64,000 nucleotides of DNA, taken from the IMG/VR virus record IMGVR_UViG_3300036770_006296, positions 124,001 to 188,000 of that record; one strand, given 5' to 3'. The translations under genes were made by a program, and so were the position numbers. Below, piece after piece: positions 1 through 64,000 of the stretch; positions within the stretch are counted from its first letter, which is position 1; the number at the start of each line of letters is the position of its first letter. Under the pieces are notes generated by a model, which saw nothing but the letters and a program-made list of their open reading frames with translations, made no database searches and was not told where the DNA came from.

Positions 1-153
1 CCTTCTTCTGATAGCTTTTATCCTACTCCTGATCCTCTTGAAGATATTAGTCAAAATCAGATACTTTTAGATATGAACAAGCTTCCTGGAGGATTAGATT
101 CTTTGATACCTTATTCTGTGTATAAGGAAGATCCTTTTTTATATGTTAATTAA
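1..153 (+). CDS. 3' end of hypothetical protein (truncated by window edge)
   Basis: Frame 1 open from base 1 to TAA at 151-153 (PSSDSFYPTPDPLEDISQ...PFLYVN); T-ending codon bias like the next genes. Confidence 0.5.
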   Translation, partial: PSSDSFYPTPDPLEDISQNQILLDMNKLPGGLDSLIPYSVYKEDPFLYVN

Positions 154-155
154 TA

Positions 156-230
156 GGGCCGGGGTCCTAAAATCTGGGTGTGTTCCAAAACGAAATTTTT
201 GCGTGCGTACTGGAATGGGTGTTCCCTCGA
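156..230 (+). repeat. GC-rich degenerate intergenic repeat, copy A
   Basis: Blocks GGGCC..G..CCTAAAATC, AAATTTT.CG.GCG...TGGAA..GG.GTTCC and CCTCGAT shared with 1142-1229. Confidence 0.55.
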
Positions 231-231
231 T

Positions 232-239
232 GATATATA
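232..239 (+). promoter_or_regulatory. Putative late promoter GATATATA (representative of more than 20 copies)
   Basis: (G)GATATATA or AATATATA lies about 4-25 nt upstream of many starts, e.g. 1323, 10781, 13579, 17140, 27685, 28654, 29775, 40911, 49742, 58915 (+) and 7067, 31923, 42657, 52206 (-); analogous to the T4 late promoter TATAAATA. Confidence 0.65.
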
Positions 240-244
240 GATGT

Positions 245-1117
245 ATGAAGTATATTAAGCTATTTGAAAATTTTAATGAGCCTGAACAGTTCTGTGAGTA
301 TTGTTTAGAGCCTGTTGATCTTAAGCTTCTTTCTTATGAAGATAAAAGATCTTTTATAAACACAGGGTTATGCTCTAAGTGTTTAGCTGCAAAGAATGAT
401 AAAAAATTTAATCCCGAGATAGGTTTTGATGACGTTGATGATTACCCTGAAATTGGTAAGAGAGGCAGTGAATTAGATTCTGCAGCTCTTGATGAATTGG
501 AAAGCCTAGTGGAAAGGGCTATGAACTATCCGGTAACTAAGGATGGATATTTTAGGTTTTGGGCAGATTTCTTTAGATGGGAGGTTGCTAATAATTATTA
601 TGGGGGCACACAGTTTTTTACTTTTGAAGTAGGAGGTAAACCATCTAAGGATAGAAAAGAATGGATTTATAAGGAGTATTCTCCTAGAACTTTAAAAGCA
701 AGACCTGCTCTTAGAATAGGGGTTAAGCTTTTGGCTCTTAGAAAAAGATTTGCACCTGTATGGAAGGAATCTTCTGACTCTTCTTTTATGAGAAATACAA
801 ATCCAGACGTTTCACCGAATACTCCATACCAGGATGATCTTAACAGGCTTGAGACATCTATTAAAGGGAACGTAAGAGGAGCCGTTATACATAATTGGAG
901 TAATGCTGACCGTAAGGAATTCCATATGACACTTAGAAGAAATGCGTTGAGAAAAGTTGGATTGGCTAATAGACAAAAATTAATGGCTGATCTTGATTCA
1001 GGTGAATATTTTAAAAACCTTAGCTCTAGAGAACTTGAGGAATTAATGAATAATGCCTTAGATTCTGGTGATTTTAAAACTGTAGAGATTTTAAGAAAAA
1101 TTATGTATCCTGGATAG
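245..1117 (+). CDS. Hypothetical protein with CTS-like N-terminus, CxxC..CxxC zinc-finger-like motif and UVR-like C-terminal helix pair
   Basis: Start moved from 143 to ATG 245 (MKYIKLFENFNE) behind GATATATA; FCEYC...LCSKC; ELEELMNNALDSGDFKTVEIL. Confidence 0.8.
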   Translation: MKYIKLFENFNEPEQFCEYCLEPVDLKLLSYEDKRSFINTGLCSKCLAAKNDKKFNPEIGFDDVDDYPEIGKRGSELDSAALDELESLVERAMNYPVTKDGYFRFWADFFRWEVANNYYGGTQFFTFEVGGKPSKDRKEWIYKEYSPRTLKARPALRIGVKLLALRKRFAPVWKESSDSSFMRNTNPDVSPNTPYQDDLNRLETSIKGNVRGAVIHNWSNADRKEFHMTLRRNALRKVGLANRQKLMADLDSGEYFKNLSSRELEELMNNALDSGDFKTVEILRKIMYPG

Positions 1118-1141
1118 TAATCCTATTTCTTCTATAATGGT

Positions 1142-1314
1142 GGGGCCAGGCCCTAAAAATCATCATTGATTGGTTTTAAAAATTTTACGAGCGCGGTGGA
1201 ACAGGGGTTCCTATGGCTTCGCCTCGATTACATACCTTGCCCTCCGGGCTCCTAGATTTTTCTACAGATCTTAAAAACGGCCCTTGGGGCCTTGAGCCTA
1301 AGAATTCATTGATT
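1142..1314 (+). repeat. GC-rich degenerate intergenic repeat, copy B (1142-1229) and partial copy C (1286-1314)
   Basis: GGGGCC....CCTAA.AA(T)TCATTGATT at both 1142 and 1286; block similarity to 156-230. Confidence 0.55.
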
Positions 1315-1334
1315 AGATCTTGGATATATAAGAT

Positions 1335-1847
1335 ATGAAACATATTAAGCTATTTGAGGGTTTTAACGAGGAGCCTATTGTTATACCACAGTTTGTTAAG
1401 GATAGGTTAAGAGATCTGTGTCAGTACTTACGGTCAAGAGATTTATGGGGTTTGAGTATAGATTGTAATATTTATTATAGGGATGACGGGACCTGGAAAA
1501 GCGATTGGCCTATTAGAATTCAAAATAACGAGGGTAAATATGGAGTTTATATTCACTTTAATAGAACCCCAGAGAATTTAAGTGCTAGTGGGGGTATGTA
1601 CTCTGATAAGAATCCTCATATCTATTTTACTAAGGAGACTAATCCTCGTGAAGTGGGTGAGGATATTTATATCCCTTCAGACAATCCATTGGGTAGAGCG
1701 GCTTCTGGGACTCTATATAAAGGAACATATTTATCTGGACGTGGCTATATCAACCATGTAATTTCTAGAGCTTGCGGAGAGGATGAAGAATTTAAAAAAT
1801 TATTATGGGCTCTAATAACAGATATACAAGGAATTTTACCTTATTAA
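1335..1847 (+). CDS. Hypothetical protein, CTS-like N-terminus
   Basis: MKHIKLFEGFNEE; GGATATATA upstream. Confidence 0.8.
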   Translation: MKHIKLFEGFNEEPIVIPQFVKDRLRDLCQYLRSRDLWGLSIDCNIYYRDDGTWKSDWPIRIQNNEGKYGVYIHFNRTPENLSASGGMYSDKNPHIYFTKETNPREVGEDIYIPSDNPLGRAASGTLYKGTYLSGRGYINHVISRACGEDEEFKKLLWALITDIQGILPY

Positions 1848-1860
1848 TCAAATATATCGT

Positions 1861-2355
1861 ATGATCTTTGTTAATGTATACGAGTACTCTTCAACATCAC
1901 ATGGCGATTATATAGTGTATAGATTTTACTCTGGTGACACCGAGGATTCTGTGAAACGTATGATTATAGAGCATACCATCGATTCGTGGGATGGTGCCGG
2001 TGATGTAGTTGTAGATGCTTTGGAAGAATTGAAAGCATCTTTGAGTTTTAAGGAGATTGCAAGAGAGATAAATGATATCATTAATGATCTAGTTATTAGT
2101 GATAATGGACAATTACAGGAATATGATTTAATAATAGGAGATCCCACTTCTGATATTTCATATGGTTTAGATCTTTATGATGACTATAAGAGTGTAGATG
2201 ATAATGATAATTATCAGGGTGTTGATTTTTATTTCTATGGTGGATATGCTATTAAGGTACAGAAGCTATTTCCTTATGCCTATGATCTCATGAAAAATTA
2301 TGGTGTTGTTATAGACAATAAAATCTTTGACAAGATGGTTAAGGAGTTGCTTTAA
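1861..2355 (+). CDS. Acidic hypothetical protein
   Basis: 164-aa ORF in tandem array, AATATAT upstream. Confidence 0.75.
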   Translation: MIFVNVYEYSSTSHGDYIVYRFYSGDTEDSVKRMIIEHTIDSWDGAGDVVVDALEELKASLSFKEIAREINDIINDLVISDNGQLQEYDLIIGDPTSDISYGLDLYDDYKSVDDNDNYQGVDFYFYGGYAIKVQKLFPYAYDLMKNYGVVIDNKIFDKMVKELL

Positions 2356-2370
2356 TATATAATAAATTCT

Positions 2371-2880
2371 ATGAAACACATTAAGCTATTTGAAAGTTTT
2401 GGTATAAAATACAAGGTGATTGCAGTTAATATGGAAACCAGAGAAGCTGTGGGTGTGTTTCCTTCGTATCGAGATTTAGAGGATAATGCTAAAAAAGGTG
2501 CTTCCATGTTAAGTAGATTTGGAGCGGTAGAAGGAGCCGAAGATATCTATGATAGTCTTAATCCGAAAGCAACTGATCAGAGTTATTATTTTGTTTACCC
2601 TATGATAGATATACCAGATGATCATGACATTGTTGTTTGTAATAACTCTTCAGGAACTCCTGAGATATCTACTATGTCATCTAGGGATTTAAAAGAACCT
2701 GCTGTGGGTGATTCTTCTATGTATAATTGGTATACGAATGATGATGGTAGTGTTCATAATGTTTATTATAGAGTAGACAGAAATTCTGGAAAATTTGTAA
2801 TGGTGGGAGCGTATGGACATGTTGATAGAATGAGTCCAGATGAGATAGTTGAAATGTATAACTACGGCGCATCACTTTAG
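2371..2880 (+). CDS. Hypothetical protein, CTS-like N-terminus, internal KGASMLSRFG motif
   Basis: MKHIKLFESF; KKGASMLSRFG encoded at about 2491-2523. Confidence 0.8.
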   Translation: MKHIKLFESFGIKYKVIAVNMETREAVGVFPSYRDLEDNAKKGASMLSRFGAVEGAEDIYDSLNPKATDQSYYFVYPMIDIPDDHDIVVCNNSSGTPEISTMSSRDLKEPAVGDSSMYNWYTNDDGSVHNVYYRVDRNSGKFVMVGAYGHVDRMSPDEIVEMYNYGASL

Positions 2881-2906
2881 ATATATAGAAAAATAAATAT
2901 AAATAA

Positions 2907-3812
2907 ATGAAAAATAAATTTACATTGTTAGCCGTGGCTCTCTTGATGTTTACAAGCTGCGGTATTTTAAAAAAATCATCCTATTCCCCCCCACCTTCTG
3001 GACAGGTACTTACTGGTGTATTGAACACTGTGATTCAAAGCGAGGCGGTTCAGAACTATCAATTTGTAATTGAGGATGGGTGCACGCCTTCAGTTCTTAA
3101 TGATCTTGAATTTTGTAACTCTGTAAAGAGCAAGAATGATATAACAACATCTGTAGTAGATCAAGCGTGTGTTGATGCTTGTAATGTTGCTTATGATATT
3201 TGTCATGGCGGATGCTCCACTATCGACTGGACTTGTAACAACTGTTGCACTAAGGAGTGTAAGAAAGGAAGGGATCTATGTAAAGATGCCTGTGGCTATT
3301 TAAACGTTAAGATTGGATATTACGAATACCAGGTGATTAATGCTAAGGGGCTAGGAGCTCTTAGAGTTACTAGTGTGACTGATCCGGTTGTTGATCCTAA
3401 TAACGACACTTTGTTTAGCGTGAATATCACTATGGATGTACCCGCTGAGGTGACATCCAAAGTTCATTATGAATTTCAAATTGATGGCACTCCTGCTATT
3501 AAAGGAGATATGACACTTTCCACTACTGGGGTGTCTGCAAAAGGAACTGGAATTCTTAAAGATAGATGTGGTGATGGCTACTACTTGGAGATCACTACAT
3601 TAACTATTGATATACCGGAGAACATATTTGATAGTAACGAGTTAACTAAGATAGCTGAAGAGCTTATGATTGCTGTTTCCGATCTCACATTTGGGACTGT
3701 TGATCTGAGAAAAAAACTGATGGATAAATTAAATGACACTGTAAGTAAGCAAGTGATGAAAGCTCTTAACGAAGTGCTAGATGACACTAAGATTGCTCCT
3801 GCTGGTTGCTGA
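2907..3812 (+). CDS. Cys-rich lipoprotein, possible TULIP/BPI-like C-terminal fold
   Basis: Signal peptide with lipobox LLMFTS-C; dense Cys cluster; beta-rich body ending in long helix (LRKKLMDKLNDTVSKQVMKALNEVL). Confidence 0.7.
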   Translation: MKNKFTLLAVALLMFTSCGILKKSSYSPPPSGQVLTGVLNTVIQSEAVQNYQFVIEDGCTPSVLNDLEFCNSVKSKNDITTSVVDQACVDACNVAYDICHGGCSTIDWTCNNCCTKECKKGRDLCKDACGYLNVKIGYYEYQVINAKGLGALRVTSVTDPVVDPNNDTLFSVNITMDVPAEVTSKVHYEFQIDGTPAIKGDMTLSTTGVSAKGTGILKDRCGDGYYLEITTLTIDIPENIFDSNELTKIAEELMIAVSDLTFGTVDLRKKLMDKLNDTVSKQVMKALNEVLDDTKIAPAGC

Positions 3813-3834
3813 GAAATTCCTTACGTATTTTATG

Positions 3835-3862
3835 AAAATCCCGCACATAGCGGGATTTTTTG
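3835..3862 (+). terminator. Rho-independent terminator
   Basis: AAAATCCCGC-ACATA-GCGGGATTTT followed by further T residues. Confidence 0.8.
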
Positions 3863-3877
3863 TTTGTATATGATTTA

Positions 3878-3915
3878 GAATCATTTTTTTTATCTCTTTG
3901 AATTTTCTATCTTTG
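3878..3915 (+). promoter_or_regulatory. Putative early promoter (representative of 9 copies)
   Basis: GAATCATTTTTTT followed exactly 30 nt later by TATCTTTG (Bacteroidota -7 consensus TAnnTTTG); same geometry at 4281, 18581, 21274, 23699, 24651, 34561, 39148, 56810. Confidence 0.7.
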
Positions 3916-3929
3916 GTAAAAACACAGAT

Positions 3930-4280
3930 ATGGCTTTAAATTATGATCTTAGAGAGATAAAGAGTTATAAGAGACTTTTTGAAAAATCTACAGAAACTGG
4001 AGGATCCAAAATGAAGGATGTTCCAAGGACTATAGTCATGAGCACTATAAGTGTGGGGATGAGAGAAATCACCAAGGATAATTATAGAAAATTCTACAAT
4101 CGGCTTAGTCTGCTTGAGAATGTTTATGGGCATTTTTTCTACGTGAGGAGGAGGGGAGGTAAAATGATTCCTCGACCTATTACTTTAGGTGAAGTGGAGA
4201 GAATGATAGGACTGAAGACTAATGCTTCTGAAATTTCGAGAACTAAGTTCTTAAGTAGAATTGATAAGGATAAATTTTAA
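3930..4280 (+). CDS. Hypothetical protein
   Basis: 116-aa ORF directly behind early-type promoter. Confidence 0.75.
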   Translation: MALNYDLREIKSYKRLFEKSTETGGSKMKDVPRTIVMSTISVGMREITKDNYRKFYNRLSLLENVYGHFFYVRRRGGKMIPRPITLGEVERMIGLKTNASEISRTKFLSRIDKDKF

Positions 4281-4331
4281 GAATCATTTTTTTTAAGGAT
4301 GAAGGATTTCTAACATAGCAAAAAAATAATC

Positions 4332-4673
4332 ATGGAAAAGAAAGAGGTAAGGGTGCTTAACGCAATCCCAGAGAACATGACACTAACTGAATACTTTGAC
4401 TCGTTGGATGTCTTTGGAAAAAGAGAGTTGATTGATGAGCTAAAATACATGGGCGATGTTTATGCTAAGAATTTATCTAGGAATATGATTCTTGCTGGTG
4501 TATCTTGGTTGTGTTCTTTCTTGTGTTATTTTGGAATACAGGAGACTTGGGCAATCTATTACTTGATCGGTATCAATATCCCTTTAACAATCTTCTTTTG
4601 GCTGAATGTTAGAAACTTTACCAACTACAAAGGGGTTGCTAAGCATTTAGAAAAACGAATGGGTGAACAATAA
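4332..4673 (+). CDS. Membrane protein (2 TM)
   Basis: Two hydrophobic segments; behind early-type promoter at 4281. Confidence 0.7.
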   Translation: MEKKEVRVLNAIPENMTLTEYFDSLDVFGKRELIDELKYMGDVYAKNLSRNMILAGVSWLCSFLCYFGIQETWAIYYLIGINIPLTIFFWLNVRNFTNYKGVAKHLEKRMGEQ

Positions 4674-4902
4674 AAATAGCATAATGGTAAAAAGAGGATT
4701 ATCTGGAATTTATTTCAGAGCAAAAAACGAAGAGACGGGGAAATTTGAAAATCTCGTGTTTGAGGACTTATCTGAAGAGCAGCAAGATGAAATGATGAAT
4801 GGGAGATCTGAGGAGTGGCTAAAGAGCTTAGCAAAGCAATTAGCAAATACCCTACGGACCATTGGTGATCAATTTGATATTTCAGTGGGATCAGATGAGT
4901 AA
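4663..4902 (+). CDS. Small hypothetical protein
   Basis: Overlapping operon-style ORF (start may be the downstream ATG GTA AAA). Confidence 0.65.
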   Translation: MNNKNSIMVKRGLSGIYFRAKNEETGKFENLVFEDLSEEQQDEMMNGRSEEWLKSLAKQLANTLRTIGDQFDISVGSDE

Positions 4903-5200
4903 CAAGAAATATAAAAAAATGGAATATAGAATCAAGAGTATCGAATACTTCGACGAACATGGAAAATCTAAATACTTAAATTACTTCATAGAGTATAGAG
5001 TGAAATTTTTATTCTTTTGGGAAAGATGGAAAGAGGTTACTCATTTAAGCTGCGGAATGTGTGATTGTCATAATGTAACAACATACTTTAATAGTTTAGA
5101 GGAAGCAGAAGAATTTGGTAAAAATCATTTGTGTAGTGGAAAAATTTATGACGGGCATGAGATTACCACTATTAAGACTTTAAGTTGTAAATCTGAATAG
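4895..5200 (+). CDS. Hypothetical protein
   Basis: Start moved to ATG 4895 overlapping the previous stop. Confidence 0.65.
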   Translation: MSNKKYKKMEYRIKSIEYFDEHGKSKYLNYFIEYRVKFLFFWERWKEVTHLSCGMCDCHNVTTYFNSLEEAEEFGKNHLCSGKIYDGHEITTIKTLSCKSE

Positions 5201-5201
5201 G

Positions 5202-5516
5202 ATGACTAAAAAGGAAATTGACTTGATAAAACTCAAAGCTCAGTACGAAGTTCTTTCCGAATTAGAAAGTGCATTTCCTGTATCTTCAAAACATGCAGTC
5301 TTCCTATTGATCCAGAAAAAAATGGACCAGCTGATCGCTATCATTGAATCTGATGAAAAAAATCAGAAGAATGAGTTTATTGGTAAATTCTTACAGAAAG
5401 CTATGAAAGATTATAATCTCTCGTATGGTTTACAATATTACAACCTTCTTGCTGAGAAGTCGGATCTTGCTGAAAAAGCCTGGACAAAACACAGAAAAAA
5501 ACAGGTGGTAAAATAG
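5202..5516 (+). CDS. Hypothetical protein
   Basis: 104-aa ORF coupled to previous gene. Confidence 0.7.
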   Translation: MTKKEIDLIKLKAQYEVLSELESAFPVSSKHAVFLLIQKKMDQLIAIIESDEKNQKNEFIGKFLQKAMKDYNLSYGLQYYNLLAEKSDLAEKAWTKHRKKQVVK

Positions 5517-5593
5517 AGAAAGTAAAACACGTTATCGTGGATGTGTGCTAACGTACTGAAACTTTTAATTACTTTTGTATATATAATAAAAAT

Positions 5594-6011
5594 GGGCCCG
5601 CTTTGGATTTGACAGGCGGAGGTAGTTCTTTGAAATGATGCAGGCAGGGTTAGATTGGAAATCCTTAATCACCTATCAAACAATAAACGCAAACGTTTAC
5701 AACGCAGAGGATATGATGAGTATCCCAACTTCTATTACTCGCGTAGCGGTAGCAGAAGAGGCTGAGTTGCTAATGGCAGCTTAACCGGCGGGCCGCACCG
5801 GCCTAGGAACAGAAAGGTGATGGTGGAGTCAGGTCTTACCTTAAAGACCGAAACGGAAATTCGGTTCATCCCGAAGAGTACACAGACCGAGCATTAAGTT
5901 TGTAATAAAAGAAATGCAAAAAAGTTTGTCCGTGTCGAATAACGGAATAAGCCTGTGAATGAGTTTCTTGAGCATTCGATCTGGACGAGGGTTCGACCCC
6001 CTCCGGGTCCA
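5594..6011 (+). ncRNA. ssrA: tmRNA
   Basis: 5' GGGCCCG pairs with 3' CGGGUCC-A (G3.U70 alanine identity); GGAUUUGAC 5' motif; T-arm GAGGG-TTCGACC-CCCTC; resume context AATAAAC-GCA; tag ORF 5689-5784 ANVYNAEDMMSIPTSITRVAVAEEAELLMAA*; CCA not encoded. Confidence 0.95.
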
Positions 6012-6029
6012 CTAGATTTAATCCCACTC

Positions 6030-6482
6030 TTATGGAGTGGGATTTTTTGTGGTTATTGATTTCAACATTTTTTGGTAATCTGGAGAAAGTAATGATGATC
6101 CCTCTATCAGAAACTCCATATAATCATTAGTAGGATTAAGCCCTTCAACTAGATAATCTTTCTGGGCTATGTATGTTATACATTCAATTTTTTTACCATC
6201 GGAGATAACATTAATCTTTTCCCTTCTGTAATGTAAAGGAGCACCCTCGAATTTATCTAGTTTTTCAAGGTGTGATTCACTTATATCAAATATTATCCCC
6301 TCTACTGTATCACCTTCGCTTTCTTCTATGTTTGCAAAAGACCAATCCCCTTTAGAGGATTTTTTATTAAATTTTAATACATAATTGTTAAGGATTCCGT
6401 GAGATCTAGAAAGAGGAGTTACCCCTCTTTTTATCATTCTAGAAACACTCATATTGGAACCGTATGCAAAGTATTTTACCAT
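6030..6482 (-). CDS. Gamma-glutamylcyclotransferase (GGCT/AIG2-like) family protein
   Basis: YFAYGSNM N-terminal motif; LDKFEG..HYRR catalytic-Glu region. Confidence 0.85.
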   Translation of the reverse strand: MVKYFAYGSNMSVSRMIKRGVTPLSRSHGILNNYVLKFNKKSSKGDWSFANIEESEGDTVEGIIFDISESHLEKLDKFEGAPLHYRREKINVISDGKKIECITYIAQKDYLVEGLNPTNDYMEFLIEGSSLLSPDYQKMLKSITTKNPTP

Positions 6483-6493
6483 TATAGATTAGA

Positions 6494-7060
6494 TCATAAT
6501 GATTTCAATCGATCTATTGGAAAATTATCAATAGAATATTTGGTAACTATAGCATGAGAGTTTGGTCCTCTTAGGTTCCGAGTTAAGTTGTTGTATGTGT
6601 CTGTTATATCGGTAGTTTTTGTAACAATCATACCAGCTTCCTGTGCTTTTTTCATTATGAAATGGCCATATATTCGGGATCTTCTATCGTCACCTTCAGA
6701 CTCTGACTTTGCAACAACTATAATGGAAATGAGATTGCCGCCTTTACTTCTTTCTTTAGCCCATTCTTTTACTGCCCACCATACACTCCCCATAACATCT
6801 TGCATATTATTTCTTCCTGTGAGATCGTCCGTATATTGATCTCCTGAGGTTTCTGCTTTAGATGAGAAATGTATTTCGAGTGTTACTGTGTTGTCCTCCC
6901 ATCTTCTAACTAGAATAAAAACACGGTATGGGTATCCGTCTATCTCAAATTCATATGTTATATCCTCATCCCTTGCAGGAATCTTGTTTATAACTTTGAT
7001 GTCTGGGATTGTGTCCCACATCTCATTAAGAAATTGACGGTATTTAAGTAAGGAACTCAT
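6494..7060 (-). CDS. Hypothetical protein, CTS-like N-terminus
   Basis: MSSLLKYRQFLNE; GGATATATA upstream; domain resembles C-terminal half of 14291-15232. Confidence 0.8.
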   Translation of the reverse strand: MSSLLKYRQFLNEMWDTIPDIKVINKIPARDEDITYEFEIDGYPYRVFILVRRWEDNTVTLEIHFSSKAETSGDQYTDDLTGRNNMQDVMGSVWWAVKEWAKERSKGGNLISIIVVAKSESEGDDRRSRIYGHFIMKKAQEAGMIVTKTTDITDTYNNLTRNLRGPNSHAIVTKYSIDNFPIDRLKSL

Positions 7061-7087
7061 TCAATTTATATATCCTTATTTTATAGG

Positions 7088-7891
7088 TCATGATTTTTTA
7101 GAATACCTATTATTATAGTTTTGAGCGTACTTATCTAATTCTTTAGGATTAGATTTTAAATATTGTACCTCCTTAGATGTTAATGGATATATCTCCTTTA
7201 TTAATTCCCCCATTTTTTTAGTAAGAGCCGGGGTGAAATCTTTTTGTGTTCTATACGGAGAAAAATAATCTATGAATCCCAGTAATTTTGCGGGGTGTTC
7301 TTTAGGATCTGTAGAAATACTAGGATCTGATATTTTTCTAGTAAGTATGAAAGTTCCGTATCCTTCTCTTCCTCCGTCTAGAGGGTTTGTGTTTCCCTCT
7401 ATTCCTGTCCATGTTCCTGCTGATTTATCTACCGAAAGAACTATTCCAGTATGGCCCTTTCCTGGATATGCTCCTTTTTTATCTCTGCTTAGATAGCAAA
7501 AGACCATGCCTGGTAATATTTTATTTGCGTCCATTCCTTCTGTATAGACTAATTTTTTACCTTTGGTTGTTTCCCAGTGATATTTAACCGCTGCGCTGCT
7601 TGGTATTTTACTAAGATCCTCTGGTTTAAACTTTGTTTTAGATAGAGCACCTTTAACGAAGCCAACACACCAAGGATTTCCTGGGGTTACATTTACTCCT
7701 TTTAGTAGGGTTTCGACTTCTGGTCCCTTATTGCTTCCCCTCGGCTTTTCCTCTGCTATAGAAGATTTAATTGCAGAATAAAAACTATCTATTAGATTTT
7801 TATTTTCTTGTGAGGTGTTTACAGACTCTTGGAGACTACTTTTTTGTAGATCATTATTTTTAAAATTCTCGAAAAATAATATATGCTTCAT
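7088..7891 (-). CDS. CHAP-family peptidoglycan amidase/endopeptidase, CTS-like N-terminus
   Basis: SNKGPEV...PWCVGFV (Cys), GHTGIV (His), IEGNTN; MKHILFFENF. Confidence 0.8.
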   Translation of the reverse strand: MKHILFFENFKNNDLQKSSLQESVNTSQENKNLIDSFYSAIKSSIAEEKPRGSNKGPEVETLLKGVNVTPGNPWCVGFVKGALSKTKFKPEDLSKIPSSAAVKYHWETTKGKKLVYTEGMDANKILPGMVFCYLSRDKKGAYPGKGHTGIVLSVDKSAGTWTGIEGNTNPLDGGREGYGTFILTRKISDPSISTDPKEHPAKLLGFIDYFSPYRTQKDFTPALTKKMGELIKEIYPLTSKEVQYLKSNPKELDKYAQNYNNRYSKKS

Positions 7892-7894
7892 TGA

Positions 7895-8257
7895 TTATTT
7901 ATCCTTTAGTTTTTGTGTTTTTCTTTTGGATGCTTCACACTTAGATACCGCGTAATCGTGTGCTCTCTTAAGCCTACTTTTAGTGTCCGGATCTTTTGCT
8001 CTTCTCACAGCAACACGCAGTCTTTGTTCTATGAGATTTAGTATTTGTGACTGTCTTTGATGTGATTTGGATTTAAAAGCTTTACTGTTAACTGTTGCTT
8101 GTACGTCTTCTTTTGTACGAAATTTAACTGGAACGGTGTCACTAGGATTCTCATCCGTGTATAGTCTTCTCCCTGATCCTTTAGGTTTTTTTCCTGTGCC
8201 TTTTCTTGGATCATTTCCTTCGTTGATAAAATCATTAAAGTTTGACAGATGCCTCAT
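7895..8257 (-). CDS. Basic hypothetical protein, CTS-like N-terminus
   Basis: MRHLSNFNDFINE; DPRKGTGKKPKGSGRRLYTDENP segment recalled from conserved viral hypotheticals. Confidence 0.8.
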   Translation of the reverse strand: MRHLSNFNDFINEGNDPRKGTGKKPKGSGRRLYTDENPSDTVPVKFRTKEDVQATVNSKAFKSKSHQRQSQILNLIEQRLRVAVRRAKDPDTKSRLKRAHDYAVSKCEASKRKTQKLKDK

Positions 8258-8289
8258 GTGGTATATATTAAAAAAAGAATATATAAAGC

Positions 8290-8757
8290 ATGATACAACA
8301 CTACGAAGAATTTATAGCAGAAAAGAAAAATCCATGCTGGCCTGGTTACAAGCAGATAGGCACAAAAAAGAAGAATGGTAGGATGGTTCCTAATTGCGTA
8401 AAGGAAAGTGAACTTTCTGGTTACTCGCAAGATTCCTATATAAACGAGGAAAGCGAATCCCACCAAGAATTTGCAGAGAATAGATTAGCGGGAGCAACAA
8501 AAATATCCAAAGCGGCAAAGGAGAAGGGTGGCGATGCTCTACTAACATACCATCATTTTCACGTGAAACTTCCATATTATCAAAAAGCCGTTGATGGTGA
8601 ATTAGAGATGGAAGAACTTAAGGGTGAATATGATAAATTACTAACGGATCTTTATGAAGCCACTAGAAATTCTATGAATATCACGCAGGTAAAATTCCAA
8701 GAGCTTGTTGGAAAGATAGAAGTTGTAGGTGAGCTTTTAATTGAAAACAATAAATAA
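8290..8757 (+). CDS. Putative internal head protein
   Basis: MIQHYEEFIAE nearly matches the T4 IPII/IPIII CTS MKTYQEFIAE; followed by CWPGYKQIGTKKKNGRMVPNCV module. Confidence 0.75.
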   Translation: MIQHYEEFIAEKKNPCWPGYKQIGTKKKNGRMVPNCVKESELSGYSQDSYINEESESHQEFAENRLAGATKISKAAKEKGGDALLTYHHFHVKLPYYQKAVDGELEMEELKGEYDKLLTDLYEATRNSMNITQVKFQELVGKIEVVGELLIENNK

Positions 8758-8765
8758 ATGGCATT

Positions 8766-9572
8766 TTGAAATATATTAAACTATTCGAGTCTTTCCTTAA
8801 CGACTCCTCTACTATTATATTATTCGGACCCCAAGGGGTTGGTAAAAGCACACTTGCAAAAGAACTAGGTAAACAACTAAACATGGAAGTAGTTGGATCC
8901 GATGATTTTATTGATCAGGGAAATTGGTCAAAAGAAGAGATATGGAGTAAAGGGTGGCAAGTTAGAAAACAAAACGAATATAAAGGTATGATTAAGTACC
9001 TTAATGATAATTTAGGTAAGCCTGTTATATTGGACGTTGGTGGTAGCCATGGAGTATGGGACGGTAGAATGTTAGAAGATATTATGAATATGCTAGAACC
9101 ATATCCTAATAGATTCTTAATAATACCTTCTAAGAATGAAATAGAAAACCAAGAGTTTTTAAGAGGTAGATTATTGAAAAGAGAATTGGATATGCACCCA
9201 TCCAATATTAAATATTGGGAAGCTGTTTTGAAGGGTGATACAAGCTTTGCAAAAGATTTTGACCAAGAAAAAAGGAATGAATTTTTAGAGAGAGTAGAAC
9301 TAGTAAGGAAAGAAGAAAAATATAGAACAATGGCTATGAATATGCTTAAATCTAGCCAGAACAGATATAACTCTCTAAAAAGCGGGGTTGAGTGGATGGT
9401 TTACGGTAATTCACCAGAACAAAAATTCGATTTTGAAATGAATAAGATTGAGGATTATTCTAAGTTCTTTATAGACACGATGAAAAATTCAGGAATAGCT
9501 AATCACATAATTTATAATAAGGATAAGCCCTCCAATTTGTTAGTTGATGAAATAAAAAAATTATTAAAATAG
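8766..9572 (+). CDS. P-loop kinase (shikimate/nucleotide kinase-like), CTS-like N-terminus
   Basis: IILFGPQGVGKST Walker A, VVGSDDF, ILDVGG; TTG start LKYIKLFESF (an ATG GCA TTT lies 8 nt upstream, out of frame). Confidence 0.8.
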   Translation: MKYIKLFESFLNDSSTIILFGPQGVGKSTLAKELGKQLNMEVVGSDDFIDQGNWSKEEIWSKGWQVRKQNEYKGMIKYLNDNLGKPVILDVGGSHGVWDGRMLEDIMNMLEPYPNRFLIIPSKNEIENQEFLRGRLLKRELDMHPSNIKYWEAVLKGDTSFAKDFDQEKRNEFLERVELVRKEEKYRTMAMNMLKSSQNRYNSLKSGVEWMVYGNSPEQKFDFEMNKIEDYSKFFIDTMKNSGIANHIIYNKDKPSNLLVDEIKKLLK

Positions 9573-9573
9573 A

Positions 9574-10299
9574 ATGAGACATTTAAAATTATTTGAATCG
9601 TTTATAGCTAAGAAAAATCCTAACTATAAAAAACCTGAGTATGAATTTAAAGAGTTCTATAGGGCTTTTAAATCTTATCCAGAGTTAAGAGAGCTTCTCC
9701 CCTCGGAGATAGACCAAGATATATTTGATATTAGAGAAGATGGATTTGGGGGAGAGCCAAAATGGTTAGAAAACCACGTGGATCCGCCTAGCAAACCGGG
9801 CGAAATAACAACTGATGAACTCTTAGATATAGCTGAGGAAAGAGATCCAAGATTTGTTCCTTTTATTCTTTGGTGTCGTGAATTATTTGAATGTGGGGAA
9901 ATGGAAAAGATTCCTCTTGATTATTTAAGGAGAGGATTAGCTACTACATTTAAAAATCATGATTGGGATATTTTAGAGAAAGATCCGGATTATTTAGGTA
10001 AATGTGAGAGCGAATACAATAAAGCAATCGAAGCAGGATTAGACGACTATACCCTTGGTAATACATTAGGGCTTGTAAAAAAATATCCAGACATTGCTAT
10101 AAACATGGCTCAATTCTGGGCGACTTACATAAAAGGATCCATAGCACACTTTAACCGTGTTGAAGAAAGTGGAGGACAATTACCATGTACACAGTTTATA
10201 TTGTATAGAGGTAATTACTACACAATAGGAGGTAGAAGAAGAATGTTCTGGCACTTCTATAATCACATAGATCCCACAGTTTGGATAATGGAACAATAA
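9574..10299 (+). CDS. Hypothetical protein, CTS-like N-terminus, weak ParB/Srx-like C-terminal motif
   Basis: MRHLKLFESF; YYTIGGRRRM. Confidence 0.7.
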   Translation: MRHLKLFESFIAKKNPNYKKPEYEFKEFYRAFKSYPELRELLPSEIDQDIFDIREDGFGGEPKWLENHVDPPSKPGEITTDELLDIAEERDPRFVPFILWCRELFECGEMEKIPLDYLRRGLATTFKNHDWDILEKDPDYLGKCESEYNKAIEAGLDDYTLGNTLGLVKKYPDIAINMAQFWATYIKGSIAHFNRVEESGGQLPCTQFILYRGNYYTIGGRRRMFWHFYNHIDPTVWIMEQ

Positions 10300-10303
10300 G
10301 TGT

Positions 10304-10771
10304 ATGTATTTATTAGAAGCTTCACATTTTGATACCACTTACGGAAGGGCTAGTTATGGCTATTATCTTATCGGATACAAGAGCGACGAGGAATGTAGAA
10401 AAAAAATAGAGGATATCCTTTTCGATCTAGAATTTGAAAGAGAACACGCTCGTATGATTATAGATGGGATACCTGATGTTTCTTTTGTTCAACATGGGGA
10501 GGATGATCATTATGAGGTTAACAAGATTGGAAGAATAAATTCTCCTTGTGAGTTCTATAAAACTATAGCAGATAGCTATTATAGATTTAAGAGTTATATG
10601 GACGATGACACTAACACTGAATATGATGAGTACTACTTTACATATTATGACGAGGATTATTTCGTAAGCGGTGACAGTATAAATAGCAACAACCGCCACT
10701 TCTTTTATAACATAGAATTAATGAGAAGATATAGAATATGTTTTAATCCATTAAAGAATCTTATAAAATAG
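10304..10771 (+). CDS. Acidic Tyr-rich hypothetical protein
   Basis: 155-aa ORF in co-oriented array. Confidence 0.7.
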   Translation: MYLLEASHFDTTYGRASYGYYLIGYKSDEECRKKIEDILFDLEFEREHARMIIDGIPDVSFVQHGEDDHYEVNKIGRINSPCEFYKTIADSYYRFKSYMDDDTNTEYDEYYFTYYDEDYFVSGDSINSNNRHFFYNIELMRRYRICFNPLKNLIK

Positions 10772-10797
10772 GATATATAATAGTAAATAATAAAAAA

Positions 10798-11538
10798 ATG
10801 AAAAAGCACCTTAAATCTTTTGACGATTTCTCTTTAAATGAGGGGATATTTGACATCTTTAGAAGTAAGAAAGAAATGCCTCCTAGCTTTGGTTATTCAC
10901 CGGATAAGAGTAAAGACTCTTATTTAAAATCCGCTACACATTCACAGATAAATATAACTTATGAAACCAGCTGGGATGCTTCTTTTGTTATTGATATTTC
11001 GGGAGATTTAATATCAAAAGGGAGAGATAGCTATGTTATAACACCTAGAAAAATTAAGGTTTTTCCTACATATAAAGGATCAACATACGGTGGTACAGTA
11101 AATAATATTCCTATCGATTTTTATGGACATTATTATAATAGGGGAACGGATCAATATGAGAAAAACCCAATTCCTTTACAACAAAGTCAGCGTTTGAGTG
11201 AAATTGATGATTTGGAGGATGATATTAACAGAGAAATGCAGTCTCATATAGGAAAAGATTTAACACTTAGTTTTTATGAATTGGATCTAGAAGCTTGGGC
11301 AGAAGAACATTCGGACCCTCTGTTTATAATGGGAAAGAAAACTCCTAGTTGGGTAAAAAATGGTGTTAAGCTTCCTTTGATTGAAGGAGGGGAACTTCCA
11401 GAAACAAATTTATTAGACGATAGAAATAGGTTAAAAGAGGCTATTTGGGTAAGCATCTCTGGGATGGGATATGCCTTTGCAAGACCAGGAAATGGTATAT
11501 TGAGAGAAATATCTGTTTATAGCACAGAAATGTGGTAA
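10798..11538 (+). CDS. Hypothetical protein, CTS-like N-terminus
   Basis: MKKHLKSFDDFSLNE; GGATATATA at 10781. Confidence 0.8.
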   Translation: MKKHLKSFDDFSLNEGIFDIFRSKKEMPPSFGYSPDKSKDSYLKSATHSQINITYETSWDASFVIDISGDLISKGRDSYVITPRKIKVFPTYKGSTYGGTVNNIPIDFYGHYYNRGTDQYEKNPIPLQQSQRLSEIDDLEDDINREMQSHIGKDLTLSFYELDLEAWAEEHSDPLFIMGKKTPSWVKNGVKLPLIEGGELPETNLLDDRNRLKEAIWVSISGMGYAFARPGNGILREISVYSTEMW

Positions 11539-11553
11539 AATAAAAGGCAAAAA

Positions 11554-11841
11554 ATGAAAACATTCAATGATTATAAATACGGGAGATTAGATGAATACCA
11601 AGCTCCTTTTTATTCCTCCGCCGAAAAGATCAAGGCAATAGTTTCTAGCGACACTGTTGCTAGTAAAATGGGAATGCAAAGTGTAGATTATATAAATCAA
11701 AAGTCTGAATTAGTTTACGCACTTAAAAGTAATGCTGTTCCTGGATATTATTTTAAGGTCACTTTAAACGAGACGCCAGGAAATCAGTACGGGGAAGGTA
11801 AAAAATATTCCGTACTATCGGTAGAAAAACTCGTACCTTAA
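11554..11841 (+). CDS. Small hypothetical protein, CTS-like N-terminus
   Basis: MKTFNDYKYGRLDE. Confidence 0.7.
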   Translation: MKTFNDYKYGRLDEYQAPFYSSAEKIKAIVSSDTVASKMGMQSVDYINQKSELVYALKSNAVPGYYFKVTLNETPGNQYGEGKKYSVLSVEKLVP

Positions 11842-11844
11842 CAG

Positions 11845-12489
11845 ATGAGATATATTAAATCAATAGATCAATTTATAAACGAGCAGCTATTTTCTGATGC
11901 TAATAGATTTGCTAAATTACTAGGTTTAGGAGGAGGTGAGGCAGGTGCTTCTGGCTCAGACTCTCCCAGCGGACCAGTTTCCACTTCCCGAAATGACGAG
12001 GCATCGTGCCCAAACTACGACTGCTGGACTCACTTTGGTAAGGATGCTTTTTGGAACGGAACAAGTCAAATAGGAGGTAGAACAGTACCAAAGATAACAA
12101 TCCAAAAATCTCCAACATCTTTTAATATTAATTATGATGGACCTGCTTCGGGATTTCTACTTAAACATGCCAAAGGGGGTAAAGGAGATACTATCCATCA
12201 GTTATTAAATGTTCTAACATTAGAGCTTAATGAGTACCTTAAAACTATAAGTGTCAAGCCTGACGTGAAAAATATTAAGATGGAAATGGTGGGAAGTAAA
12301 TTAAGTGTTTCTGTTCCTCTTGTTAAGGTTCCCGAAGGCGTCCACTATCTTATAGCAAGAAGAGGAGGATTAGGTCATGGAGGGGATTTTACTGGACTAA
12401 TGAAATATAAAAAAATGGAAGGATACGAGGAGGCTAAGCACAAATCGGGTAGTCTCACAGAAAAGTTTGTAACGGTAATAAGCAAATAG
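11845..12489 (+). CDS. NEQLF-module protein 1 (unknown C-terminal domain)
   Basis: MRYIKSIDQFINEQLFSDANRFAKLLG then Gly/Ser linker. Confidence 0.8.
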   Translation: MRYIKSIDQFINEQLFSDANRFAKLLGLGGGEAGASGSDSPSGPVSTSRNDEASCPNYDCWTHFGKDAFWNGTSQIGGRTVPKITIQKSPTSFNINYDGPASGFLLKHAKGGKGDTIHQLLNVLTLELNEYLKTISVKPDVKNIKMEMVGSKLSVSVPLVKVPEGVHYLIARRGGLGHGGDFTGLMKYKKMEGYEEAKHKSGSLTEKFVTVISK

Positions 12490-12494
12490 TTTAT
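12417..12494 (+). repeat. 78-bp direct repeat, copy 1
   Basis: 76/78 identical to 13497-13574; covers the 3' end of the 11845 gene. Confidence 0.95.
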
Positions 12495-12500
12495 ACTAGT

Positions 12501-13490
12501 ATGAAAGATCTTAAATATATTTTATTGTTTGAAAATTTTTCTAATGCTATTGATATTAATGAAAATGCTAAAGAAAATTTAAAAACATCCACTAAATTTT
12601 TAAGACTAAAGCCTAGATTTTTATCGAAGATCAAAAAGATCCTTGGTGTATCTAATGATAAAGAACTTGCTAAAGAAGACATCAAGCAATTTCAGAAAAA
12701 AAGAGGAATAAAAGAGGATGGTAATTTAGATCACAGAACTATTCTTTCCGGGTTAAAAGGTGAAGAACCAGATAACACTAATAATCTCTCCAAAGAAACC
12801 CCTACTATACCGGGTGAAAAATCTCCCATAAAAAATGCTAAAGCTAATGAGAATTTTATAAGTGAAGAGAACGAGACCGATTATTTAGCTAAATATACGT
12901 CGCAAAAAAAACAAGTAATAGGGTTCTTAAACTCGATATTTCCTTCAACGTTACCTTTTATAAATGATAAGGTTGATTCCGCTATCCCGCCTAAATTTGA
13001 AAAGTGCTATACAGTAAATTATCTAGTTTCCTCTAAGGAGGTTTGCTTTAGTGCGGGTCTTAGTGTTGAAATTAAATCAATAAAAATAAAAGACGCTACA
13101 TTCACTGCTCCCACAGAGTTTAAAGCAGATGGATATGTTAAAGGTAAACTAAAAGGGACTGTTGATCTTAAATTTTTTGCCCATATTATAGGGGAAAAGG
13201 GAATAGGCGATGATCTTTCGATAGATTTCGAGCAGAACGTTTGGTTTTATAAATTCTCTCAAATACAGATATATCCTCCATTATTAAACATATCAACAAA
13301 GATCTATGATCTTGGGGTTGTTTGGGCTTGGGTTTCTAATAATAATTTCAAAATAGAAAACTCATTAATTGGAACATATAAATGGGATCTTCCTATCCAA
13401 AAGAACGTAAACACATGTTTTGATCCTAAAGGAGGACCTTACATAAAAAATGTATCATCTTCGGATCTTAATAAATGGATATCCATATAA
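12501..13490 (+). CDS. Hypothetical protein, CTS-like N-terminus, PG-binding-like motif
   Basis: MKDLKYILLFENF; IKQFQKKRGIKEDGNLDHRT resembles PG_binding_1; flanked by the 78-bp repeats. Confidence 0.75.
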   Translation: MKDLKYILLFENFSNAIDINENAKENLKTSTKFLRLKPRFLSKIKKILGVSNDKELAKEDIKQFQKKRGIKEDGNLDHRTILSGLKGEEPDNTNNLSKETPTIPGEKSPIKNAKANENFISEENETDYLAKYTSQKKQVIGFLNSIFPSTLPFINDKVDSAIPPKFEKCYTVNYLVSSKEVCFSAGLSVEIKSIKIKDATFTAPTEFKADGYVKGKLKGTVDLKFFAHIIGEKGIGDDLSIDFEQNVWFYKFSQIQIYPPLLNISTKIYDLGVVWAWVSNNNFKIENSLIGTYKWDLPIQKNVNTCFDPKGGPYIKNVSSSDLNKWISI

Positions 13491-13496
13491 AGGCAG

Positions 13497-13574
13497 GGAA
13501 GGATACGAGGAGACCAAGCACAAATCGGGTAGTCTCACAGAAAAGTTTGTAACGGTAATAAGCAAATAGTTTAT
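13497..13574 (+). repeat. 78-bp direct repeat, copy 2 (orphan gene 3' end)
   Basis: Encodes EGYEETKHKSGSLTEKFVTVISK*; exactly 1080 nt from copy 1. Confidence 0.95.
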
Positions 13575-13605
13575 TTTCGGATATATAAAAAATATTAGAT
13601 AAAAA

Positions 13606-14313
13606 ATGAGACACCTTAGATCTTTTGAAGAAATAAACGAACATCTCGGAGGCAGAGATACAAGCAGCATCGATAGAATGAAAGCTAAATATCCTAAAGG
13701 CATAGAAATACCACGGAGTATCACAGCAAAAGGGACGGGAGCTTTTGAAATTGGCGTAGACTCATTAGATCCTAAATCTAAAAAATTCTTAGATATAGTC
13801 CAATTAATTAATGATCTACTTCAAAACTCTAAAGGAACTGTTAACGTTACTGTTAGTGCTGGAGCCTCTGCAGTAGGACAGGGAAGATATGATAATCAAG
13901 GTCTTGCTGAAAGAAGAAGAGATAACACTATAAAAGCTCTTAAAAACTATCCATTCATTGACCCAAGCAGAATTAAATTTACCGCAGGTAAGGCGATTGT
14001 TGGTAAATCTACGGTCAAAGACTCAAAAGAGGCAGAAGCTGAACAATTTGTTAGTGTTGACATTTCTGGAACTGGAAGCTTAAATGTTCCTGTGACTGGA
14101 GTAGAAGGAGATAACACTAACGTTTATCGTCCTGAGCTTTTTAAAAATTCTTTAGATAAGGATGATAACATACCTGTAGATATAAAAAGAATCTGTATCC
14201 AATTACCTAAGCCTTATGTTGAAAAATTTGTTAAAATGTTAGGGGAATTTAGAAAGGAGAATAATTTTAAGACAATACCTTACGGAATCTATGACATCCT
14301 TCCTAAAAAATAA
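13606..14313 (+). CDS. OmpA-like (peptidoglycan-binding) domain protein, CTS-like N-terminus
   Basis: MRHLRSFEEINE; VTVSAGAS...YDNQGLAERRRDNTIKAL resembles the OmpA-C N..L...RA motif. Confidence 0.65.
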   Translation: MRHLRSFEEINEHLGGRDTSSIDRMKAKYPKGIEIPRSITAKGTGAFEIGVDSLDPKSKKFLDIVQLINDLLQNSKGTVNVTVSAGASAVGQGRYDNQGLAERRRDNTIKALKNYPFIDPSRIKFTAGKAIVGKSTVKDSKEAEAEQFVSVDISGTGSLNVPVTGVEGDNTNVYRPELFKNSLDKDDNIPVDIKRICIQLPKPYVEKFVKMLGEFRKENNFKTIPYGIYDILPKK

Positions 14314-15232
14314 TGGTGATTTCCTCAAAAAAAATAAGGACAACTTAAAAATAGATGAGGGTACTTCATTTGAAGGTATAAGACTTGCTTATAAAAGAGC
14401 TAAGGAAATTGCTTATAACGTTTTCAATGCCTTTAAAACTGAGGGAAGAGAAACCACAGAGATGATGAGGGTTTTCAATTATCATCTAAGAAAAAAACTC
14501 AGACTAGATACCAGAGGGGATCAACCAACAGAGGATGAATTTAAAAATGCACTGGAACAATTAAAAGAAATTCCTAAGCTAGCCCCTTATGCTATTATTT
14601 TATTGACTTCTCCTATACCTTTTTCTTCTACTATGTACACAGGTTTAGGTGTATATCTAAGAAAAATTTCTGGAGGATATATTAATTTATTACCTGATTC
14701 ATTCAATGATATTTTCAAAAAGAATGAAATCGCTGGACTGGAAGAAAAACACAAGCATGGGAATATTCTTAAGTACTCTAAATTTTATGACGATTTTTTT
14801 GTTTATGAATCTATGATTAATGAAATAGGTGAAGCAAACATAGAACATCTTCCATGGAACGTTGTATATAGTAACAAAAAAGAAGCTCTCTATAGTTTCT
14901 ATTTTGGGCCAGAACTTTACGAAGTACATATAGAAAGAAAATCTTTAGAAAACATAACTATGTATTTCTCATGCGACGGTAATCGTGACGATATTACTAA
15001 TGCTGGGCATCCATTTACAATAATGGGAACTATTATCGGGATTCTAAAAGATTATCTTAGTAATAATCCAGAGGTTAAAACTTTTTCTTTTGTTCCTAGT
15101 ATATCTTATGAGGATGATAGAAGAAGACTTAATCTTTACAAAGCCTATATAGTAAAGAACTTTCCTGGCGCAAGGATAACGACCGAGAATTTGCCTAGGG
15201 GATATGTTGGGGTTGATGTTACAATAAAGTAA
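14291..15232 (+). CDS. Two-domain hypothetical protein with internal CTS-like peptide
   Basis: Internal NILKYSKFYDDF..MINE precedes a domain similar to 6494-7060 (DDRRRLNLYKAYI vs DDRRSRIYGHFI). Confidence 0.75.
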   Translation: MTSFLKNNGDFLKKNKDNLKIDEGTSFEGIRLAYKRAKEIAYNVFNAFKTEGRETTEMMRVFNYHLRKKLRLDTRGDQPTEDEFKNALEQLKEIPKLAPYAIILLTSPIPFSSTMYTGLGVYLRKISGGYINLLPDSFNDIFKKNEIAGLEEKHKHGNILKYSKFYDDFFVYESMINEIGEANIEHLPWNVVYSNKKEALYSFYFGPELYEVHIERKSLENITMYFSCDGNRDDITNAGHPFTIMGTIIGILKDYLSNNPEVKTFSFVPSISYEDDRRRLNLYKAYIVKNFPGARITTENLPRGYVGVDVTIK

Positions 15233-15663
15233 TGATAGCAAAGAGACCATTAAATATTGGGACTTTCGAGGTTTTACCTAAGGTAAAACAATATGAAAAT
15301 TATCTGGAATTTCTTAATGATTATTCTAGGGATACACCTAATAGCGAAGGAATAAGAATAGCTAAATATAAGGAGGCTAATTATCTTCTGACAGAATTTA
15401 AAAAATTAAAAGTATCCCAATACTTGACTGAATATTATTACACTTTCGTAACTGAAATAGTTGTAAGATATGATCCTTATGGTACTGGAGCTTACAGAGA
15501 AGCCATCATAGATGATCCGATTGAGATTGTTAAATTCCACGAGGGAGAGCCTGCCTTGGGATATGATAACGACGGAGACGAAAGTGAATTCACGAGGGGT
15601 TCTAGTAGAATAGATGACTGGACTAATGAAAGTTCTGTATTTTTTTTAGTTAGATCGTTATGA
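15232..15663 (+). CDS. Hypothetical protein
   Basis: 143-aa ORF coupled by TAATG overlap. Confidence 0.7.
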   Translation: MIAKRPLNIGTFEVLPKVKQYENYLEFLNDYSRDTPNSEGIRIAKYKEANYLLTEFKKLKVSQYLTEYYYTFVTEIVVRYDPYGTGAYREAIIDDPIEIVKFHEGEPALGYDNDGDESEFTRGSSRIDDWTNESSVFFLVRSL

Positions 15664-15690
15664 AAAAAGATCCTAGATAATTTAATTTTT

Positions 15691-16029
15691 ATGAAGGAGC
15701 TGATAATGTTTAAAACCGACAAAGAGGATTATCAGAAATTTATAATCAACTTTGGTATAATCCCTACACTTATACTACTTCAGAAATTTGAAACACTAGA
15801 ACTTTATGAGGAATGCGCAAAAATTTTAGGAGCTATAAATGCTATAAATAAAAAAGCATTAATCTACAAACAAACAAAGCTAACAGACGATCTGATAAGT
15901 GAGGTGGTGGACGATTACAGAAAAATGGGAATGGAAGATATGGATAAAGAAAAATTAATGGTCAGATCTGAACGTTACGCCTCTATGTTTATATCCAATA
16001 ATTCCTTTATGATTTTTAAATCTAAATAG
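15691..16029 (+). CDS. Hypothetical protein
   Basis: 112-aa ORF; FETLELYEECAKI UVR-like helix. Confidence 0.65.
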   Translation: MKELIMFKTDKEDYQKFIINFGIIPTLILLQKFETLELYEECAKILGAINAINKKALIYKQTKLTDDLISEVVDDYRKMGMEDMDKEKLMVRSERYASMFISNNSFMIFKSK

Positions 16030-16393
16030 ATCCTCTTTTTATAGACAGATACCCATCCTCGTGATATTCAGCACCTATACTTTTCCAAAAATCCATACTC
16101 TCCTGTGTGGGCATTGCTAGGAAGTAGTTCACGCTGGGAAATTTATCAAACAATCTTCTTATTGCTAGTCTACCTATCCCTTTCCCTCGAAATTCTTCGT
16201 ATACATGAATCCCTGCGATCTCGGCCTCATCATATCTAAGATTTTCCTTGTAAAACCCGACATCTAATATACCAGCTTTTCTGTTATTAAAATAAATTGC
16301 AAAGGATTTGTATTGTGGTGCTTCTTCCACTAAAACAAGATCGAGATGAGCTAAATCAAGATAGTGTTCTTCGAAAAGTTTAATGTGTATCAT
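16022..16393 (-). CDS. GNAT-family acetyltransferase, CTS-like N-terminus
   Basis: IHVYEEFRGKGIGR acetyl-CoA motif A; FWKSIG motif B; MIHIKLFEE. Confidence 0.85.
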   Translation of the reverse strand: MIHIKLFEEHYLDLAHLDLVLVEEAPQYKSFAIYFNNRKAGILDVGFYKENLRYDEAEIAGIHVYEEFRGKGIGRLAIRRLFDKFPSVNYFLAMPTQESMDFWKSIGAEYHEDGYLSIKRGSI

Positions 16394-16427
16394 TGAGATA
16401 TATATTTTTATCTAATAAATAATCGAC

Positions 16428-16637
16428 TTGAGTATGAGCAGCAATGAGGATTTTTTTTATGATGTGTACCACGATATAAGAGCGAAAGGGATCGTGGATG
16501 ATTTTTATACACAAATTGAAAAAATGAAATTTCAAGATCATCACAAATACAAAAGTGTAAAAGAAACATGGGAATACGCTTATAAAAAACTCACAAGCTC
16601 TAAATTTTCAGAATTCAAGTCTAAAAATCTTATTTAA
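16428..16637 (+). CDS. Small hypothetical protein
   Basis: 69-aa ORF. Confidence 0.55.
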   Translation: MSMSSNEDFFYDVYHDIRAKGIVDDFYTQIEKMKFQDHHKYKSVKETWEYAYKKLTSSKFSEFKSKNLI

Positions 16638-17138
16638 CCATTCAGGAACTTCTGGTATTTCTTCTAGAGAAGATATGGTAAATGGTGTGTTCTTGCCCCA
16701 CTGATACTCCCATTTTTTGAATTTAGAAGGCGTTGTAAAGGCTTTACCGGAGTTTAGAATATCAAACCTTATATCGCCATCTGAAAGTCCTTTAAAACTC
16801 TTTATACGAGATATCTCTTTCCTCCTAAAATACACGTGAATGCCCCTCATGCTTTTTTCCCAGAATAAAGAATCCAGATCTATTTTGTTTGATTCTAATC
16901 TTCTTTTGAATTCTTCTACCGAATTTTTTGTTCCCTCTATATCAAGGCAAGATATACCGGAGTCGCTTAGATCTATCCCAATAAAATTATAAGTGGACCA
17001 TAAGGGATTAATAGGATCTTCTATATCAACTTCGAGTAATCCTTTTGTGTGTTTGATGTTTCCTATTTTTCCTGTGCAATTTGTAAGGTATGTTTTAACC
17101 CCTAGTATCTGCCACCTTAACACAAAGTCTATAATCAT
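16608..17138 (-). CDS. Stand-alone bifunctional primase/polymerase (Prim-Pol) N-terminal domain
   Basis: ISCLDIEG, KSMRGIHVYF, DIRFDI..GKAFTTPS..YQW motifs. Confidence 0.7.
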   Translation of the reverse strand: MIIDFVLRWQILGVKTYLTNCTGKIGNIKHTKGLLEVDIEDPINPLWSTYNFIGIDLSDSGISCLDIEGTKNSVEEFKRRLESNKIDLDSLFWEKSMRGIHVYFRRKEISRIKSFKGLSDGDIRFDILNSGKAFTTPSKFKKWEYQWGKNTPFTISSLEEIPEVPEWLNKIFRLEF

Positions 17139-17164
17139 AGGATATATAATATTATATTTATAAA

Positions 17165-18061
17165 ATGGAAAAAAGAGTAAAGAGTTTCACACAATTTTTT
17201 GAAAGCACCTCCTCTGGAAATAATCAAAGCTATACATATTCTATATTTATAGAAGCAGCTGAGGAGTATGGATATCCAATTTTTGTTTTAAAGGAGAGTG
17301 GAGATCTTTTCGACGTCGATGGGAATCTTCTTGATGCTCCTGATGTGGATGATTTATTTGAAGAGTATATGGATGCTGAACATGGGCCTATGAATGGGAT
17401 TGATGGTTTTGGGGACCTTGTTGATGCAGTTGAATATTATTTAGAGGATAGATCTGAAGAAAATTTGGAAGGTATAGATTCTTGGCTAGACACTTTAGGT
17501 ATAGATGGGACGGATCCAGAGAAACTAGCGGATTCGTATGAGGGGGACAACTCATATTGGAACGAAACAGTATCTAAGTTCAACTCAAATATGAGAATTC
17601 AATTTGATGGTGATTATTTTGGAGAATTCGGAAAAAAAGCATGGAATTTTTTAGTTCTTTCTCCAGAAAGTCTAGATCCTGAACTTTATGGTCAGGATGC
17701 TATACATAACACTTCTCCTTGCTTCGATGATTTCTTCGATGAGTGTCCTTTTAATTTGTGTTATAATAATGATTCTGATATTTTGTATACATGGTCAGAT
17801 GCAGGAAATCATAAATATGAATTCTTAGAGACAGGGTTAATGAAGCAGGATCTACAATTACCAATTATTGATGTCCTATTAAAGATATTAAATAGTGATA
17901 GAACTGAGATAATTACTCAATTAATTAAAAATTTCCTTTCAAAACAAACGGCAAGCCAATTATATAAGGAGATAATACAAAGATTACAAGAAGAAGGAAA
18001 CTCTAAAATAATTAGCACAATAAAGGGAGCGAGAATGCTGGGAAGATTCGGTGTTATTTAA
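17165..18061 (+). CDS. Acidic hypothetical protein, CTS-like N-terminus and C-terminal KGARMLGRFG motif
   Basis: MEKRVKSFTQFFES; GGATATATA at 17140. Confidence 0.8.
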   Translation: MEKRVKSFTQFFESTSSGNNQSYTYSIFIEAAEEYGYPIFVLKESGDLFDVDGNLLDAPDVDDLFEEYMDAEHGPMNGIDGFGDLVDAVEYYLEDRSEENLEGIDSWLDTLGIDGTDPEKLADSYEGDNSYWNETVSKFNSNMRIQFDGDYFGEFGKKAWNFLVLSPESLDPELYGQDAIHNTSPCFDDFFDECPFNLCYNNDSDILYTWSDAGNHKYEFLETGLMKQDLQLPIIDVLLKILNSDRTEIITQLIKNFLSKQTASQLYKEIIQRLQEEGNSKIISTIKGARMLGRFGVI

Positions 18062-18077
18062 AAAATAAAATGAATTA

Positions 18078-18581
18078 ATGAAACATATTAAACTTTTTGA
18101 AAACTTTGATCCTATAAATGAATCCGACTTTGTTGTTGATAACTATAAAATGAGTGCAACAAAAGACGGTGAGATACAAGTAGTGGACACTGCTGCTAAT
18201 AAAACTTATGTTTACGTTGTTAGTGCAGGTGTAGTTGGGATAAAAGTTAAGGATTTCCCAGAGGGTAATTCTATTCTAGTTAGTGCTTTAGGTAAAAGCA
18301 TAACTAGTCCTCTTTCTAAAGAAGGGACAACAATTAAATCCATCAAGGAAAATTTAGGGAAGTCTAAAATAAAGTTCGATCTTCCTGGTGCATCACTCAC
18401 GCTGACATGTAAAACCGGATGTGAAAAATCTGCAGATAATGTTGCTAACATAAAAGTTACTGCGGAAGAAATGGATATAGATTTGAGTGATGTACTCGAT
18501 TCAGCAAAAGAAGCAGGGCACAATGTCATGAAAGCGGTAGAGGGAGGAGCAGATAAATTAAAATCGCTCCTTAAATGGTAA
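18078..18581 (+). CDS. Hypothetical protein, CTS-like N-terminus
   Basis: MKHIKLFENFDPINE. Confidence 0.8.
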   Translation: MKHIKLFENFDPINESDFVVDNYKMSATKDGEIQVVDTAANKTYVYVVSAGVVGIKVKDFPEGNSILVSALGKSITSPLSKEGTTIKSIKENLGKSKIKFDLPGASLTLTCKTGCEKSADNVANIKVTAEEMDIDLSDVLDSAKEAGHNVMKAVEGGADKLKSLLKW

Positions 18582-18632
18582 AATTGTTTTTTTCACTTTA
18601 GTTTAATTTCTACATTTGTAAAAATAAATTAA

Positions 18633-18830
18633 GTGAGAAAAATGAAATTACATCTGATAACCATTCTTGTAGTAGCAACAGTGCTTTCAATTTTGTACTT
18701 TTTGTTAATAAGTCCAACTATAATGTCTTTTATTCTTTTGGTAGGCATAATATCATTAGGCACGTGGGCTTTGATTAAATTTTATAAATTTGTCTACGCG
18801 ACAGTTAAAAATCTAGTTGGAAATGAATAA
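18633..18830 (+). CDS. Small membrane protein (2 TM)
   Basis: Hydrophobic; behind early-type promoter 18581-18618. Confidence 0.65.
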   Translation: MRKMKLHLITILVVATVLSILYFLLISPTIMSFILLVGIISLGTWALIKFYKFVYATVKNLVGNE

Positions 18831-19107
18831 AGATAAAGCATTCGGCAAACTTATTACCTCAGATGGGATCGTTAAGGATTTGCAATTTTCTAAAAAAATG
18901 GTCACACTAAAAGAAATGCAGGATTGTGTTGGCGGATACATTGAATTCGTTTGGCTTAAGGATAATAAAATTCTCGTAGTTAATGAGGATGGAAAAATAA
19001 CAGGATTACCAGATAATCTTACTGCCACTAAGTTAATAAGAGAACAGGGTATAAGCGACCACATAGTAGGCGATGCTCTTTTAATAGATCTTAAATACGT
19101 AGATTAA
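18817..19107 (+). CDS. DUF3846-like phage protein
   Basis: LKEMQDCVGGYIE...VVNEDGK..GLP.N..AT...IVGD pattern. Confidence 0.75.
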   Translation: MEMNKDKAFGKLITSDGIVKDLQFSKKMVTLKEMQDCVGGYIEFVWLKDNKILVVNEDGKITGLPDNLTATKLIREQGISDHIVGDALLIDLKYVD

Positions 19108-19274
19108 TGCACAAGAAGGAAAAAAACAAACAATCTAATTCTTTTTACGCGTACAACAATTTAAAAAGACGAGTGATGGAAAATCCTAATCCAGAAGAAA
19201 AAGACTGGATAAGACTAAAATATGAGGATAAAATGGATTGGATTAACAAACACGGAAAGATCCTAGAGTTCTAG
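19107..19274 (+). CDS. Small hypothetical protein (55 aa, below track cutoff)
   Basis: ATG overlaps previous TAA; MHKKEKNKQ...GKILEF*. Confidence 0.55.
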   Translation: MHKKEKNKQSNSFYAYNNLKRRVMENPNPEEKDWIRLKYEDKMDWINKHGKILEF

Positions 19275-19275
19275 A

Positions 19276-19671
19276 TTATCTTAATTCGTAGTAATCTATT
19301 CCATTCGTTATCACCCCATAGATGTTGTCATCTATTATAAAATTATACGCTCTTCCTATTATAGATTCGGGAAGTCTTGAAAGATCTCTTTTAGAGACAA
19401 GAACCGCTATAGGCTTTTCCCTCACGTATCCACTAGGACTCATTACTATCTCTCTATTTAATATTTTAGAAAATTGATTAACTGAAGCCATCGAAACAGA
19501 TCCTGGATATTTCCATTCCTCTTGGGATATTAAATAGGGATCAATTAAATCATCAATAGCAAAAATAAAAGGAGTTTTACCGGTTTTTGTAATCAGGTAT
19601 TCTAGCTCACTTCTTGTTATAGGAGCAGGATCTTTCGTAAAGAAATTTTCAAATAATATTAAATTTTTCAT
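19276..19671 (-). CDS. Hypothetical protein, CTS-like N-terminus
   Basis: MKNLILFENF. Confidence 0.75.
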   Translation of the reverse strand: MKNLILFENFFTKDPAPITRSELEYLITKTGKTPFIFAIDDLIDPYLISQEEWKYPGSVSMASVNQFSKILNREIVMSPSGYVREKPIAVLVSKRDLSRLPESIIGRAYNFIIDDNIYGVITNGIDYYELR

Positions 19672-19675
19672 TTTT

Positions 19676-21271
19676 TCATTTCTTTAATTTCCAGCTTATT
19701 GCTCCAGCCCATGAGTCTTCCAGAGTTCTGAGATCGAAAGGAATAGTAATCTTTCCTGTTGCACTACCAGAAGTTCCCATTACTCTGTACGTCCCCCTTT
19801 GTCTATCTAAGTCGTGGATTACTCCTTCGGAATTTCCTGAACTTACTCTATCCCCTATTTTTATGTAATCTAAATGTGGGTATTTAGAAGAGATTTCTTT
19901 CTCTGGCTCTTCCTCTACAACTAGTAAAATTTTATTTATTTTATTTTTTAATATTTTCTCTAGATCTGCTCTTATTTCCACTTCTGGATCCTGGGATATT
20001 TTTTTCAATTCATTTGTAGCATAGTCAAGTACTGAGTTCAATAATATTTTTTTCTCGCCAGCATTAATAATTATTGGGGTTGGTTCTTTTAATAAATAAC
20101 CTCCTGGTCTCCACATTCTTCTCTCTATGCTTTCCGCTGATGTTCCCTGCATATCTGCTACTGCATCTAAGAAAGATTTTTTAAGGAGATTAACTTTATA
20201 TCTTTCGTCCGGCTCGTATTTTTTACCGCTTGGTCCAAAATTGTATAGGGCGTAACAAAATATATTTTCATTTATTTTTTTTATTGATTCTTTGGCGATT
20301 TTAGAGAAGATGTCAGATCCTTTTAATCTTTCCTCAGTTATATTTTTTGTTATGTCTACAATGCCTGATAGAATTTCAACTATTTTATTGGAGATATCTC
20401 TTAGGTCTACTCCTTGATTTATATTATCGTCTATGATGATCATTTTTCCGAAGTTGCCAGCATTATCCCCTAATCCACAATGGTGTACAGCGCTTATAAA
20501 TGCTTCTGTTGCTGTGTTATATTTTGGTCTTAGCGAGCTTCTTATTCCTCCCATTTCCCCGGAGGATCTTATTTCAAAGCTAGGATCTTTCCCTTCTTGT
20601 GCTTGTATTGATAGATTAGCTATCATTCCATCTATCCATGGCTCTACCCTTCGCATAGTGGGTGAATATCTAGGTTTCTCGTCTCCTTTTCTGTGTATTA
20701 CTTTGCCAGTCCTTTTATTGATTACATCTTTCTCGTAGTATCCTCTGGGTATATCAAGCTCTGATTCTATTTTTCTGTTATATGAATCCCAGTCTACAGC
20801 CTGCATAACATCTGTATATTTTATTTTTGGTATACTGATTACTGTAGCATTTGGATAGATATTTAAAAAAGATCCCTCCATTTTCTTAACAAGATCCCTG
20901 CTACTTCCTATGGTTACTATGTAGTCTATATTTCCCTCTATATTATTTGTGAAGGTGTATCTAAAAAAATCCTCCAAGGTTTCACCAGGAGCCATCGAAA
21001 AACGGTCATCTTTTAAAGGATCCATTATAAATTTCTTAGCATTATCACCTTCCTCTGTGTCAGCAACATATGGAGTTCTTGGATAAAGACCAAAATATAT
21101 TTTTATATTTGCTATACCTCTTTCCGAAAAATTAAGATTGTTTGGATTTATTGTTTTTAGTAGCTCATTGGGGTTACTTGGATCGTTTTTTACAGATAAA
21201 TATGTTTTCCCCTCACTATCGTACCAAGCACCCTCGTTTATAAACTGTAGGAAATTTTTAAGATGATTCAT
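19676..21271 (-). CDS. Phosphoribosyltransferase-like protein with C-terminal SH3/KOW-like domain, CTS-like N-terminus
   Basis: MNHLKNFLQFINE; KMIIIDDNINQGVDL resembles the type I PRTase PRPP-binding loop; IKIGDRV..GVI..L...GTYRV. Confidence 0.6.
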   Translation of the reverse strand: MNHLKNFLQFINEGAWYDSEGKTYLSVKNDPSNPNELLKTINPNNLNFSERGIANIKIYFGLYPRTPYVADTEEGDNAKKFIMDPLKDDRFSMAPGETLEDFFRYTFTNNIEGNIDYIVTIGSSRDLVKKMEGSFLNIYPNATVISIPKIKYTDVMQAVDWDSYNRKIESELDIPRGYYEKDVINKRTGKVIHRKGDEKPRYSPTMRRVEPWIDGMIANLSIQAQEGKDPSFEIRSSGEMGGIRSSLRPKYNTATEAFISAVHHCGLGDNAGNFGKMIIIDDNINQGVDLRDISNKIVEILSGIVDITKNITEERLKGSDIFSKIAKESIKKINENIFCYALYNFGPSGKKYEPDERYKVNLLKKSFLDAVADMQGTSAESIERRMWRPGGYLLKEPTPIIINAGEKKILLNSVLDYATNELKKISQDPEVEIRADLEKILKNKINKILLVVEEEPEKEISSKYPHLDYIKIGDRVSSGNSEGVIHDLDRQRGTYRVMGTSGSATGKITIPFDLRTLEDSWAGAISWKLKK

Positions 21272-21324
21272 CGGAATCTTTTTTTTATTTACTTTATAAT
21301 CTCTACCTTTACAAAAAATAGAAT

Positions 21325-21801
21325 ATGACTTATATATCCTTTACTAAAGTAGATCTACCTTATGGATGGCTAGGAAACATGTCACCTTATCCAGTAAAAT
21401 ACGATGGTAAGATCTGGAGGACAACAGAAGCTCTCTTTCAGGCTCTTCGGTTCAACGATGATTCTATAAAAGAAGCTATAAGAAACGAGAAAAGTCCAAT
21501 GGGGGCTAAATTAAAAGCTAAGTCTCTTATGAAATTAGATCCATCTAAGGTTTGCGTTTCCCCTCTTTCTGATACTGATTTGGAAAATATGAGAATGTGT
21601 ATTAGACTTAAATTGGAACAGCACCCTCATTTACTTAGCGAGTTATTAAAGACTGGAGGCTCCAAAATATACGAGGATGTTACTTCACGTGGTAAAAGAG
21701 GTAGTAATCTATTCTGGGGAGCTCTAATGGAGAATGGGGCATGGATAGGAGAAAATCATTTGGGAAAAATATGGGAGGATATTAGAGAATCTTACAGATA
21801 A
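21325..21801 (+). CDS. NADAR (YbiA/gp30.3-like) family protein
   Basis: GWLGNMSPYP, TTEALFQALRF, FWGA...GENHLGKIWEDIRE. Confidence 0.9.
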   Translation: MTYISFTKVDLPYGWLGNMSPYPVKYDGKIWRTTEALFQALRFNDDSIKEAIRNEKSPMGAKLKAKSLMKLDPSKVCVSPLSDTDLENMRMCIRLKLEQHPHLLSELLKTGGSKIYEDVTSRGKRGSNLFWGALMENGAWIGENHLGKIWEDIRESYR

Positions 21802-21871
21802 TTTTCTCCCTCGTATTTTTATTTTTGTGTTTATTTTTGTATTATAATTAAAATCAATAAAAAGTTCAATT

Positions 21872-22213
21872 ATGGCTGTTAAAATGGAATCAGCAGATTT
21901 GCTGAAAGAGTACTTTAATGGGGTTCTAAGTAGAGCCGATCATCACGCTCAGGGTGTTCAAGAAATTTCACTAGCTCTATTAGGTGCTGTCATCTGGAAA
22001 GCTGATGGCGACATAGAAGTTAAGTCTGTTAAAAACGAGGGGATGGGTAATATCCTTTGGTTCAACACTAGCGGTAGTAGGTATGCAATGTACTACAATC
22101 ATGCTAATGTTAAGATAGAACTTCGTGAGAGAACTATGAATGGTGACACTCTCCATGAGTTCGACAACACTACGCCTATTTCTGAGGTGTTTACTGTTTT
22201 TAAGGATCTGTAA
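21872..22213 (+). CDS. Integron-cassette-protein-like (VCH_CASS14-like) protein
   Basis: EYFNGVLSRADHHA..V.EI.LAL.GA.IW...NILWF..SG.RYA..YNH...IELRE....G..LH.FDN.TP pattern, recalled and not searched. Confidence 0.65.
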   Translation: MAVKMESADLLKEYFNGVLSRADHHAQGVQEISLALLGAVIWKADGDIEVKSVKNEGMGNILWFNTSGSRYAMYYNHANVKIELRERTMNGDTLHEFDNTTPISEVFTVFKDL

Positions 22214-22222
22214 AAGATCTTT

Positions 22223-22348
22223 AGTCAGGTGGCGGAATTGGTAGACGCATAAATAAAGGTTAACAGTAAGGATAACGTAGAGTAACCTTGAAATACCCAT
22301 AAGTATAGCTCATAAGTTATCATACAGGTTCGAATCCTGTCCTGACTA
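22223..22348 (+). ncRNA. tRNA-like RNA with non-canonical, expanded central region
   Basis: Acceptor AGTCAGG/CCTGACT plus discriminator A; D-arm GCG-GAATTGGTAGA-CGC; T-arm ACAGG-TTCGAAT-CCTGT; 126 nt total with 75-nt centre. Confidence 0.75.
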
Positions 22349-22362
22349 CTAAATTAAATATT

Positions 22363-22488
22363 ATGTGGGTAAGAAAAACACCAAACAAATGGCAAAATGT
22401 AGTTGAGATAATAATAATTTTATTATTAATGATAACCTGGTCATTATTAGTCAAAAGTATAACAAATGAAATACTTCCAATAAAATAA
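22363..22488 (+). CDS. Possible small membrane peptide (41 aa)
   Basis: MWVRKTPNKWQNVVEIIIILLLMITWSLLV...; single TM segment. Confidence 0.35.
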   Translation: MWVRKTPNKWQNVVEIIIILLLMITWSLLVKSITNEILPIK

Positions 22489-22534
22489 GTATTTAATGAA
22501 TCAGAAAAAAGTGTGAATTTTTAAAACATTTAGT

Positions 22535-22873
22535 ATGAGATCAAGAGTTGAATACATTTTTCATAGGGAATTTAAAAACGATAAATCCTTTATGGATAAG
22601 CCATCCTTACTAGGGGCAATTTTCCCTAGAAAATATTCCGATACTGACATGCGAGAAACATTTCATAGGGGTGCTAGAATTGGCATTGAAATAGGATTAA
22701 ACGAAGCATCCCCACAGGGGCAGAGAATACAATTGGACAATAATACTGATCTTAAACATAGAGAGTTTCTCGAAAAAATGTATGCACTTTGCGAAGAATA
22801 CGAATGCTCCATTGAATATCATCCCGAAGTTGGTATGATCGTTTTAGATAAAATGAATAGTTATGAAAGATAA
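22535..22873 (+). CDS. Hypothetical protein
   Basis: 112-aa ORF, first of an overlapping series. Confidence 0.7.
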   Translation: MRSRVEYIFHREFKNDKSFMDKPSLLGAIFPRKYSDTDMRETFHRGARIGIEIGLNEASPQGQRIQLDNNTDLKHREFLEKMYALCEEYECSIEYHPEVGMIVLDKMNSYER

Positions 22874-23066
22874 TAAACAAAGTCCAGTAGAAAGAATATT
22901 TGAACAATTCAATCTACTATCTGATGCTGAATTTAAATCCTGGATGTTAAACCAGCATGATAATTTACACGAAGCGGAAAGAAAAATTCTTGCAGAAGAA
23001 TATATGAAAGGCAAAAAGAAGGGTAAAAGATTAACCACAACAAGCACTTTAGTAAGGGGAAAATGA
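22863..23066 (+). CDS. Small hypothetical protein
   Basis: Overlapping series. Confidence 0.6.
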   Translation: MKDNKQSPVERIFEQFNLLSDAEFKSWMLNQHDNLHEAERKILAEEYMKGKKKGKRLTTTSTLVRGK

Positions 23067-23302
23067 ATAGATTAATTATAATTTTATTAGTAGCAATTTT
23101 TGCCTCTTGCTCAGAAAGAAGAGGATCTAAAGCTCCTGATTCAAAAAGAATGGAATTAGATTCTACATCCCAATACTACGACCAGAACTACAAAGTTTAT
23201 ACACTTGAAGGGTGTGAATATATTGTAGTTGGATATGGAAATACTAGATGGGGATCTCATAAAGGTAATTGTAAAAATCCTATTCATAATGGAAACAAAT
23301 AG
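23063..23302 (+). CDS. Small lipoprotein
   Basis: MNRLIIILLVAIFAS-C lipobox. Confidence 0.7.
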   Translation: MNRLIIILLVAIFASCSERRGSKAPDSKRMELDSTSQYYDQNYKVYTLEGCEYIVVGYGNTRWGSHKGNCKNPIHNGNK

Positions 23303-23495
23303 AATAGTAACATTCAGCTGTAGTAATAAGATACACATCTACGAAAGAGGATGTGGAAAATTACCTAATCCCCCATATAAAAAACACGATAACATAGATT
23401 CAGCTGTTTTTTATATGTCCCAGGTTTTAGGTGTTAATGATATAGAGATAGTAATAGAAAAAAAATTAAAAAGAGAGAGTGATGAAATTAACTGA
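23289..23495 (+). CDS. Small hypothetical protein
   Basis: Start moved to ATG 23289. Confidence 0.55.
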   Translation: METNRIVTFSCSNKIHIYERGCGKLPNPPYKKHDNIDSAVFYMSQVLGVNDIEIVIEKKLKRESDEIN

Positions 23496-23691
23496 TGATC
23501 AGAAGGAATTTATAATAAAAAAGTATGAATCAGCAGATATGGAAGGTTTTCCTTTCGAAGAAAAAGTTGAAATCATAGTAGATTACATGTTGGATGAGGA
23601 TATTGAAGATATTTCGGACGACGAGGACGGAGACGCGCATGAAGATCTATATAACACAGTTTGGGAATATCTAGAATCTCTTCCTGAATAA
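23479..23691 (+). CDS. Small acidic hypothetical protein
   Basis: Very D/E-rich 70 aa. Confidence 0.6.
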   Translation: MMKLTDDQKEFIIKKYESADMEGFPFEEKVEIIVDYMLDEDIEDISDDEDGDAHEDLYNTVWEYLESLPE

Positions 23692-23747
23692 AATTAATAA
23701 ATCCTTTTTTATAAATATCATTTTTCTCTATCTTAGTAGAAAACAGA

Positions 23748-24041
23748 ATGATAGATTATCTAAAATCCCAGGGATACTACGAAATAAGAGAAATTAATTC
23801 CAGGGGAATCTGCGGATTGATGGATTTTATGTTCACTACAGGACTTGTGATAGGAATGGACAGGATTGGCTATTTCGGAAGGTACTGTTATAAAACTAGG
23901 CAAGAGGCTCTAGATGCCCTTAATAAATGGGATGGATCAGGAGATCCTCCCGGAAATTGGATAAAATACAAAGGATCTGGCGGGGAAAGAGAGAATCCCA
24001 ATAATACTAATGGATGTTTAAATTGTTCTAAAAATGGATAA
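23748..24041 (+). CDS. Hypothetical protein
   Basis: Behind early-type promoter 23699-23736. Confidence 0.7.
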   Translation: MIDYLKSQGYYEIREINSRGICGLMDFMFTTGLVIGMDRIGYFGRYCYKTRQEALDALNKWDGSGDPPGNWIKYKGSGGERENPNNTNGCLNCSKNG

Positions 24042-24648
24042 GATTTTTTTACCCGAGGATCTAATTGATATGGTTTCTAAACAAAGAGATTCTTTTTCTC
24101 ATCTTATGGCTTTAAGAGATAAAGGAATGGAGCTCTACAAAAGATACGATTCTAGAGAAAAATTTAGGAGCGGTGTTTCTTGGCATGTTCCAACTCAATC
24201 TCTTGTAGATTTACTTAAATTACATTCTCCTTTAGTTTCTGTGGGAAGTGGATTTGCATACACAGAAAGTATAGCCAAAGAACAAGGGGCAGATATTATA
24301 GCAACGGATTTAAAACCGAACAAAGAAAATGCGTGGTGTAGAGATGGCGAGTTCTTTTGTGATGTCGAAGAAATAGATGCAGTTTCTGCAGTCAAGAAAT
24401 ATAAAGAACGGAATGTATTTATGGCTTGGCCTCCTTATGATACAGACATGGCTTATAATGTAGCTTTAAATATGATGCCCGGATCAGTCTTGATATATGT
24501 CGGAGAAGGATGGGGAGGATGCAACGGAGACGACGAATTTTTCCAATATCTTAGCGATCAATTTGAGGAGATTGATGATCTAGCGATTCCTAAATGGTTC
24601 GGATTGAATGATTATTGTTCAGTTTATCGAAAAAAAGACAAAAAATAA
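24034..24648 (+). CDS. Class I SAM-dependent methyltransferase-like protein
   Basis: LVSVGSGFAY motif I, DIIATD, DAVSAV, FMAWPPY, LIYVGE. Confidence 0.65.
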   Translation: MDKIFLPEDLIDMVSKQRDSFSHLMALRDKGMELYKRYDSREKFRSGVSWHVPTQSLVDLLKLHSPLVSVGSGFAYTESIAKEQGADIIATDLKPNKENAWCRDGEFFCDVEEIDAVSAVKKYKERNVFMAWPPYDTDMAYNVALNMMPGSVLIYVGEGWGGCNGDDEFFQYLSDQFEEIDDLAIPKWFGLNDYCSVYRKKDKK

Positions 24649-24716
24649 AGAAATCCTTTTTTTATAAAGATCCAATATTCTAACTTAGCAGACAATTTAA
24701 ATTAAAAATATAAAGA

Positions 24717-25577
24717 ATGAGACAACTTAAGATCACATCGAGTATTACAAGTAGGGAAGATAAAGCTTTAGAAAAATATTTACAAGATATTTCAAAGGAG
24801 GAAATGATTACTGCCGACGAGGAAACACATTTAACCAGAAGAATAAAAGATGGGGACCAGGAGGCTTTAGATAAAATGGTTAGAGCAAACTTAAGATTCG
24901 TTGTGTCAGTTGCCAAGCAATATCAACATCAAGGTCTTCCCCTGGTTGATCTAATAAACGAGGGAAATGTTGGACTGATAAAAGCTGCTAAAAAATTCGA
25001 TGAGACAAGGGGATTTAAGTTTATATCGTATGCTGTTTGGTGGATTAGACAAGCAATAATGGAAGCTCTTTCAGAGAAAGCGAGAGTTATAAGAATACCT
25101 TTAAATCAAGTTGGTGTTTTAAGTAAAATAAACAAGGCATATGCTAGATTAGAGCAGGATCTAGGTAGAGCTCCATCCTCTGAAGAGATAGCAGATGAAC
25201 TGGATCTCCCAGAACAGAAAGTCAAAGACACTTTAAGCAGTTCGAGAAATCATGTATCCTACGACGCTCCAATGGGGGGTGACCAAGAAAACTCCTCAAT
25301 GATAGAAGTACTAAGCAACGATTTCCCCTCAACAGATTCTATAATGATAGAGGAATCCTTAAGGGTTGATATTGAAAGAAGTCTCTCCGCCTTAGATCCT
25401 AAATGTAGAGAGATAATAAAATTAAACTACGGAATAGGATACACACATCCTAAATCATTAGATGAGATTGGTGAAAAATACTCTCTGACTAAGGAAAGAG
25501 TAAGACAGATTAGAGAAAAGGGTCTTAGAAAGCTAAGGGTTGAATCTAGAAGCAAAACACTAAAACAATATCTCTAG
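24717..25577 (+). CDS. rpoD: RNA polymerase sigma-70 factor, Bacteroidota primary-sigma type
   Basis: MRQLKITSSIT.RE..LEKYLQDI; NLRFVVSVAKQY; DLINEGNVGL; KFISYAVWWIRQ; LTKERVRQIREK; no region 1.1. Confidence 0.95.
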   Translation: MRQLKITSSITSREDKALEKYLQDISKEEMITADEETHLTRRIKDGDQEALDKMVRANLRFVVSVAKQYQHQGLPLVDLINEGNVGLIKAAKKFDETRGFKFISYAVWWIRQAIMEALSEKARVIRIPLNQVGVLSKINKAYARLEQDLGRAPSSEEIADELDLPEQKVKDTLSSSRNHVSYDAPMGGDQENSSMIEVLSNDFPSTDSIMIEESLRVDIERSLSALDPKCREIIKLNYGIGYTHPKSLDEIGEKYSLTKERVRQIREKGLRKLRVESRSKTLKQYL

Positions 25578-25589
25578 GATAAATAATAT

Positions 25590-25790
25590 GTGAAAGATTT
25601 TTTAAAATATCTAGTGGTGTGGATAAGTGAGAACTTATCCATTCCTTTTTGGATAGTTGGACATATACATCTTACCATGAACATTTACGGGGATCTCTAT
25701 GAGGTCCTTTGTTCTTTAGGGATGAATATTATTGTTGGTGCTGGTTTTTACCTATCTTATAAAGAATGGAAAAAGAATAAAGATATATAG
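25590..25790 (+). CDS. Small membrane protein
   Basis: Two hydrophobic segments, GTG start. Confidence 0.6.
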   Translation: MKDFLKYLVVWISENLSIPFWIVGHIHLTMNIYGDLYEVLCSLGMNIIVGAGFYLSYKEWKKNKDI

Positions 25791-25810
25791 AAAGAACAAA
25801 AAAAATAAAT

Positions 25811-27415
25811 ATGAATTACATAGAAACTTTCGAATCCTTCTACAACTTTGCTCCTAATGATGGAGGTGCTAACATTAACGAATTATTCTCTTTAAATCAG
25901 AGCTGTATGCCTAAATATACATGCGAAGAATTCAAGAATTTATTTTCTTCCTATCTAAACGAGTCAGAAGAATATATGGATGATGATTCTTTAAATGAAG
26001 CTCACGCATACTACGAAATCGCAATGCTTTCTGAAGCTAGATCTTCGTGGGGAGAAACCGAAGGGGATATTCATTATGTAGACGCAGAAACACACGTTAT
26101 ACTAGTTAAAAATTCAGAGGCTTTTATTATAGAAAAGAAAACTTTAGACTATGTACAGAATAACAATCTTAATGAGTTTAAAATGTTTTCGTTTAGTGAT
26201 CTTAAAAAAGCATATCACAAATTAAAGGATAAAGCTGTTGATTATGCTAAGAAAAAAATAAGCAACGCTAAGGAATTTGTTGCTAAGTCTTGGGATAAAA
26301 TGTCAGATGGTGCTAAAAAAGCATGGGAATGGATGAAAACAGCAGTATCGGCCAGCGCTAAATTTGTAGGAGATAACTTAGAAACAATAACGATTGTTCT
26401 TACTGTACTTGGTTCAGTTTTAGGAATAGCTGGAGGACTTTTAACAGCAGTAGGAATAGGACCTATACTTACAGCAATTGCTGGGGGTATTATGGCTATA
26501 AATGGTGGTATACACATATATGAAGGATTCCATAAAATTCATCACGCAACTGAGATATCTAAGGATGTACCGGTAGATCCTATTGCTAAATTTGCGGCAG
26601 GTATGATTAAAGCTGGTCCTGATCTTTTCCTAGGATTATTATTTCTTCCTCTTGGATTTTATGATATAAGCCACGGATTAACAGAAGCACTAGCAAATCC
26701 AGCAGCAGGATCTATTGCCGCAGGGGTTAAAGAAACTGCTAAAGCTGCTTCAAAATCTTGGTTAGGAAATCTGGGCCACACTATAGAAAAAGTATTAGGT
26801 GGATTTCTTAAAAATTTCTTTGCTAATCCTAAAGTTGGCGCAGCAGTTGGCGCGGGTGTAGTCGGGGGAATTACAATCCTTGGTGCTAAATTCTTTACCG
26901 ATGTTTGTGGGTGGCTTTATGAATTTATGCTTAAAAGTAGTGATTCGATACTTAAAGGAATAAATTGGCTTCTCGACATACCTAAAAAATTAACGGATGC
27001 GATTGATAAATTTTCTAAAGTTGCAGATGGATTTTTATCGAAGATAATAGCTAAAGGGTTAAGTGCTATAGTTAAGCCTATGACATCTTATTTAGCTAAA
27101 ATATGTGAAAAATATTTTAAACCATTAGTTGATAAATCACGAAAATTTATACAAAGACAGATTGCTGCTAAAAAACTCTTAGATGCAGAAATGGAAAAAG
27201 CACACGGGGGTCATGGAAAAGGGGCGGACAATAAAAAACACGGAGAAATTCCAAAATCTAAAGGCAAGCCCTTATTTAAAATGGGAACTGTAGAGATTGA
27301 AAAAAAGGATGCCAAATATGCTTCTAAGGTAAATAAAGGAATTAAAAAAGTTAAAGAATCACAAGTCTGGGAAAATAAATATATTGGTTCTTTTGATGAT
27401 TTAGAATTCATCTAG
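25811..27415 (+). CDS. Large Gly/Ala-rich multi-TM protein, CTS-like N-terminus
   Basis: MNYIETFESF; repeated INE/LNE/LSE sites in the first ~125 aa; several long hydrophobic Gly/Ala helices. Confidence 0.8.
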   Translation: MNYIETFESFYNFAPNDGGANINELFSLNQSCMPKYTCEEFKNLFSSYLNESEEYMDDDSLNEAHAYYEIAMLSEARSSWGETEGDIHYVDAETHVILVKNSEAFIIEKKTLDYVQNNNLNEFKMFSFSDLKKAYHKLKDKAVDYAKKKISNAKEFVAKSWDKMSDGAKKAWEWMKTAVSASAKFVGDNLETITIVLTVLGSVLGIAGGLLTAVGIGPILTAIAGGIMAINGGIHIYEGFHKIHHATEISKDVPVDPIAKFAAGMIKAGPDLFLGLLFLPLGFYDISHGLTEALANPAAGSIAAGVKETAKAASKSWLGNLGHTIEKVLGGFLKNFFANPKVGAAVGAGVVGGITILGAKFFTDVCGWLYEFMLKSSDSILKGINWLLDIPKKLTDAIDKFSKVADGFLSKIIAKGLSAIVKPMTSYLAKICEKYFKPLVDKSRKFIQRQIAAKKLLDAEMEKAHGGHGKGADNKKHGEIPKSKGKPLFKMGTVEIEKKDAKYASKVNKGIKKVKESQVWENKYIGSFDDLEFI

Positions 27416-27487
27416 TCTAGCTTATCTATTATCCGCATTGTAATAGATAGCGATAACAAGATTATTAATGACCCCGTTTAATTATAT

Positions 27488-27694
27488 ATGATAGCATATA
27501 CAATTTCTGTCATCTTATTTACCCTTATAATAGCATCTGGAATTTTCTTTTGGGTAGTATCGATGTTTACTGGAAAGGTAGAAAAGCCAATTCTATCCCT
27601 AATAGGATATGTATTTTGGCCAATAAGTCTTGTTTTTATATGGATTTATGCCTATTTTTACAATAAATACCAGAAGGGAAGAAAGGATATATAA
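27488..27694 (+). CDS. Small membrane protein (2 TM)
   Basis: Hydrophobic; YVFWPISL motif. Confidence 0.65.
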   Translation: MIAYTISVILFTLIIASGIFFWVVSMFTGKVEKPILSLIGYVFWPISLVFIWIYAYFYNKYQKGRKDI

Positions 27695-27698
27695 ATCT

Positions 27699-28382
27699 AT
27701 GAAGAGGATAAAACTTTTTGAAAATTTTGACAATGAAGGGAAGTACTTATGGCCTGAAGCGGCGCTGTGGATAGAAGAACTTCATCCAGAAGAAATATGT
27801 TTTTTAGCTCTTTATGTTTCAATTGTAGAATACAACAAAAATCTTCCCTATAACAGAAGTACAGAAGATCTGCTTTTTCCTATAAAAACCGATTATAAAA
27901 GTTATGAATTAGAACCGGATTCTTATGACGATGAAGATGGAATTTCTAATTTTGAACTCTATTATGAAATACCATCAAAGAACAAAGAAAATTGTATATT
28001 TTCTATTGATGTTACAGGCAAAGGACATTTCACCCAAATTAGAAGAGGTGGATATATGGAGCCAGACGAAGGGGGTGAACCTATCCTTGATTCAATAGAA
28101 TTTGATTCTGCTTACTATTTAGATTCCAAAGAGGAGACGGAAATAAATTTTTCTGATAACTCTTATATTTTTAAATCTGACATTCTAACAAAAAAAGATC
28201 TAACTAACATAATAGAGTATGCCGCAGCTCAAAGAATAGAAGCTGATGATAATACGGATACTCATAAGCCTTTTATTCCACAAAGATTAATGGACAAGTG
28301 TCAAGAAATTAGAAAGAATCATCCGGATTCAGTAAAAGGTGGTAATTTGCTGAACAGATTTGGAATTTTGGGAACAAACTAG
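27699..28382 (+). CDS. Acidic hypothetical protein, CTS-like N-terminus and C-terminal KGGNLLNRFG motif
   Basis: Start moved to ATG 27699 (MKRIKLFENF) behind GGATATATA. Confidence 0.8.
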   Translation: MKRIKLFENFDNEGKYLWPEAALWIEELHPEEICFLALYVSIVEYNKNLPYNRSTEDLLFPIKTDYKSYELEPDSYDDEDGISNFELYYEIPSKNKENCIFSIDVTGKGHFTQIRRGGYMEPDEGGEPILDSIEFDSAYYLDSKEETEINFSDNSYIFKSDILTKKDLTNIIEYAAAQRIEADDNTDTHKPFIPQRLMDKCQEIRKNHPDSVKGGNLLNRFGILGTN

Positions 28383-28416
28383 AATTTATTAGTATAAGGA
28401 TAGTTAAATCCTTAAA

Positions 28417-28674
28417 ATGAAAAATATATTTTTAGCTCTATCTTTATTTGTTTCTTTATTATCTTTTTCGCAAGATTATAAATTCAACAAATTATCTGTT
28501 GTTTCCCCTAATAGGGATACTCTCTGGCTTCTAAATGACCCGTCGGGAAGGCTAATTGCTTATTCTTGGGAGCTAGAACAAAATCTACCTGAGAAAAAAC
28601 CAGTAATTATTCTTGTTGAATCATTACCAACTATCGAGAAAAAAAAGAAAAAAGGATATATAGAAGGTAATTAA
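28417..28674 (+). CDS. Small secreted protein
   Basis: MKNIFLALSLFVSLLSFSQ, Bacteroidota-like signal peptide. Confidence 0.65.
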   Translation: MKNIFLALSLFVSLLSFSQDYKFNKLSVVSPNRDTLWLLNDPSGRLIAYSWELEQNLPEKKPVIILVESLPTIEKKKKKGYIEGN

Positions 28675-28682
28675 AAACCTTT

Positions 28683-29075
28683 ATGAGACATATACGATTA
28701 TTTGAAAATTTCGACCAGGATAAAACAGTAGACTCATCTGGATTATTATTTGATTGGATTCCCTTTGATACGGAAGTTAATAATCCAATTAATTCTTCAG
28801 TCCCTACAGAAATAACTCCACAGAAACTTATAGAGTATTGCAACGCTAATCCGGAGATAGGTAAAGTAGGTTTGTATATTGCGCATAAAAAAAATCCTGC
28901 TGGGGGATTTACTAGATATGTAACCACTTCAACAAATCCTTTGTTATTAGAATCGGCAATGTTTGATAGCGAGTTTAACAAGATTAATGATGTGAAAGGA
29001 ATAAGTGCAGCATCTCTTGATTCATTTGGGAAGGGAGCTTCAATGATGAACAGATTCGGATTATTCGACAAGTAA
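28683..29075 (+). CDS. Hypothetical protein, CTS-like N-terminus and C-terminal KGASMMNRFG motif
   Basis: MRHIRLFENF; GGATATATA at 28654. Confidence 0.8.
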   Translation: MRHIRLFENFDQDKTVDSSGLLFDWIPFDTEVNNPINSSVPTEITPQKLIEYCNANPEIGKVGLYIAHKKNPAGGFTRYVTTSTNPLLLESAMFDSEFNKINDVKGISAASLDSFGKGASMMNRFGLFDK

Positions 29076-29103
29076 TTATAAGTTATACATATTAAAAAAT
29101 ATT

Positions 29104-29127
29104 AAAACCCGGTAACGGGTTTTTTTT
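29104..29127 (+). terminator. Rho-independent terminator (possibly bidirectional)
   Basis: AAAACCCG-GTAA-CGGGTTTTTTT. Confidence 0.8.
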
Positions 29128-29225
29128 ATGAATTTTTTTTCCTATTTTTTCAAAAAAATATAAACTTTTTTAAAACCCCTGCATATAATATAAGTATAAA
29201 ATAAAAACAATTTAAATTTTTAATT

Positions 29226-29699
29226 ATGGAAAAAAGAGAAGCAAAAATTGAAGCACTTTTGGCTTTAAAGAATGACAAGTCAGTAAAAGCATGGATTGGT
29301 CCTAATCATGTTCTTTTCAAGGACAGTGACGAAAATAGGGACATGTTCCTTACTACTTATCGAATTAGAAATGCCTATGAGGAACTGCTATTAAAATTAG
29401 AAGTTAATGAGGAAGTTACAGAAGAAAGAGATCTTCTATTAATCAAAAGGTTTTTTGAAATGATGTTTTATCCACCTAGAAAAATGAGCATCAGCGATTG
29501 GAAAAACGGAAGAGATCCTATTGTTAAAATAGTAAAGGCTTATAAGGATGTTAGATGGAAAGGTAACAGAAGAAGAAAACATGAAATAACTCTTTTATTA
29601 GATGACGGAAAAAAGATACAAATTAATCCAGGGGATGTTTTGAATAAGTTTTTCCATATATGGGGAAATTTCGATTCACTTATAAATTCTAAGTTATAA
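29226..29699 (+). CDS. Hypothetical protein
   Basis: 157-aa ORF between two terminators. Confidence 0.75.
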   Translation: MEKREAKIEALLALKNDKSVKAWIGPNHVLFKDSDENRDMFLTTYRIRNAYEELLLKLEVNEEVTEERDLLLIKRFFEMMFYPPRKMSISDWKNGRDPIVKIVKAYKDVRWKGNRRRKHEITLLLDDGKKIQINPGDVLNKFFHIWGNFDSLINSKL

Positions 29700-29723
29700 G
29701 TATTTTCTTGTTAATAAAATATT

Positions 29724-29753
29724 AGCCGGCTTCACATTAAGCCGGCTTTTTTT
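29724..29753 (+). terminator. Rho-independent terminator
   Basis: AGCCGGCTT-CACATT-AAGCCGGCT plus T tract. Confidence 0.85.
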
Positions 29754-29805
29754 GCGGGTTTTTTTAAGGCGGGGGGATATATAACCAGTAAATAATTACT
29801 AATTG

Positions 29806-30177
29806 ATGGAAGAATTTGGCCCTCACATAACTATTGATCTAAAAGGATGTCCTAAAGAAACATTATCTAACTACGAGTTACATTTTAATTATCTTAAGAA
29901 TCTTCCGGAATTAATAAGTATGACACCAATAACACAGCCTTATGTGTTTCCTTATTCTGGATTGGTTCCAGAGGATAAAGGTATAACTGGAATAGTTATA
30001 ATAGCCGAGAGCCATATATCTGTACATTCATTTGAAGAGAAAGGATATTGCTTTATTGATATTTTCTCTTGTAAAGATATGGATGTAGAAAGAGCTATAC
30101 AAATAACATTGGATACTTTTAAACCTACTGACTCAGAAATTAATATAGTTAAAAGGGGAAAAGATTTTCCTAGATAG
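29806..30177 (+). CDS. speD: Pyruvoyl-dependent S-adenosylmethionine decarboxylase proenzyme (class 1B) homologue
   Basis: FGPHITIDL; GITGIVIIAESHISVHSF (E-S self-cleavage site); IDIFSCK. Confidence 0.88.
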   Translation: MEEFGPHITIDLKGCPKETLSNYELHFNYLKNLPELISMTPITQPYVFPYSGLVPEDKGITGIVIIAESHISVHSFEEKGYCFIDIFSCKDMDVERAIQITLDTFKPTDSEINIVKRGKDFPR

Positions 30178-30636
30178 TTATTTTTTAAATTTTCTTTTCA
30201 TCTCTTCAATCTCGCTTATGATATTTTTCATATCATTCTTAACTATCACTGTTGATGTGTTTCTTACCGAAGTGGAGGAGGAGTCAACTTTTTTCAATGT
30301 TTCCATATTCATTTGACTTAATATCTTGTTATCCTCTTTTTTAGCTTTGTCCTTTAGATAGTCGAGCATTGTCACAAATTCTTTTTCCCTTTCTAATATT
30401 TCGTTGGTACAACTTTTTTGTTCTTCCCTTATCTTAGTATCTTTTTCGTTTAATTCAGTCTCTAATGACTTTATTTTATTTGTTTTTGCCTCTACTTCCT
30501 CCTTTAGTTCATCTTTACTTTCTATTATAGAAGGACCTATCGTGATTACCACTATGGAGAATAAAATAAGTGAAAGAGCTATCACCTTTTGCGGGGTTGA
30601 AAACTGGGCTAAGATCTCTGCAATATATTTAAACAT
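30178..30636 (-). CDS. Single-TM coiled-coil protein
   Basis: N-terminal TM followed by heptad-rich region. Confidence 0.7.
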   Translation of the reverse strand: MFKYIAEILAQFSTPQKVIALSLILFSIVVITIGPSIIESKDELKEEVEAKTNKIKSLETELNEKDTKIREEQKSCTNEILEREKEFVTMLDYLKDKAKKEDNKILSQMNMETLKKVDSSSTSVRNTSTVIVKNDMKNIISEIEEMKRKFKK

Positions 30637-30676
30637 ATTTTTAGTTGTTATTTGCTGATTCTTAATATATACTCAT

Positions 30677-30985
30677 ATGGCCAATATAATTAAAGGAAAT
30701 TTAGAAATAATGGGACAGGATCTTCCTGGTAAGATGTCATGGACCAGTGTTCCTGCTCAATTAGAGTTATTAGGGGGAAATGGATGGAGACTTCCTTATG
30801 AAAGTGAATTTTTAGAGATCTTCCAGCTATATAAACTTGGTATTGGTGGATTTAAGCCATCACGATATTGGTCATACTCATCGTATCTTAATAAAGCTTG
30901 GTATTATGATCTTAGCGTGGGATATTCTCCACACATCATAGATAAAACTAACCTGTATTACGTTAGACTTGTTAGAGACATCTAG
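30677..30985 (+). CDS. DUF1566 (Lcl C-terminal-like) protein
   Basis: GWRLP..SE...YWS...AWY.D...YYVRLVR. Confidence 0.8.
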   Translation: MANIIKGNLEIMGQDLPGKMSWTSVPAQLELLGGNGWRLPYESEFLEIFQLYKLGIGGFKPSRYWSYSSYLNKAWYYDLSVGYSPHIIDKTNLYYVRLVRDI

Positions 30986-31002
30986 AAATAGATAACAGAT
31001 CC

Positions 31003-31218
31003 TTAACTTGAATTCCTCATACGGAAAAGATTTTTTCTGACTGACTTATCTAAATCCTCAGAAGTTGTTCTTAATCCTTTATCGTATATGTTAGAAAGGG
31101 ATCTTGCTACTTTGTTTTGATCGAGAATTATCTCCCATCTGGGATCTTTTTCCTTGTTGATGATTTCCTCTGCTATTTCTTTGCCTAGCTCTTCAACTTT
31201 TTTTTCGTATGCTCTCAT
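31003..31218 (-). CDS. Small hypothetical protein
   Basis: 71-aa ORF co-oriented with neighbours. Confidence 0.6.
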   Translation of the reverse strand: MRAYEKKVEELGKEIAEEIINKEKDPRWEIILDQNKVARSLSNIYDKGLRTTSEDLDKSVRKNLFRMRNSS

Positions 31219-31245
31219 AATATTTTATACCAGATGATTCTGGTT

Positions 31246-31560
31246 TTATTTCATCTGGTTGTATATTTTTTGCAAATCCCCAACAATCCAGTCTTCGGGG
31301 TATCCATCATCTTTAGAATTTTCTATAGCATCACTTATTATTGAGATGTATTTATACTCCTCGCTTCTACGATTAAATTTAGGAGTGTTTTCTTGACCAT
31401 TATAGTAGTTTAGTATATCTTTGATTGTGGATTTTAAAACATAAAGATCCGCGCCAAGTTCTATAGCTTTATTTATTTTTTTAGAAATAGCTGTGTAAGG
31501 ATCTTCTGATCCTGGATGGAATTCGTATAATTTTAAAAATTCTTTGTATTTAGTTAGCAT
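31246..31560 (-). CDS. Hypothetical protein, CTS-like N-terminus (paralog of next gene)
   Basis: MLTKYKEFLKLYEFHPG. Confidence 0.75.
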   Translation of the reverse strand: MLTKYKEFLKLYEFHPGSEDPYTAISKKINKAIELGADLYVLKSTIKDILNYYNGQENTPKFNRRSEEYKYISIISDAIENSKDDGYPEDWIVGDLQKIYNQMK

Positions 31561-31561
31561 T

Positions 31562-31918
31562 TTAAAATGAGTATTCTTTTATAATATTCTCTATCTCCTT
31601 CATTATTAGATCCTCGTCGTACCAATCTTCCTCAGCTAATATAAATTTTTGTCTTAGTGAATTTATGGCGGAGTTTAAGTCCGTTCCTATAGAAATACCT
31701 TTTTTTTCTTTAAAATCCATAATGTCTCTGTCACTATAAGCTGTTGCTTTATTTATTTTATAAAAATCTAAATAGAAAGATAAAGCCTCCATAATAACTG
31801 GTATAGTAAATCCTCCATCCATCAATTTTTTTATACCTTCTCGTATCATATCTTGGACAGGAATAGCACCGGGGTGATGTTCATTTATTGACAAGAAATC
31901 CTTGTATTTTTTTATCAT
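31562..31918 (-). CDS. Hypothetical protein, CTS-like N-terminus
   Basis: MIKKYKDFLSINEHHPG; GATATATA upstream on minus strand. Confidence 0.75.
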   Translation of the reverse strand: MIKKYKDFLSINEHHPGAIPVQDMIREGIKKLMDGGFTIPVIMEALSFYLDFYKINKATAYSDRDIMDFKEKKGISIGTDLNSAINSLRQKFILAEEDWYDEDLIMKEIENIIKEYSF

Positions 31919-31974
31919 AGATTATATATCAAGAAATAAAAACCAATTATTAACTATAATTAAATAAAAATAGA

Positions 31975-32955
31975 ATGGTAAAGAAAAAAGGACCTATCAG
32001 TATGTTTATAGAAAGAAACTATAAACACTTTAATGCAGCAGCTCTAAAAGATGCTGCTATAGGATATGAAACACACATCGACGGTGGAGGAAAAATGCTG
32101 GTCTCTCTTGCTGGTGCAATGAGCACAGCAGAACTTGGTATTTCTCTTGCTGAAATGATTAGAGCTGGTAAAGTTGATATTATTTCTTGTACTGGTGCCA
32201 ACCTAGAAGAAGATCTCATGAATCTTGTAGCACATTCACATTACAAGAGAATACCTAATTACAGAGATCTTACCCCAAAAGAGGAGCGTGATTTATTAGA
32301 CAATGGACTTAATAGAGTTACAGATACTTGCATTCCGGAGGAAGAAGCATTCAGAAGACTACAGAATCACATATATGATATATGGAAAAAAGCAGAAAGC
32401 AGAGGAGAAAGACACTTTCCACACAAATACATGTACGAATTAATAAATAGCGGAGTGTTAGAGCAGTACTATGAAATTGATCCTAAGGATTCATGGATGG
32501 TTGCAGCAGCAGAGGTGAATTTACCTATGGTTGTTCCAGGGTGGGAAGATTCCACCTTAGGAAACATCTTTGCTTCGTATGTAATAAAAGGTGACTTGAA
32601 GCACGACACTGTAAAAAACGGGATAGAGTATATGGTTTCTTTAAGCCATTGGTACAGGGAAAATTGTCAAGAGCCAGGAATAGGATTCTTCCAGATAGGT
32701 GGGGGAATTGCCGGGGATTTTCCTATCTGTGTTGTACCTATGATGTACCAAGATCTTGAATGGGAGGATGTACCATTTTGGTCTTATTTCTGTCAAATTT
32801 CGGATTCAACAACATCTTATGGTTCTTATTCAGGAGCAGTACCAAATGAAAAGATTACTTGGGGCAAATTGGACGCAGACACCCCTAAATTTATTGTAGA
32901 ATCGGATGCCACAATAGTTGCTCCCCTGATTTTTTCATGGATATTAAATAAATAG
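31975..32955 (+). CDS. Deoxyhypusine-synthase-like protein (bacterial type)
   Basis: HFNAAAL; ISCTGANLEED; IGGGIAGDF; SYSGAVPNEKITWGK with catalytic Lys position. Confidence 0.9.
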   Translation: MVKKKGPISMFIERNYKHFNAAALKDAAIGYETHIDGGGKMLVSLAGAMSTAELGISLAEMIRAGKVDIISCTGANLEEDLMNLVAHSHYKRIPNYRDLTPKEERDLLDNGLNRVTDTCIPEEEAFRRLQNHIYDIWKKAESRGERHFPHKYMYELINSGVLEQYYEIDPKDSWMVAAAEVNLPMVVPGWEDSTLGNIFASYVIKGDLKHDTVKNGIEYMVSLSHWYRENCQEPGIGFFQIGGGIAGDFPICVVPMMYQDLEWEDVPFWSYFCQISDSTTSYGSYSGAVPNEKITWGKLDADTPKFIVESDATIVAPLIFSWILNK

Positions 32956-33051
32956 AGTTTGAATATATATTAGATGAAAGAGATATACGGCCTATTGATA
33001 TTCTCTATAGTTATTTTATTAGCAGGCTATATCAACATAAAAAAAGAAAAA

Positions 33052-33783
33052 ATGAAGCATCTTAAAAGTATAGATGAATTTAAAATAGCAAATGAACAGC
33101 TTTTTTCTGACGCTAATAAATTTTCTAAGCTCTTCGGATTAGATTCACCATCTAAAGACTCAAGTGATAATAAAGATTCATCTTCAGGAGGGACAGATTC
33201 TTCTGGAGCATCCTCATCAATTTCTGCCAAAACAGAACTTGGTAATTATGGTAAATTTAGTGAAGCATCTAAGAAAAATGCTCCTCTAATTATGGTTTAT
33301 GGAGGTATAGATGTAGGAGGCAAAAAGAGTGGAGAATATATGTATGACTATTTAGGAAAAATAGGAAGCTCCGCTAATATTTTTGTGGCAAAGGATCACA
33401 AAGTAGATGGCAAAGGATCATACAAAGCAGTCAAAGATAAATTGTCTGAAAAATCGATATCGCCTTCTAAAAAAATATTATATCTTTTTTCTGGAGGATA
33501 TAAACCAGGAATGGAATTATTAAATAGTGTTTCGGCTTCAGAGTTCGACTTAATATATCTAGTTGATATTTGGATGGGTAATTCAAAAGTTGCTTCCTTT
33601 TATAAAAATTTAGCAGAGAATAATAGAGGTAAGGTTAGGTATTTTTATAGCGGAGACGGAGCTCAAAATGCAGATGCAAAAAACAGTTTAATTAAAACTC
33701 TGAACTTCTACAAGTCAAATGATCAAAACAATCATATGGCAACAAACACAGATGCCGTCTCTGATCTATCAAATAAATTATAA
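33052..33783 (+). CDS. NEQLF-module protein 2, alpha/beta-hydrolase-like C-terminal domain
   Basis: MKHLKSIDEFKIANEQLFSDANKFSKLFG; Ser linker; LYLFSGG, IYLVD, late His; an in-frame ATG at 32974 would add a 26-aa TM leader. Confidence 0.7.
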   Translation: MKHLKSIDEFKIANEQLFSDANKFSKLFGLDSPSKDSSDNKDSSSGGTDSSGASSSISAKTELGNYGKFSEASKKNAPLIMVYGGIDVGGKKSGEYMYDYLGKIGSSANIFVAKDHKVDGKGSYKAVKDKLSEKSISPSKKILYLFSGGYKPGMELLNSVSASEFDLIYLVDIWMGNSKVASFYKNLAENNRGKVRYFYSGDGAQNADAKNSLIKTLNFYKSNDQNNHMATNTDAVSDLSNKL

Positions 33784-33784
33784 A

Positions 33785-34561
33785 ATGAAACACATAAAGA
33801 ACATACAAGAATTTAATCACCTTTATGAACAGTTATTTGCTGCTGATATTGCAAAATTTAACAAATTGATGGGTATATCAGTGGAAGAAACCGGTATGGA
33901 GGAACCAAATATATCTCCTGCTGAAAATCCTTCTGGTTCAGGGTCAGCCTTTGCTTCTGTTGTTAAACTTAACACCAGTCAGTTAGATGAATATGGATCA
34001 ACTGTTGGGATTAGTGAAAAAGGAGATAATGCTCCATTACAGCAGCCAGCAAGAGGGCCTTTAGGAAATATAGTAAATTCAGCTTATGCTAACTTAAATG
34101 TTTCAACTAGAAAAATACCAGGGACTCTCGGAGGTAATTTAGGTTGTGCAGCAGCAGTTTCCATTATATTTTATAGAGCTACTGGATACGCAATAGCTGG
34201 TTCTGGAGCTATCACACTAGGCACCGCTCACATGTGGAACCATTTTGAAAAAGAAAGCAGAAATCCCAGCGGAGTTTGGCAGAAAATAACTAATTGGAAG
34301 ACTGACTCACAGCCTGGAGATATAATATTAACATCTAGAGGGTCTAAAGCAGGACACGTGGGTGTTGTTGTAGAGGGAGGTAACATTATATCAAATTCTT
34401 CTGGAGGATTCCAAGGAGATAAAAAAGGACAGATCGAGCTAAACTATAATCTAAACACATGGCAAAGTGTTGCTAATAGAAATCCACAGCAAACTGCTTC
34501 TTTTAGATATAAAGGACCCTATAAAAACACCTGGGGTAAAACGGAAAAACCAGTAGCATAG
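33785..34561 (+). CDS. NEQLF-module protein 3, NlpC/P60-like papain-fold domain
   Basis: Start moved to 33785 (MKHIKNIQEFNHLYEQLF); GGNLGCAAAVS (Cys), QPGDIIL, GHVGVV (His), ISNSS. Confidence 0.75.
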   Translation: MKHIKNIQEFNHLYEQLFAADIAKFNKLMGISVEETGMEEPNISPAENPSGSGSAFASVVKLNTSQLDEYGSTVGISEKGDNAPLQQPARGPLGNIVNSAYANLNVSTRKIPGTLGGNLGCAAAVSIIFYRATGYAIAGSGAITLGTAHMWNHFEKESRNPSGVWQKITNWKTDSQPGDIILTSRGSKAGHVGVVVEGGNIISNSSGGFQGDKKGQIELNYNLNTWQSVANRNPQQTASFRYKGPYKNTWGKTEKPVA

Positions 34562-34612
34562 AATCATTTTTTTATTGGTGCTTTAATCTCTATATTTGGA
34601 CAAAAATCATTT

Positions 34613-34837
34613 ATGGGAGAAAAAGTAATCAAGGTAAAAGACAATTACCGAACGAATCCGGAAAGCCACATTCCTGGCGGATCCGTAGTGGAAACCTTTA
34701 ACGATAAAGGTATAAGATTAGTTTACGATAAGATTAAAAATCCGGGCGCATATATCAGGAGAATTACTAAGGATGAATCTATAATCAGGGTATATGTAGA
34801 CGGGGAACTTAAATTCGATAGGAATGGAGAACAGTAA
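34613..34837 (+). CDS. Small hypothetical protein
   Basis: Behind early-type promoter 34561-34598. Confidence 0.7.
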   Translation: MGEKVIKVKDNYRTNPESHIPGGSVVETFNDKGIRLVYDKIKNPGAYIRRITKDESIIRVYVDGELKFDRNGEQ

Positions 34838-35171
34838 ATTTACGGATCTGGTCTACTTTGGACATGATCACTATGGGGAAAAAGCAAACAATGCACAGAA
34901 GGAGGAAAAAGAATTTATAGAAACCCTTAGAGAAAGATTTCCTTCCGTTCAATTTAAGGATGCTTACGATGAGATCAAAGGATTTAGGCAAGAAGTCATT
35001 TTAGAGAAGTCTTTTCAGGACGAATATTATTCGTGGGTATTTGCATTCGGATGGATGGACTACTCACTTAGTACTTGTTTAATGGTTGCAAATATAGACG
35101 GGAAAGATGATGCGAAAAAATACATCAATTTAGCAAAGGCCGAATATCCAGAAAATTTTAAAACCCAATAA
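34824..35171 (+). CDS. Hypothetical protein
   Basis: Overlapping series. Confidence 0.7.
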   Translation: MENSKFTDLVYFGHDHYGEKANNAQKEEKEFIETLRERFPSVQFKDAYDEIKGFRQEVILEKSFQDEYYSWVFAFGWMDYSLSTCLMVANIDGKDDAKKYINLAKAEYPENFKTQ

Positions 35172-35178
35172 AATTAAA

Positions 35179-35685
35179 ATGAAATATCTAGATTATAAAG
35201 TAACAGAGCTACCAGATAGCATAGAGAATCTTTTTTGTAAGCCTCTGGATGAAAGAGGAGAAAGAGTTGGATTAGATGATATACAAATCCAGATTATAAC
35301 TCTAGCAATGGTTTCGTCTAAAGAGAAAACCGACTACATGTACGAGAAGCTAAAGAGCGATAACTATCTCTCACTTATACTGGAGGACCGTCTAAAATCT
35401 ATTAACTGCAAAACTGATAATGGGGTTAAGATATTAATTACATACTCATGTAAATCCCCAGGAGAAGTTGTGATGTACACTTACTACTTAGCATACAAAA
35501 TGAAGGAATTAGGAATAGAATTTTTAGATATGGAGGCACTGTGCTTAGAAGTTTTTCCTAAGGGATTTTTTTCTAGTGAGACATTAGAAAAATATTGGTA
35601 CACACAAAAAGTGGATACAGGGGGTAAAAAGGGCGGAGACAATTTGTTGGACTATAATAAAGCAGCCGAAAGTCTCGTGAAATAA
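35179..35685 (+). CDS. Hypothetical protein
   Basis: 168-aa ORF. Confidence 0.7.
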   Translation: MKYLDYKVTELPDSIENLFCKPLDERGERVGLDDIQIQIITLAMVSSKEKTDYMYEKLKSDNYLSLILEDRLKSINCKTDNGVKILITYSCKSPGEVVMYTYYLAYKMKELGIEFLDMEALCLEVFPKGFFSSETLEKYWYTQKVDTGGKKGGDNLLDYNKAAESLVK

Positions 35686-35720
35686 ATTCTAACTCCTACT
35701 CTATAATAAGTAAAGTCTAT

Positions 35721-35861
35721 ATGGAAAAAGATAAAGACGTTATTAAAGATATTACCAATCTTATTAAGAAGTATCCAAACGATTACGAGCTTGGTAAGAA
35801 AATAAGGGAGATGTTTAGTTCTGTAGTAAAAGACGGGGAAAATAATGAACATCGTAAATGA
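35721..35861 (+). CDS. Small hypothetical protein (46 aa, below track cutoff)
   Basis: MEKDKDVIKDITNLIKKYPNDYELGKKIREM...; stop overlaps next start. Confidence 0.55.
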   Translation: MEKDKDVIKDITNLIKKYPNDYELGKKIREMFSSVVKDGENNEHRK

Positions 35862-36370
35862 TTAAATATTATGCTGGGATAGGCTCAAGAGAAACCCCTC
35901 CGGGTATTGAACCTATGATAGAGGAAATAGTTAAGATCCTTACTAAATTTGGATATGTTCTCCGCTCTGGTGGAGCAGATGGATCTGATTTTATGTTCGA
36001 AAAATATTGTGAGGGTGAAAAAGAAATATATCTTCCCTGGAAAGGATTTAATAAAAACACCTCAGATCTTTATTTAGATAATATGGATCCTGGAATTATA
36101 GAGAGATCCAAAGAGATCGCAAAGAAATTTCATCCCTCTTGGAACTTTTTATCCGATGGAGGAAGAAAACTTATGATCAGGAACACTTTTCAGATTCTAG
36201 GTAAAGATCTAGAAAGTCCAGCTTCTTTTGTTGTGTGTTGGACACCAGGAGGAAAGATATCAGGGGGCACAGGACAAGCTTTAAGGATCGCAAAAAGCTT
36301 ATCCATACCTATATTTAACTTATATGAAAAAGACTGCTTATACAAGCTAAAAATACAAATAAATAAATAA
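35858..36370 (+). CDS. SLOG-superfamily (DprA/Smf/YspA-like) protein
   Basis: YAGIGSRETP; LRSGGADGSD; RN..QILG; GGTGQALRIA. Confidence 0.8.
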   Translation: MIKYYAGIGSRETPPGIEPMIEEIVKILTKFGYVLRSGGADGSDFMFEKYCEGEKEIYLPWKGFNKNTSDLYLDNMDPGIIERSKEIAKKFHPSWNFLSDGGRKLMIRNTFQILGKDLESPASFVVCWTPGGKISGGTGQALRIAKSLSIPIFNLYEKDCLYKLKIQINK

Positions 36371-36943
36371 ATGGCAGACACAATTAACTTACCAAACCCT
36401 AAAGAAAGAAACCTTTTCTTTGACAAACAGGTCTCACAAAGTTCTGTAAATACCCTTTCGAAAGATATCATAGAAATTAACGAGCATGACGAATACATTA
36501 AAAAAATCTATGATGCTCACGACTTAAACTATACTCCTAAACCAATTAAGATCTATATCGATTCTTATGGAGGATATGTTTACCAGTGTCTAGGTTTAGT
36601 TGGTATAATGAGATCCTCTAAAACTCCTATTCATACAATAGTTACTGGGTGTGCAATGTCTTCGGGATTTTTGATAGCTATATCGGGACACAAAAGATTT
36701 GGACATCTTAGATCTACATATTTATATCACCAAGTTGCAGGAGGTGCTTTTGGAAAGGTGAAGGACATGGAAGAAGAACTTGCTGAGATTTTAAGATTAC
36801 AGCAAGCAGTGGAGGAGATAACACTAGAAAGTACTGCTATAACAAAAAAGATGCTAGAGAAAGCATATAGAGGGAAAAAAGACTGGTATATTACATCAGA
36901 ACAAGCAATTAAATTAAAAATAATAGATGAAATAATATCTTAA
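36371..36943 (+). CDS. clpP: ClpP-family protease proteolytic subunit
   Basis: IKIYIDSYGG; GCAMSSG (Ser); YLYHQ (His); KDWY..EQA...IIDEI. Confidence 0.9.
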   Translation: MADTINLPNPKERNLFFDKQVSQSSVNTLSKDIIEINEHDEYIKKIYDAHDLNYTPKPIKIYIDSYGGYVYQCLGLVGIMRSSKTPIHTIVTGCAMSSGFLIAISGHKRFGHLRSTYLYHQVAGGAFGKVKDMEEELAEILRLQQAVEEITLESTAITKKMLEKAYRGKKDWYITSEQAIKLKIIDEIIS

Positions 36944-38370
36944 TGGAAGAACCTAAAATAATTCCTAAGCCTATTATAGATCTTTCGTCTTTAAATAAAG
37001 ATCAGAAAGAAGCTTTTGATAAGCTTAAGAATTTTATATACAATAGAAAAGATGATGATATTTATGTCCTAAAAGGTTGGGCAGGAACGGGAAAGACCTA
37101 TTGTGTTAGTGTACTTGTTAGATATGTTCTTGATGTTATTTATCCCGATAAAAATTGGTATAAGATAGCAGTTACTGGGCCAACTAATAAGTCTGTTAGG
37201 GTAATTAAGAAAACAACTGGGATAAAAAATCCTAGAGTTATTTTCCAGACTGTTCATAAAATGCTCGGTCTAACAGAAAGAATAACACAGGACGGGCAAC
37301 AGGAATTTGTTAATCAAGGGGATTTTGTTCCTCAAATAGAAAAAGTCAAACTTCTTATTATAGATGAAGTGTCTATGCTTAATGATGACTTGTTTCATGA
37401 AATATTAAGATATAGAGACAGAGTCAAGATTATATGTATGGGTGATCCCGCACAAATCCCTCCAGTCGGAAAACCTGATTGTATTCCCTTTAGAGACGAA
37501 TTTGCTGAAATGTATGGAATAAAAACTATAGAGCTTAAAACAATAATGAGGCAAAAAGGAGATAATCCTATTATAGACACTTCAGTTAATATAAGAAATG
37601 ATTTAGAAAATCCCTATGTTGACACAGGTAACACATCTAAATTAAATGATAGGGGGGAAGGAATAGAGATAATAAATATAAACTCTAGCGATCGAAGGGT
37701 TACTTTCTCGGATATACTTTCTAGCTATTTTAAAACTGAAGAGTTTAAGGAGGATTCCGAATACTCTAAAATAATAGCTTGGAGGAATAAAACAGTAGAA
37801 ACTATGAATAATCTTGTTAGGAAGGTTATTTACGGAGAAGAAAATATCGGATCTAAAATATTAATAGGAGAAAAGCTTATAGCCAATAATCCTATTATGG
37901 ATATGAATCAGATACTTTTTAATACCAATGACGAGTTTAGTGTGGAGAACTTCGAAATAAAAAAAGAAAAAGTTAAGGTAGATGGCGAGGAAGGCACTTT
38001 GAAGTATTATGAAACTAGAGTTACCTATTTAAATGATGACGACAAGAAAGTTTGTTATTATATAGACATACTACACGAAGACAGCGAATCATATTTTAAT
38101 GTTTTAGCGAGTAAGCTTAAAAAGATAGCTATAGAAAAAAGAGGCAAAGAAAAATCGTGGATAAAATATTATGATTTTCTTAGAAGGTTCGCAGATGTTA
38201 GTTATGCCTATGCTATAACTGCCCATAAATCTCAAGGGAGTACGTATAACACTGCTTTCGTTCTCGAAGATGATATAGATGTCAACACTAATATCGTGGA
38301 GAGAAATAGAATAAAATACACAGCATACACAAGATCAAGTAAAAAATTATATGTACTTAAACGATTCTAA
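36943..38370 (+). CDS. dda: SF1B DNA helicase, Dda/RecD-like
   Basis: GWAGTGKT; LIIDEVSM; GDPAQIPPV; TAHKSQGST; KYTAYTR. Confidence 0.88.
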   Translation: MEEPKIIPKPIIDLSSLNKDQKEAFDKLKNFIYNRKDDDIYVLKGWAGTGKTYCVSVLVRYVLDVIYPDKNWYKIAVTGPTNKSVRVIKKTTGIKNPRVIFQTVHKMLGLTERITQDGQQEFVNQGDFVPQIEKVKLLIIDEVSMLNDDLFHEILRYRDRVKIICMGDPAQIPPVGKPDCIPFRDEFAEMYGIKTIELKTIMRQKGDNPIIDTSVNIRNDLENPYVDTGNTSKLNDRGEGIEIININSSDRRVTFSDILSSYFKTEEFKEDSEYSKIIAWRNKTVETMNNLVRKVIYGEENIGSKILIGEKLIANNPIMDMNQILFNTNDEFSVENFEIKKEKVKVDGEEGTLKYYETRVTYLNDDDKKVCYYIDILHEDSESYFNVLASKLKKIAIEKRGKEKSWIKYYDFLRRFADVSYAYAITAHKSQGSTYNTAFVLEDDIDVNTNIVERNRIKYTAYTRSSKKLYVLKRF

Positions 38371-38695
38371 AATAAAACACCTATTAGCAATATTTTTTGC
38401 GATAGGCATATCTCACGAACTGGTTGTTTTATTGAGATTTTCTATACCTGAATTATCCTTAATTTATACGGTGGGTTTATTGATATTAATATTTAATTTT
38501 TCCGCAGTAAAAAGATATGTCTGGCCTCCTGGATTGGGCATCATAGGTATTTTTTCTTTACTCTATTTTGTATTTCTTTTGATAGGATATGGAGCTGAAT
38601 TTTTTAGAGATTTATCATCTGTCATATCTATAGCAGTCTGGCTTAAATGTATATCATGTCTAAATAATGAAATAGATATGGATGATTATGAATAA
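38351..38695 (+). CDS. Membrane protein (about 4 TM)
   Basis: Hydrophobic throughout. Confidence 0.65.
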   Translation: MYLNDSKIKHLLAIFFAIGISHELVVLLRFSIPELSLIYTVGLLILIFNFSAVKRYVWPPGLGIIGIFSLLYFVFLLIGYGAEFFRDLSSVISIAVWLKCISCLNNEIDMDDYE

Positions 38696-39149
38696 TGTAA
38701 AAATAAAAAAGAGGATGAAGACATCGGAAAAATATAGACATATAGGGTATTCGTATCCTGGAGTACCTAGCGGATGGAAGCCTATAGTTGAGAAGACAAT
38801 AGTAGAGATAGAAAGAAAAATGTGGCCTAGATGGATTCCATTGTTTGTTAAAAGATGGATACACTATCTAGCTACAGGAAACAGTGTGGTTAGGGTTAGA
38901 AGTAGATTTTGGTATAAGATAAGAACTAAGCTAACAAGGGGTCAAATGGTAACTGATATTAAAGACAAGTTTGCTACTCTTAGAATATATGGACATTTTC
39001 ATGAGGAGATAGAAAAGATAATAGAGAAAGCAGAGGATAACTGTTACCGCACTTGTGAAAAATGTGGGGGAAAAGAAAAAGTTAGAAGCGTAGGGAAAGG
39101 ATGGATATACAATCTTTGTAAACCTTGTAGATTTTCTAAATCTAAATAA
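38682..39149 (+). CDS. Hypothetical phage protein with C-terminal Cys cluster
   Basis: IKDKFATLRIY...TCEKCG...LCKPC. Confidence 0.7.
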   Translation: MIMNNVKIKKRMKTSEKYRHIGYSYPGVPSGWKPIVEKTIVEIERKMWPRWIPLFVKRWIHYLATGNSVVRVRSRFWYKIRTKLTRGQMVTDIKDKFATLRIYGHFHEEIEKIIEKAEDNCYRTCEKCGGKEKVRSVGKGWIYNLCKPCRFSKSK

Positions 39150-39189
39150 ATCCTTTTTTATTCTTTAGTAGAATTTCTATTTTTATATC

Positions 39190-40008
39190 ATGAAAGTATT
39201 GACGTTGGGAGATGTGCACGGAAGAGATAGATGGATGTTTCACACCCATGGAAGCCCTTATGAGTTTAATAATTGGATGACTATGATTGGAAAAGGGGTC
39301 CCCGCGGATGATGTAGAATTCTGGAAAGAAATGCCATATTTACAATATGACAAAATTGTTTTTATTGGAGACTATGTTGACAGCTTTGATATTAGCAATG
39401 TTACAATCCTAGACAATCTTAAAAAGATATTGTTTTTTAAAAAAGCATTACCAGATAAAGTAGTTCTTTTATTGGGAAATCATGATATTCAATATTTTGT
39501 TCCTAATGAAATATGCAGCGGATATAGAGCAGAAATGAAACCGGATCTTTATCAGTTATTTACAGAGAATAAAGAATGTTTTAAAGTTGCTCATTTAGAA
39601 AAAGATAATACCGGTATTAAGTATCTTTGGACACATGCAGGTGTTACTAATGGATGGCTAAAAGATGTTTGTAAGGATATTAATAATCCAAGATATAGGC
39701 ACTATGAAATAGCTAAAGACTTTGATCCTAATGATCTGGAGAAATTTATAAACGATCTATTTGAACTCAGAGTTGATAATATATTTAATGTAGATGCACA
39801 TAGTGGTGGTTATAGCTTGTGGGCTGGTCCTTTTTGGGTTAGACCAACAATTCTAAATAATTATCCTCTAGAAGGTATTAATCAGATAGTTGGACACACA
39901 CCGCAAAAAACTGTCGAGCATATTAAGTGTGGAGATGTTACTCATTATTTAGTAGACTGCCTTTTTGACGATTGTGATGATGTTTTAGTTCTAGATATAG
40001 AAAAATGA
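39190..40008 (+). CDS. Metallophosphoesterase (calcineurin-like)
   Basis: GDVHG, GDYVD, LLGNHD, THAG, VGHT; behind early-type promoter. Confidence 0.9.
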   Translation: MKVLTLGDVHGRDRWMFHTHGSPYEFNNWMTMIGKGVPADDVEFWKEMPYLQYDKIVFIGDYVDSFDISNVTILDNLKKILFFKKALPDKVVLLLGNHDIQYFVPNEICSGYRAEMKPDLYQLFTENKECFKVAHLEKDNTGIKYLWTHAGVTNGWLKDVCKDINNPRYRHYEIAKDFDPNDLEKFINDLFELRVDNIFNVDAHSGGYSLWAGPFWVRPTILNNYPLEGINQIVGHTPQKTVEHIKCGDVTHYLVDCLFDDCDDVLVLDIEK

Positions 40009-40325
40009 CAAGAAAGTTTAAGTTCGATAAGGAAGACAATAGATGGTTTGTAGAATTACCCGAGTGGGAGGGGGAAAAAGAAGATCTTGAAATGGTAATG
40101 GGTGCAGACATTCTATTAGACATTCTTTCTGGAGGTTCTGACTATTGCTATGTTACTTTTAGTGACGAGCCATTTGACGAAGCTAAGATTCTTTCTTATG
40201 ACTATAACGAATCTACTGCGGGCTATTACAACAATGACGCTTGGCACGGGCCATCAACGGTTTGGCTTTGTTATGTTACTGAATTTGTTTTTGGTAAATA
40301 TCCAGAAAAAATATATTACAAATGA
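40005..40325 (+). CDS. Conserved phage hypothetical (DUF6717-like)
   Basis: WFVELPEW...LEMVMGAD.LLD...WLC.VT.FVFG.YP pattern, recalled. Confidence 0.6.
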   Translation: MTRKFKFDKEDNRWFVELPEWEGEKEDLEMVMGADILLDILSGGSDYCYVTFSDEPFDEAKILSYDYNESTAGYYNNDAWHGPSTVWLCYVTEFVFGKYPEKIYYK

Positions 40326-40393
40326 AAGCCGGGGTGGTTGCGATTTCCCCGGCTTTCGATGATACTTGCGTAACATCACGGTCCTAAGCCGTG
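40324..40393. other. Three-hairpin structured intergenic element
   Basis: GAAAGCCGGGG/CCCCGGCTTTC 11-bp stem; GATG-A-TAC/GTA-A-CATC; (C)ACGG-TCCTAAG-CCGT(G). Confidence 0.55.
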
Positions 40394-40445
40394 TAATATT
40401 TTTGAAATTTTTGTTTTTAGTTAGCCTATAATATATTTATTCGCT

Positions 40446-40652
40446 ATGAAAAAAAAACAAGAAATCATCAGGGAAAAAGAGATAGATATTCCTACCTTAG
40501 CTGGTAAAAGAAAACAGCTTTTCGATAATATGAGAATTCTATATCCTAAAGGAAAAAAAGAGGCACAAATGGATCTTTGTCAAGAATTACATGAAAGTAG
40601 GATCGATTATTATCTTGAAAGTATCTTTAGCTTAAAAATTAAAAACAAATGA
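40446..40652 (+). CDS. Small hypothetical protein
   Basis: 68-aa ORF. Confidence 0.6.
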   Translation: MKKKQEIIREKEIDIPTLAGKRKQLFDNMRILYPKGKKEAQMDLCQELHESRIDYYLESIFSLKIKNK

Positions 40653-40891
40653 GAAAAACATTATTTATTCCTGCTATCGTATCTGTTCTTTGTTCGTGTG
40701 CTATTAAAAACGGAACTAAGGAGATAGATTGCGTTGTCACTAAATCTGAGGCGATACCAAAGAAATCTATTCATGACGAGATGAATCCTACTAAATATAT
40801 GATCGAAACAGATTGTGGAAAATTTTTTAGCTCTAGAGAAAATTATCAAGTTGGTGACACAGTTAAAATGACTATAGTCTATTACAAGTAA
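40649..40891 (+). CDS. Small lipoprotein
   Basis: AIVSVLCS-C lipobox. Confidence 0.65.
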   Translation: MRKTLFIPAIVSVLCSCAIKNGTKEIDCVVTKSEAIPKKSIHDEMNPTKYMIETDCGKFFSSRENYQVGDTVKMTIVYYK

Positions 40892-40937
40892 AATTTAGGT
40901 TTTTATTTTGGGATATATAATGTAAAAATTATATCCC

Positions 40938-41750
40938 ATGATACTTAAATTAGGCTCCAAAGGTACAGCGGTAGAAAAACTACAGAATTTTTTAGGTGTA
41001 CCGATCAATGGAAATTTCGACGAAAGCGTAGATAAAGCTTTAAAAACTTGGCAAAAATCAAACGGATTAAAAGATGATGGTATAGCAGGACCAATCACTC
41101 TTAAAAAAATGGGTATAATCCTAGAATCCGATATCCCTGTTCCTACTTCTTCTTTTAAACTTGATAAGTTAAAAGGACATATTCCCGATTCTGTTATAGC
41201 TCAAATACCAGATACCGCAGCTAAATTTGGAATAACAAACGTGCTTAGACTTTCGCATTTTCTTGCACAGTGTGGGCACGAGTCTGGAGGTTTTAAGGCA
41301 GTATCAGAAAATCTTAACTATTCAGCCGATGGTTTAAAAAAGATATTTGGAAAATATTTCCCTGGTAATCTTAATGAGTCATATGCTAGACAACCAGAAA
41401 AAATTGCTGCTAGAGTTTACGGAAGTAGAATGGGAAATGGCGATGAAGCTTCCAAAGACGGATGGAAATTTAGAGGAAGAGGATACATCCAATTAACAGG
41501 AAAATCTAATTACGAAGCATTCGACAAATTTGTAGATGATGACATATTAGGTAATCCAGATTTAGTTGCAACCAAATACCCTCTAATGTCAGCAGCTTGG
41601 TTTTTCAATAAAAATGGTCTATGGACTATTTGTGATAAGGGCGCGGATGATGCAACGGTTACTGCTGTTACAAAAAGAGTAAACGGAGGAACTATAGGAT
41701 TATCTGATAGGATTAAACATTTTAAAGAGTATTATTCTTTGCTTAAATAA
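40938..41750 (+). CDS. Endolysin: PG-binding domain plus GH19 (chitinase-like lysozyme) domain
   Basis: LKLGSKG.AV..LQ...WQK.NGL..DGIAGP.T; HFLAQCGHESG; FRGRGYIQLTGKSNY; VTKRVNGG; behind GGATATATA. Confidence 0.9.
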   Translation: MILKLGSKGTAVEKLQNFLGVPINGNFDESVDKALKTWQKSNGLKDDGIAGPITLKKMGIILESDIPVPTSSFKLDKLKGHIPDSVIAQIPDTAAKFGITNVLRLSHFLAQCGHESGGFKAVSENLNYSADGLKKIFGKYFPGNLNESYARQPEKIAARVYGSRMGNGDEASKDGWKFRGRGYIQLTGKSNYEAFDKFVDDDILGNPDLVATKYPLMSAAWFFNKNGLWTICDKGADDATVTAVTKRVNGGTIGLSDRIKHFKEYYSLLK

Positions 41751-41775
41751 TATATACAGTAAAATAATTTATAAT

Positions 41776-42384
41776 ATGTGTTATACTAGAGAACAAATAG
41801 AAAAGGCTGTTAAAGCAAAAGGATATGTTTGGTTCGCGGATGATGCAAACAAAACATACGACGTAAACATAGTTGGTGTTAGAAATAATGCACCAAGTGT
41901 TGCTGATAAGGTAACTAATGTTTTTGATGACTGTTTAACAATCTCTTATAAAGACGAAGCTGCTGCATGGCAATTCTTCTGCTGGATGGGAACTTGTGAC
42001 CCGGGTAAAAAAGGGGTTATGGAGTTTCATAACAATAAAGGAGTTGCTAGATTAGTACCCGGTCAATATAGAGGGGTTTGGAAAATAGACAAACACCAGG
42101 GCAAATACGATGCTCTTTGTCAAAGAAACGGAAACGTAACTGTTTGGAGAGATGCTAATAGAGATTTGCTTTTTGAAGAAAAAGTAACAGACACTGGTAT
42201 GTTTGGTATTAACATACACAAAGCAGGACAAGATTCTACATGGGTAGAAAATTGGTCAGAGGGGTGTCAAGTATTTAAAAGAGTTAAGGATTTTGATGCT
42301 TTTATGGCTATTTGTAGAAAAGCTTCTAAAATTCACGGGAATAAGTTCTCTTATACTCTATTAGAATCTACGGATATAGTTTAA
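41776..42384 (+). CDS. L,D-transpeptidase (YkuD)-like cell-wall enzyme
   Basis: GINIHKAG......NWSEGCQV (His...Ser-x-Gly-Cys motif). Confidence 0.6.
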   Translation: MCYTREQIEKAVKAKGYVWFADDANKTYDVNIVGVRNNAPSVADKVTNVFDDCLTISYKDEAAAWQFFCWMGTCDPGKKGVMEFHNNKGVARLVPGQYRGVWKIDKHQGKYDALCQRNGNVTVWRDANRDLLFEEKVTDTGMFGINIHKAGQDSTWVENWSEGCQVFKRVKDFDAFMAICRKASKIHGNKFSYTLLESTDIV

Positions 42385-42385
42385 T

Positions 42386-42652
42386 CTATATTCTTTTTAT
42401 CAATATTTTAAGATCTTTAGATCCTTTTATGAGGCGATGATATTCGCCTCTTTTTATTTGTATAGGCCCTTTTAGTTCGATCGGGAGAAGATTATCAAAT
42501 TGAAATTTCCAATCAGTTTCTCCTATAGCTTCTATTATCCTGTCCTCTTCATCGAAGTGCCATTTAAGCTCCTCGTCAAATAAAGATTCTTTAAATATCC
42601 TGATGGATTCTTTCTCTGAAATCCATTCCTCTCCGAAGGGTAAATCTTCCAT
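42386..42652 (-). CDS. Cupin-like conserved phage protein
   Basis: ELKWHFDEEDR...WKFQFDN.LP...YHRLIKG; GATATATA upstream. Confidence 0.65.
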   Translation of the reverse strand: MEDLPFGEEWISEKESIRIFKESLFDEELKWHFDEEDRIIEAIGETDWKFQFDNLLPIELKGPIQIKRGEYHRLIKGSKDLKILIKRI

Positions 42653-42705
42653 AATTTATATATCTTTTTTAAGGCCACGAAGGAATATATAATACAACTA
42701 ACACT

Positions 42706-44472
42706 ATGTCTACTCTATCTAAAATCTCTCTGGTATTATCTGCTTTAATAATGTCTATTTATTTTAGTATACAATCTCTATTAGTTTTCAATTATATCGA
42801 TTATACGGAATCTTTGGGTAGATTTGAATATGGATGTTTCGTTTTATTTGTCCCACTTTTTTCGATAGTTGTTAGAGAGTTTATAATAAAAAATAAGAGG
42901 AGTATTAAATTAAATATCTATGGTAAAAAATTAAATGACGTTCTTGTGAAGCAGTCGCATAATAGATTATTCTATAATGGAAATCTATCAGAGGCTGCTA
43001 AAGAATTAACTAAAGAGGTCACACAATCCATTAATGTTGAGAGATGCTCAGTTTGGCTATACAATAGGGATAAAACATCAATAGTTTGCCAACAGCTTTA
43101 TATTAAGTCAGAGTACACTTGGTATCAGGGATCTGAATTACTCGAGAAAGACTTTAGGCCCTATTTTGATGCTTTGAAAAATAATCCTGTCATTGTAGCA
43201 AATAATGCAGAGAAACATCCCTCTACATCTTGCTTTAGTGAAGTTTATTTAAAACCATTGGGCATAAAATCGATGTTAGATGTACCTATCCTGTTTAAAG
43301 GTGATGTAATAGGAGTAATATGTATAGAGAGCTTAGTAAAAAAAGAATGGTGTGAATTCGAGATTAATTTTTCCAAGTTGCTCTCTTCCTTATATACTTT
43401 TTCTTATTCAGTAAAAGAAAACAAAAAACAAGATCAAAAAATAGATGACATTAATAATTTTATAGATGAAGCTGCCCTTGTTTCTAAAACAGACGCAAAG
43501 GGAAAAATTGTATATGTGAATAAAAAATTCGAGGAGGTATCAGGATGGAGTCTGAAAGAAGTAATAGGTAAGGACCACAATATAGTTAATTCAGGTGAAC
43601 ATCCCAAGGAAATGTGGGCAGAAATGTATAAGAGTGTTTTAGTAGATAAAAATATTTGGAATAGGGTTATTACAAACAAAGCAAAAGATGGACATTTATA
43701 CCATGTGGACACTTATATAAAAGCGGAATTCGACACGGAGACTGGAGATCTAATAGGATTTATTTCTATCAGGCAGGATGTAAGTAAAATAGTATATACA
43801 TTACAAGAGATAGACAAGAAAAATACTTATTTAGAACATGCTGCTAAAATAATTAGACATGACATGCACTCGGGAATAAACACCTATATTCCAAGGGGGA
43901 TTAGCTCACTAGAAAGAAGACTTTCCGACGAAGATATAAAAAATCTTAAAATAGAAGCTCCATTAAAAATGATTAAAGAAGGGCTTAGACATACTCAAAA
44001 GGTATATAAAGGAGTTTATGAGTTTACTAATCTTGTTAAAAAGGACGCAGCCCTTAACAAGGATGAAATAGATCTAAAGTATATCCTCGACGATTATCTT
44101 TCTTCGACTGCTTATAAAAGCCAGGTTGATATATCAAACTTAGGAAAGTTTAGTGTCAATGAGGCTCTTTTTTGCACTGCAATTGATAATTTAATAAGGA
44201 ACGGACTTAAATATAATGATAGTAACAACAAATCTGTAAAAATATCAAGAATAGGAAATATTATTTATGTTGAAGACAATGGTAGAGGCTTAACATCTGA
44301 AGAATTTAAGACTCTTTCTAAACCATATACTAGGAAGGAGGGTCAAAAAGAAACCGGTACTGGCTTAGGATTAAATATATGTATATCAATACTCAAAGAA
44401 CACGGATTTTCAGTCGATTGTGAAAAAAAGGTTGAAGGCGGATCTAGAATAAAAATAAAGTTAGATAAATGA
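42706..44472 (+). CDS. Sensor histidine kinase (2 TM-GAF-PAS-HisKA-HATPase)
   Basis: GAF ERCSVWL...LDVPI...IGVICIE; PAS VNKKFEEVSGW...HNIVNSGEH...NKAKDG; H box IIRHDMHSG; N box DNLIRNGLKY; G1 VEDNGRG; G2 GTGLGL. Confidence 0.92.
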   Translation: MSTLSKISLVLSALIMSIYFSIQSLLVFNYIDYTESLGRFEYGCFVLFVPLFSIVVREFIIKNKRSIKLNIYGKKLNDVLVKQSHNRLFYNGNLSEAAKELTKEVTQSINVERCSVWLYNRDKTSIVCQQLYIKSEYTWYQGSELLEKDFRPYFDALKNNPVIVANNAEKHPSTSCFSEVYLKPLGIKSMLDVPILFKGDVIGVICIESLVKKEWCEFEINFSKLLSSLYTFSYSVKENKKQDQKIDDINNFIDEAALVSKTDAKGKIVYVNKKFEEVSGWSLKEVIGKDHNIVNSGEHPKEMWAEMYKSVLVDKNIWNRVITNKAKDGHLYHVDTYIKAEFDTETGDLIGFISIRQDVSKIVYTLQEIDKKNTYLEHAAKIIRHDMHSGINTYIPRGISSLERRLSDEDIKNLKIEAPLKMIKEGLRHTQKVYKGVYEFTNLVKKDAALNKDEIDLKYILDDYLSSTAYKSQVDISNLGKFSVNEALFCTAIDNLIRNGLKYNDSNNKSVKISRIGNIIYVEDNGRGLTSEEFKTLSKPYTRKEGQKETGTGLGLNICISILKEHGFSVDCEKKVEGGSRIKIKLDK

Positions 44473-45074
44473 AAAAAATATTTTTAATTATTATCCTATT
44501 GGGGATAAGGGGATTTTGCTTTTCTCAAAACTTTTATCCGATACAAACAATTTTAAAAGGAGATTCTGTTGTTATATACACGCTAGAACAGTCTCAAGAT
44601 ATAAATCTAATGATACAGAATCAAAAATCATTAAATGTAAGCTATAAGAGCAAATATGAGCACTATCTAGGAAAAACAGACAGTTTAGAAAAAATAGTAG
44701 CTGCGCAACTGTACTTGATTGATAGCTTAAGATTAGTTCAAAAAAATCAAGATAGCTTGGAAAAAAAATTACACACAATAGAAAGTTGGTTAGTAAAAGC
44801 ATCAATCGATAACTCTTACCTCTATATGTCATGGCAGGATTCTAAAATTAAATCGGTGGACCTAACATTATATACTGTTCATTGCAGTATGCAAACAGGA
44901 ACGATAAGAATGGTTAGGAGAGGTCCTAATGATGAATTTTATACCTGGAAAGGAATAAACCACACAAGAAGAGAAAGCCCCTCCATTAACTGGGAATTAA
45001 AATATCCAGAGGAAGATAGGCCGATAGTTAATAATTTACCAGTAGATATCAAAATAAGTCAATATGTAAGATGA
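44469..45074 (+). CDS. Secreted/periplasmic hypothetical protein in two-component cluster
   Basis: Signal peptide ending FCFSQ; overlaps both kinase genes. Confidence 0.75.
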   Translation: MKKIFLIIILLGIRGFCFSQNFYPIQTILKGDSVVIYTLEQSQDINLMIQNQKSLNVSYKSKYEHYLGKTDSLEKIVAAQLYLIDSLRLVQKNQDSLEKKLHTIESWLVKASIDNSYLYMSWQDSKIKSVDLTLYTVHCSMQTGTIRMVRRGPNDEFYTWKGINHTRRESPSINWELKYPEEDRPIVNNLPVDIKISQYVR

Positions 45075-46510
45075 AAAAAATAGTGCTTTTAGTAGTAATA
45101 CTATTCTCTTTCCAGAGCTTTTCTACCGCTCAAGGAATAACCCCGAATAAAAAATCTATAGTTGAAGCTGTTTGGGATCAAGGAATACCAGTTTGTCCTG
45201 ATGACAAATACATATCTTCACTTATCGACAAAGTTGGATTTGATAATCTAAGAAATAATAAAAAACCTATTGATAAGAATGAAGCTAAATTGTGTAGGGA
45301 GATAGGGATTGCTTTTTACAATAGGGGAATGTATGAAGCTGCTGACTGGTATTTAGAAAGAGTCAGAGGATACGTTGAGGTTGTAGAACTCGAGCCGGAG
45401 GTGGTTTTTGAAACACCCAAGCAGGAAGAGGAAGAGGAGGATGTTTCTATAGATGATATAAAAAGTCTAGAAGCGGACAAGGAATTTTTACAAAATCTTC
45501 CTAAAAGTTACGACAACGTTTCTCCCGGTGACATGAAAAAGTTAGCGGACCAAATTGAAGACCAAATAAAAAAGCTCATTGCAGAAAAAGAAGCTTTATT
45601 AAAAAGAAATGCTCCTAAATCTGTTATAGATGCTAAGGATGCTGCTATAGGATCTTTAGGAAAAGAAAAAGAAATCATAGACCTATCTATAGAAAAAGAA
45701 GATTTAGAGGTAGAAGTAGTTGACTTAGAAGACGATAAAAAAGTATTAAGGAAATATTTAATAGGATCCGTTATAGGAATTATTATAGCTATTTTAGCAA
45801 TAATAGCTCTACTACAAAGGAAAACAATAAGAGTAAAAGACGTAGAGCTAGAAAAGCAGTTAGATGATATCAATAAGAAAAATACTTATCTTGAATATGC
45901 TGCTAGAATTATTAGACATGATATGCACAGTGGTATTAATACTTATATGCCTAGAGGCCTTTCCTCTCTACAGAAAAGAATGGATCAGGAAAAAATCGAT
46001 GAACTAAAGATCGGTCCTTCTTTAAAGATGATTTCAGAGGGATTAGCACACACCCAAAAGGTATATAAAAATGTATATGAATTTACAAATCTCGTAAAAG
46101 TTAAGGCAGATTTTAGTACTAAAGAAATAGATCTAAAGGAGGCTTTGGAGAAATATCTAGCTAACACCTCATACAGAAATCAAGTTGTAATAGATGATCT
46201 TGGTTTGGTAAATGCTAATGAGCAATTGTTTTGTAATGCAATAGATAATCTGATTAAAAATGGCCTCAAATACAACGAGAAAAACGACAAATGTGTTAAG
46301 ATATATAAGGAAGTAGATGTAATAGTTGTTGAAGATAATGGTATAGGATTAACGTCTAAAAAATTCGAAGAATTAATCAAAAAAGGCATTGATACAGAAT
46401 CTGATACCGGTATTGGATTAAGTATTACAAAAGCAATTATTGAAGAACATGGCTATTCCATCTTTTGTGAGAAAGTTGAGAATGGCACAAAAATGAAAAT
46501 AAAAATATAA
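45071..46510 (+). CDS. Sensor histidine kinase (signal peptide, coiled coil, TM, HisKA, HATPase)
   Basis: IIRHDMHSGINTY; DNLIKNGLKY; VEDNGIG; GIGLSI; kinase core closely similar to 42706 gene. Confidence 0.9.
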   Translation: MKKIVLLVVILFSFQSFSTAQGITPNKKSIVEAVWDQGIPVCPDDKYISSLIDKVGFDNLRNNKKPIDKNEAKLCREIGIAFYNRGMYEAADWYLERVRGYVEVVELEPEVVFETPKQEEEEEDVSIDDIKSLEADKEFLQNLPKSYDNVSPGDMKKLADQIEDQIKKLIAEKEALLKRNAPKSVIDAKDAAIGSLGKEKEIIDLSIEKEDLEVEVVDLEDDKKVLRKYLIGSVIGIIIAILAIIALLQRKTIRVKDVELEKQLDDINKKNTYLEYAARIIRHDMHSGINTYMPRGLSSLQKRMDQEKIDELKIGPSLKMISEGLAHTQKVYKNVYEFTNLVKVKADFSTKEIDLKEALEKYLANTSYRNQVVIDDLGLVNANEQLFCNAIDNLIKNGLKYNEKNDKCVKIYKEVDVIVVEDNGIGLTSKKFEELIKKGIDTESDTGIGLSITKAIIEEHGYSIFCEKVENGTKMKIKI

Positions 46511-46511
46511 A

Positions 46512-46943
46512 ATGATTAATTCTATACTATTAGTTGATGATGAGGATTTATTCCACTTAGTTTTTGAAGATGCCTGCAGTCTTTTGGATATAACACTTTC
46601 TCTTGAAAGTCTAACTTCTGCTGATGAAGCAGAGAAACTGTTTAAAGCATGGCACAAAGAAGCCGATGGAAAACCTGAGTGTGTGTTTGTAGATCTTAAT
46701 ATAATAGGTTCTTCTTTCGATGGCATAGAGCTAATAAGAAAAATAAATTTTGAATACGGTAATCATGTTGTTATCGGTATTATCTCCTCATCAAACGAAC
46801 CAGAGGAACAATCAAAAGCTTTACAGGCCGGAGCTCAGTTTTGGATAATAAAATCCGACGACATAGAACCTAGGTTAGAGGATTTTAAAAAAGATTATGA
46901 GGGATATAAAAACAGAACAAATTCGTTCAAGGTTTATAAATAG
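46512..46943 (+). CDS. Single-domain response regulator (receiver)
   Basis: ILLVDDE; VFVDLNI phospho-Asp; IISSS; IIKS; no output domain. Confidence 0.9.
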   Translation: MINSILLVDDEDLFHLVFEDACSLLDITLSLESLTSADEAEKLFKAWHKEADGKPECVFVDLNIIGSSFDGIELIRKINFEYGNHVVIGIISSSNEPEEQSKALQAGAQFWIIKSDDIEPRLEDFKKDYEGYKNRTNSFKVYK

Positions 46944-46948
46944 AATAT

Positions 46949-47626
46949 ATGAAGCTAAACAAAGAAACTAGGGGACAGCTTCTAGATTTATGGAAGAAAA
47001 GAAAAATAAGTCTAAGTGGTAATATCCTAAAGGTTATAGATGCTGATGGTGACGAGGAGCTGAAAAAATATTTAGACGAATCTATCCAAAGAGACAACGA
47101 AGTTAGAAGAAAAAGACTGGATGTTACTAAGAAGGTGCAATCACAAAATGATGAGCTAATAGTTTGGAAAGAAGAGAATGAAAAGATACAAAAAGAACTT
47201 CTAGATTCTCTTAAAAAAACTGAGGAGTCAATGCAGGAGTCAGAAAGACTCAGAGAAGAAGCAGAAAAAGCCAAAGAAGAAGCAGAAGCTTCAATGTTAG
47301 AAGCTCAATCTGCTAAAGAAGAAGCTGAAATAGCTAGAGAAGAAGCAGAAAATGCTAAAAACGCTGCAGAAAATGATCTAGATCTGATACAGAAAAAAAC
47401 GCAGTTTGAATTAATAGGAACTATTATTAGAGTTGCTCTTTGGGTAATTCTTGGAGTAGGTGTTGTAACAACTATGGTTTATCTTATAGCTCTTTTTACT
47501 GGAGTTGATACTGCAGTTATTGGATCAACTTGGTCAAATATAGTTGGTATACTATTGACCAACTCATTTAGCATAGTTGGTACTATAATGGGTGTAAAAT
47601 ACGCATCTGAAAAGGAAAGTAAATAG
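46949..47626 (+). CDS. Coiled-coil protein with two C-terminal TM helices
   Basis: EAEKAKEEAE-type repeats then two hydrophobic segments; co-oriented with the two-component genes. Confidence 0.8.
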   Translation: MKLNKETRGQLLDLWKKRKISLSGNILKVIDADGDEELKKYLDESIQRDNEVRRKRLDVTKKVQSQNDELIVWKEENEKIQKELLDSLKKTEESMQESERLREEAEKAKEEAEASMLEAQSAKEEAEIAREEAENAKNAAENDLDLIQKKTQFELIGTIIRVALWVILGVGVVTTMVYLIALFTGVDTAVIGSTWSNIVGILLTNSFSIVGTIMGVKYASEKESK

Positions 47627-48196
47627 TTATTCAAATCTTTTTTCTTCCGCTATAGAATTTAAATATTCGTTCAGTTCTAGTTCTTTTCCTCCTTTACTTA
47701 CAAACAGAGTATATTTATTATTATCCGCTTCCTCATCGGTCGTTCTATCTATGACATCGTCAGCTCCTAGTTTGAATTTTATTCTATTTGCTAAATCTGA
47801 TCTTGTTTTTTCGTCATTGAATTCCCATTGATATTCAGAAATAATGTTTGTTATTTCCTCTCTAATTATATCCGATTCAACACTAGAGGGAAGCAAATTA
47901 TTAAGATATACTACATTTGATAAATGCGATGCAATAGTAGGAACTAGATACATTTTCATCATAAGAACCGGGGTCATAGAAACTTCATCTATCCAAGACT
48001 CAAATTCAAAATCCATGATCTTGTCTTTGTGTGTATGTATGTAATCCTCGATAACTTCGATACATCCCTCATAGTCCTCTATAAGATCCTCTATAGTAAA
48101 AGGAAAAAACTTTTTAATTGTTTTTGGTCCTCTCTGAAGAGATTCTATTTTTTCAAATATTGAATCTCTAATATCAACTTTTATATTTTTTTCCAT
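47627..48196 (-). CDS. Hypothetical protein
   Basis: 189-aa ORF; WEFNDEKTR segment. Confidence 0.7.
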   Translation of the reverse strand: MEKNIKVDIRDSIFEKIESLQRGPKTIKKFFPFTIEDLIEDYEGCIEVIEDYIHTHKDKIMDFEFESWIDEVSMTPVLMMKMYLVPTIASHLSNVVYLNNLLPSSVESDIIREEITNIISEYQWEFNDEKTRSDLANRIKFKLGADDVIDRTTDEEADNNKYTLFVSKGGKELELNEYLNSIAEEKRFE

Positions 48197-48258
48197 ATTA
48201 TTTCTAGATATTTATTGTAAAAAAATTTCGTTCTCAATAGGATAAATAAAGATAAAAT

Positions 48259-48459
48259 ATGGACTATAGAGAATACCTTGAAAACATAAAAAAGAAACTA
48301 GACTCTTTAAATAAAGTTGCTGGAGTTAACCCAGAAGCAGACAGGGAGCTTAAAAAACAAATGCAACAATCTCAGATGCCATCCGATGAGATATTCGATA
48401 TGTTAGGGCACGGTGCTAAAATGTGGATGGATAAGAATAAAAATCAAAATCCTTTGTAA
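48259..48459 (+). CDS. Small hypothetical protein
   Basis: 66-aa ORF. Confidence 0.6.
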   Translation: MDYREYLENIKKKLDSLNKVAGVNPEADRELKKQMQQSQMPSDEIFDMLGHGAKMWMDKNKNQNPL

Positions 48460-48510
48460 CTAATCTGGCTTTAGACCGTAAGAAGTTTATAATCCATTAA
48501 AAATGTATTA

Positions 48511-49392
48511 ATGCGGGATTTTAAAATAATTAACCGGATAACAAATACCTCTGATAATCTAAACCGATACTTCAATGAAATATCAAAATATGAATTATTA
48601 AGTGCTGAGAAAGAGGCTGAACTTGCTTTTAAAGCTAAGGCTGGTGACGAAAAAGCTAAAGAAGCAATATTAAAATCTAATCTAAGATTTGTTATTTCTG
48701 TTGCAAAATCGTATGTTTCTGGCAACTCCCCACTGGAAGATCTTATATCTGAAGGAAACAAAGGATTAGTAGAAGCAGTCGAAAATTTCGATCCGACTAC
48801 CGGATTCAAATTTATTAGTTATGCTGTTTGGCATATTAGGAAAAACATACTTGTATATCTTAATAATCACACAAGATCCATAAGAATCCCTTCTAACGTA
48901 AATAATGAGATGCGAAAATATCATGCTATAGAGGAATCTTTTATCTCTTATAATGGTAGGGAACCTTCAATAGATGAGATGCTAGAGATAATAGAAAATC
49001 CTGAATATGGGATCCAGATTTCTAACGCCACAATAGATACAATTAAAAACACCCCGTTATCTATTCCTCTCGAAAATTACGGAAAAGAAAATGACGAGAT
49101 TGGCTCTCCTCTAAGTTGGTTGCAATCATCTGAAAATAGTGATGGTATAACATTGAGTGACGATATCAGGAATATTATCTTGCGAGTTCTTTCAGAGTTA
49201 AAGCCTATGGAAAGGGAAGTTACTATTTTAAAATACGGACTTGGAGACTCAAAAGAACCTATGAGCTATAAAGCTATAGGGGAGAAGCTAGAAAAAACAA
49301 CAGAATGGGCTAGGATTATTTCTAAGAAAGCTGAAATGAGGATGAAGGCTATTATTAGGAGAAGAAAAATAAAAGAATTATTCTTCGATTAA
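48511..49392 (+). CDS. Second, divergent sigma-70 family factor
   Basis: NLRFVISVAKSY; DLISEGNKGL; FKFISYAVWHIRK; region 4 TTEWARII. Confidence 0.9.
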   Translation: MRDFKIINRITNTSDNLNRYFNEISKYELLSAEKEAELAFKAKAGDEKAKEAILKSNLRFVISVAKSYVSGNSPLEDLISEGNKGLVEAVENFDPTTGFKFISYAVWHIRKNILVYLNNHTRSIRIPSNVNNEMRKYHAIEESFISYNGREPSIDEMLEIIENPEYGIQISNATIDTIKNTPLSIPLENYGKENDEIGSPLSWLQSSENSDGITLSDDIRNIILRVLSELKPMEREVTILKYGLGDSKEPMSYKAIGEKLEKTTEWARIISKKAEMRMKAIIRRRKIKELFFD

Positions 49393-49706
49393 GCTAGTTC
49401 CATTTCCTCTATTCTAAAAGGCAATTTAGTTCCGTATCTGTACATACAAAAATGATCAAATTCTTCTTCGTTCATTTTGTCAGTGTGGAACTCCATTTCA
49501 TCCCACAGAACTTTATTATTCTTGTCTTTTAAATAGAGATCGAAAACATCTTTGCCTTTCTCTATCTTTTTTACGAGAGAGTTATTTAGATCTTTTTTTA
49601 TTTTTTCCGCTCTTTCTTTAGAGATTGTTATTTTTTCAATCCACTCTTTTCTAGACCCTTCTTCAATTACAGATCCTCTTATTATGTAAGCTTTCTTATT
49701 ATTCAT
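49389..49706 (-). CDS. Hypothetical protein
   Basis: Start moved to ATG 49706 (MNNKKAY). Confidence 0.65.
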   Translation of the reverse strand: MNNKKAYIIRGSVIEEGSRKEWIEKITISKERAEKIKKDLNNSLVKKIEKGKDVFDLYLKDKNNKVLWDEMEFHTDKMNEEEFDHFCMYRYGTKLPFRIEEMELA

Positions 49707-49768
49707 ATCTGCTAATTTAATAAATAAATTAAAAAGCAAAAGGATATATAAAGATAATAGAGACAAAA

Positions 49769-50596
49769 ATGAGACATCTTAAATCATTAGAAGAGTTTAG
49801 AATAGTTAATGAGCAGCTATTTAAAGATGGCGAAGCATTAATGAAACTCTTAAGCGGAGGTAAACTTCAGGATTCTCCTGTAGAAGGATCAGTAACAATA
49901 AAAGGAGGAGCTATATCAGGGGATAAAGCCAAAAATGCACAAGCAGTGATAAATTCTATGAATAAGCATGGAATAACAAACCCTTACACACAAAAAGCAA
50001 TACTAGGTGTAATTGGTAAAGAGTGCGGGTTCATACCTCAAAATGAGACATCATACTCTACCACTTCTTCTGCTAGAATAAGAAGTATATTTGGTGAAAG
50101 AGTTAGTAAAATGACTGATGCACAGATTGATCAGTTAAAAAAGAACGATGAAGCTTTCTATAATTACCTGTACGGCGGAAGATACGGAAATGCTCCTAAT
50201 GAGGGATACAAATATAGAGGTAGAGGATTTAATGGTATAACATTCAAAGGGGTTTACCAAAAAATGAATGATCTCATGAATCGGATTGGAAAGCTGGATA
50301 GAAAGGTTGATCTAGTGGCTAATCCAGATGTCATTAATGATATAGATGTTGCTGCAGAATCTGCAGTGCTTTATTTTATAGACAGGGCTTCTTCCCCAGA
50401 AATGAACAAGAAATATGGTGTTAAGGATCTAAACGGATTCAAAGACGAGGAAACAGCAGTTAAAGCTATGGTTCATGCAAATGCTGGATGGGGATCTAAT
50501 ATGAATTCTCCGTTTCTAGCAACTAGCTTAAATAAGGCTAAGGATATGGCTAAGCAATTTAGTATTGCAGATTTAGGTCAAAATAATTTAGCTTAA
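49769..50596 (+). CDS. NEQLF-module protein 4, GH19/lysozyme-like domain
   Basis: MRHLKSLEEFRIVNEQLFKDGEALMKLLSG; AILGVIGKECG...QNE; YRGRGFNGITFKGVY. Confidence 0.8.
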   Translation: MRHLKSLEEFRIVNEQLFKDGEALMKLLSGGKLQDSPVEGSVTIKGGAISGDKAKNAQAVINSMNKHGITNPYTQKAILGVIGKECGFIPQNETSYSTTSSARIRSIFGERVSKMTDAQIDQLKKNDEAFYNYLYGGRYGNAPNEGYKYRGRGFNGITFKGVYQKMNDLMNRIGKLDRKVDLVANPDVINDIDVAAESAVLYFIDRASSPEMNKKYGVKDLNGFKDEETAVKAMVHANAGWGSNMNSPFLATSLNKAKDMAKQFSIADLGQNNLA

Positions 50597-50597
50597 A

Positions 50598-50939
50598 TTA
50601 TCTTCTAAATTTATTAGGAAACATTCTTCTCCACTCGTGACCTTGTGGAATGTCCTTTGCTCTTACACCGAATATCTTTTCTTCTGGGCATGGATCCATT
50701 TCTCTAACCATTCGATTGTTCATCCAGGTCTCTATTTTAACAAAGTTATTATTACAAGCCCAAGATTCTATTGATCTGTTCCATGATGAACCTGTCATAA
50801 ACGGAAAATTTGTATTTGAGTTATTAACGACATCCGTTATTTGACTTCCTTGAAGTTCAACTTTTATCTCACCAAAATTCCTATGCTTAAGAATCATAGT
50901 CCTTTGGTTGAAATTTTCGTATAGTTCTATATAATTCAT
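50598..50939 (-). CDS. Hypothetical protein, CTS-like N-terminus
   Basis: Start moved to 50939 (MNYIELYENFNQ). Confidence 0.75.
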   Translation of the reverse strand: MNYIELYENFNQRTMILKHRNFGEIKVELQGSQITDVVNNSNTNFPFMTGSSWNRSIESWACNNNFVKIETWMNNRMVREMDPCPEEKIFGVRAKDIPQGHEWRRMFPNKFRR

Positions 50940-50940
50940 T

Positions 50941-51615
50941 TTATTTTTTACATCTTCCTGTTTTAAAACCATCTGGTATTTTTTCCCCCTCGGGTATTCT
51001 TTTGTTTTCTAGCAATACAGGATTGTAATACCATTTATAATTCTTTTTTCTCATTGGATTATTATCGCCTGAAAATCTTTCCCTATATCCATTTATTATA
51101 CTTTCGTAATTTTCACCGAATCTTTGTCTTTCGTTTTTATATTTGGATCTTGATTTTTTTAAATTTATTTTTATATTTTCTGCTTTTTCTAAACCGTATA
51201 TTTCTTCTAAAGATTTTCCTTTTTTCCTTTTTGTGCTGTCGTGATTCTTTGATAATTTTTCCTTGTGGTCTAAAGAGAATTCCCTATTTTTAAGTGCTTT
51301 ACTAATTTTATTTTTTATTTCATCCAATTTAGGATTATTGCTCATTGTATCTCCTCCGTCGCCGCCTTTAGATATATTATATCCTATATTCCTATCATTA
51401 GATTTATAAAATTCTATCCAATATTTTTCAGAATTAGATAGATCCTCGTAATTATCTGTTTCGTATATTATTTCTTTTTGAAAATATTCTATTCCATATT
51501 TTTTTATAGCTCTTTTAATTAATACACCCGAACCCATATAATTTTTATTAGAAAGTGTATCTTTACCTATGTATATTTTGCCGTCTAATATATTAGTTAT
51601 TATATAAACCTGCAT
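50941..51615 (-). mobile_element. Free-standing GIY-YIG homing endonuclease (Seg-like, NUMOD3-type tail)
   Basis: VYIITN...KIYIGK; YMGSG; E.YWI; GYNISKGGDGG; KISKALK...DHKEKLS. Confidence 0.88.
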
Positions 51616-51626
51616 ATTTTATATTT

Positions 51627-52199
51627 TTACCAAGGATTGCTAGATTTAATACCTATCAATTTACGATAACGTGAGATATTGCACGACCAGTATTTAGCTT
51701 TCCATTTAGGCCCAGGTTGATCACAGCGCATTCTTTTTTGAAACGATCTTGCTTTTTTAGGATCTGCATTATTAACTCTCATTCCTGGTTCACCGAATCC
51801 AACCTTAACAATGTTACCGCTTTGATTTTTTGTGTATACACCAAATTTCCTAGGACCTGAAGGTGTTCTGAAAGGTCTATTGAGGTTTACTTTTCTACCC
51901 CTATATTCTGCCTCATGTAGCTCTTCTACATCTTCAAAAGGTATGTCGAGAAAAACCTCTCTTCCCTCATATATTCCCCTTTTGCCAGCATCAGTACCAA
52001 CCAACCAGATTTCATCTTCAGTTAGTCCAATATTTCCTTCATTAAATAATATTCTAGCTTCGTTAACAAGATCTAACCACGCTTCTGATTCCACCCTAAA
52101 AACGCTTTCTAGTAAGCCTATACCGTTGTTAAAGTGATAAGATAAGTTCTCAGATAAGGAATTATTATTAAATGCGTTAAAATCGCTTATATGCTTCAT
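51627..52199 (-). CDS. Basic conserved viral hypothetical, CTS-like N-terminus
   Basis: MKHISDFNAF; AEYRGRKVNLNRPFR...KFGVY...VGFG...KAKYWSC; GGATATATA upstream. Confidence 0.8.
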   Translation of the reverse strand: MKHISDFNAFNNNSLSENLSYHFNNGIGLLESVFRVESEAWLDLVNEARILFNEGNIGLTEDEIWLVGTDAGKRGIYEGREVFLDIPFEDVEELHEAEYRGRKVNLNRPFRTPSGPRKFGVYTKNQSGNIVKVGFGEPGMRVNNADPKKARSFQKRMRCDQPGPKWKAKYWSCNISRYRKLIGIKSSNPW

Positions 52200-52214
52200 A
52201 TAAATTATATATCC

Positions 52215-52937
52215 TTATTTGATTAGATCATTCTGAAACATAATATCACATATGTATCTTGAGATTTTTGTATCCGATGGATAGTGGATGCCAACCACCT
52301 CCCTGCTTCTTGCAATTTTTTCTCCTACTTCTCTAACCTCGGACGCAATTTCAGGATGTTTTCTTGCATAATGCTCTGCCATTGTAAATGCAGTGAGTGC
52401 GTGCCCGCTCGGGTAAGCTGCGGTCATGGCATCAGTTCTTATTAATGGATACAATGGAATGTCATAAGCTTTAGCTAACTGATATGGCCTAGGCCTATTA
52501 ATGACGTCCTTCAAATAATTAAGAATCGCGTCCGTTTGGTTGTCTATCCTAAAATATCCATCCATAGTCTCTTCGTATCCTTTTGAATTTAAAAAATCTA
52601 TAAAAATGTTTGGTAGATTGCTCTGGTCATCAGCGTATCTAGCAAATGTAACATCATCTCCCGTTGCATTTGATGTTAATTCTAGTAATTCTTCTAGGTC
52701 TTTTCTTGTAGTTTCGCTGTCGTTCAAAGGAGCTTCTTTTATGATCTTTTCTATTAGCCCCTCTTTTTCGAACCATTTTCTTATGGGATCATTCTTATCT
52801 TCTATGATCTCCTTGAATTCAATCGGTGCATTTCCATAAACTATTTGATTAATATCAACGGTTTTTTCTGACTTATTTAAAGATTGCTCAAGAATTATAG
52901 AATTATTTAATTCTTTAAAATAGCTTATATACTTCAT
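52215..52937 (-). CDS. PAP2-superfamily phosphatase, CTS-like N-terminus
   Basis: K....RPRP, YPSGH, SR...GIHYPSD; MKYISYFKE. Confidence 0.88.
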   Translation of the reverse strand: MKYISYFKELNNSIILEQSLNKSEKTVDINQIVYGNAPIEFKEIIEDKNDPIRKWFEKEGLIEKIIKEAPLNDSETTRKDLEELLELTSNATGDDVTFARYADDQSNLPNIFIDFLNSKGYEETMDGYFRIDNQTDAILNYLKDVINRPRPYQLAKAYDIPLYPLIRTDAMTAAYPSGHALTAFTMAEHYARKHPEIASEVREVGEKIARSREVVGIHYPSDTKISRYICDIMFQNDLIK

Positions 52938-52964
52938 ATAGCTATATATCGATCCTAGATATTC

Positions 52965-53741
52965 TTAATCTCTAAACCACCAAATCATTCCGTCCCAAAG
53001 AGCATCCCCGTGATTGATCCAAGGAGCACGTTCTTCTTCGAAATATTCTTTATCTAATATATCATCCTCGTCTTTTCTATAATCGCTAGGAGTTATTCTT
53101 TCTTTTTTCTTTTTTAATTCTTTCCACCAATCTTTTTTATCAATATAAGAGTAATCAGGAACTATTCCTATTTCTCCAGGATATGAATCATTGAGTCTAA
53201 CTGTTGCAGGTAGTCCATAATACCAGATCTTTCTACCGTTTTCCTTTTCTTGGTTTAAGAAATCGAATGGGTGTTCTAATAGTATAGTTTCTAAAGATTG
53301 AGCGCGGGAGAGAGCATATCCGATTTCTCTAGAAAAGAATGAGTATACCAATTTTCCGTTTGCATACATCTCACATTTTCCACCATTTCTCATATCCCAC
53401 TCATCCCATTTATATTTCATGGTGTTGTATTGACGATATCTGATTTCCCAGCATATTCTATGAGCTCCTTTATCTATATAAGGAATTAGCTCTCTTATAC
53501 AAGGCTCGTGAATATCTCCATCCTCGTCAGAAATAGCTTCGTAGTCTGACCAATCTAACCACCATGTATCTGGACATCCATTGGATTTACCAAGTTCGTG
53601 TTCGTATCCAGGGATGGAATATACTGGATATAGTTTTCCGTCTATCGCTACATCAAATATTTTGTGTAGTCTTTGAAATGGTGCTCCTTCGGATTTTCCG
53701 TATTTCTCCTGAGCTTGAGCTAATGTTAATGTTTCTTTCAT
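52965..53741 (-). CDS. Hypothetical protein
   Basis: 258-aa Trp-rich ORF. Confidence 0.75.
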   Translation of the reverse strand: MKETLTLAQAQEKYGKSEGAPFQRLHKIFDVAIDGKLYPVYSIPGYEHELGKSNGCPDTWWLDWSDYEAISDEDGDIHEPCIRELIPYIDKGAHRICWEIRYRQYNTMKYKWDEWDMRNGGKCEMYANGKLVYSFFSREIGYALSRAQSLETILLEHPFDFLNQEKENGRKIWYYGLPATVRLNDSYPGEIGIVPDYSYIDKKDWWKELKKKKERITPSDYRKDEDDILDKEYFEEERAPWINHGDALWDGMIWWFRD

Positions 53742-53824
53742 TTATTTTTATTTTTATAAATCCCAAATACTTTTTCTCTTCTTTTTTGGAAATTTAAAAG
53801 AAATCCAGAGTAAAAATTTTTGGA

Positions 53825-53977
53825 TTATTCTTCCCATGTTTCTTCTTTGTCCATCTCTTTTAATTCAGATTGAATTTTCTTATCATTGATAAATTTAGCA
53901 TCTTCCCATGCTTCTTTTCTGTCTCTCCATTTAATCCAGAGTCTAAAGAAATCGTATATTAATTTTATCTTGCTCAT
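53825..53977 (-). CDS. Small hypothetical protein (50 aa, below track cutoff)
   Basis: MSKIKLIYDFFRLWIKWRDRKEAWEDAK...; ATG overlaps previous stop. Confidence 0.55.
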   Translation of the reverse strand: MSKIKLIYDFFRLWIKWRDRKEAWEDAKFINDKKIQSELKEMDKEETWEE

Positions 53978-54222
53978 TTTTTAAATACGATATCCCAGTT
54001 TTTATCAAACATTTTATCAATAGTTTCCTTATGATTTGGATCATCTTCTAACAATCCCATTAGATCCTTATACATAAGATAAGCAAATTTTAGATCCTTT
54101 AGATATCCCTCGCAATAATCCCCATTTGGACTTTGCTTACAAGAAATTGCTGAACAGCATCCGTCTTCTCCACAAGCATCACAAACTGAACAATATGGAG
54201 ATTTATATTTCTCTGGATTCAT
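53974..54222 (-). CDS. Small Cys-rich hypothetical protein
   Basis: CSVCDACGEDGCCSAISC. Confidence 0.65.
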   Translation of the reverse strand: MNPEKYKSPYCSVCDACGEDGCCSAISCKQSPNGDYCEGYLKDLKFAYLMYKDLMGLLEDDPNHKETIDKMFDKNWDIVFKK

Positions 54223-54228
54223 AATTTA

Positions 54229-54585
54229 TTAATAAAGATCCTCACTATATAAAGTTCTACTTCCACCTCTTGATCTGTCATTCAGTTGACCCGCGGATTC
54301 AGCAATATTATATCCTTCTTCTCTATCAACAAAACGATTTTTATTAGTTAGAAATCCTTGGATTGATTCTCCAACTTCACCTGGTATGTCTCTTAACCCT
54401 GTAATTGCAACCATTTGATATATGCAATTGCCGTGTCTCCACCCGGATACAACAACACCCCTATCGACATTGTATGGTCTAAAACCTCTATGTTCTAAAA
54501 TATCTGGTTTCTTTAAGGGAAGATCCTTGTACCAAACAGCAGCACATAAAATATACTCGTCCATTATTTTATCTTTAAAAGCCAA
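54229..54585 (-). CDS. Hypothetical phage protein
   Basis: YILCAAVWY...GWRHG...QGFLTNKNRFVDR...LYSEDL. Confidence 0.75.
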   Translation of the reverse strand: MAFKDKIMDEYILCAAVWYKDLPLKKPDILEHRGFRPYNVDRGVVVSGWRHGNCIYQMVAITGLRDIPGEVGESIQGFLTNKNRFVDREEGYNIAESAGQLNDRSRGGSRTLYSEDLY

Positions 54586-54839
54586 TTAGCTAAATGTTCA
54601 TCAATAGTTAATTCGTCCCACTCATAATCAGTGAAACCTTTCCTGCAATATTCACCAAAGTTTATAAGATCTACTGCAGTAAAACCCGGAGTTCTTTTTA
54701 AAACATCCTCGACAACTTCGGGAGATGCCTCCTCACCTTTTGCCTCTATATCTTTCCATTCTTTTTCTATAGATTCAGAATCCATAGAGTTAAATTTCTC
54801 TGCTAACATAGCAGTTAGCTTCATTTCATTTAGGTTCAT
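54564..54839 (-). CDS. Hypothetical protein
   Basis: Overlapping series. Confidence 0.65.
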   Translation of the reverse strand: MNLNEMKLTAMLAEKFNSMDSESIEKEWKDIEAKGEEASPEVVEDVLKRTPGFTAVDLINFGEYCRKGFTDYEWDELTIDEHLANWLLKIK

Positions 54840-55305
54840 ATTCTTTTATTTGTTTTATGTATGCTTCGTATACTGTTGTTCTAGTTGATCCGGTGTTTTC
54901 GTATTTGTCTACAGGAATCCATCTTGTCTCCATAGTGTCTCCTTCTTTTCTTTCACATGGAAATGCTACTATATTCGTGTCTTCTATGTCAGGTCCTTGA
55001 CAAAAAAGCTCTTTCCAAGTTGATTTCTCTAGATAATTTCTTAGAGCGCTCCATGCTTCCATATCGTGTGAGAGCCACATGTTGTCGTCGTGATTCATCG
55101 CATAATCAATCTGTCTTTGTATCTCCTCTGCTAGAGATTTCCCTTGTTGTTCTGAAAGTCTTTTACCAAAGTTTCTAACTAGATCCGACGGGTACATTGC
55201 AGATGCTATTGTGTATCTTCCGCAGAAGTATCTCAGAGAAGACCAAGTAAGATCCCATTCCCAGTCGCTCAATGGTTTAATCTTTTGCTTTTCCTTTGTT
55301 TTCAT
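54826..55305 (-). CDS. Hypothetical protein
   Basis: SLRYFCGRYTIAS motif; overlapping series. Confidence 0.7.
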   Translation of the reverse strand: MKTKEKQKIKPLSDWEWDLTWSSLRYFCGRYTIASAMYPSDLVRNFGKRLSEQQGKSLAEEIQRQIDYAMNHDDNMWLSHDMEAWSALRNYLEKSTWKELFCQGPDIEDTNIVAFPCERKEGDTMETRWIPVDKYENTGSTRTTVYEAYIKQIKEYEPK

Positions 55306-55366
55306 AAAATTTATACTAAAAATGAAGGTTTAAGTTTCTTCTGTAAAAATAAGAGATAAATATAAG

Positions 55367-55693
55367 ATGGAAGGATATGTTTATCTGATTGTTGAGGGTG
55401 ATCATAATGGGGAAGAGAAGTACAAGATAGGAGTAACTAAGAACGACCCCCAGAAAAGACTTAAGAAATTAAAAACGGGTAATTCAAATCAGCTAGATAT
55501 CCTTAAACTTTATAAGAGCAAGCACTATAAAAAGGTGGAAAAAATTCTACACCGAAAATTTATAAGTCAAAGGACATTATCAGGGAACGAGTTTTTTTAT
55601 CTAAGTGACGAACAGGTGTTTGGATTTATAAAGTATTGTGAAGAAGCAGAACACATTATAGAGTCGCTTCAGGATAATCCATTTTTTAAGTAG
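55367..55693 (+). CDS. T5orf172/MUG113-like GIY-YIG-fold protein
   Basis: GYVYLI...YKIGVT...KRLKKL.TGN...E.ILH...EFF.L. Confidence 0.8.
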   Translation: MEGYVYLIVEGDHNGEEKYKIGVTKNDPQKRLKKLKTGNSNQLDILKLYKSKHYKKVEKILHRKFISQRTLSGNEFFYLSDEQVFGFIKYCEEAEHIIESLQDNPFFK

Positions 55694-56153
55694 AGCTAAG
55701 TCCAAAACGGTTAAGTAAAGCCGCACCTTTACATCTTAGTGCTTCTAATATTTTTTCGTCTAGCACTTTATCTAGTTCTTCCCTCGGATTTTCCCTATAT
55801 AGCCTAGCCATTTCTAAAGGATATTCATTAAACGATTTTATAAGATCACATAGGCGATCATATATTTCTGTGCTTCTGCCATCATTTCTATCTGCTATGA
55901 TTTCTCTCCAATTTTCTAGGCAGTCTAGTAATTCTGCCCTTTCATATAGATTAGAGTTTTCCTCCTCTAGGTCTTCAAATTTTGATTTTAGATTATCGAG
56001 GTCTCGCTCTAAATACTCAATCCTCTCCTTTGCTTCCAAAAGTTCAGATAGGTAGTCTTCTTTTGTTTGATTTAATTCTTGATTCTCGTCTTCGAGGCCC
56101 TCTATATAAAGAATAAGCTCCTCAACCTTTTTTTCTTCTAATTTATTAGTCAT
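55686..56153 (-). CDS. Coiled-coil protein with C-terminal KGAALLNRFG motif
   Basis: Heptad-rich acidic N-terminal half; no CTS-like N-terminus. Confidence 0.75.
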   Translation of the reverse strand: MTNKLEEKKVEELILYIEGLEDENQELNQTKEDYLSELLEAKERIEYLERDLDNLKSKFEDLEEENSNLYERAELLDCLENWREIIADRNDGRSTEIYDRLCDLIKSFNEYPLEMARLYRENPREELDKVLDEKILEALRCKGAALLNRFGLSST

Positions 56154-56202
56154 AAAGAATTTTATGCAAATTTAGAAAAAATTTAGAGGAATAAAAAAAG
56201 AT

Positions 56203-56787
56203 TTATTTTCTTTTCTTTCTATTAGCTTTAGCTTGTTGGTAGAGTTTTTTGTCGTGCATTTTTGTAGTCTTTCCTCCAGTTACGAAAGAGTTTACTCTAG
56301 CCATTGCCCATTGCTGTGGATTTGTTCCTGGAATGTGACCAGTTTTCCAAGCAGCATATCCTCTCTTCCAAACTTGTGTGAGTATTCCCTGTGGGAATCC
56401 TGTTTTATCTGACTTCTTTTTAAGTGCTTTTCTGACAGGACTAGTTGGAGAAGATACCCCTTCATTTAAAAAGCCCTCGAATTCTAATAGTTCTGATTCT
56501 GTTAAATGATCGAGGAACTCTATAAATTCATTTTCTAGATCCTCTAATATACTCATGAATTCGTAAGGATCTGTAATTAGGTTTTCTCCAAACATTTGTT
56601 TGTATTTTTTTGTGTATTTGCTGGTTTTAGTCCCCACCTTCTTACCCACGCCCGCTTTGCGCGATTTATAATCTGCATCCCATGGGCCATAAGCGGAAGA
56701 ATCATCGTCTCTTTTATGAGCGTGTTTTTTTATTTCCCTCCGCATCACGTTAGGATTTTTAGTAAGATACTTCTTGGGTAATTTCAT
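56203..56787 (-). CDS. Basic conserved viral hypothetical (DUF5824-like)
   Basis: Start moved to 56787; GILTQVWKRGYAAWKTGH.PG...QQWAMARVNSF. Confidence 0.7.
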   Translation of the reverse strand: MKLPKKYLTKNPNVMRREIKKHAHKRDDDSSAYGPWDADYKSRKAGVGKKVGTKTSKYTKKYKQMFGENLITDPYEFMSILEDLENEFIEFLDHLTESELLEFEGFLNEGVSSPTSPVRKALKKKSDKTGFPQGILTQVWKRGYAAWKTGHIPGTNPQQWAMARVNSFVTGGKTTKMHDKKLYQQAKANRKKRK

Positions 56788-56848
56788 AATGTATTTATCC
56801 AACTCTATAAAAACATTTTTTTTAAACAAATGAATTTTCTAGGTTTGC

Positions 56849-57406
56849 ATGACTATAAAAAATATGAAAAGAAAAAAAGATTATCCAACTCTAATTCATG
56901 GCTCTATCTTTAGCCCTTGCTTTATGACAGAGGAAGAATTCGAGAATGGATATAAGTCTTCAATATTTTATATAGAAAAAGATTTCCGCGAGGAATACGA
57001 AAAACACATAGCAGCAATGTCTCACATTTCAAATATAGCAAAGAGCTACATTTTTAATAACTGGGAAAAGGTTAAGGATTGGAGTGATTTAGAAGTGGTT
57101 GTTAAACATGGGCCAACTGGAGAAAAAACATACTATTACTCTTACAAAGAAAAAATAAGAAAGAAAGAATACGGCAGAGGTATGATTTCGGAGCTACTTA
57201 TGAAGTCCGATAAAAAAAAGAAAAGAAACCAAAACCCTGTTTTAACTATAAATAATGTGGTACTAGATCCAACCGATGGCGATTTTTCAATCACTATAAA
57301 CGGAAAAGAACATTGGTGGATACAAGACGAGGCTGTTATAATTATAGCAGACTATATAGAAAAAAGATTAAAAAAAGAAAATAGCCCTGATGAAAAGGAG
57401 ATATAA
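56849..57406 (+). CDS. Hypothetical protein
   Basis: Behind early-type promoter 56810-56847. Confidence 0.7.
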   Translation: MTIKNMKRKKDYPTLIHGSIFSPCFMTEEEFENGYKSSIFYIEKDFREEYEKHIAAMSHISNIAKSYIFNNWEKVKDWSDLEVVVKHGPTGEKTYYYSYKEKIRKKEYGRGMISELLMKSDKKKKRNQNPVLTINNVVLDPTDGDFSITINGKEHWWIQDEAVIIIADYIEKRLKKENSPDEKEI

Positions 57407-57887
57407 AATGTATGGAATTGTTTGTAACAATATAAGTTCTTTACAGAAGGGTATCCAATTTGGTAAATCTATTGTTGAATATGCAACTAAGTATGGCAGC
57501 AATGACCAGTATAAAAAATGGGCTAGCGGGGATAAACAAGTAATGCTCTATGATGGTGGAAGTACTAATTCAAGAAGATTCGATGGAAAATATATTGGAT
57601 CAATGAACAGATACTTAGATGAGTTAGATAAACATAAAATAGAATTGGTTTCTTTTTATGAGAAAGATTTAGGAGACCAACTAACTTGTATTTGTTTATT
57701 ACTAGATGAAAGGATATGGGACACCGAAAAATTTAATGACTACGACGGGCCATTTATAGACAAGCATGGAAAAGAGCCTTCTCAGATTCCCTATAATTAC
57801 TGGAGATCAAAATTTGGTAACAGTGAAGAAGAAATAAATAAAATATTTTTTCTTAGAAAATTTTTTAAAGAATTAAAAATCTTATAG
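57390..57887 (+). CDS. Possible Pth2-fold (peptidyl-tRNA hydrolase-like) phage protein
   Basis: MYGIV...ISSLQKGIQ.G...KQVMLYDGG...FYEKDLGDQLTCIC; weak similarity recalled. Confidence 0.45.
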   Translation: MKRRYKMYGIVCNNISSLQKGIQFGKSIVEYATKYGSNDQYKKWASGDKQVMLYDGGSTNSRRFDGKYIGSMNRYLDELDKHKIELVSFYEKDLGDQLTCICLLLDERIWDTEKFNDYDGPFIDKHGKEPSQIPYNYWRSKFGNSEEEINKIFFLRKFFKELKIL

Positions 57888-57890
57888 TTT

Positions 57891-58910
57891 ATGTCAGAAA
57901 AATCCAATTCGGATGTTAGGAAAAGAATAAAAAATTTAATTAATATATCAAATAGAATGATGAAAAGAAACGAGAACAGATACGTTGACATGACAGATGA
58001 CGATGATGATTTAGGATTAGTTGATACGCATAAACATACCCAATGGTCAGTTCTTCAAAACGATCAATTTGCGCCATCATATGTTTCAGTTTCTAGAGTT
58101 CCTAGTGGTTTATATGAGATGAAATGGAACTCTCCTATGCAAACTTGGGTTTTAGCAAAGCAAGCTCTAAATATAGACGAGCTATATGAACTACCATCCC
58201 CTGAAATAGAAAGTATACTTAACGATATTAGGCTTTTTTGGAAAAAGAGAGGAGTTTATAGGGATTACAATTTTGTTCATAAGAGGGGTATACTTCTTTA
58301 CGGAGATCCAGGATGTGGAAAATCCGGAATCATACAGCTTTGTGTTAAAAGCTTAATAGAGGAAGAATCCGGAATCGTAATAAACATAAAAGAGGATGAG
58401 GATTTTAAAGCCTTCTTAGAATTTGTTCCTACTATAAGAACAATAGAGCCAGAAAGACCTCTTATTGTTATATTAGAGGATATCGACTCCCTAGCTGGAG
58501 AGGACCGGTACTCAACAACTAAACTCTTAAACATACTAGACGGTGTTAAACAGATAGAGAATGTTGTTTATATAGCAACAACAAATTACCCTGAAAAATT
58601 ACAGGAAAGAATTACCAACAGACCTTCCAGATTTGATAGAAGGTATGAGGTTCAAATGCCATCGAGAGAAATTAGAGAAGCATACATCAAAAACAAGCTA
58701 ACTGATGATGACTTAAAGACAATTAACATGGAGGAATGGCTAGACGCATCAGAGAACATGTCATTATCACATTTAAAAGAGATGGTGATTTCTGTTATTG
58801 TGATGGGAAAAGACTTTGATGAATCACTATCTGCTTTAGATGCACTCTCGGAGAGACCTAAAATTAAAGGAGGGAAAAGAAAATCTGGAATAGGTTTCGG
58901 AAAATCATAA
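57891..58910 (+). CDS. AAA+ ATPase (FtsH/BCS1-like module)
   Basis: RGILLYGDPGCGKS; IVILEDID; ATTNYPE; NRPSRFDR. Confidence 0.9.
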   Translation: MSEKSNSDVRKRIKNLINISNRMMKRNENRYVDMTDDDDDLGLVDTHKHTQWSVLQNDQFAPSYVSVSRVPSGLYEMKWNSPMQTWVLAKQALNIDELYELPSPEIESILNDIRLFWKKRGVYRDYNFVHKRGILLYGDPGCGKSGIIQLCVKSLIEEESGIVINIKEDEDFKAFLEFVPTIRTIEPERPLIVILEDIDSLAGEDRYSTTKLLNILDGVKQIENVVYIATTNYPEKLQERITNRPSRFDRRYEVQMPSREIREAYIKNKLTDDDLKTINMEEWLDASENMSLSHLKEMVISVIVMGKDFDESLSALDALSERPKIKGGKRKSGIGFGKS

Positions 58911-58938
58911 TGCGGGATATATAATCTAAGACTAACAA

Positions 58939-60003
58939 ATGAAGAGTTTTAGAGATAAATTTCCAGGGCTTACTGAAGAACAGATAAGAATCAAGTATAA
59001 AATCTGGGAGAAAGAGAAAGAGAGAGAAAAACAACTCAGGGAGTCTATCGAGAGAAGAAGACGAAATCCTTTTAAAGAGGATGATGAGGGAGACGAGGGG
59101 GCATCTTATTCGGGTAGCTTAGATATAGATGGAACGCATGGGATAGTTTCCGACGCCGCTTTAATTGGCTCCAATGTCACATTTTTTTACCAAAACGGAA
59201 ATAAAACATTTACTAAAACTGATTCGAAGGGAGCATTTAATGTTCCGAGAAGTTTCGGAGATGGTTATATTATTGTTGACGGAGGTATAGATTCGGTCAA
59301 CGGTCTTCCTTATATGGGACAATACAGAATAGACTCCGCATTTTTTCATAAGTATAGAGCAATAACCCCAATCACACACATTGCCAGTCATATTTGGGAC
59401 TGCACACCTACCAGAACTCCAGAAGAAGCGATGGATCTAGTTATCGATAATATATCGCACCTTACAAATATAAGTATACCTAATATAGACAAGGGATTTT
59501 TATTTAATAGCGATCATGTTAGGATCACATTGGACGACGTAGAAGGAGCTAAGGAGGTCCAAGCAATAAATACCATTATAGAAATATATTCTGATCTTAT
59601 AGGGGCTTTAAAATCAAATATGGAGGGGGAAATAATACCTAATAAAACCCAAACATATAAGGAAATAGCAAATTATCTTCTCACTAAAGTGAATGGGCAG
59701 GAATCAATAAATTACACAGATGATTTCTTTAAATTTCACGTGACTAATCAGCAAAAAAACCATGAGACTTGCTGTTCTTATTTAATAAACAAAGCCATAA
59801 AAAGTATAAACAAAGCTTTAGTAAAAGATTCAATACAAGCAACTAAAGAAATACAGGCTTTAAATTTTATAGTTAAGAGCGAATGGTGTGATAAATCTCT
59901 ATATATGACTAATGATTCTAGCGCAAGCCCACAAAAAATATGGGATAGCATTGAAAGAAAAAATCCAGTTAACCTGATAGATTCTATAAACCTAGAGATT
60001 TAA
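58939..60003 (+). CDS. Hypothetical late protein
   Basis: GGATATATA at 58915; central segment TKTDSKGAF...GGID...ITPIT suggests an Ig/carboxypeptidase-regulatory-like beta domain (weak). Confidence 0.7.
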   Translation: MKSFRDKFPGLTEEQIRIKYKIWEKEKEREKQLRESIERRRRNPFKEDDEGDEGASYSGSLDIDGTHGIVSDAALIGSNVTFFYQNGNKTFTKTDSKGAFNVPRSFGDGYIIVDGGIDSVNGLPYMGQYRIDSAFFHKYRAITPITHIASHIWDCTPTRTPEEAMDLVIDNISHLTNISIPNIDKGFLFNSDHVRITLDDVEGAKEVQAINTIIEIYSDLIGALKSNMEGEIIPNKTQTYKEIANYLLTKVNGQESINYTDDFFKFHVTNQQKNHETCCSYLINKAIKSINKALVKDSIQATKEIQALNFIVKSEWCDKSLYMTNDSSASPQKIWDSIERKNPVNLIDSINLEI

Positions 60004-60597
60004 TTATTTGTGGTGATCAAGGTCAGTCGGATAGTCTTTTAGCTTTTCCATTATTCTCTTAAGATCTTCATAAGAATATGGCTTATAATTATTGGTGTCT
60101 ACACCTACATCCATAGTTCTTCTTCTTTTTGATTTAGTCCACCATTCATCATCTTTAAGATTGTTGTGACAGTGTCCGTGCAATTGCCAGGTTCCTTTAT
60201 GGTAGTTGTTCCATATTTTCATTGGCCAATGACTAAGTACAATATGGTCGTCATCTATTTTTATTTCTAAATAAGAGCTCACGCTCTCAAAAACCTCGTG
60301 GCATCCGTCCCTATTTTTATAGATATTCTCGTCGTGATTTCCCAGTATAATATGAACATTCTGACATATGATTCTCTCCCTGAATCTAAAAATGTTTTCA
60401 GCCCCCCCAAAACTCCAATCTCCTAAATGGTATAAAGTGTCCTCTTGTCCAACTACTGAGTTTATTGAATCAACAATTTTATTATTGTGATCTTCTAGAT
60501 TTTTAAAATCTCTACATCTGGATTTATCATCCCATTTGCTTATTCCCGAAACTATGTTTTTATGCCCATAGTGGGTATCTGAAGTAAAATATATCAT
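60004..60597 (-). CDS. Metallophosphoesterase (calcineurin-like)
   Basis: Start moved to 60597: FTSDTHYGH, HLGDWS, LGNHD, LSHWP, LHGHCH, DVGVD. Confidence 0.9.
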   Translation of the reverse strand: MIYFTSDTHYGHKNIVSGISKWDDKSRCRDFKNLEDHNNKIVDSINSVVGQEDTLYHLGDWSFGGAENIFRFRERIICQNVHIILGNHDENIYKNRDGCHEVFESVSSYLEIKIDDDHIVLSHWPMKIWNNYHKGTWQLHGHCHNNLKDDEWWTKSKRRRTMDVGVDTNNYKPYSYEDLKRIMEKLKDYPTDLDHHK

Positions 60598-60643
60598 AAT
60601 GCTTATATTACGGAACTTTTGTAAGATTTCATGTAAAATTAAT

Positions 60644-60964
60644 ATGGTTTTCCACAAATTTAAAGAGTGCATAGATATTTTAATATCAATACACAATAAA
60701 AATATGGAAGCATATAAGTTGGGTATAGACATATTAGACTATCATGATTCTTACGATAAAGCTATTAATATTTTATTTGAAGAGATATTGACTGAAGAGG
60801 GAATGGATTGGTTAGGCTGGTATCTTTATGAAAAAGATGGCATATCGGGAAACCCAAAAAAAGATATGAAAGCGTGGGACAATAAAAAAGAGATTTGTAA
60901 AAATTTAAAGGATCTTCATGTTTATCTCACTAAAAATAACTATTTTAAGCGGAATGAAAGATAA
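60644..60964 (+). CDS. Hypothetical protein
   Basis: Start moved to ATG 60644. Confidence 0.65.
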   Translation: MVFHKFKECIDILISIHNKNMEAYKLGIDILDYHDSYDKAINILFEEILTEEGMDWLGWYLYEKDGISGNPKKDMKAWDNKKEICKNLKDLHVYLTKNNYFKRNER

Positions 60965-61154
60965 AACAAATTCTATAATTAATTGGGAACTGCACCAAAA
61001 GCTTTCTCCTAAAAGAAAAATAGATACCGAATACAAATATAAAAAGCCTAATGGAAAAAAACCAGGATGGTTCAAAAGATTTGTGTCCTACATAAAGAAG
61101 ACTCTACAAGGATTAAATGAAATGTTAAGAAATGGGTACTCATCTAGAAGCTAA
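60954..61154 (+). CDS. Small basic hypothetical protein
   Basis: Start moved to ATG 60954. Confidence 0.5.
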   Translation: MKDKTNSIINWELHQKLSPKRKIDTEYKYKKPNGKKPGWFKRFVSYIKKTLQGLNEMLRNGYSSRS

Positions 61155-61335
61155 ACCTAGCCCTAAAATAGTTATCGATGGCGAAATCTATAGGGTTGAA
61201 AAATTTTATATATCGGAGCTTGGCTATCTTATGATGAGATTATACTCAGAAGATAGAAAAGTCTACACCACACATAATCTGGGAACCCACAACCCCGAAG
61301 AAAATATATTTAAAGATGCAATCGAAAAAAGATAA
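61132..61335 (+). CDS. Small hypothetical protein
   Basis: Overlapping series. Confidence 0.6.
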   Translation: MGTHLEAKPSPKIVIDGEIYRVEKFYISELGYLMMRLYSEDRKVYTTHNLGTHNPEENIFKDAIEKR

Positions 61336-61825
61336 AGATCTGGTTCTCATAAATGTAGAAGGCCCAATACTGAAGGTTAAAAGAGCTGATGAGGGTGACT
61401 ATGTTTTATATGACAACGAAGATTCAATAGTAGATATACTGAATCCCAAAAAATTTGTAGACTTCATATTTAATGATTATCCCCTGGTCTATACAGATGG
61501 AAAGGAAATTAAATATAAAAACTATGCTCCTAAAGACAGGGCAAACAGAGGGGAGTTAGCTAGGTTTATGTTTGGTGGAGGGGTAAGTAAAGGATTTTTA
61601 GAATTTAGTAAAATTGATGGACAATGGCTATCACCAATTCCAGAGGAAAGGGAATGGCAGGAGGATGTTTTAAAAGAGATATTTCCGAGCTATCCAGAAG
61701 CCGCTCCCAAATGGCAGTATATGAATGGTCTATTACAGATAGCATTGAGATATAAAGAACAAATGGAGGTAGATCATGGCATTAGCTCTGGTGAAGAAGA
61801 ACTAGAAGACGATGAAAATGGGTAA
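61316..61825 (+). CDS. Hypothetical protein
   Basis: Overlapping series. Confidence 0.7.
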   Translation: MQSKKDKDLVLINVEGPILKVKRADEGDYVLYDNEDSIVDILNPKKFVDFIFNDYPLVYTDGKEIKYKNYAPKDRANRGELARFMFGGGVSKGFLEFSKIDGQWLSPIPEEREWQEDVLKEIFPSYPEAAPKWQYMNGLLQIALRYKEQMEVDHGISSGEEELEDDENG

Positions 61826-62162
61826 AAAATTAATTTATATTGCATCCCCCTATACCAATCCGGATGAGAGGGTGAGACACGAGAACTATTTAATAGTTAC
61901 TAAAATTGCAGGAGATCTAGTATCCAGAGGAGCTGTTGCAATATCGCCTATAACTTATGGACACATATTAGCTGAGCACACTAAAATGTCAACAGATTGG
62001 GATTTCTGGATGGATTTCTGTCTTGTGCTTCTAGCTAAATGCGACGAGATTCTGGTCTGTAATACTATGGTTGGTTGGGAAGAATCTAAAGGAGTTACTG
62101 CAGAAATTGAATTTGCTAAGAAGAATGGAATAGAGATAAAATATTTAAATCCCATAAAATAA
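61812..62162 (+). CDS. DUF1937 / nucleoside 2-deoxyribosyltransferase-like protein
   Basis: IYIASPYT; SPI..GH; KCDE; GWEESKGV..EIEFA. Confidence 0.75.
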   Translation: MKMGKKLIYIASPYTNPDERVRHENYLIVTKIAGDLVSRGAVAISPITYGHILAEHTKMSTDWDFWMDFCLVLLAKCDEILVCNTMVGWEESKGVTAEIEFAKKNGIEIKYLNPIK

Positions 62163-62170
62163 AGGGAAAT

Positions 62171-62527
62171 ATGACAAATACAATTGCTTTAATAATCGGT
62201 ATTTTATTTGGATTCATTGCACAGGTTATGACTTTTTTTCAACTACAGGGACCGATTAAATATGATTGGTTTAAAAATCACTACTGGTTAACTGTTTTAA
62301 TGGGAATTCCGATATCAATGTTATTCATGTATTCAGTAAAGAATATGATTATAGCATTTGATGGACAGATGTGGCCATCCAGATTAATAGGATTTAGCAT
62401 AGGAGCAATGGTTTTTACTTGGCTTAGCTGGAAGGTATTTAATGAACCAATAACTTTAAAAACTCTAGTGTGTCTTTTGTTATCTGCTGGTATATTAATA
62501 ATACAACTTGTATGGAAAACACCTTAG
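62171..62527 (+). CDS. Small 4-TM membrane protein (DMT/SMR-like)
   Basis: Four hydrophobic helices; EPITLKTLVCLLL. Confidence 0.65.
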   Translation: MTNTIALIIGILFGFIAQVMTFFQLQGPIKYDWFKNHYWLTVLMGIPISMLFMYSVKNMIIAFDGQMWPSRLIGFSIGAMVFTWLSWKVFNEPITLKTLVCLLLSAGILIIQLVWKTP

Positions 62528-62823
62528 ATATCATAATAGAAAGCATGACTGATGCTGAATGGGAGAAAGTAAAGCATAAAGCTGAAACTAACAGAGCTCA
62601 TAGAGCAGCAAAAACATTTAGGGATAAGAGAGAATCCGCTATTAAGTTTGGTGATTGGATACTAAAAAAGAATCTAGTAAATGGATATGACACGGATGGA
62701 TCTTCTTGTTGGGTAGTTCCTGACGGAAAGGGAAATACCTATACAACGGTTGAGATTTATAATATTTATTTAAGAGGAGATTGGGAAGAAATAGAGGATG
62801 ACGATATAGAAGATGAAATATGA
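62512..62823 (+). CDS. Hypothetical protein
   Basis: Start moved to ATG 62512. Confidence 0.65.
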   Translation: MENTLDIIIESMTDAEWEKVKHKAETNRAHRAAKTFRDKRESAIKFGDWILKKNLVNGYDTDGSSCWVVPDGKGNTYTTVEIYNIYLRGDWEEIEDDDIEDEI

Positions 62824-63083
62824 CGGAAAGAGAACTACAACTTTTAGGATTTGAGCAAAAAGTCCAAAATGACCCAGATTGGGGAATTTATCACTATTAC
62901 ACCTATGAAGTAACTAAAGGATTAGATTTTATATCTAATGCTAGTGATGAAATTAAGGAAGGTGAAGAATGGTACGTAGAATTTTTTGAATCCACACCAG
63001 CTATCAGATTTTATGGCTTTGGTGAGGTTCAAGCATTAATAAATCTTTTAGAAAAACATAAAATAAATGAACAACCTGGATAA
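62820..63083 (+). CDS. Hypothetical protein
   Basis: ATG overlaps previous stop. Confidence 0.7.
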   Translation: MTERELQLLGFEQKVQNDPDWGIYHYYTYEVTKGLDFISNASDEIKEGEEWYVEFFESTPAIRFYGFGEVQALINLLEKHKINEQPG

Positions 63084-64000
63084 AGATTATCAGGATCTAC
63101 TAAGAGACATAATTAGTAGTGGAGTTGTAAAACAGGATCGTACCGGCACTGGAACATTATCTGTTTTTGGTAGACAAATAAGACATAAAATGTCAGACGG
63201 ATTTCCGTTACTCACCACAAAGAAAATGTATTGGAAGGGAATTGTAACCGAACTACTATGGTTCTTACGGGGAGATACGAACATTAAGTTTCTAGTTGAC
63301 AATGACTGTCATATTTGGAATGGTGATGCGTATAAAAGATTTACGTACTATACGGACGAGGAAACCTCAATGGAAAGATTTATAGAACTTATTAAAACAG
63401 ATGATGAGTTTGCTAAGAAGTGGGGTGATTTAGGCCCCGTGTATGGTAAGCAATGGAGAGATTGGGGTGGTAAAGAAATAAAGGTAATAGATGGAAAAGT
63501 AATGACAGTAATAAACGATCAAATCCAAAACCTAATCAATGACCTTAAAACAAACCCAGACTCAAGACGATTAATGGTTTCAGCTTGGAATGTAGGTGAA
63601 TTAGACCAAATGGTTCTTCCACCTTGTCATTATGGATTTCAAGTTTACACAAGAGATTTAACTTTAGAAGAAAGAAGAAAACTCGTTAGCCCTGATATGT
63701 TTAATCAGATTTATAACGGAGGCGGACCTGAATCGTTATCTAATTCTGAAATAAATCAATGGAATGTTCCAACTAAAGCGATATCTCTGATGTGGAACCA
63801 GCGTTCTGTTGACGTTTTTTTAGGACTTCCTTTTAATATAGCTTCCTATGGATTACTTCTGGAAATCATTGCTAAGGAGGTTAATATGATTCCTGATGAG
63901 TTGATTGGTAACTTAGGTGATACGCATTTGTATTTTAATCACATTGATCAGGCGAAAGAGCAGATCGGTAAAAAATACACACCACAGGAAAGAGAATCAA
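63067..64000 (+). CDS. thyA: Thymidylate synthase (3' truncated by window edge; absent from ORF track)
   Basis: Hand-translated open frame: DRTGTGT, FPLLTTKK, ELLWFL, LGPVYGKQW, LPPCH, QRSVD, GLPFNIASY, GDTHLY. Confidence 0.95.
   Translation, partial: MNNLDKDYQDLLRDIISSGVVKQDRTGTGTLSVFGRQIRHKMSDGFPLLTTKKMYWKGIVTELLWFLRGDTNIKFLVDNDCHIWNGDAYKRFTYYTDEETSMERFIELIKTDDEFAKKWGDLGPVYGKQWRDWGGKEIKVIDGKVMTVINDQIQNLINDLKTNPDSRRLMVSAWNVGELDQMVLPPCHYGFQVYTRDLTLEERRKLVSPDMFNQIYNGGGPESLSNSEINQWNVPTKAISLMWNQRSVDVFLGLPFNIASYGLLLEIIAKEVNMIPDELIGNLGDTHLYFNHIDQAKEQIGKKYTPQERES

What the first reader, a model, noticed from the sequence alone, without database searches (positions are those of the whole stretch)
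3878..56847. Nine bipartite promoters with invariant 30-nt spacing
Seen: RAAWC(A/C)TTTTTT-like elements at 3878, 4281, 18581, 21274, 23699, 24651, 34561, 39148 and 56810. Each is followed exactly 30 nt later by TATCTTTG, TAACATAG, TACATTTG, TACCTTTA, TATCTTAG, TAACTTAG, TATATTTG, TATTTTTA and TAGGTTTG respectively. All precede untagged genes, including sigma 1 and NADAR. Established: the Bacteroidota primary sigma reads TAnnTTTG at -7 and TTTG at -33. Inference: a phage early/middle promoter with a host-like -7 box and a phage-specific upstream T-tract box; this also indicates the host phylum.
Basis: partly seen in the sequence, partly recalled or inferred. Interest (0 to 1): 0.62.

Follow-up and report, generated by a model that had tools for sequence, protein, structure and literature searches.

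The report
Jumbo-phage early promoter family, Bacteroidota type
The nine motifs are real and belong to a family of at least 62 near-identical promoters in an uncultured freshwater jumbo phage of Bacteroidota; each pairs the host-type -7 box with a phage-specific upstream box at a fixed distance, which most likely lets the phage capture the host RNA polymerase early in infection.

Summary
A tenth lies on the minus strand at 56204-56167. Chance predicts 0.06 matches in the window.

The window is part of a 206.6-kb IMG/VR phage contig. That contig has 67 matches to the pattern against 0-1 for a backwards control. About 50 of them form a 40-kb array of small genes just upstream of the window.

Main evidence:
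- The spacing is exactly 30 nt in 62 of 63 copies.
- 57 of 62 copies face an ORF start within 40 nt, against 16.5% for random positions.
- Nine copies have the ATG exactly 4 nt after the box. That is where Flavobacterium places +1 (PMC6847099), so these genes are predicted to be leaderless.
- The boxes and the spacing are kept in six other large phage contigs, including upstream of sigma orthologues only 66% identical.
- The full pattern sits at background level in 201 Bacteroidota genomes.
- The phage encodes three RpoD-like sigmas. One is 52-60% identical to the Bacteroidota primary sigma.

Which sigma reads the family, and whether it is early or middle, remain inferences. I rate it a new variant of a known kind, comparable to T4 early and middle promoters and PeSL cassettes.

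The parts
3878..3915 (+). Promoter copy 1. Upstream box at 3878-3889, -7 box at 3908-3915, predicted +1 near 3920. Drives the 116-aa ORF 3930-4280 (no Pfam match).
3840..3861 (+). Intrinsic-terminator-like GC hairpin plus T-run ending the preceding gene, about 17 nt before promoter copy 1. Together they form a terminator-promoter cassette.
   Evidence: read from the sequence; similar hairpins precede about 12-16 of the 62 copies
4281..4318 (+). Promoter copy 2. Its -7 box, TAACATAG, is the weakest of the set. Predicted +1 near 4323. Drives the 113-aa ORF 4332-4673.
18581..18618 (+). Promoter copy 3. Its upstream box reads AAATTG rather than AATC. Predicted +1 near 18623. Drives the 62-aa ORF 18642-18830.
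21274..21311 (+). Promoter copy 4. Predicted +1 near 21316. Drives the NADAR-domain gene 21325-21801.
   Evidence: Pfam NADAR E=8e-16
23699..23736 (+). Promoter copy 5. Predicted +1 near 23741. Drives the 97-aa ORF 23748-24041 and probably 24034-24648.
24651..24688 (+). Promoter copy 6. Predicted +1 near 24693. Drives the sigma gene 24717-25577. It is conserved upstream of the orthologous sigma in four other phage contigs.
24717..25577 (+). Phage sigma 1, a 286-aa RpoD-like protein with regions 1.2, 2, 3 and 4. It closely mimics the Bacteroidota primary sigma: it keeps 99 of 109 host-invariant positions and the host region 4.2 helix TKERxRQ.
34561..34598 (+). Promoter copy 7. Predicted +1 near 34603. 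Drives the 74-aa ORF 34613-34837 and following genes. An orthologous copy is seen at L003:9895.
39148..39185 (+). Promoter copy 8. The ATG at 39190 lies exactly 4 nt after the box, so the predicted +1 is the A of the ATG and the mRNA is predicted to be leaderless. Drives the metallophosphatase gene 39190-40008. This is the only window copy with the TAGAA-N-TTCTA inverted repeat.
56167..56204 (-). It is on the minus strand, with predicted +1 near 56162. Drives the 155-aa ORF 56153-55686.
56810..56847 (+). Promoter copy 9. Predicted +1 near 56852, so the ATG at 56849 is probably not the start. The in-frame ATG at 56864 is the likely start of the ORF ending at 57406.
48511..49392 (+). Phage sigma 2 (293 aa). 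It is not preceded by this motif, and its region 4.2 helix is changed to TTEWARI. It is a candidate reader of another promoter class.

Best explanation
These are promoters of a jumbo phage that has no detectable RNA polymerase of its own and uses the host core enzyme. Each promoter has two parts.

- The first is a Bacteroidota-type -7 element (T-12 A-11, two non-G bases, T-8 T-7, then TG, AG or TA), preceded by a conserved TC at -14/-13.
- The second is a 12-nt phage-specific box. AATC sits at about -41 to -38, followed by one free base and a run of six to eight T from -36. This run occupies the place of the host -33 element but lacks its G.

The distance between the two parts is fixed to the base. 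Transcription should start 4-5 nt after the -7 box.

I infer that the family is first read by host RNA polymerase carrying the host primary sigma, with the upstream box acting as an extended -33 or UP-like element that out-competes host promoters. The family would thus drive the early programme: about 50 small genes in a 40-kb array, plus scattered genes in the window. The window genes include two of the three phage sigma genes, a NADAR gene and a phosphoesterase. Phage sigma 1 keeps the host DNA-reading residues and could take over the same promoters later. The other two sigmas have altered region 4.2 and presumably read other classes, such as the GATATATA class.

Shown: the motif, its spacing, its position, its conservation, its absence from host-phylum genomes, and the sigma homology. 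Inferred: the start site, the timing, and which sigma reads it.
For: Statistics:
- 10 matches in the window against 0.06 expected.
- 67 matches in the 206.6-kb contig against 0/1 for the backwards control.
- Spacing 30 in 62 copies and 29 in one.

Position:
- 57 of 62 copies have an ORF start within 40 nt downstream, against 16.5% for random positions.
- Nine copies (including window 39148) have the ATG exactly 4 nt after the box, and one more has it at 5 nt. No distance between 6 and 10 nt occurs. This matches the 4-5 nt box-to-start distance measured in Flavobacterium johnsoniae (PMC6847099).

Grammar:
- G is nearly absent at the two free positions of the box, which is the TAHHTTTG rule.
- The last four bases are TTTG, TTAG or TTTA in 61 of 62 copies and never TTAA.

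Conservation:
- The same two boxes and spacing occur in six further large phage contigs of 50-248 kb.
- Upstream of sigma orthologues of 66-82% identity, only AATC, the T-run, CTA, TT and GC are invariant, with no indel between the boxes.
- Proteins downstream of array copies are only 30-76% identical between phages.
- In a subclass, the inverted repeat in the spacer is shifted by 2 or 4 nt while the box-to-box distance is preserved.

Host-type reading:
- Sigma 1 is 52-60% identical over its full length to Bacteroidota RpoD.
- No cellular-type or T7-type RNA polymerase was found in two contigs that are 81% and 85% complete.
- Two sigma genes sit behind the motif. The simplest order is therefore host sigma first.
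- 16 of the 31 canonical -7 boxes near gene starts belong to the family, and few other convincing host-type promoters are seen in 115 kb.

Gene content fits an early role: ORFans, NADAR, and a MoxR/vWA pair.
Against: - No transcription start or time course exists. No RNA run holds the sequence.
- The host -33 G is missing.
- 44 of 62 copies deviate at -6 or -5, positions that are nearly invariant in F. johnsoniae promoters.
- The full pattern is at background in 201 host-phylum genomes. The upstream box is thus not something the host sigma is known to use.
- Sigma 1 and the array sigma share changes in region 2.4 (IME against host ILQ).
- Divergent phage polymerases could escape the Pfam models used.
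- Much of the similarity among the array copies could reflect duplication or gene conversion rather than selection on each base.
Confidence: 0.6

Rival explanations
1. The family is a phage-sigma promoter class (middle, or self-amplifying). The -7 box is read by region 2 of a phage RpoD paralogue, and the AATC/T-run box is the -35-type element of that paralogue. The candidates are the array sigma, whose region 4.2 helix is changed to SEERVEQ, and sigma 1. Host sigma would give only a basal start.
For: - Three RpoD-like sigmas are encoded.
- The array sigma and sigma 2 have altered recognition helices in region 4.2.
- The upstream box lacks the host G and is not found in host-phylum genomes.
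- 71% of copies deviate from the host-invariant -6/-5 positions.
- Sigma 1 and the array sigma share derived residues in region 2.4.
Against: - Both candidate sigma genes are themselves behind the motif. Something else must therefore start the circuit.
- No separate set of canonical host-type promoters was found in the 115 kb held.
- An array of about 50 ORFan genes, each with its own strong promoter, is the classic layout of genes read by the unmodified host enzyme.
- Sigma 1 keeps the host region 4.2 helix.
Confidence: 0.2
2. The family works by sigma appropriation, as T4 middle promoters do. The host sigma reads the -7 box, and a phage-encoded (or virion-delivered) activator binds the AATC/T-run box, which replaces the -33 element.
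For: - The architecture matches T4 middle promoters in form: a host -10-type element plus a phage-specific box at a nearly fixed distance (PMC2988021).
- The C at about -38 is invariant in 60 of 62 copies. This suggests base-specific protein contact rather than a generic A/T-rich UP element.
Against: - No MotA or AsiA homologue was found by Pfam in two contigs. These searches had no positive control.
- No candidate activator gene with a different promoter was identified.
- The box sits further upstream (about -41 to -31) than a MotA box (about -30).
Confidence: 0.12
3. The element is not a promoter. The T-run could be the tail of an intrinsic terminator. Alternatively, the element could be a recombination or packaging repeat that happens to lie between genes.
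For: - Strong hairpins lie just upstream of about 12-16 copies.
- Assembled contigs from other metagenomes break and pile up at the copies.
- Cassette order differs between related phages.
Against: - AATC is base-paired in the minimum-energy fold at only 6 of 62 copies, and the mean z-score is only -0.7.
- The element is strictly oriented toward the following gene start and includes a -7 box at fixed distance.
- The set with a 4-nt gap to the ATG makes sense only for a start-site determinant.
- Contig breaks at repeats longer than the assembly word are expected in any case.
Confidence: 0.03

Closest known systems
Bacteroidota primary-sigma promoters (-33 TTTG / -7 TAnnTTTG; revised to TAHHTTTG in Flavobacterium johnsoniae, PMC6847099)
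   Same: The -7 box has TA and TT invariant and avoids G at the two free positions. A/T-rich sequence lies around -18. Leaders are short and A-rich without Shine-Dalgarno sequences. The start is inferred 4-5 nt after the box.
   Different: There is no G in the -33 position. Instead a T-run is preceded by an invariant AATC, and this combination is not found above background in 201 genomes of the phylum. The -6/-5 positions are relaxed to TG, AG or TA. The spacing is fixed to the base. TC is conserved at -14/-13.
T4 early 'uber' promoters (UP / -35 / TGn / -10; PMC2988021)
   Same: Many near-identical strong promoters stand in front of small early genes. They combine host-sigma elements with extra conserved positions upstream, and are thought to out-compete host promoters for the polymerase.
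   Different: The promoter grammar is different (Bacteroidota -7 type). The upstream element is not simply a better match to the host consensus but a distinct box. The reading enzyme has not been tested here.
T4 middle promoters (host -10 plus MotA box; sigma appropriation by AsiA/MotA; PMC2988021)
   Same: The design is bipartite: a host-type downstream element and a phage-specific upstream box that takes the place of the -35-type element, at a nearly fixed distance.
   Different: No MotA or AsiA homologue was detected. The box lies further upstream. The phage encodes full-length RpoD-like sigmas instead.
PeSL promoter-early/stem-loop cassettes of T4-like phages (PMC2839356, PMC4122927)
   Same: Repeated early-promoter cassettes flank small variable ORFs in a hyperplastic region. 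Some copies are joined to a stem-loop terminator. Cassette order and content differ between related phages.
   Different: Only about a fifth to a quarter of copies have an adjacent strong stem-loop. Recombination at the cassettes is not demonstrated, because contig breaks at repeats confound the evidence.
SPO1-type sigma cascades, and RpoD-like sigmas of 'group 2' jumbo phages (PMC13401047 abstract; PMC7824862)
   Same: The host primary sigma drives early genes, phage sigmas drive later classes, and the phage has no polymerase of its own. RpoD-like sigmas acquired from cells are known in jumbo phages.
   Different: Here there are three full-length RpoD paralogues, and one of them is a near copy of the host primary sigma. 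Their promoter assignments are unknown.

Membership tests
Bacteroidota primary-sigma (-33/-7) promoter | -7 element with T-12, A-11, T-8, T-7 and no G at -10/-9 | tested here: met
   TA and T at offset 35 (-7) were fixed by the search pattern. T at offset 34 (-8), where the pattern allowed A or T, is T in 61 of 62 copies. G occurs at 3 of the 124 free positions, against 17% background.
Bacteroidota primary-sigma (-33/-7) promoter | T-6 and G-5 nearly invariant | tested here: not met
   TTTG occurs in 18 of 62 copies, TTAG in 24, TTTA in 19 and ATAG in 1. Each copy has at most one deviation, but 71% deviate.
Bacteroidota primary-sigma (-33/-7) promoter | -33 element TTTG (TTG) about 19-21 nt upstream of the -7 box | tested here: not met
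   The T-run covers that position, but no G is enriched at any nearby offset. The -33 element is itself weak in F. johnsoniae (PMC6847099).
Bacteroidota primary-sigma (-33/-7) promoter | Transcription starts 4-5 nt after the box | not testable with these tools
   No RNA run holds the sequence. The support is indirect: nine copies have the ATG exactly 4 nt after the box, one has it at 5 nt, and none has it at 6-10 nt.
T4-type early promoter class (host sigma plus extra conserved elements) | Many copies in front of small genes, co-oriented, with conservation beyond the host elements | tested here: met
   About 50 copies lie in a 40-kb array, with 57 of 62 next to an ORF start. The extra elements are the AATC box, TC at -14/-13 and a conserved leader.
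T4-type early promoter class (host sigma plus extra conserved elements) | Read by unmodified host holoenzyme immediately after infection | not testable with these tools
   This needs a time course or in vitro transcription.
T4 middle promoter / sigma appropriation | MotA-like activator and AsiA-like co-activator encoded | tested here: inconclusive
   Pfam MotA_activ and AsiA were not found in two contigs that are 81% and 85% complete. The searches had no positive control, and analogues need not be homologous.
PeSL cassettes | Composite of early promoter and stem-loop terminator | tested here: inconclusive
   Strong hairpins lie directly upstream of about 12-16 of 62 copies, including a six-fold repeat of one GC stem-loop. 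The rest have none.
PeSL cassettes | Cassettes mark the breakpoints of gene gain, loss and reordering between related phages | tested here: inconclusive
   Cassette genes are partly reordered between G001 and G210. A 1-kb segment between two copies is missing in four metagenomes. Repeat-induced assembly breaks cannot be excluded.

The most novel reading that the evidence does not exclude
The family may be a private promoter code. Under this reading the AATC/T-run box is read by the altered region 4 of a phage RpoD paralogue, or by a phage protein delivered with the DNA. The phage would then run its early programme on promoters that the host sigma reads poorly and that have no counterpart in host genomes. 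The 12-bp inverted repeat TAGAA-NN-TTCTA overlaps the -7 box in about half of the array copies and is almost absent from the window copies. It would be an operator that shuts the array off while the window copies, including the sigma 1 gene, stay on. Sigma 1, a near copy of the host primary sigma, would then replace the host sigma after the phage inactivates it.
Probability: 0.2. Interest if true: 0.7.

Novelty: new variant of a known kind. Interest (0 to 1): 0.5.

Why it matters
- The motif gives a sequence-only way to mark the probable early regulon of a clade of uncultured freshwater jumbo phages. It also assigns them to a host phylum.
- It shows that the Bacteroidota promoter grammar can be extended by a defined upstream box at fixed distance. 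This can be tested directly with Flavobacterium or Bacteroides polymerase.
- It could yield strong, compact and possibly orthogonal promoter parts for these bacteria, which are hard to engineer.
- The subset with the ATG 4 nt after the box predicts leaderless translation in a phylum whose translation initiation is unusual.
- The three RpoD-like sigmas, one of them a host mimic, make the phage a candidate model for sigma replacement.
- The repeated cassettes may explain how the ORFan array is reshuffled.

Tried and rejected
- **Nucleotide search against known phages.** A search of 24 kb of the window found nothing, so no annotated relative is available.
- **Sigma-70-type promoter scan.** It found 23 sites against 27 expected in the array. 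E. coli-type promoters are therefore not enriched.
- **The -7 box on its own.** It is uninformative in this AT-rich genome: 247 matches against 254 for the control. Only the bipartite pattern carries signal.
- **Terminator reading of the T-run.** Rejected. AATC is paired at only 6 of 62 copies, and GATT lies upstream at 7 of 62 against 5% by chance.
- **RNA evidence.** None of the 24 listed runs is RNA. The DNA occurs in 13 studies of subsurface, freshwater, drinking-water, river and estuary metagenomes.
- **Population variants.**
  - Only part of the variant table was shown.
  - In the two promoters that could be assessed, the two variants fall at degenerate positions (offsets 0 and 21).
  - With about two changes expected in the boxes, this is not significant.
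  - Most joints and loose ends at promoter copies are explained by multi-mapping of the repeat and by unitig breaks.
- **Solved structures.** No Bacteroidota sigma-promoter complex was found that would allow contacts to be assigned.
- **Polymerase and T4 co-activator searches.** RNA polymerase, MotA and AsiA Pfam searches were negative. The last three (T7-type polymerase, MotA, AsiA) had no positive control.
- **Host family.** It was not resolved. The best sigma matches spread over Flavobacteriales, Bacteroidales, Cyclobacteriaceae and Chitinophagaceae.
- **Not run.** The large protein searches were not needed.

Full report
**Observation**

The degenerate pattern RAAWYNTTTTTT-N18-TANNWTWR matches 10 times in the window. 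Dinucleotide-preserving shuffles give a mean of 0.06 and a maximum of 1. The tenth copy is on the minus strand at 56204-56167. It faces the gene 56153-55686 and is divergent from the copy at 56810.

A weight matrix built from the sites separates the ten members (35-42 bits) from everything else in the window (9 bits or less). TC at offsets 28-29 is present in 10 of 10 window copies and was not part of the search pattern.

**Where the window lies**

The assembly that holds the window is an 85,958-bp virus record. It is identical to part of a 206,617-bp IMG/VR contig estimated at 81% complete, so the element is a jumbo phage. Window coordinate plus 124,000 gives the contig coordinate.

In that contig the pattern matches 60 times forward and 7 times reverse. 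The pattern read backwards matches 0 and 1 times. About 50 copies form a one-directional array from 83.1 to 123.1 kb, one copy every 300-900 bp, just upstream of the window. The window holds only the scattered tail of the family.

**Anatomy**

I held 115 kb of the phage and found 62 copies in it.

- AATC is present in 60 of the 62 copies. The following base is free in the window copies and mostly A in the array. The T-run has six to eight T.
- The box-to-box distance is 30 in 62 copies and 29 in one, which has a one-T deletion. Every other spacing gives 0-3 matches.
- Of 63 upstream boxes, 58 have the TA box at +30.
- The two free bases of the TA box are almost never G. The last four bases are TTTG (18), TTAG (24), TTTA (19) or ATAG (1), and never TTAA.
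- About half of the array copies carry a perfect inverted repeat, TAGAA-NN-TTCTA, whose last TA is the TA of the -7 box. Of 29 such repeats in 115 kb, 25 lie in family copies.
- In a subclass the repeat sits 2 or 4 nt further upstream, yet the distance between the two boxes is unchanged. The box-to-box spacing is therefore constrained in its own right.
- Array copies also share a leader resembling TAACCAATTAAA. Window copies do not.

**Promoter behaviour**

57 of 62 copies are followed within 40 nt by the ATG of an ORF of 35 codons or more. The figure for random positions is 16.5%.

The distances fall into two groups. Nine copies have the ATG exactly 4 nt after the box, and one has it at 5 nt. 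No copy has a distance between 6 and 10 nt, and the rest lie at 11-30 nt. One apparent 1-nt case, at 56810, probably uses the next in-frame ATG.

In Flavobacterium johnsoniae the -7 element occupies T-12 to G-5 and the start lies 4-5 nt after it (PMC6847099). The 4-nt group therefore places +1 on the A of the ATG, which predicts leaderless mRNAs. The metallophosphatase gene at 39190 is the example in the window. This gives an internal ruler for the start site without RNA data, but it remains an inference.

The T-run is not a terminator tail. AATC is paired in the minimum-energy fold at only 6 of 62 copies. Genuine GC hairpins do lie just upstream of about 12-16 copies, for example at 3840-3861 in the window and a six-fold repeated stem-loop in the array. 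E. coli-type promoters are not enriched.

**Conservation**

An exact-pattern scan of IMG/VR found multiple copies in six other large phage contigs of 248, 154, 153, 130, 55 and 50 kb. All have the same two boxes and the same spacing in front of ATGs.

The gene for sigma 1 has orthologues of 82%, 79%, 66% and 66% identity in four contigs, and all are preceded by the motif. In the five-way alignment the invariant columns are AATC, the T-run, CTA, TT and GC. There is no indel between the boxes, whereas the spacer and the leader have diverged and the leader has indels.

Proteins encoded behind array copies are only 30-76% identical between phages, while their promoters keep the boxes.

**Host**

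- Sigma 1 (24717-25577) has regions 1.2, 2, 3 and 4. It is 52-60% identical over all 286 residues to the roughly 285-aa primary sigma of Flavobacteriales, Bacteroidales, Cyclobacteriaceae and Chitinophagaceae genomes.
- Shine-Dalgarno cores are depleted before starts (7% against 15% at random), and leaders are 50-63% A. This is as described for Bacteroidota (PMC6847099).
- The DNA occurs in subsurface, freshwater, drinking-water, river and estuary metagenomes from 13 studies.

The host phylum is supported. The host family is not resolved.

**Is the upstream box a host feature?**

The stricter pattern AATCNTTTTTT-N18-TANNTTWG occurs 11 times in 201 Bacteroidota genomes against 7 for the backwards control. 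It does not occur at all in the five genomes with good sigma matches. The phage has dozens of copies in 0.2 Mb.

The box is therefore phage-specific in the sample searched. The true host was not among identifiable genomes, so this does not exclude a host-specific use.

**Who reads it**

No cellular-type or T7-type polymerase was found in two contigs that are 81% and 85% complete. The Pfam models used could miss divergent enzymes.

The phage has three RpoD-like paralogues. I aligned them against 70 host sequences.

| Sigma | Location | Host-invariant positions kept | Region 4.2 helix (host: TKERxRQ) |
|---|---|---|---|
| Sigma 1 | window 24717-25577 | 99 of 109 | TKERxRQ, as in the host |
| Array sigma | about 11.9 kb upstream of the window | 74 of 109 | SEERVEQ |
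| Sigma 2 | window 48511-49392 | 69 of 109 | TTEWARI |

My assignment of contact residues follows E. coli numbering from memory. It is not a test.

Two of the three sigma genes sit behind the motif. Few other host-type promoters are visible in the 115 kb held. The simplest order of events is therefore as follows: host primary sigma starts the family, sigma 1 can sustain it, and the altered sigmas read other classes.

One such class is visible. GATATATA lies 4-29 nt before 22 ORF starts.

Three observations argue against a pure host-sigma reading. The -33 G is missing. The -6/-5 positions are relaxed. Sigma 1 and the array sigma share changes in region 2.4. These keep a phage-sigma reading or an activator-dependent reading alive. 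MotA and AsiA homologues were not found, but those searches had no positive control.

**Comparison with known systems**

In function the family resembles T4 early promoters, which combine host elements with extra conserved upstream information and out-compete host promoters. In form it resembles T4 middle promoters, which pair a host -10 element with a phage box that replaces the -35 element (PMC2988021).

The array of promoter-gene cassettes resembles the PeSL cassettes of T4-like phages (PMC2839356, PMC4122927). Some cassettes include a stem-loop, and their order partly differs between related phages.

RpoD-like sigmas in jumbo phages without a polymerase are known (PMC7824862).

I found no paper describing a Bacteroidota phage promoter of this form. 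The library is limited to open-access papers and preprints.

**Reads**

Contigs from four further metagenomes were laid on 5.9 kb of the array.

- They cover most of the stretch at 85-99% identity.
- They pile up and break at the promoter copies, as expected for a repeat longer than the assembly word.
- They lack the segment 3849-4833 of that stretch, apart from one covered bin at 4243-4439.
- The two variants seen inside assessable promoters fall at degenerate positions. This is too few to be significant.

**Verdict**

The start site, the timing and the reading sigma remain to be shown. It is a new variant of a known kind of system.

Noticed in passing
window 5594-6014 (+): A phage-encoded tmRNA. 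Rfam RF00023 scores 85 bits against a gathering score of 47. ARAGORN predicts a 31-residue tag ending in LMAA.
   Followed up: partly
window 22223-22348 (+): Rfam finds a tRNA match spread over 126 nt (40.6 bits) that ARAGORN did not call. It may be a tRNA with an insertion or intron.
   Followed up: no
window, e.g. 10772, 13580, 17141, 25782, 40912, 49743, 58916 (+); 7074, 31930, 42664, 52213, 52950 (-): A second promoter-like class, (G)GATATATA(A). It occurs 25 times in 115 kb, and 22 copies lie 4-29 nt before an ORF start. Several have the ATG 4-6 nt after the motif. It is a candidate middle or late class read by one of the altered phage sigmas.
   Followed up: partly
window 232, 1323, 27686, 28655 (+); 52213, 52950 (-), and others: Many genes behind the GATATATA class begin with nearly the same N-terminus (MK-H/Y-I-K/R-L-F-E). 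This is either a paralogous family or a shared N-terminal signal.
   Followed up: no
window 48511-49392 (+), and G000 reverse-complement 536-1381 (about 11.9 kb upstream of the window): Two further RpoD-like sigma paralogues, 36-38% identical to sigma 1, with changed region 4.2 recognition helices.
   Followed up: partly
window 42706-44472 and 45071-46510 (+): Paralogous large proteins, 59% identical over 221 residues, that match PHROG 857 and a kinase-annotated PHROG 10912.
   Followed up: no
G001 about 123.2-123.3 kb (about 0.8 kb upstream of window position 1): A run of direct repeats of GGGGGCTAAAA and TGGCTAAAATA units lies in a 455-bp gap between genes, next to the only minus-strand copy at the end of the array. 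It could be iterons or another binding array.
   Followed up: no
L109/L110 (G001 97.5-114.1 kb): A GC stem-loop, CTGGGGAACCCCAG, followed by a conserved 17-nt linker, recurs six times directly upstream of promoter copies. This gives composite stem-loop/promoter cassettes.
   Followed up: partly
L109:9793-12485 and L109:13433-14941: The array contains a MoxR-type AAA ATPase followed by two paralogous vWA (CobT-like) proteins of about 500 aa with glycine/tryptophan-rich N-termini. Each has its own promoter copy.
   Followed up: partly

What the first reader, a model, noticed from the sequence alone, without database searches (positions are those of the whole stretch)
5594..6011. Phage tmRNA with an exceptionally long (31-codon) tag
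Seen: intact tRNA-Ala-like domain and tag ANVYNAEDMMSIPTSITRVAVAEEAELLMAA. Established: bacterial tags are usually about 10 aa ending in AA and are read by ClpXP/ClpAP. Inference: the extended tag may add an adaptor or phage-protease recognition site, or alter the fate of rescued proteins during infection.
Basis: partly seen in the sequence, partly recalled or inferred. Interest (0 to 1): 0.62.

Follow-up and report, generated by a model that had tools for sequence, protein, structure and literature searches.

The report
Phage tmRNA with conserved long tag
A large freshwater phage carries its own ribosome-rescue RNA (tmRNA), and its unusually long 31-codon tag has an 11-residue core that is kept almost unchanged at the protein level in about 70 otherwise unrelated phage contigs, so these phages appear to mark unfinished proteins with a signal of their own.

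Summary
ARAGORN and Rfam (85 bits, E 1.6e-31) find a one-piece tmRNA at 5594-6012/6014, with an alanine-type acceptor stem and a 31-codon frame (5689-5781, stop at 5782-5784). It lies in an ORFan-rich fragment of a large phage, not at a prophage or host junction.

New result: it belongs to a phage tmRNA family found in about 70 IMG/VR contigs and in the published 735-kb phage. All have tags of about 26-35 codons sharing the core ED(M/I)MSIPTS(I/L)T. The core is encoded by different synonymous codons, including both Ser and both Arg codon families, and length differences are in frame. The long frame is therefore under peptide-level selection. This argues against the 9-codon tag that ARAGORN calls in several homologs.

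Contigs from four metatranscriptome studies cover only the tmRNA and not its flanks. None of ten phage records encodes SmpB, so host SmpB must serve. The motif was not found in 802 sampled bacterial genomes.

31 codons lies within the published range of 8-35 and is normal for this family and for other phage tmRNA families. It is long, but not exceptional among phages.

What recognises the core is unknown. A protease or adaptor handle is my inference.

The parts
5594..6012 (+). One-piece tmRNA gene (Rfam extends it to 6014)
   Evidence: ARAGORN; RF00023 85 bits, E 1.6e-31; RNA-library contigs cover 5607-6006 only
5594..5600 (+). 5' strand of the acceptor stem, with G3 at 5596
   Evidence: Pairs 7/7 with 6004-6010. 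49 of 50 family members keep 7/7 pairing and G3:U70 through 12 or more compensatory stem variants
5646..5677 (+). Pseudoknot 1 (stem 1: 5646-5651 with 5660-5665; stem 2: 5653-5658 with 5672-5677)
   Evidence: Rfam alignment. Stem 1 shows compensatory changes among homologs, read from the alignment
5678..5688 (+). 11-nt spacer with the conserved box ACAAUAAA(C/U); U at -5 and A at -4 of the resume codon
   Evidence: The box directly precedes the first tag codon in both subfamilies. It corresponds to E. coli U85/A86, which set the frame (PMC2481249)
5689..5784 (+). Tag reading frame: 31 sense codons (5689-5781) plus TAA
   Evidence: The frame is kept open, with in-frame length changes only, in all homologs
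5707..5739 (+). Conserved core of the tag, ED(M/I)MSIPTS(I/L)T (codons 7-17)
   Evidence: In 49 distinct tags E, D, M, S, I and T are invariant, and P, S and T are at 90% or more. Synonymous codon turnover, including Ser AGT versus TCT/TCC
5709..5725 (+). Small hairpin inside the core-coding stretch (5709-5714 pairs with 5720-5725)
   Evidence: Pairing kept in 8 of 8 distinct subfamily-A and 15 of 15 subfamily-B sequences. One covarying pair (A-T in 11, G-C in 4, never mismatched)
5755..5757 (+). Alternative resume codon (GAA) that ARAGORN prefers in several homologs. Same frame, 22 codons downstream. Rejected here
   Evidence: Peptide-level conservation lies upstream of it
6020..6054 (+). Intrinsic-terminator-like hairpin (11 pairs) plus T-run, 6 nt after the tmRNA
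36371..36943 (+). Phage ClpP-like protease gene. This is context only; its link to the tmRNA is unproven
   Evidence: PF00574 86.8 bits. Ser/His/Asp align with solved ClpP. ClpP sits next to the tmRNA in a relative

Best explanation
This is a functional, expressed, phage-encoded one-piece tmRNA. It is charged with alanine (G3:U70) and must use the host's SmpB, EF-Tu, AlaRS and CCA-adding enzyme. It enters stalled ribosomes during infection, and translation resumes at GCA 5689. That appends Ala plus 31 residues to the unfinished protein and releases the ribosome at TAA 5782. The RNA belongs to a large phage-specific family. In that family the tag has a short variable start, an almost invariant core ED(M/I)MSIPTS(I/L)T, an acidic stretch, and a hydrophobic C-terminus. 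Shown here: the gene, its anatomy, its presence as a discrete RNA in lake and river metatranscriptomes, family membership, peptide-level selection on the core, and absence of SmpB from the phages. Inferred: the core is a handle for a conserved protein, either a protease, an unfoldase or an adaptor, of host or phage origin. Together with the hydrophobic end it would decide the fate of phage-tagged proteins. The whole element would be part of the phage's translation-support kit, since in relatives it sits among tRNA genes.
For: Gene and anatomy.
Phage context: ORFan-rich flanks on both sides, a Dda-like helicase, two sigma factors, lysins and ClpP. The record is a 31%-complete virus record. Relatives are complete genomes of 250-365 kb, two with terminal repeats.
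Family.
Peptide-level selection: 44 distinct 36-mers use GAG/GAA, GAT/GAC, AGT/TCT/TCC, four Pro codons, four Thr codons, four Ser codons, seven Ile/Leu codons, and Arg CGC/CGT/AGA/AGG. Tag lengths differ only by whole codons. L009 has an in-frame stop three codons before the resume codon.
Position of the resume codon: 11 nt after PK1, behind a box conserved in both subfamilies.
Expression: in four RNA runs from four studies, contigs cover 5607-6006 only. One 367-nt contig has no differences, and one insert is bounded by adaptors on both sides.
Host dependence: SmpB found in 0 of 10 records, six of them at least 90% complete.
Phage specificity: the tag profile scores 49-59 bits in phage records but at most 19 bits in 802 bacterial genomes. 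A scan of 185,579 species genomes with the exact-codon pattern gave 16 hits, about the ~17 I calculate for chance, and none lies in a tmRNA.
Link to proteolysis: ClpP in 6 of 10 records, and directly upstream of the tmRNA in a relative.
Against: No tagged peptide, aminoacylation or ribosome entry has been observed. The RNA evidence comes from assembled contigs, which cannot show RNA ends or abundance. No binding partner was found, and ClpP is missing from 4 of 10 records. A small hairpin overlaps the start of the core, so part of the nucleotide conservation there is at the RNA level. C-termini vary within the family (AA, LV, VA, LA), so a single ClpX-type end is not conserved. The host is unknown. 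Only Bacteroidota and Bacillota were sampled with the codon-independent profile. Two of the searches that built the family required the core motif, so its invariance is partly due to ascertainment. However, eight members found through other parts of the RNA also carry it.
Confidence: 0.6

Rival explanations
1. Short tag. Translation resumes at GAA 5755 and adds only nine residues, as ARAGORN calls it in L003, L009, L016-L018, L022, L032 and L038. The 66 nt before it would be an untranslated spacer.
For: ARAGORN's own calls in homologs. The internal site also has U at -5 and A at -4 in the window.
Against: The supposed spacer shows amino-acid conservation with synonymous turnover, and only in-frame indels. 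Subfamily B has its resume codon directly before the core. Rfam places the resume codon at 5689, 11 nt after PK1 as in E. coli.
Confidence: 0.05
2. The element is not phage-owned. It is the host's ssrA at the edge of an integrated prophage, or bacterial DNA binned as viral.
For: ssrA is a classic integration site (my own knowledge). L008, found through the shared T-arm, looks like such a case, with a 9-residue Bacteroidota-type tag.
Against: Both flanks are ORFan-rich phage-like genes with uniform G+C of about 34%. The same tmRNA lies inside complete 250-365 kb phage genomes. It was not found in the bacterial genomes searched.
Confidence: 0.03
3. RNA-level constraint only. The frame is translated, but the conserved stretch is kept for an RNA hairpin or RNA-protein contact in the tmRNA. 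The peptide would be a generic long degron with no specific partner.
For: The hairpin is kept in 23 of 23 distinct sequences, with one covarying pair.
Against: The hairpin covers only codons E-D-x-M-S(-I) and changes register between subfamilies. The residues P-T-S-(I/L)-T-(R/K) beyond it are conserved through many synonymous codons.
Confidence: 0.15
4. Decoy or hijack. The main role of the phage tmRNA is to compete with host tmRNA for SmpB and stalled ribosomes, so that host tagging is replaced or blocked. The tag's fate would be secondary. For example, tagged proteins could be spared, sequestered, or used as a signal of host state.
For: No phage SmpB. A TLD-only phage tmRNA (DS6A) and SmpB titration are discussed in PMC4131195. 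Family C-termini are often not of the LAA type.
Against: A pure decoy needs no conserved reading frame, yet the frame and the core are under peptide-level selection.
Confidence: 0.12

Closest known systems
Canonical bacterial one-piece tmRNA (SsrA, Rfam RF00023; E. coli tag ANDENYALAA)
   Same: tRNA-Ala-like domain with G3:U70. PK1 followed by U(-5)A(-4) and a GCA resume codon. An internal frame with no start signal that ends in a hydrophobic ..AA. Full-length Rfam match.
   Different: The tag is about three times longer and has a conserved internal core not seen in the bacteria sampled. The score is only 85 bits, against 135-225 bits for five bacterial tmRNAs. The genome carrying it has no SmpB. 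CCA is not encoded.
[quoted passage not shown]
   Same: A long tag in which determinants inside the tag, not only the last residues, are thought to matter. The C-terminus departs from strict ALAA in many family members.
   Different: I saw no sequence resemblance, though I made no formal comparison. The carrier is a phage, not a reduced bacterium. No Lon gene in five phage records. The protease is unknown.
Known phage-borne tmRNAs: Bxz1-type mycobacteriophages, Bacillus phage G, and huge phages (PMC4131195; PMC7162821)
   Same: A tmRNA carried by a large phage alongside other translation genes. The 735-kb phage of PMC7162821 carries a member of this very family.
   Different: There is no nucleotide match to any GenBank phage. 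Those papers list tmRNAs but do not analyse tags. The copy in the 735-kb phage is split by a group I intron, and ARAGORN misses it. Some huge phages carry SmpB; these ten records do not.
SspB-ClpXP bipartite recognition of the E. coli ssrA tag
   Same: This is the logic I infer: one part of the tag binds an adaptor and the C-terminus binds the unfoldase.
   Different: No SspB homolog in five phage records. The core is unrelated to AANDENY. Binding has not been tested.

Membership tests
tmRNA (Rfam RF00023, one-piece) | Covariance-model match above the curated threshold over the full model | tested here: met
   85 bits against a gathering score of 47, E 1.6e-31, model positions 1-374
tmRNA (Rfam RF00023, one-piece) | tRNA-Ala-like domain: 7-bp acceptor stem with G3:U70, discriminator A, T-arm, no anticodon arm | tested here: met
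   5594-5600 pairs with 6004-6010, including G5596:T6008; A6011; T-arm 5987-6003. 49 of 50 family members keep this through compensatory changes
tmRNA (Rfam RF00023, one-piece) | PK1 shortly upstream of a resume codon, preceded by conserved U(-5)A(-4) | tested here: met
   PK1 5646-5677, 11-nt spacer, GCA 5689. Box conserved in both subfamilies. Rule taken from PMC2481249
tmRNA (Rfam RF00023, one-piece) | Internal frame with no start signal, ending in a stop codon, that encodes a tag with a hydrophobic C-terminus | tested here: met
   5689-5784, ending ..LLMAA
tmRNA (Rfam RF00023, one-piece) | Downstream pseudoknots PK2-PK4 | tested here: inconclusive
   Rfam aligns this region with low posterior probability. 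It varies greatly in length and sequence among homologs
tmRNA (Rfam RF00023, one-piece) | Made as a stable RNA | tested here: met
   In four RNA libraries from four studies, contigs cover 5607-6006 and not the flanks. Caveat: contigs cannot show RNA ends or levels
tmRNA (Rfam RF00023, one-piece) | Alanylation, SmpB and EF-Tu binding, and tagging of stalled-ribosome products | not testable with these tools
   Needs biochemistry or mass spectrometry
Self-contained phage trans-translation module (tmRNA plus SmpB, as reported for some huge phages) | SmpB encoded by the same genome | tested here: not met
   PF01668 found in 0 of 10 phage records, six of them at least 90% complete. The search found SmpB in 10 of 14 control genomes, all ten bacterial ones
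E. coli-type ClpXP/SspB ssrA degron | C-terminal LAA-COOH, with an SspB site near the start of the tag | tested here: inconclusive
   The window ends in MAA. Family ends vary (LAA, VAA, ELV, EVA, ILA). No SspB in the phage records. The host's factors are unknown
Mycoplasma-type Lon-directed extended tag | A long tag read by Lon in a cell that lacks ClpXP | not tested
   Only the length is shared. No Lon_C in five phage records. The host's proteases are unknown

The most novel reading that the evidence does not exclude
The core ED(M/I)MSIPTS(I/L)T is a phage-specific address label. Large freshwater phages would replace the host's short ssrA degron with their own tag, and a dedicated and still unidentified reader would send rescued proteins to a phage-chosen fate. 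The fate could be fast recycling into amino acids or removal of products of abortive-infection nucleases. This would be a second, virus-owned trans-translation code.
Probability: 0.3. Interest if true: 0.85.

Novelty: new variant of a known kind. Interest (0 to 1): 0.68.

Why it matters
tmRNA tags are usually treated as short, lineage-specific degrons, and phage tmRNAs as curiosities copied from hosts. Here a tag core is conserved at the protein level across phages that share no neighbouring genes, from a roughly 280-kb lake phage (size estimated from CheckV completeness) to the 735-kb record holder. It was not found in the bacteria sampled. That points to a specific, conserved reader of phage-tagged proteins and gives a concrete peptide to use as bait. 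It also bears on why large phages invest in ribosome rescue, for example against defences that cut mRNA or tRNA. There are practical lessons too. ARAGORN gives inconsistent tag calls within this one family. It also misses the intron-containing members and those with a divergent T-loop, so surveys of phage tmRNAs undercount them and mis-size their tags.

Tried and rejected
- Nucleotide search against 50,697 GenBank phages found no match. A tblastn with the tag found only the 735-kb phage, at a weak E-value; inspecting that locus confirmed the match.
- Conserved neighbours as partner candidates: the window's flanking ORFs are shared only with L002, which is essentially the same phage. Subfamily B has its own synteny, but none of those genes has a Pfam family.
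- Phage ClpP as an obligatory partner was rejected. It is in 5 of the first 5 records but only 1 of 5 further ones. It does lie directly upstream of the tmRNA in one relative.
- Lon_C and SspB were not found in five records.
- Host assignment from a Bacteroidota-type TAnnTTTG promoter box failed. The box occurs upstream of the window's gene only, in 1 of 37 distinct upstream regions.
- The simple scan found no sigma-70-type promoter.
- The GTTCTTT(R)A box is not enriched in the window, with 3 matches against 2.9 expected.
- The exact-codon scan of genome contigs gave only chance-level hits.
- The protein word search returned only 31 clusters of small 'hypothetical proteins', which are mis-called ORFs lying over family tmRNAs in metagenomes.
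- I did not run complex prediction, because there is no defensible candidate partner.
- I did not run the large representative-protein search, because a 31-residue query could not reach significance there.
No alternative genetic code was used.

Full report
OBSERVATION. Rfam's tmRNA model matches 5594-6014 over its whole length at 85 bits against a threshold of 47, E 1.6e-31. It aligns the consensus resume codon to GCA at 5689 with the highest posterior probability.

The following can be read from the sequence. The acceptor stem 5594-5600 pairs 7/7 with 6004-6010 and contains G5596:T6008, the G3:U70 pair that specifies alanine. A6011 is the discriminator. CCA is not encoded. The T-arm is 5987-6003. 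Pseudoknot 1 spans 5646-5677. An 11-nt spacer follows, then the frame 5689-5781 and TAA at 5782-5784. A strong terminator-like hairpin with a T-run starts at 6020.

IS IT THE PHAGE'S OWN GENE? The window is part of an 85,958-bp IMG/VR virus record that CheckV rates 31% complete. From that I estimate a genome of about 280 kb. G+C is an even 31-37% on both sides of the gene. The 20 ORFs flanking the tmRNA are almost all without Pfam or PHROG matches. The exceptions are an AIG2/GGACT-like protein, a CHAP domain and a P-loop NTPase. Further along the window lie a Dda-like helicase, two sigma factors, a thymidylate synthase, lysins, phosphoesterases and a ClpP-like protease. Homologous tmRNAs sit inside phage genomes of 250-365 kb that are rated 92-100% complete, two of them with terminal repeats. 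The rival 'host ssrA at a prophage end' is therefore very unlikely.

A FAMILY, NOT A SINGLETON. Scans of IMG/VR with short exact patterns from the T-arm, the 5' tRNA-like half and the resume region found close homologs. L002 is essentially the same phage, on a 206-kb contig, and has an identical tag. The others share the same frame of 29-32 codons.

A pattern from the middle of the tag found 30 stretches of viral DNA. A pattern degenerate at synonymous positions found 66. Every one except a single chance hit (L043) lies in a short open frame in tmRNA context. In total about 70 contigs carry the family, with 50 distinct tag variants.

Two subfamilies appear. In subfamily A, which includes the window, a five-residue prefix follows the resume codon, and then comes the core. 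In subfamily B the core starts at the second codon. Both have the same box, ACAAUAAA(C/U), directly before the first codon.

In the alignment of 49 tags, E, D, M, S, I and T of the core ED(M/I)MSIPTS(I/L)T are invariant. P, S, T and a later E are at 90% or more. The only GenBank phage with the motif is the 735-kb genome of Al-Shayeb et al..

WHERE DOES TRANSLATION RESUME? In eight homologs (L003, L009, L016, L017, L018, L022, L032, L038) ARAGORN itself calls a 9-codon tag that starts 22 codons downstream in the same frame. That corresponds to GAA 5755 in the window. Five lines of evidence favour the long frame.

1. Rfam aligns the resume codon at 5689.
2. That codon lies 11 nt after PK1 and has U at -5 and A at -4, as in E. 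coli, where U85 and A86 set the frame (PMC2481249).
3. The same upstream box precedes the first codon in both subfamilies, whereas the internal site has no counterpart in subfamily B.
4. All length differences among tags are whole codons, giving frames of about 26-35 codons. L009 has an in-frame stop three codons before the resume codon, which bounds the start.
5. The codons upstream of the alternative start are conserved as amino acids while their nucleotides vary. This is the decisive point. Among 44 distinct 36-mers, Glu uses GAG 27 times and GAA 17 times. Asp uses GAT 25 and GAC 19. The first Ser uses AGT 22, TCT 17 and TCC 5. Pro, the first Thr and the second Ser each use four codons. The Ile/Leu position uses seven codons. 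The last Thr uses three. Arg uses CGC, CGT, AGA and AGG.

Two of the scans required the core, which inflates its apparent invariance. However, the eight members found through other parts of the RNA all carry it, with single P-to-Q and P-to-L exceptions. The positions outside the search pattern show the same behaviour.

AN RNA LAYER AS WELL. The first codons of the core can also form a small hairpin. In the window 5709-5714 pairs with 5720-5725. Pairing holds in all 8 distinct subfamily-A sequences. In all 15 distinct subfamily-B sequences a shifted hairpin is kept. There the third base of the Glu codon and the third base of the Ser codon covary (A-T in 11, G-C in 4, never a mismatch). Part of the nucleotide conservation is therefore structural. 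The residues beyond the hairpin are still conserved through synonymous change, so RNA structure alone does not explain the core.

EXPRESSION. DNA nearly identical to 5000-7000 occurs in freshwater and subsurface metagenomes from at least seven studies. Six metatranscriptome runs hold 13-16% of its sampled words, roughly the tmRNA's 21% share of that stretch. I laid four of these runs, from four studies of lake, river and other aquatic water, on 5000-7000. Their contigs cover only 5607-6006. Nothing lies on 5000-5602 or beyond 6071, and only a trace of depth lies just past 6004. One 367-nt contig matches 5620-5986 with no differences. One matches 5649-5966 with none. One 424-nt contig is the insert 5607-5985 with sequencing adaptors on both sides. 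Contaminating DNA would cover the flanks equally, so this is good evidence for a discrete, abundant RNA. Contigs cannot give RNA ends or levels. Other contigs in the same runs match only the tag region and then diverge, which indicates that relatives are transcribed too.

PARTNERS. SmpB was found in none of ten phage records, six of them at least 90% complete. The same search found it in 10 of 14 control genomes, which are the ten bacteria among them. The phage RNA must therefore use host SmpB. This is an inference.

Lon_C and SspB were absent from the five records searched. A ClpP-family protein is present in the window (36371-36943; 86.8 bits), and its Ser, His and Asp align with solved ClpP structures. 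ClpP occurs in all five subfamily-A records first tested, but in only one of five further records. In one relative, a ClpP gene lies 78 nt upstream of the tmRNA on two of four contigs. ClpP is thus a recurrent neighbour but not an obligatory one.

Around the tmRNA, no gene is shared between the window and other family members apart from L002. The RNA and its tag are therefore far better conserved than their surroundings.

IS THE CORE A HOST FEATURE? The tag profile scores 49-59 bits in five phage records. In 401 Bacteroidota genomes the best score was 19 bits, which is chance level and not in a tmRNA. In 401 Bacillota genomes nothing reached E 1e-4. The subfamily-A nucleotide pattern gave 16 hits across 185,579 species genomes. 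I calculate about 17 expected by chance for a pattern of 18 specified bases in 596 Gb on both strands. None of the hits lies in a tmRNA. Six bacterial tmRNAs used as controls have tags of 9-12 residues. Other phyla could not be sampled, so the proper statement is 'not found in those searched'. The host is unknown. Al-Shayeb et al. predicted Bacteroidetes as the host of the 735-kb member (PMC7162821).

HOW UNUSUAL IS THE LENGTH? Reviews give 8-35 residues as the known range and about 10 as usual (PMC3968760, PMC8012679). Thirty-one is near the top of that range but inside it. Within this family, 26-35 is the rule. A scan with a conserved helix-2 segment also brought up other phage tmRNA families with tags of 24-29 residues. 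Several of them share an ED-x-MS-(F/I) element with the present core. Long tags are thus a recurring trait of phage tmRNAs. The window's tag is not an outlier among them.

MECHANISM AND ITS LIMITS. Shown: the gene, its anatomy, its RNA, its family, and selection on the peptide. Inferred from established knowledge of trans-translation: charging with Ala, delivery with host SmpB and EF-Tu, template switch at 5689, and release at 5782. Hypothesis: the core is a binding site for a conserved reader, either a protease, an unfoldase or an adaptor, that acts together with the hydrophobic C-terminus. This would parallel the split of the E. coli tag between SspB and ClpX, and the multi-part tags of Mycoplasma read by Lon (PMC3985003). 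Because C-termini vary across the family while the core does not, the core may be the main determinant. I found no paper describing this family or its motif, but the library searched is incomplete.

VERDICT. The finding is real and more interesting than a single long tag. It is a new variant of a known kind: a phage tmRNA family defined by a conserved extended tag. Its anatomy and expression are well supported. Its reader is unknown.

Noticed in passing
L105 1747-1978 (LR756501, the 735-kb phage) and L021 7609-7837 (- strand): In two family members a group I intron (RF00028, 96-98 bits) splits the tmRNA gene inside the T-loop. ARAGORN finds no tmRNA in either, so ARAGORN-based surveys miss these copies, including the one in the largest published phage genome.
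   Followed up: partly
window 22223-22348 (+): Rfam tRNA match at 40.6 bits. ARAGORN in intron mode calls it tRNA-Met(CAT) with a 55-nt insert in the anticodon loop. That is too short for a group I intron, and its nature is unknown.
   Followed up: partly
L125, L130, L133, L135, L141, L146, L151, L154, L158, L188, L193; also L126, L143, L149, L168: Other phage tmRNA families have long tags of 23-29 residues. One large group ends in ..FEDAMSF(V/I)GADYAVAA and shares an ED-x-MS-(F/I) element with the core described here. This hints at a wider superfamily of phage tags.
   Followed up: partly
Upstream of the tmRNA in L030, L036, L039, L042, L045 and most subfamily-B loci; inside the gene at window 5625-5633: A box GTTCTTT(A/G)A lies about 7-12 nt before the mature 5' end in at least 15 of 37 distinct upstream regions, plus L036 and L039. 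In many subfamily-A members the same box lies inside the tmRNA, about 30 nt from its 5' end. It may be a promoter or processing signal. It is not enriched in the window (3 matches against 2.9 expected).
   Followed up: partly
L036 and L039: These carry family tmRNAs with frames of about 35 codons and a good acceptor stem. Their T-loop is divergent (AGTCGGA in place of TTCGAnn), and both ARAGORN and Rfam's gathering threshold miss them.
   Followed up: partly
window 36371-36943 (+); L241 48-776: The phage has a ClpP-like protease with the Ser/His/Asp triad aligned. In the window it sits next to a Dda-like helicase rather than among head genes. In a relative, a ClpP gene sits 78 nt upstream of the tmRNA.
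   Followed up: partly
window 24717-25577 and 48511-49392 (+): Two phage sigma-factor genes (phrog_351, E 6e-70 and 1e-47), which suggests phage-directed promoter use.
   Followed up: no
window 6030-6482 (-): A gamma-glutamyl cyclotransferase-like (AIG2/GGACT) gene converges on the 3' end of the tmRNA. Two CHAP-domain proteins (7088-7891 on the - strand, 33719-34561 on the + strand) and a GH19/PG-binding lysin (40938-41750) are also present.
   Followed up: no
P0001-P0031: Public gene calls annotate 31 clusters of 36-69-residue 'hypothetical proteins' that are in fact read across the PK1-tag region of family tmRNAs.
   Followed up: partly
window -12400 to 0 (record bases 73498-85958, outside the window): The stretch of the record beyond the window's left edge has noticeably sparser and shorter ORFs than the window itself.
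   Followed up: no

What the first reader, a model, noticed from the sequence alone, without database searches (positions are those of the whole stretch)
8766..52937. Tagged small-molecule and protein-modifying enzymes: candidate injected anti-defence toolbox
Seen: the tag is fused to a P-loop kinase (8766), a GNAT acetyltransferase (16022), a PAP2 phosphatase (52215) and a weak ParB/Srx-like protein (9574). Established: T4 injects IPI* (restriction inhibitor) and Alt (ADP-ribosyltransferase) from the head. Inference: these enzymes act before phage gene expression, for example on nucleotide signals, lipid carriers or host defence proteins.
Basis: inference. Interest (0 to 1): 0.68.

Follow-up and report, generated by a model that had tools for sequence, protein, structure and literature searches.

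The report
Capsid-targeting tags on phage enzymes
About a fifth of the genes in this piece of an uncultivated giant phage begin with a short peptide that closely matches the signal phage T4 uses to load proteins into its head, so several enzymes here are probably carried in the virion and delivered with the DNA.

Summary
A 10-13-residue N-terminal peptide (consensus MKHIKLFExF-LNE) heads 22 of 113 window ORFs. These include a shikimate/gluconate-kinase-like P-loop kinase, a short GNAT, a soluble class-A PAP2 phosphatase with all catalytic motifs, and a protein with weak ParB/Srx fold matches. A CHAP peptidoglycan hydrolase carries it too.

The tag occurs only at N-termini, is conserved as peptide rather than as DNA, is disordered in two confident models, and is joined to orthologous domains by variable linkers.

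It reproduces the four experimentally defined determinants of the T4 capsid targeting sequence (aromatic-x-x-Phe-aliphatic-x-Glu). PAP2 orthologues in other phages carry the T4-register form itself.

Every nearly complete tag-bearing genome tested has a T4-type major capsid protein, and six of seven have a matching prohead protease. In five of those six the protease is fused to tandem, mostly 14-residue, repeats (YSEY[LI]AEN) of the same motif.

Tagged genes share a GATATATA upstream element with the protease genes.

The best reading is that the tag loads cargo onto the prohead scaffold and is cut off by the protease.

Packaging and injection are not demonstrated. The anti-defence role is still inference, supported only indirectly by tagged Acb1-like phosphoesterases in other tag-bearing viral contigs. 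I class it as a new variant of a known kind.

The parts
8766..9572 (+). Tagged P-loop small-molecule kinase (shikimate/gluconate-kinase class) with a roughly 80-residue helical insertion. TTG start. The tag ends in F-L-N-D.
9574..10299 (+). Tagged conserved protein with an invariant YYT-GGRRR motif. Weak ParB/Srx-fold matches over the C-terminal half.
16022..16393 (-). Tagged short GNAT acetyltransferase (123 aa). The R-x-x-G-x-G acetyl-CoA motif is present. The N-terminal arm of the canonical fold is missing.
52215..52937 (-). Soluble class-A PAP2 phosphatase with a degenerate tag and an I-L-E site at residues 15-17. All three catalytic motifs are intact.
7088..7891 (-). Tagged CHAP-domain protein (peptidoglycan amidase/endopeptidase family).
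8290..8757 (+). ORF whose N-terminus (MIQHYEEFIAE) has the T4 register of the signal. It is the first gene of the run 8290, 8766, 9574.
7895..8257 (-). Tagged 120-aa protein ending F-I-N-E.
245..1117 (+). Tagged 290-aa protein, no family match.
1335..1847 (+). Tagged 170-aa protein, no family match.
2371..2880 (+). Tagged 169-aa protein, no family match.
10798..11538 (+). Tagged 246-aa protein (one extra residue before the motif).
11845..12489 (+). ORF with a tag-like N-terminus (10.1 bits).
12501..13490 (+). ORF with a tag-like N-terminus (10.6 bits).
13606..14313 (+). Tagged 235-aa protein.
17165..18061 (+). ORF with a tag-like N-terminus (9.3 bits).
18078..18581 (+). Tagged 167-aa protein.
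19276..19671 (-). ORF with a tag-like N-terminus (7.4 bits).
19676..21271 (-). 531-aa ORF whose N-terminus ends F-I-N-E (12.6 bits).
27699..28382 (+). Tagged 227-aa protein (28.5 bits, the best in the window).
28683..29075 (+). Tagged 130-aa protein.
50598..50939 (-). ORF with a tag-like N-terminus (9.4 bits). Its G026 orthologue is also tag-like.
51627..52199 (-). Tagged 190-aa protein next to the PAP2 gene. Its orthologue in G026 is tagged too.
52943..52950 (-). One example of the GATATATA upstream element, here 5 nt before the PAP2 start codon. There are 22 copies in the window, nearly all just upstream of ORF starts.

Best explanation
The tag is a capsid-targeting propeptide of the T4 kind, adapted to a lineage of huge T4-related phages of Bacteroidota.

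Shown:
- It is a detachable, disordered N-terminal peptide placed in front of unrelated folded domains.
- Its conserved residues (aromatic 7, Phe 10, aliphatic 11, Glu 13) correspond one for one to T4 CTS residues 4, 7, 8 and 10.
- Relatives encode a T4-type capsid protein and an S77 prohead protease. In five of the six matching protease ORFs examined, the C-terminal part consists of tandem, mostly 14-residue, repeats carrying the same Y-x-x-Y-[LIV]-A-E motif.

Inferred:
- The tag helix docks among the scaffold repeats while the prohead core forms.
- The protease then cuts after Glu in [L/I]-x-E. Candidate sites are L-F-E at residue 8, or [LIV]-N-E at residue 13.
- The folded enzyme stays trapped in the head and leaves with the DNA at the next infection.

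On this reading the kinase, the GNAT, the PAP2 phosphatase, the ParB/Srx-like protein and the CHAP hydrolase are pre-made cargo that act before phage genes are expressed. Their targets are unknown. Counter-defence is one plausible role; cell-wall penetration and host takeover are others.
For: - The tag is only N-terminal: 72 strict tags in two genomes and none internal. The weight matrix finds 24 against 0.47 expected.
- Selection is at the peptide level.
- Residues 1-12 and 1-13 have pLDDT under 50 in otherwise confident models.
- Orthologues keep the tag, with linkers of roughly a dozen to about 65 residues before the conserved domain.
- T4 IPII and IPIII start MKTYQEFIAE. In T4, residues 4 and 7 target, residues 8 and 10 govern processing, and gp21 cuts after L/I-X-E (PMC9026906).
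- The T4 CTS scores 8.4 bits on the megaphage matrix; only 1.8e-4 of internal windows score as high.
- [FYW]xxF[ILVM]xE is 19-22 times enriched at N-termini.
- Of 120 PAP2 homologues, 33 carry the T4-register form and 55 the long form. One short-form orthologue lies on a contig with a Gp23 capsid gene. The same DNA pattern also finds an IPII-like protein in a T4-type genome.
- Gp23 is present in 14 of 20 tag-bearing contigs, including all those at least 90% complete.
- Relatives that hold the orthologue of the 9574 gene have both Gp23 and S77.
- Protease-repeat fusions occur in G026, G001, G003, G004 and, irregularly, G008.
- GATATATA precedes the protease gene in several relatives. In the parent contig it precedes 15 of 19 strict tags against 51 of 310 other ORFs, p = 2e-8. 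None of six replication genes has it.
- Other proteins with the tag include Acb1-like 2H phosphoesterases, GNATs and an LPD11 polyvalent-protein domain.
Against: - There are no proteomic, cleavage or injection data.
- The window phage's own capsid and protease genes are missing from the 206-kb contig, which CheckV rates 81% complete. The argument therefore rests on relatives that share 89 of 329 ORFs at a mean of 45% identity.
- The similarity to T4 is a short motif.
- About 20% of window ORFs are tagged. Elsewhere in the parent contig, AAA ATPases of about 500 aa also have tag-like N-termini. That is a great deal of cargo.
- Three of the four enzymes lack a Glu at position 13.
- The PAP2 tag scores only 5.2 bits in this copy.
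- The capsid gene of G001 has no GATATATA of its own.
- The GNAT lacks the N-terminal arm of the canonical fold.
Confidence: 0.65

Rival explanations
1. The proteins are packaged, but they are not an anti-defence toolbox. The tag does load them into the head, and they serve other ends: condensing or organising the DNA (an inner-body-like mass), piercing the cell wall, redirecting host transcription or metabolism, or simply filling the scaffold.
For: - A tagged CHAP hydrolase fits wall penetration.
- Most tagged ORFs have no recognisable enzyme domain.
- Several tagged proteins are conserved core genes rather than fast-changing accessory genes. The 9574 family is 50-92% identical across 83 homologues, and the PAP2 and kinase families have 229 and 177 homologues.
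- T4 IPIII contributes to head assembly and Alt to takeover (PMC9026906).
Against: - Tagged 2H/Acb1-like phosphoesterases and an LPD11 domain occur in other tag-bearing viral contigs.
- The kinase, GNAT and PAP2 are absent from the closest complete relative, as accessory arms-race genes would be.
- T4 IPI is an anti-restriction protein.
Confidence: 0.35
2. The tag addresses the proteins to something other than the head. Candidates are a shared phage chaperone or hub, another phage-built compartment, the membrane, or timed destruction by a protease.
For: - The number and size range of tagged proteins, including AAA ATPases with tag-like N-termini, is unusual for head cargo.
- No direct evidence of packaging exists.
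Against: - All four mapped T4 CTS determinants are matched, and PAP2 orthologues carry the T4-register CTS.
- The same motif is repeated in the scaffold region fused to the prohead protease.
- The tag goes with T4-type head genes.
- The tag has no hydrophobic span of the length a membrane or secretion signal needs (direct reading of the sequences).
Confidence: 0.12
3. The conservation is at the DNA or RNA level: a shared translation-initiation region, or a recombination cassette that moves genes behind a common promoter and first codons. The peptide itself would have no function.
For: - Many tagged genes also share the GATATATA element 5-20 nt upstream.
- The codons are AT-rich, as start regions in Bacteroidota tend to be (own knowledge).
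Against: - Synonymous codons vary freely at conserved residues, including the two Ser codon families.
- The peptide is kept across orthologues that are only about 50% identical, and across genomes with different upstream DNA.
- Tagged genes inside operons lack the upstream element.
- The motif recurs in-frame inside the scaffold repeats.
Confidence: 0.04

Closest known systems
T4 capsid targeting sequence and internal proteins (IPI, IPII, IPIII, Alt)
   Same: - An N-terminal peptide of about 10 residues, with aromatic-x-x-Phe-aliphatic-x-Glu and an L/I-x-E cleavage site.
- It is fused to unrelated proteins.
- The phage has a Gp23-type capsid and an S77 (gp21-type) protease.
- The cargo differs between related phages.
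   Different: - The tag is three residues longer at the front (MKHIK-).
- It marks tens of genes per genome rather than four or five.
- The cargo includes recognisable enzymes (kinase, PAP2, GNAT, CHAP).
- The scaffold is fused to the protease and built of tandem repeats of the same motif, which T4 gp22 is not.
- Processing and injection are unproven here.
Head-packaged ejection and inner-body proteins of phiKZ, 201phi2-1 and SPN3US
   Same: Giant phages with many internal head proteins, processed after Glu by an S77-related prohead protease and ejected into the host (PMC9026906; abstracts).
   Different: - Those phages cut at S/A-X-E.
- To my knowledge no common linear N-terminal tag has been described for them.
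- Their capsid and genome type differ from the T4-like, Lak-related lineage here.
Polyvalent proteins injected with phage or conjugative DNA (Iyer et al. 2017, as cited in PMC7824862)
   Same: Pre-made effector domains, including GNAT, ART and signal-degrading enzymes, are proposed to enter the host with the DNA. One protein with the tag carries LPD11, a polyvalent-protein domain.
   Different: There the domains are strung into one giant polypeptide. Here each domain is a separate small protein with its own address label.
Encapsulin cargo-loading peptides (own knowledge, not tested here)
   Same: A short terminal peptide that loads diverse enzymes into an HK97-fold shell.
   Different: They are usually C-terminal, bind the shell itself rather than a scaffold, are not removed by a protease, and involve no delivery into another cell.

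Membership tests
T4-type capsid targeting sequence (CTS) cargo | The peptide sits at the extreme N-terminus and is separable from the folded protein. | tested here: met
   There are no internal occurrences. The tag is disordered in two models. Linkers vary among orthologues.
T4-type capsid targeting sequence (CTS) cargo | Targeting residues: aromatic at CTS position 4 and Phe at position 7. Processing residues: aliphatic at position 8 and Glu at position 10. | tested here: met
   In the consensus of 71 tags: F/Y7 in 71, F10 in 51, L/I/V11 in 27, E13 in 34. The T4 CTS scores 8.4 bits on the tag matrix. Of the four enzymes, all have F7, the kinase and the ParB-like protein have F10 with L/I11, and none has E13. 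The kinase has D13 and the PAP2 has I-L-E at 15-17.
T4-type capsid targeting sequence (CTS) cargo | The phage encodes a gp21-type (S77) prohead protease and a Gp23-type capsid protein. | tested here: inconclusive
   Neither was found on the window's 206-kb contig, which is 81% complete. Both are present in G026 and G027, which hold 72% and 71% identical orthologues of the 9574 gene. Gp23 is present in all nearly complete tag-bearing genomes tested.
T4-type capsid targeting sequence (CTS) cargo | The protein is found in the virion, with its N-terminal peptide removed after Glu. | not testable with these tools
   This needs virion mass spectrometry. No cultured relative was found.
T4-type capsid targeting sequence (CTS) cargo | The protein is ejected into the host with the DNA. 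| not testable with these tools
   This needs an infection experiment.
PAP2 / class A acid phosphatase (52215-52937) | The three motifs KxxxxxxRP, PSGH and SRxxxxxHxxxD. | tested here: met
   All three are present and aligned to solved acid phosphatases. Pfam PAP2 scores 32.5 bits against a cut-off of 27.2.
GNAT acetyltransferase (16022-16393) | A complete GNAT fold with the acetyl-CoA motif R/Q-x-x-G-x-G/A. | tested here: inconclusive
   The motif is present (RGKGIG). Pfam scores 34.4 bits against a cut-off of 20.7. However, only profile positions 24-115 are covered and the protein is 123 aa, so the N-terminal arm is missing.
P-loop NMP-kinase-fold small-molecule kinase (8766-9572) | Walker A, a substrate-site Asp, a GG loop and lid arginines, on a shikimate/gluconate-kinase fold. 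| tested here: met
   G21-T29, S45-D46, D90-x-G-G93 and R133/R135/R139 are invariant in 32 homologues. Fold matches have E from 1.6e-4. The substrate is unknown.
ParB/Srx superfamily (9574-10299) | The ParB/Srx N-terminal fold with a Gly-rich, Arg-containing nucleotide-binding motif. | tested here: inconclusive
   An invariant GGRRR motif is present. The top fold matches are Srx, PadC, ParB and Osa, but at E 0.14 or worse and Z 4.8 or lower, over 60-100 residues. No sequence-profile match was found.

The most novel reading that the evidence does not exclude
Uncultivated T4-related megaphages of Bacteroidota run a general, sequence-readable cargo-loading system. The N-terminal tag imitates one 14-residue repeat of a coiled-coil scaffold that is fused to the prohead protease. 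Any protein given the tag is built into the core and released by the same cut that dismantles the scaffold. Roughly 7-20% of the genes are loaded in this way and delivered as a pre-made effector set: PAP2 phosphatase, kinase, GNAT, CHAP and, in other tag-bearing contigs, Acb1-like phosphoesterases. Other lineages use other tags, such as MNLQENIxRIK, on orthologous cargo.
Probability: 0.4. Interest if true: 0.85.

Novelty: new variant of a known kind. Interest (0 to 1): 0.72.

Why it matters
If the tag is a head-loading signal, the injected proteins of uncultivated giant phages can be read directly from metagenomic sequence. That would give a list of candidate first-minute effectors without culturing either the phage or its host.

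It would also extend the T4 capsid-targeting principle from a handful of small internal proteins to large sets of enzymes. It suggests a concrete mechanism, mimicry of a scaffold repeat. And it offers a natural, portable tag for packaging foreign proteins in phage heads.

Tried and rejected
- Complex prediction of the G026 protease-scaffold protein with the first 45 residues of the tagged orthologue gave no answer (score 0.00). It is evidence neither for nor against.
- Searches of cultured-phage records with three proteins found nothing: the untagged window ORF 25811-27415 and two tagged proteins from other tag-bearing contigs. No proteome of a cultured relative is therefore available.
- Gp23 and S77 were not found on the window's own contig.
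- Most tagged ORFs have no Pfam or PHROG match.
- The GNAT has no close relative in IMG/VR by peptide patterns.
- Literature searches for the tag letters, and for capsid targeting in megaphages, found no description.
- I considered GATATATA as the late promoter, but the capsid gene of G001 has no copy of its own. I call it only a promoter-like element shared with the protease genes.
- I looked for a match between the second tag type and the scaffold of its phages and saw only a loose resemblance. I make no claim from it.
- T4 gp22 has no CTS-like repeat, so scaffold mimicry is not shown for T4 itself.

Full report
**What the window is.** The window is 64 kb of an 86-kb viral record. That record is identical to positions 124,001-188,000 of a 206,617-bp IMG/VR contig, here called G006, which CheckV rates 81% complete.

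- G006 encodes T4-type replication genes: family B polymerase, helicases, ribonucleotide reductase and topoisomerase II. It also encodes a tail fibre.
- Its polymerase is closest to those of uncultured huge phages (41% identity) and the Lak megaphages of Prevotella.
- No capsid or protease gene lies on the available contig.

- *Kinase, 8766-9572.* Pfam places it in AAA_33/SKI. Its model (pLDDT 90.6) matches shikimate, gluconate and APS kinases. Walker A, the S-D pair, the D-x-G-G loop and three lid arginines are invariant in 32 homologues.
- *GNAT, 16022-16393.* Pfam Acetyltransf_1. It keeps the acetyl-CoA motif but is short and lacks the N-terminal arm.
- *PAP2, 52215-52937.* Pfam PAP2. It aligns to soluble class A acid phosphatases with all three catalytic motifs.
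- *ParB/Srx-like, 9574-10299.* It has no profile match. It belongs to a well-conserved family of 83 homologues with an invariant GGRRR motif. Its confident model (pLDDT 92.4) matches only sulfiredoxin, ParB, PadC and Osa, and only weakly.

**The tag is real.**

- The consensus from 71 tags is M-K-H-I-K-L-F-E-x-F-[L/N]-N-E.
- The strict pattern occurs at 19 N-termini in G006 and 53 in a complete 482-kb relative, G001. It is never internal.
- A weight matrix trained on G001 alone finds 24 N-termini in G006 at 8 bits or more, against 0.47 expected. It marks 22 of 113 window ORFs at 5 bits or more.
- Codons vary synonymously at the conserved residues, including both serine codon families, so the peptide is what is selected.
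- The tag is disordered in both models.
- In orthologues of the 9574 gene it is joined to the conserved domain by linkers of roughly a dozen to about 65 residues.
- The exact degenerate DNA pattern is found in 54 stretches of IMG/VR, where about 0.02 would be expected by my estimate. Many lie on contigs of 100-600 kb.

**Comparison with T4.** T4 IPII and IPIII start MKTYQEFIAE. According to the review PMC9026906:

- The first ten residues suffice for packaging.
- Residues 4 and 7 carry targeting, and residues 8 and 10 carry processing.
- Asp at residue 10 blocks processing but not targeting.
- gp21 cuts after L/I-X-E.
- The internal proteins co-purify with the scaffold gp22.

The tag's F7, F10, L11 and E13 correspond to those four T4 positions.

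- The T4 peptide scores 8.4 bits on the megaphage matrix, a value reached by 1.8e-4 of internal windows.
- The pattern [FYW]xxF[ILVM]xE is 19-22 times enriched at N-termini.
- One window ORF, 8290-8757, starts MIQHYEEFIAE.

The PAP2 family gives the strongest link. Of its 120 best homologues, 33 start with the T4-register form (for example MKNYREFIAE) and 55 with the long form. One short-form orthologue lies on a contig with a Gp23 capsid gene. The same DNA pattern also picks out an IPII-like protein in a typical T4-type genome, which serves as a positive control.

**Head machinery.**

- Gp23-type capsid genes are present in 14 of 20 tag-bearing contigs, including every one that is at least 90% complete.
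- G026 (348 kb, complete) and G027 hold 72% and 71% identical orthologues of the 9574 gene. Both have Gp23 and an S77 protease.
- In G026, G001, G003 and G004 the protease ORF (about 640-700 aa) continues into 9-13 tandem repeats spaced 14 residues apart, with unit I-S-Y-S-E-Y-[LI]-A-E-N-L-D-K-x. In G003 and G004 one further copy lies 42 residues upstream. In G008 the repeats are irregular.
- Fourteen residues are two heptads, which fits a coiled-coil scaffold (my inference).
- Each repeat contains the same aromatic-x-x-aromatic-aliphatic-x-Glu motif as the tag and the T4 CTS, and so also an L/I-x-E site.
- T4 gp22 has 16 such sites but no repeat of this kind.

**Regulation.**

- GATATATA occurs 22 times in the window against 7.1 expected, almost always just upstream of an ORF start.
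- It precedes 15 of 19 strictly tagged genes in G006 against 51 of 310 others, p = 2e-8. In the window it precedes 13 of 22 tagged against 14 of 91 untagged ORFs, p = 7e-5.
- None of six replication genes has it.
- The same element precedes the protease gene in G008, G026, G003 and G004, and the capsid gene in G002.
- This suggests co-expression with head assembly, but it is not proof. The capsid gene of G001 has no copy of its own.

**Mechanism proposed.** The shown and inferred steps are separated under Best explanation. In short, the tag docks on the scaffold repeats, the protease cuts after Glu, and the enzyme is trapped in the head and leaves with the DNA. By the T4 precedent, the kinase (Asp at position 13) and the ParB-like protein (no Glu there) would be targeted. 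They would be cut, if at all, at L-F-E8. The PAP2 has I-L-E at 15-17.

**Function.**

- Among 110 proteins with the tag from G001 and other tag-bearing contigs, three are 2H phosphoesterases that just pass Pfam's Acb1 threshold and keep both H-x-T motifs. Two are GNATs and one carries LPD11. Others are a PolX-like enzyme and an ATP-grasp enzyme.
- The kinase, GNAT and PAP2 have no orthologue in G026. The CHAP, the 8290, 9574, 51627 and 50598 proteins, and the 11554-11841 ORF do, and each orthologue has a tag-like N-terminus. Cargo therefore has a conserved part and a variable part.
- This fits a set of delivered effectors but does not establish anti-defence activity.

**Limits.** There is no virion proteome and no cultured relative. 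The window phage's head genes are missing from the contig. The complex prediction gave no answer. I found no description of the tag in the searchable literature.

Noticed in passing
Outside the window: L131:2345-4309 (-) in G026; G001 68283-70385 (-); L058, L059, L113: The S77 prohead protease is fused to 9-13 tandem repeats of YSEY[LI]AENLDK-type units, mostly spaced 14 residues apart. They look like a coiled-coil scaffold made of CTS-like units, each with an L/I-x-E cleavage site.
   Followed up: partly
Homologues of window 8766-9572 (P0216-P0328); IMG/VR loci from L135 upward: More distant orthologues of the kinase carry a different 20-residue N-terminal peptide, MNLQENIxRIKEMMGL[LIN]xE. 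That peptide heads at least 66 distinct proteins in more than 120 IMG/VR stretches. Three complete genomes with it have gp21-size S77 proteases followed by an acidic gp22-like protein. It looks like a second class of tag.
   Followed up: partly
Homologues of window 52215-52937 (for example P0178, P0191, P0204): About ten PAP2 homologues start with a third N-terminal peptide of the type MKIRLSELRKIIREE.
   Followed up: no
G006 85-121 kb (outside the window, upstream of window position 1): Three further upstream motif classes (TTCTACATT, AACCAATTAA, ATTAGCTAAG) cluster before small genes there. They may be other temporal promoter classes.
   Followed up: no
L050:7477-8667 (-): A 396-aa protein in a 597-kb contig repeats the tag three times, once at the start of each of three tandem domain copies. 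The tag appears to have been duplicated together with the domain.
   Followed up: no
window 42706-44472 (+) and 45071-46510 (+): Two paralogous large ORFs match PHROG families annotated as kinase (phrog_10912) and phrog_857 in their C-terminal parts. Neither is tagged.
   Followed up: no
window 36943-38370 (+): A Dda-like helicase (phrog_325, 2.5e-88), 69% identical to its G026 orthologue.
   Followed up: no
G006 23285-24889 and 47757-49250 (outside the window): Two AAA ATPases (phrog_1297) of about 500 aa have tag-like N-termini ending F-V-N-E and a GATATATA element upstream. G006 also encodes two CobT-like proteins (phrog_17276) at 93434 and 95932.
   Followed up: no
L110:179-1327 (-) in G026: The gene immediately downstream of the capsid gene has a tag-like N-terminus (MKNLPSFNDF...) and its own GGATATATA element.
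   Followed up: no
T4 record, L134:8946-10511: The T4 gp23 propeptide contains FGSFLTE, a CTS-like motif, ending two residues before the sequence E-I-G-G. I recall the maturation cut as lying in that stretch, but I did not check it.
   Followed up: no
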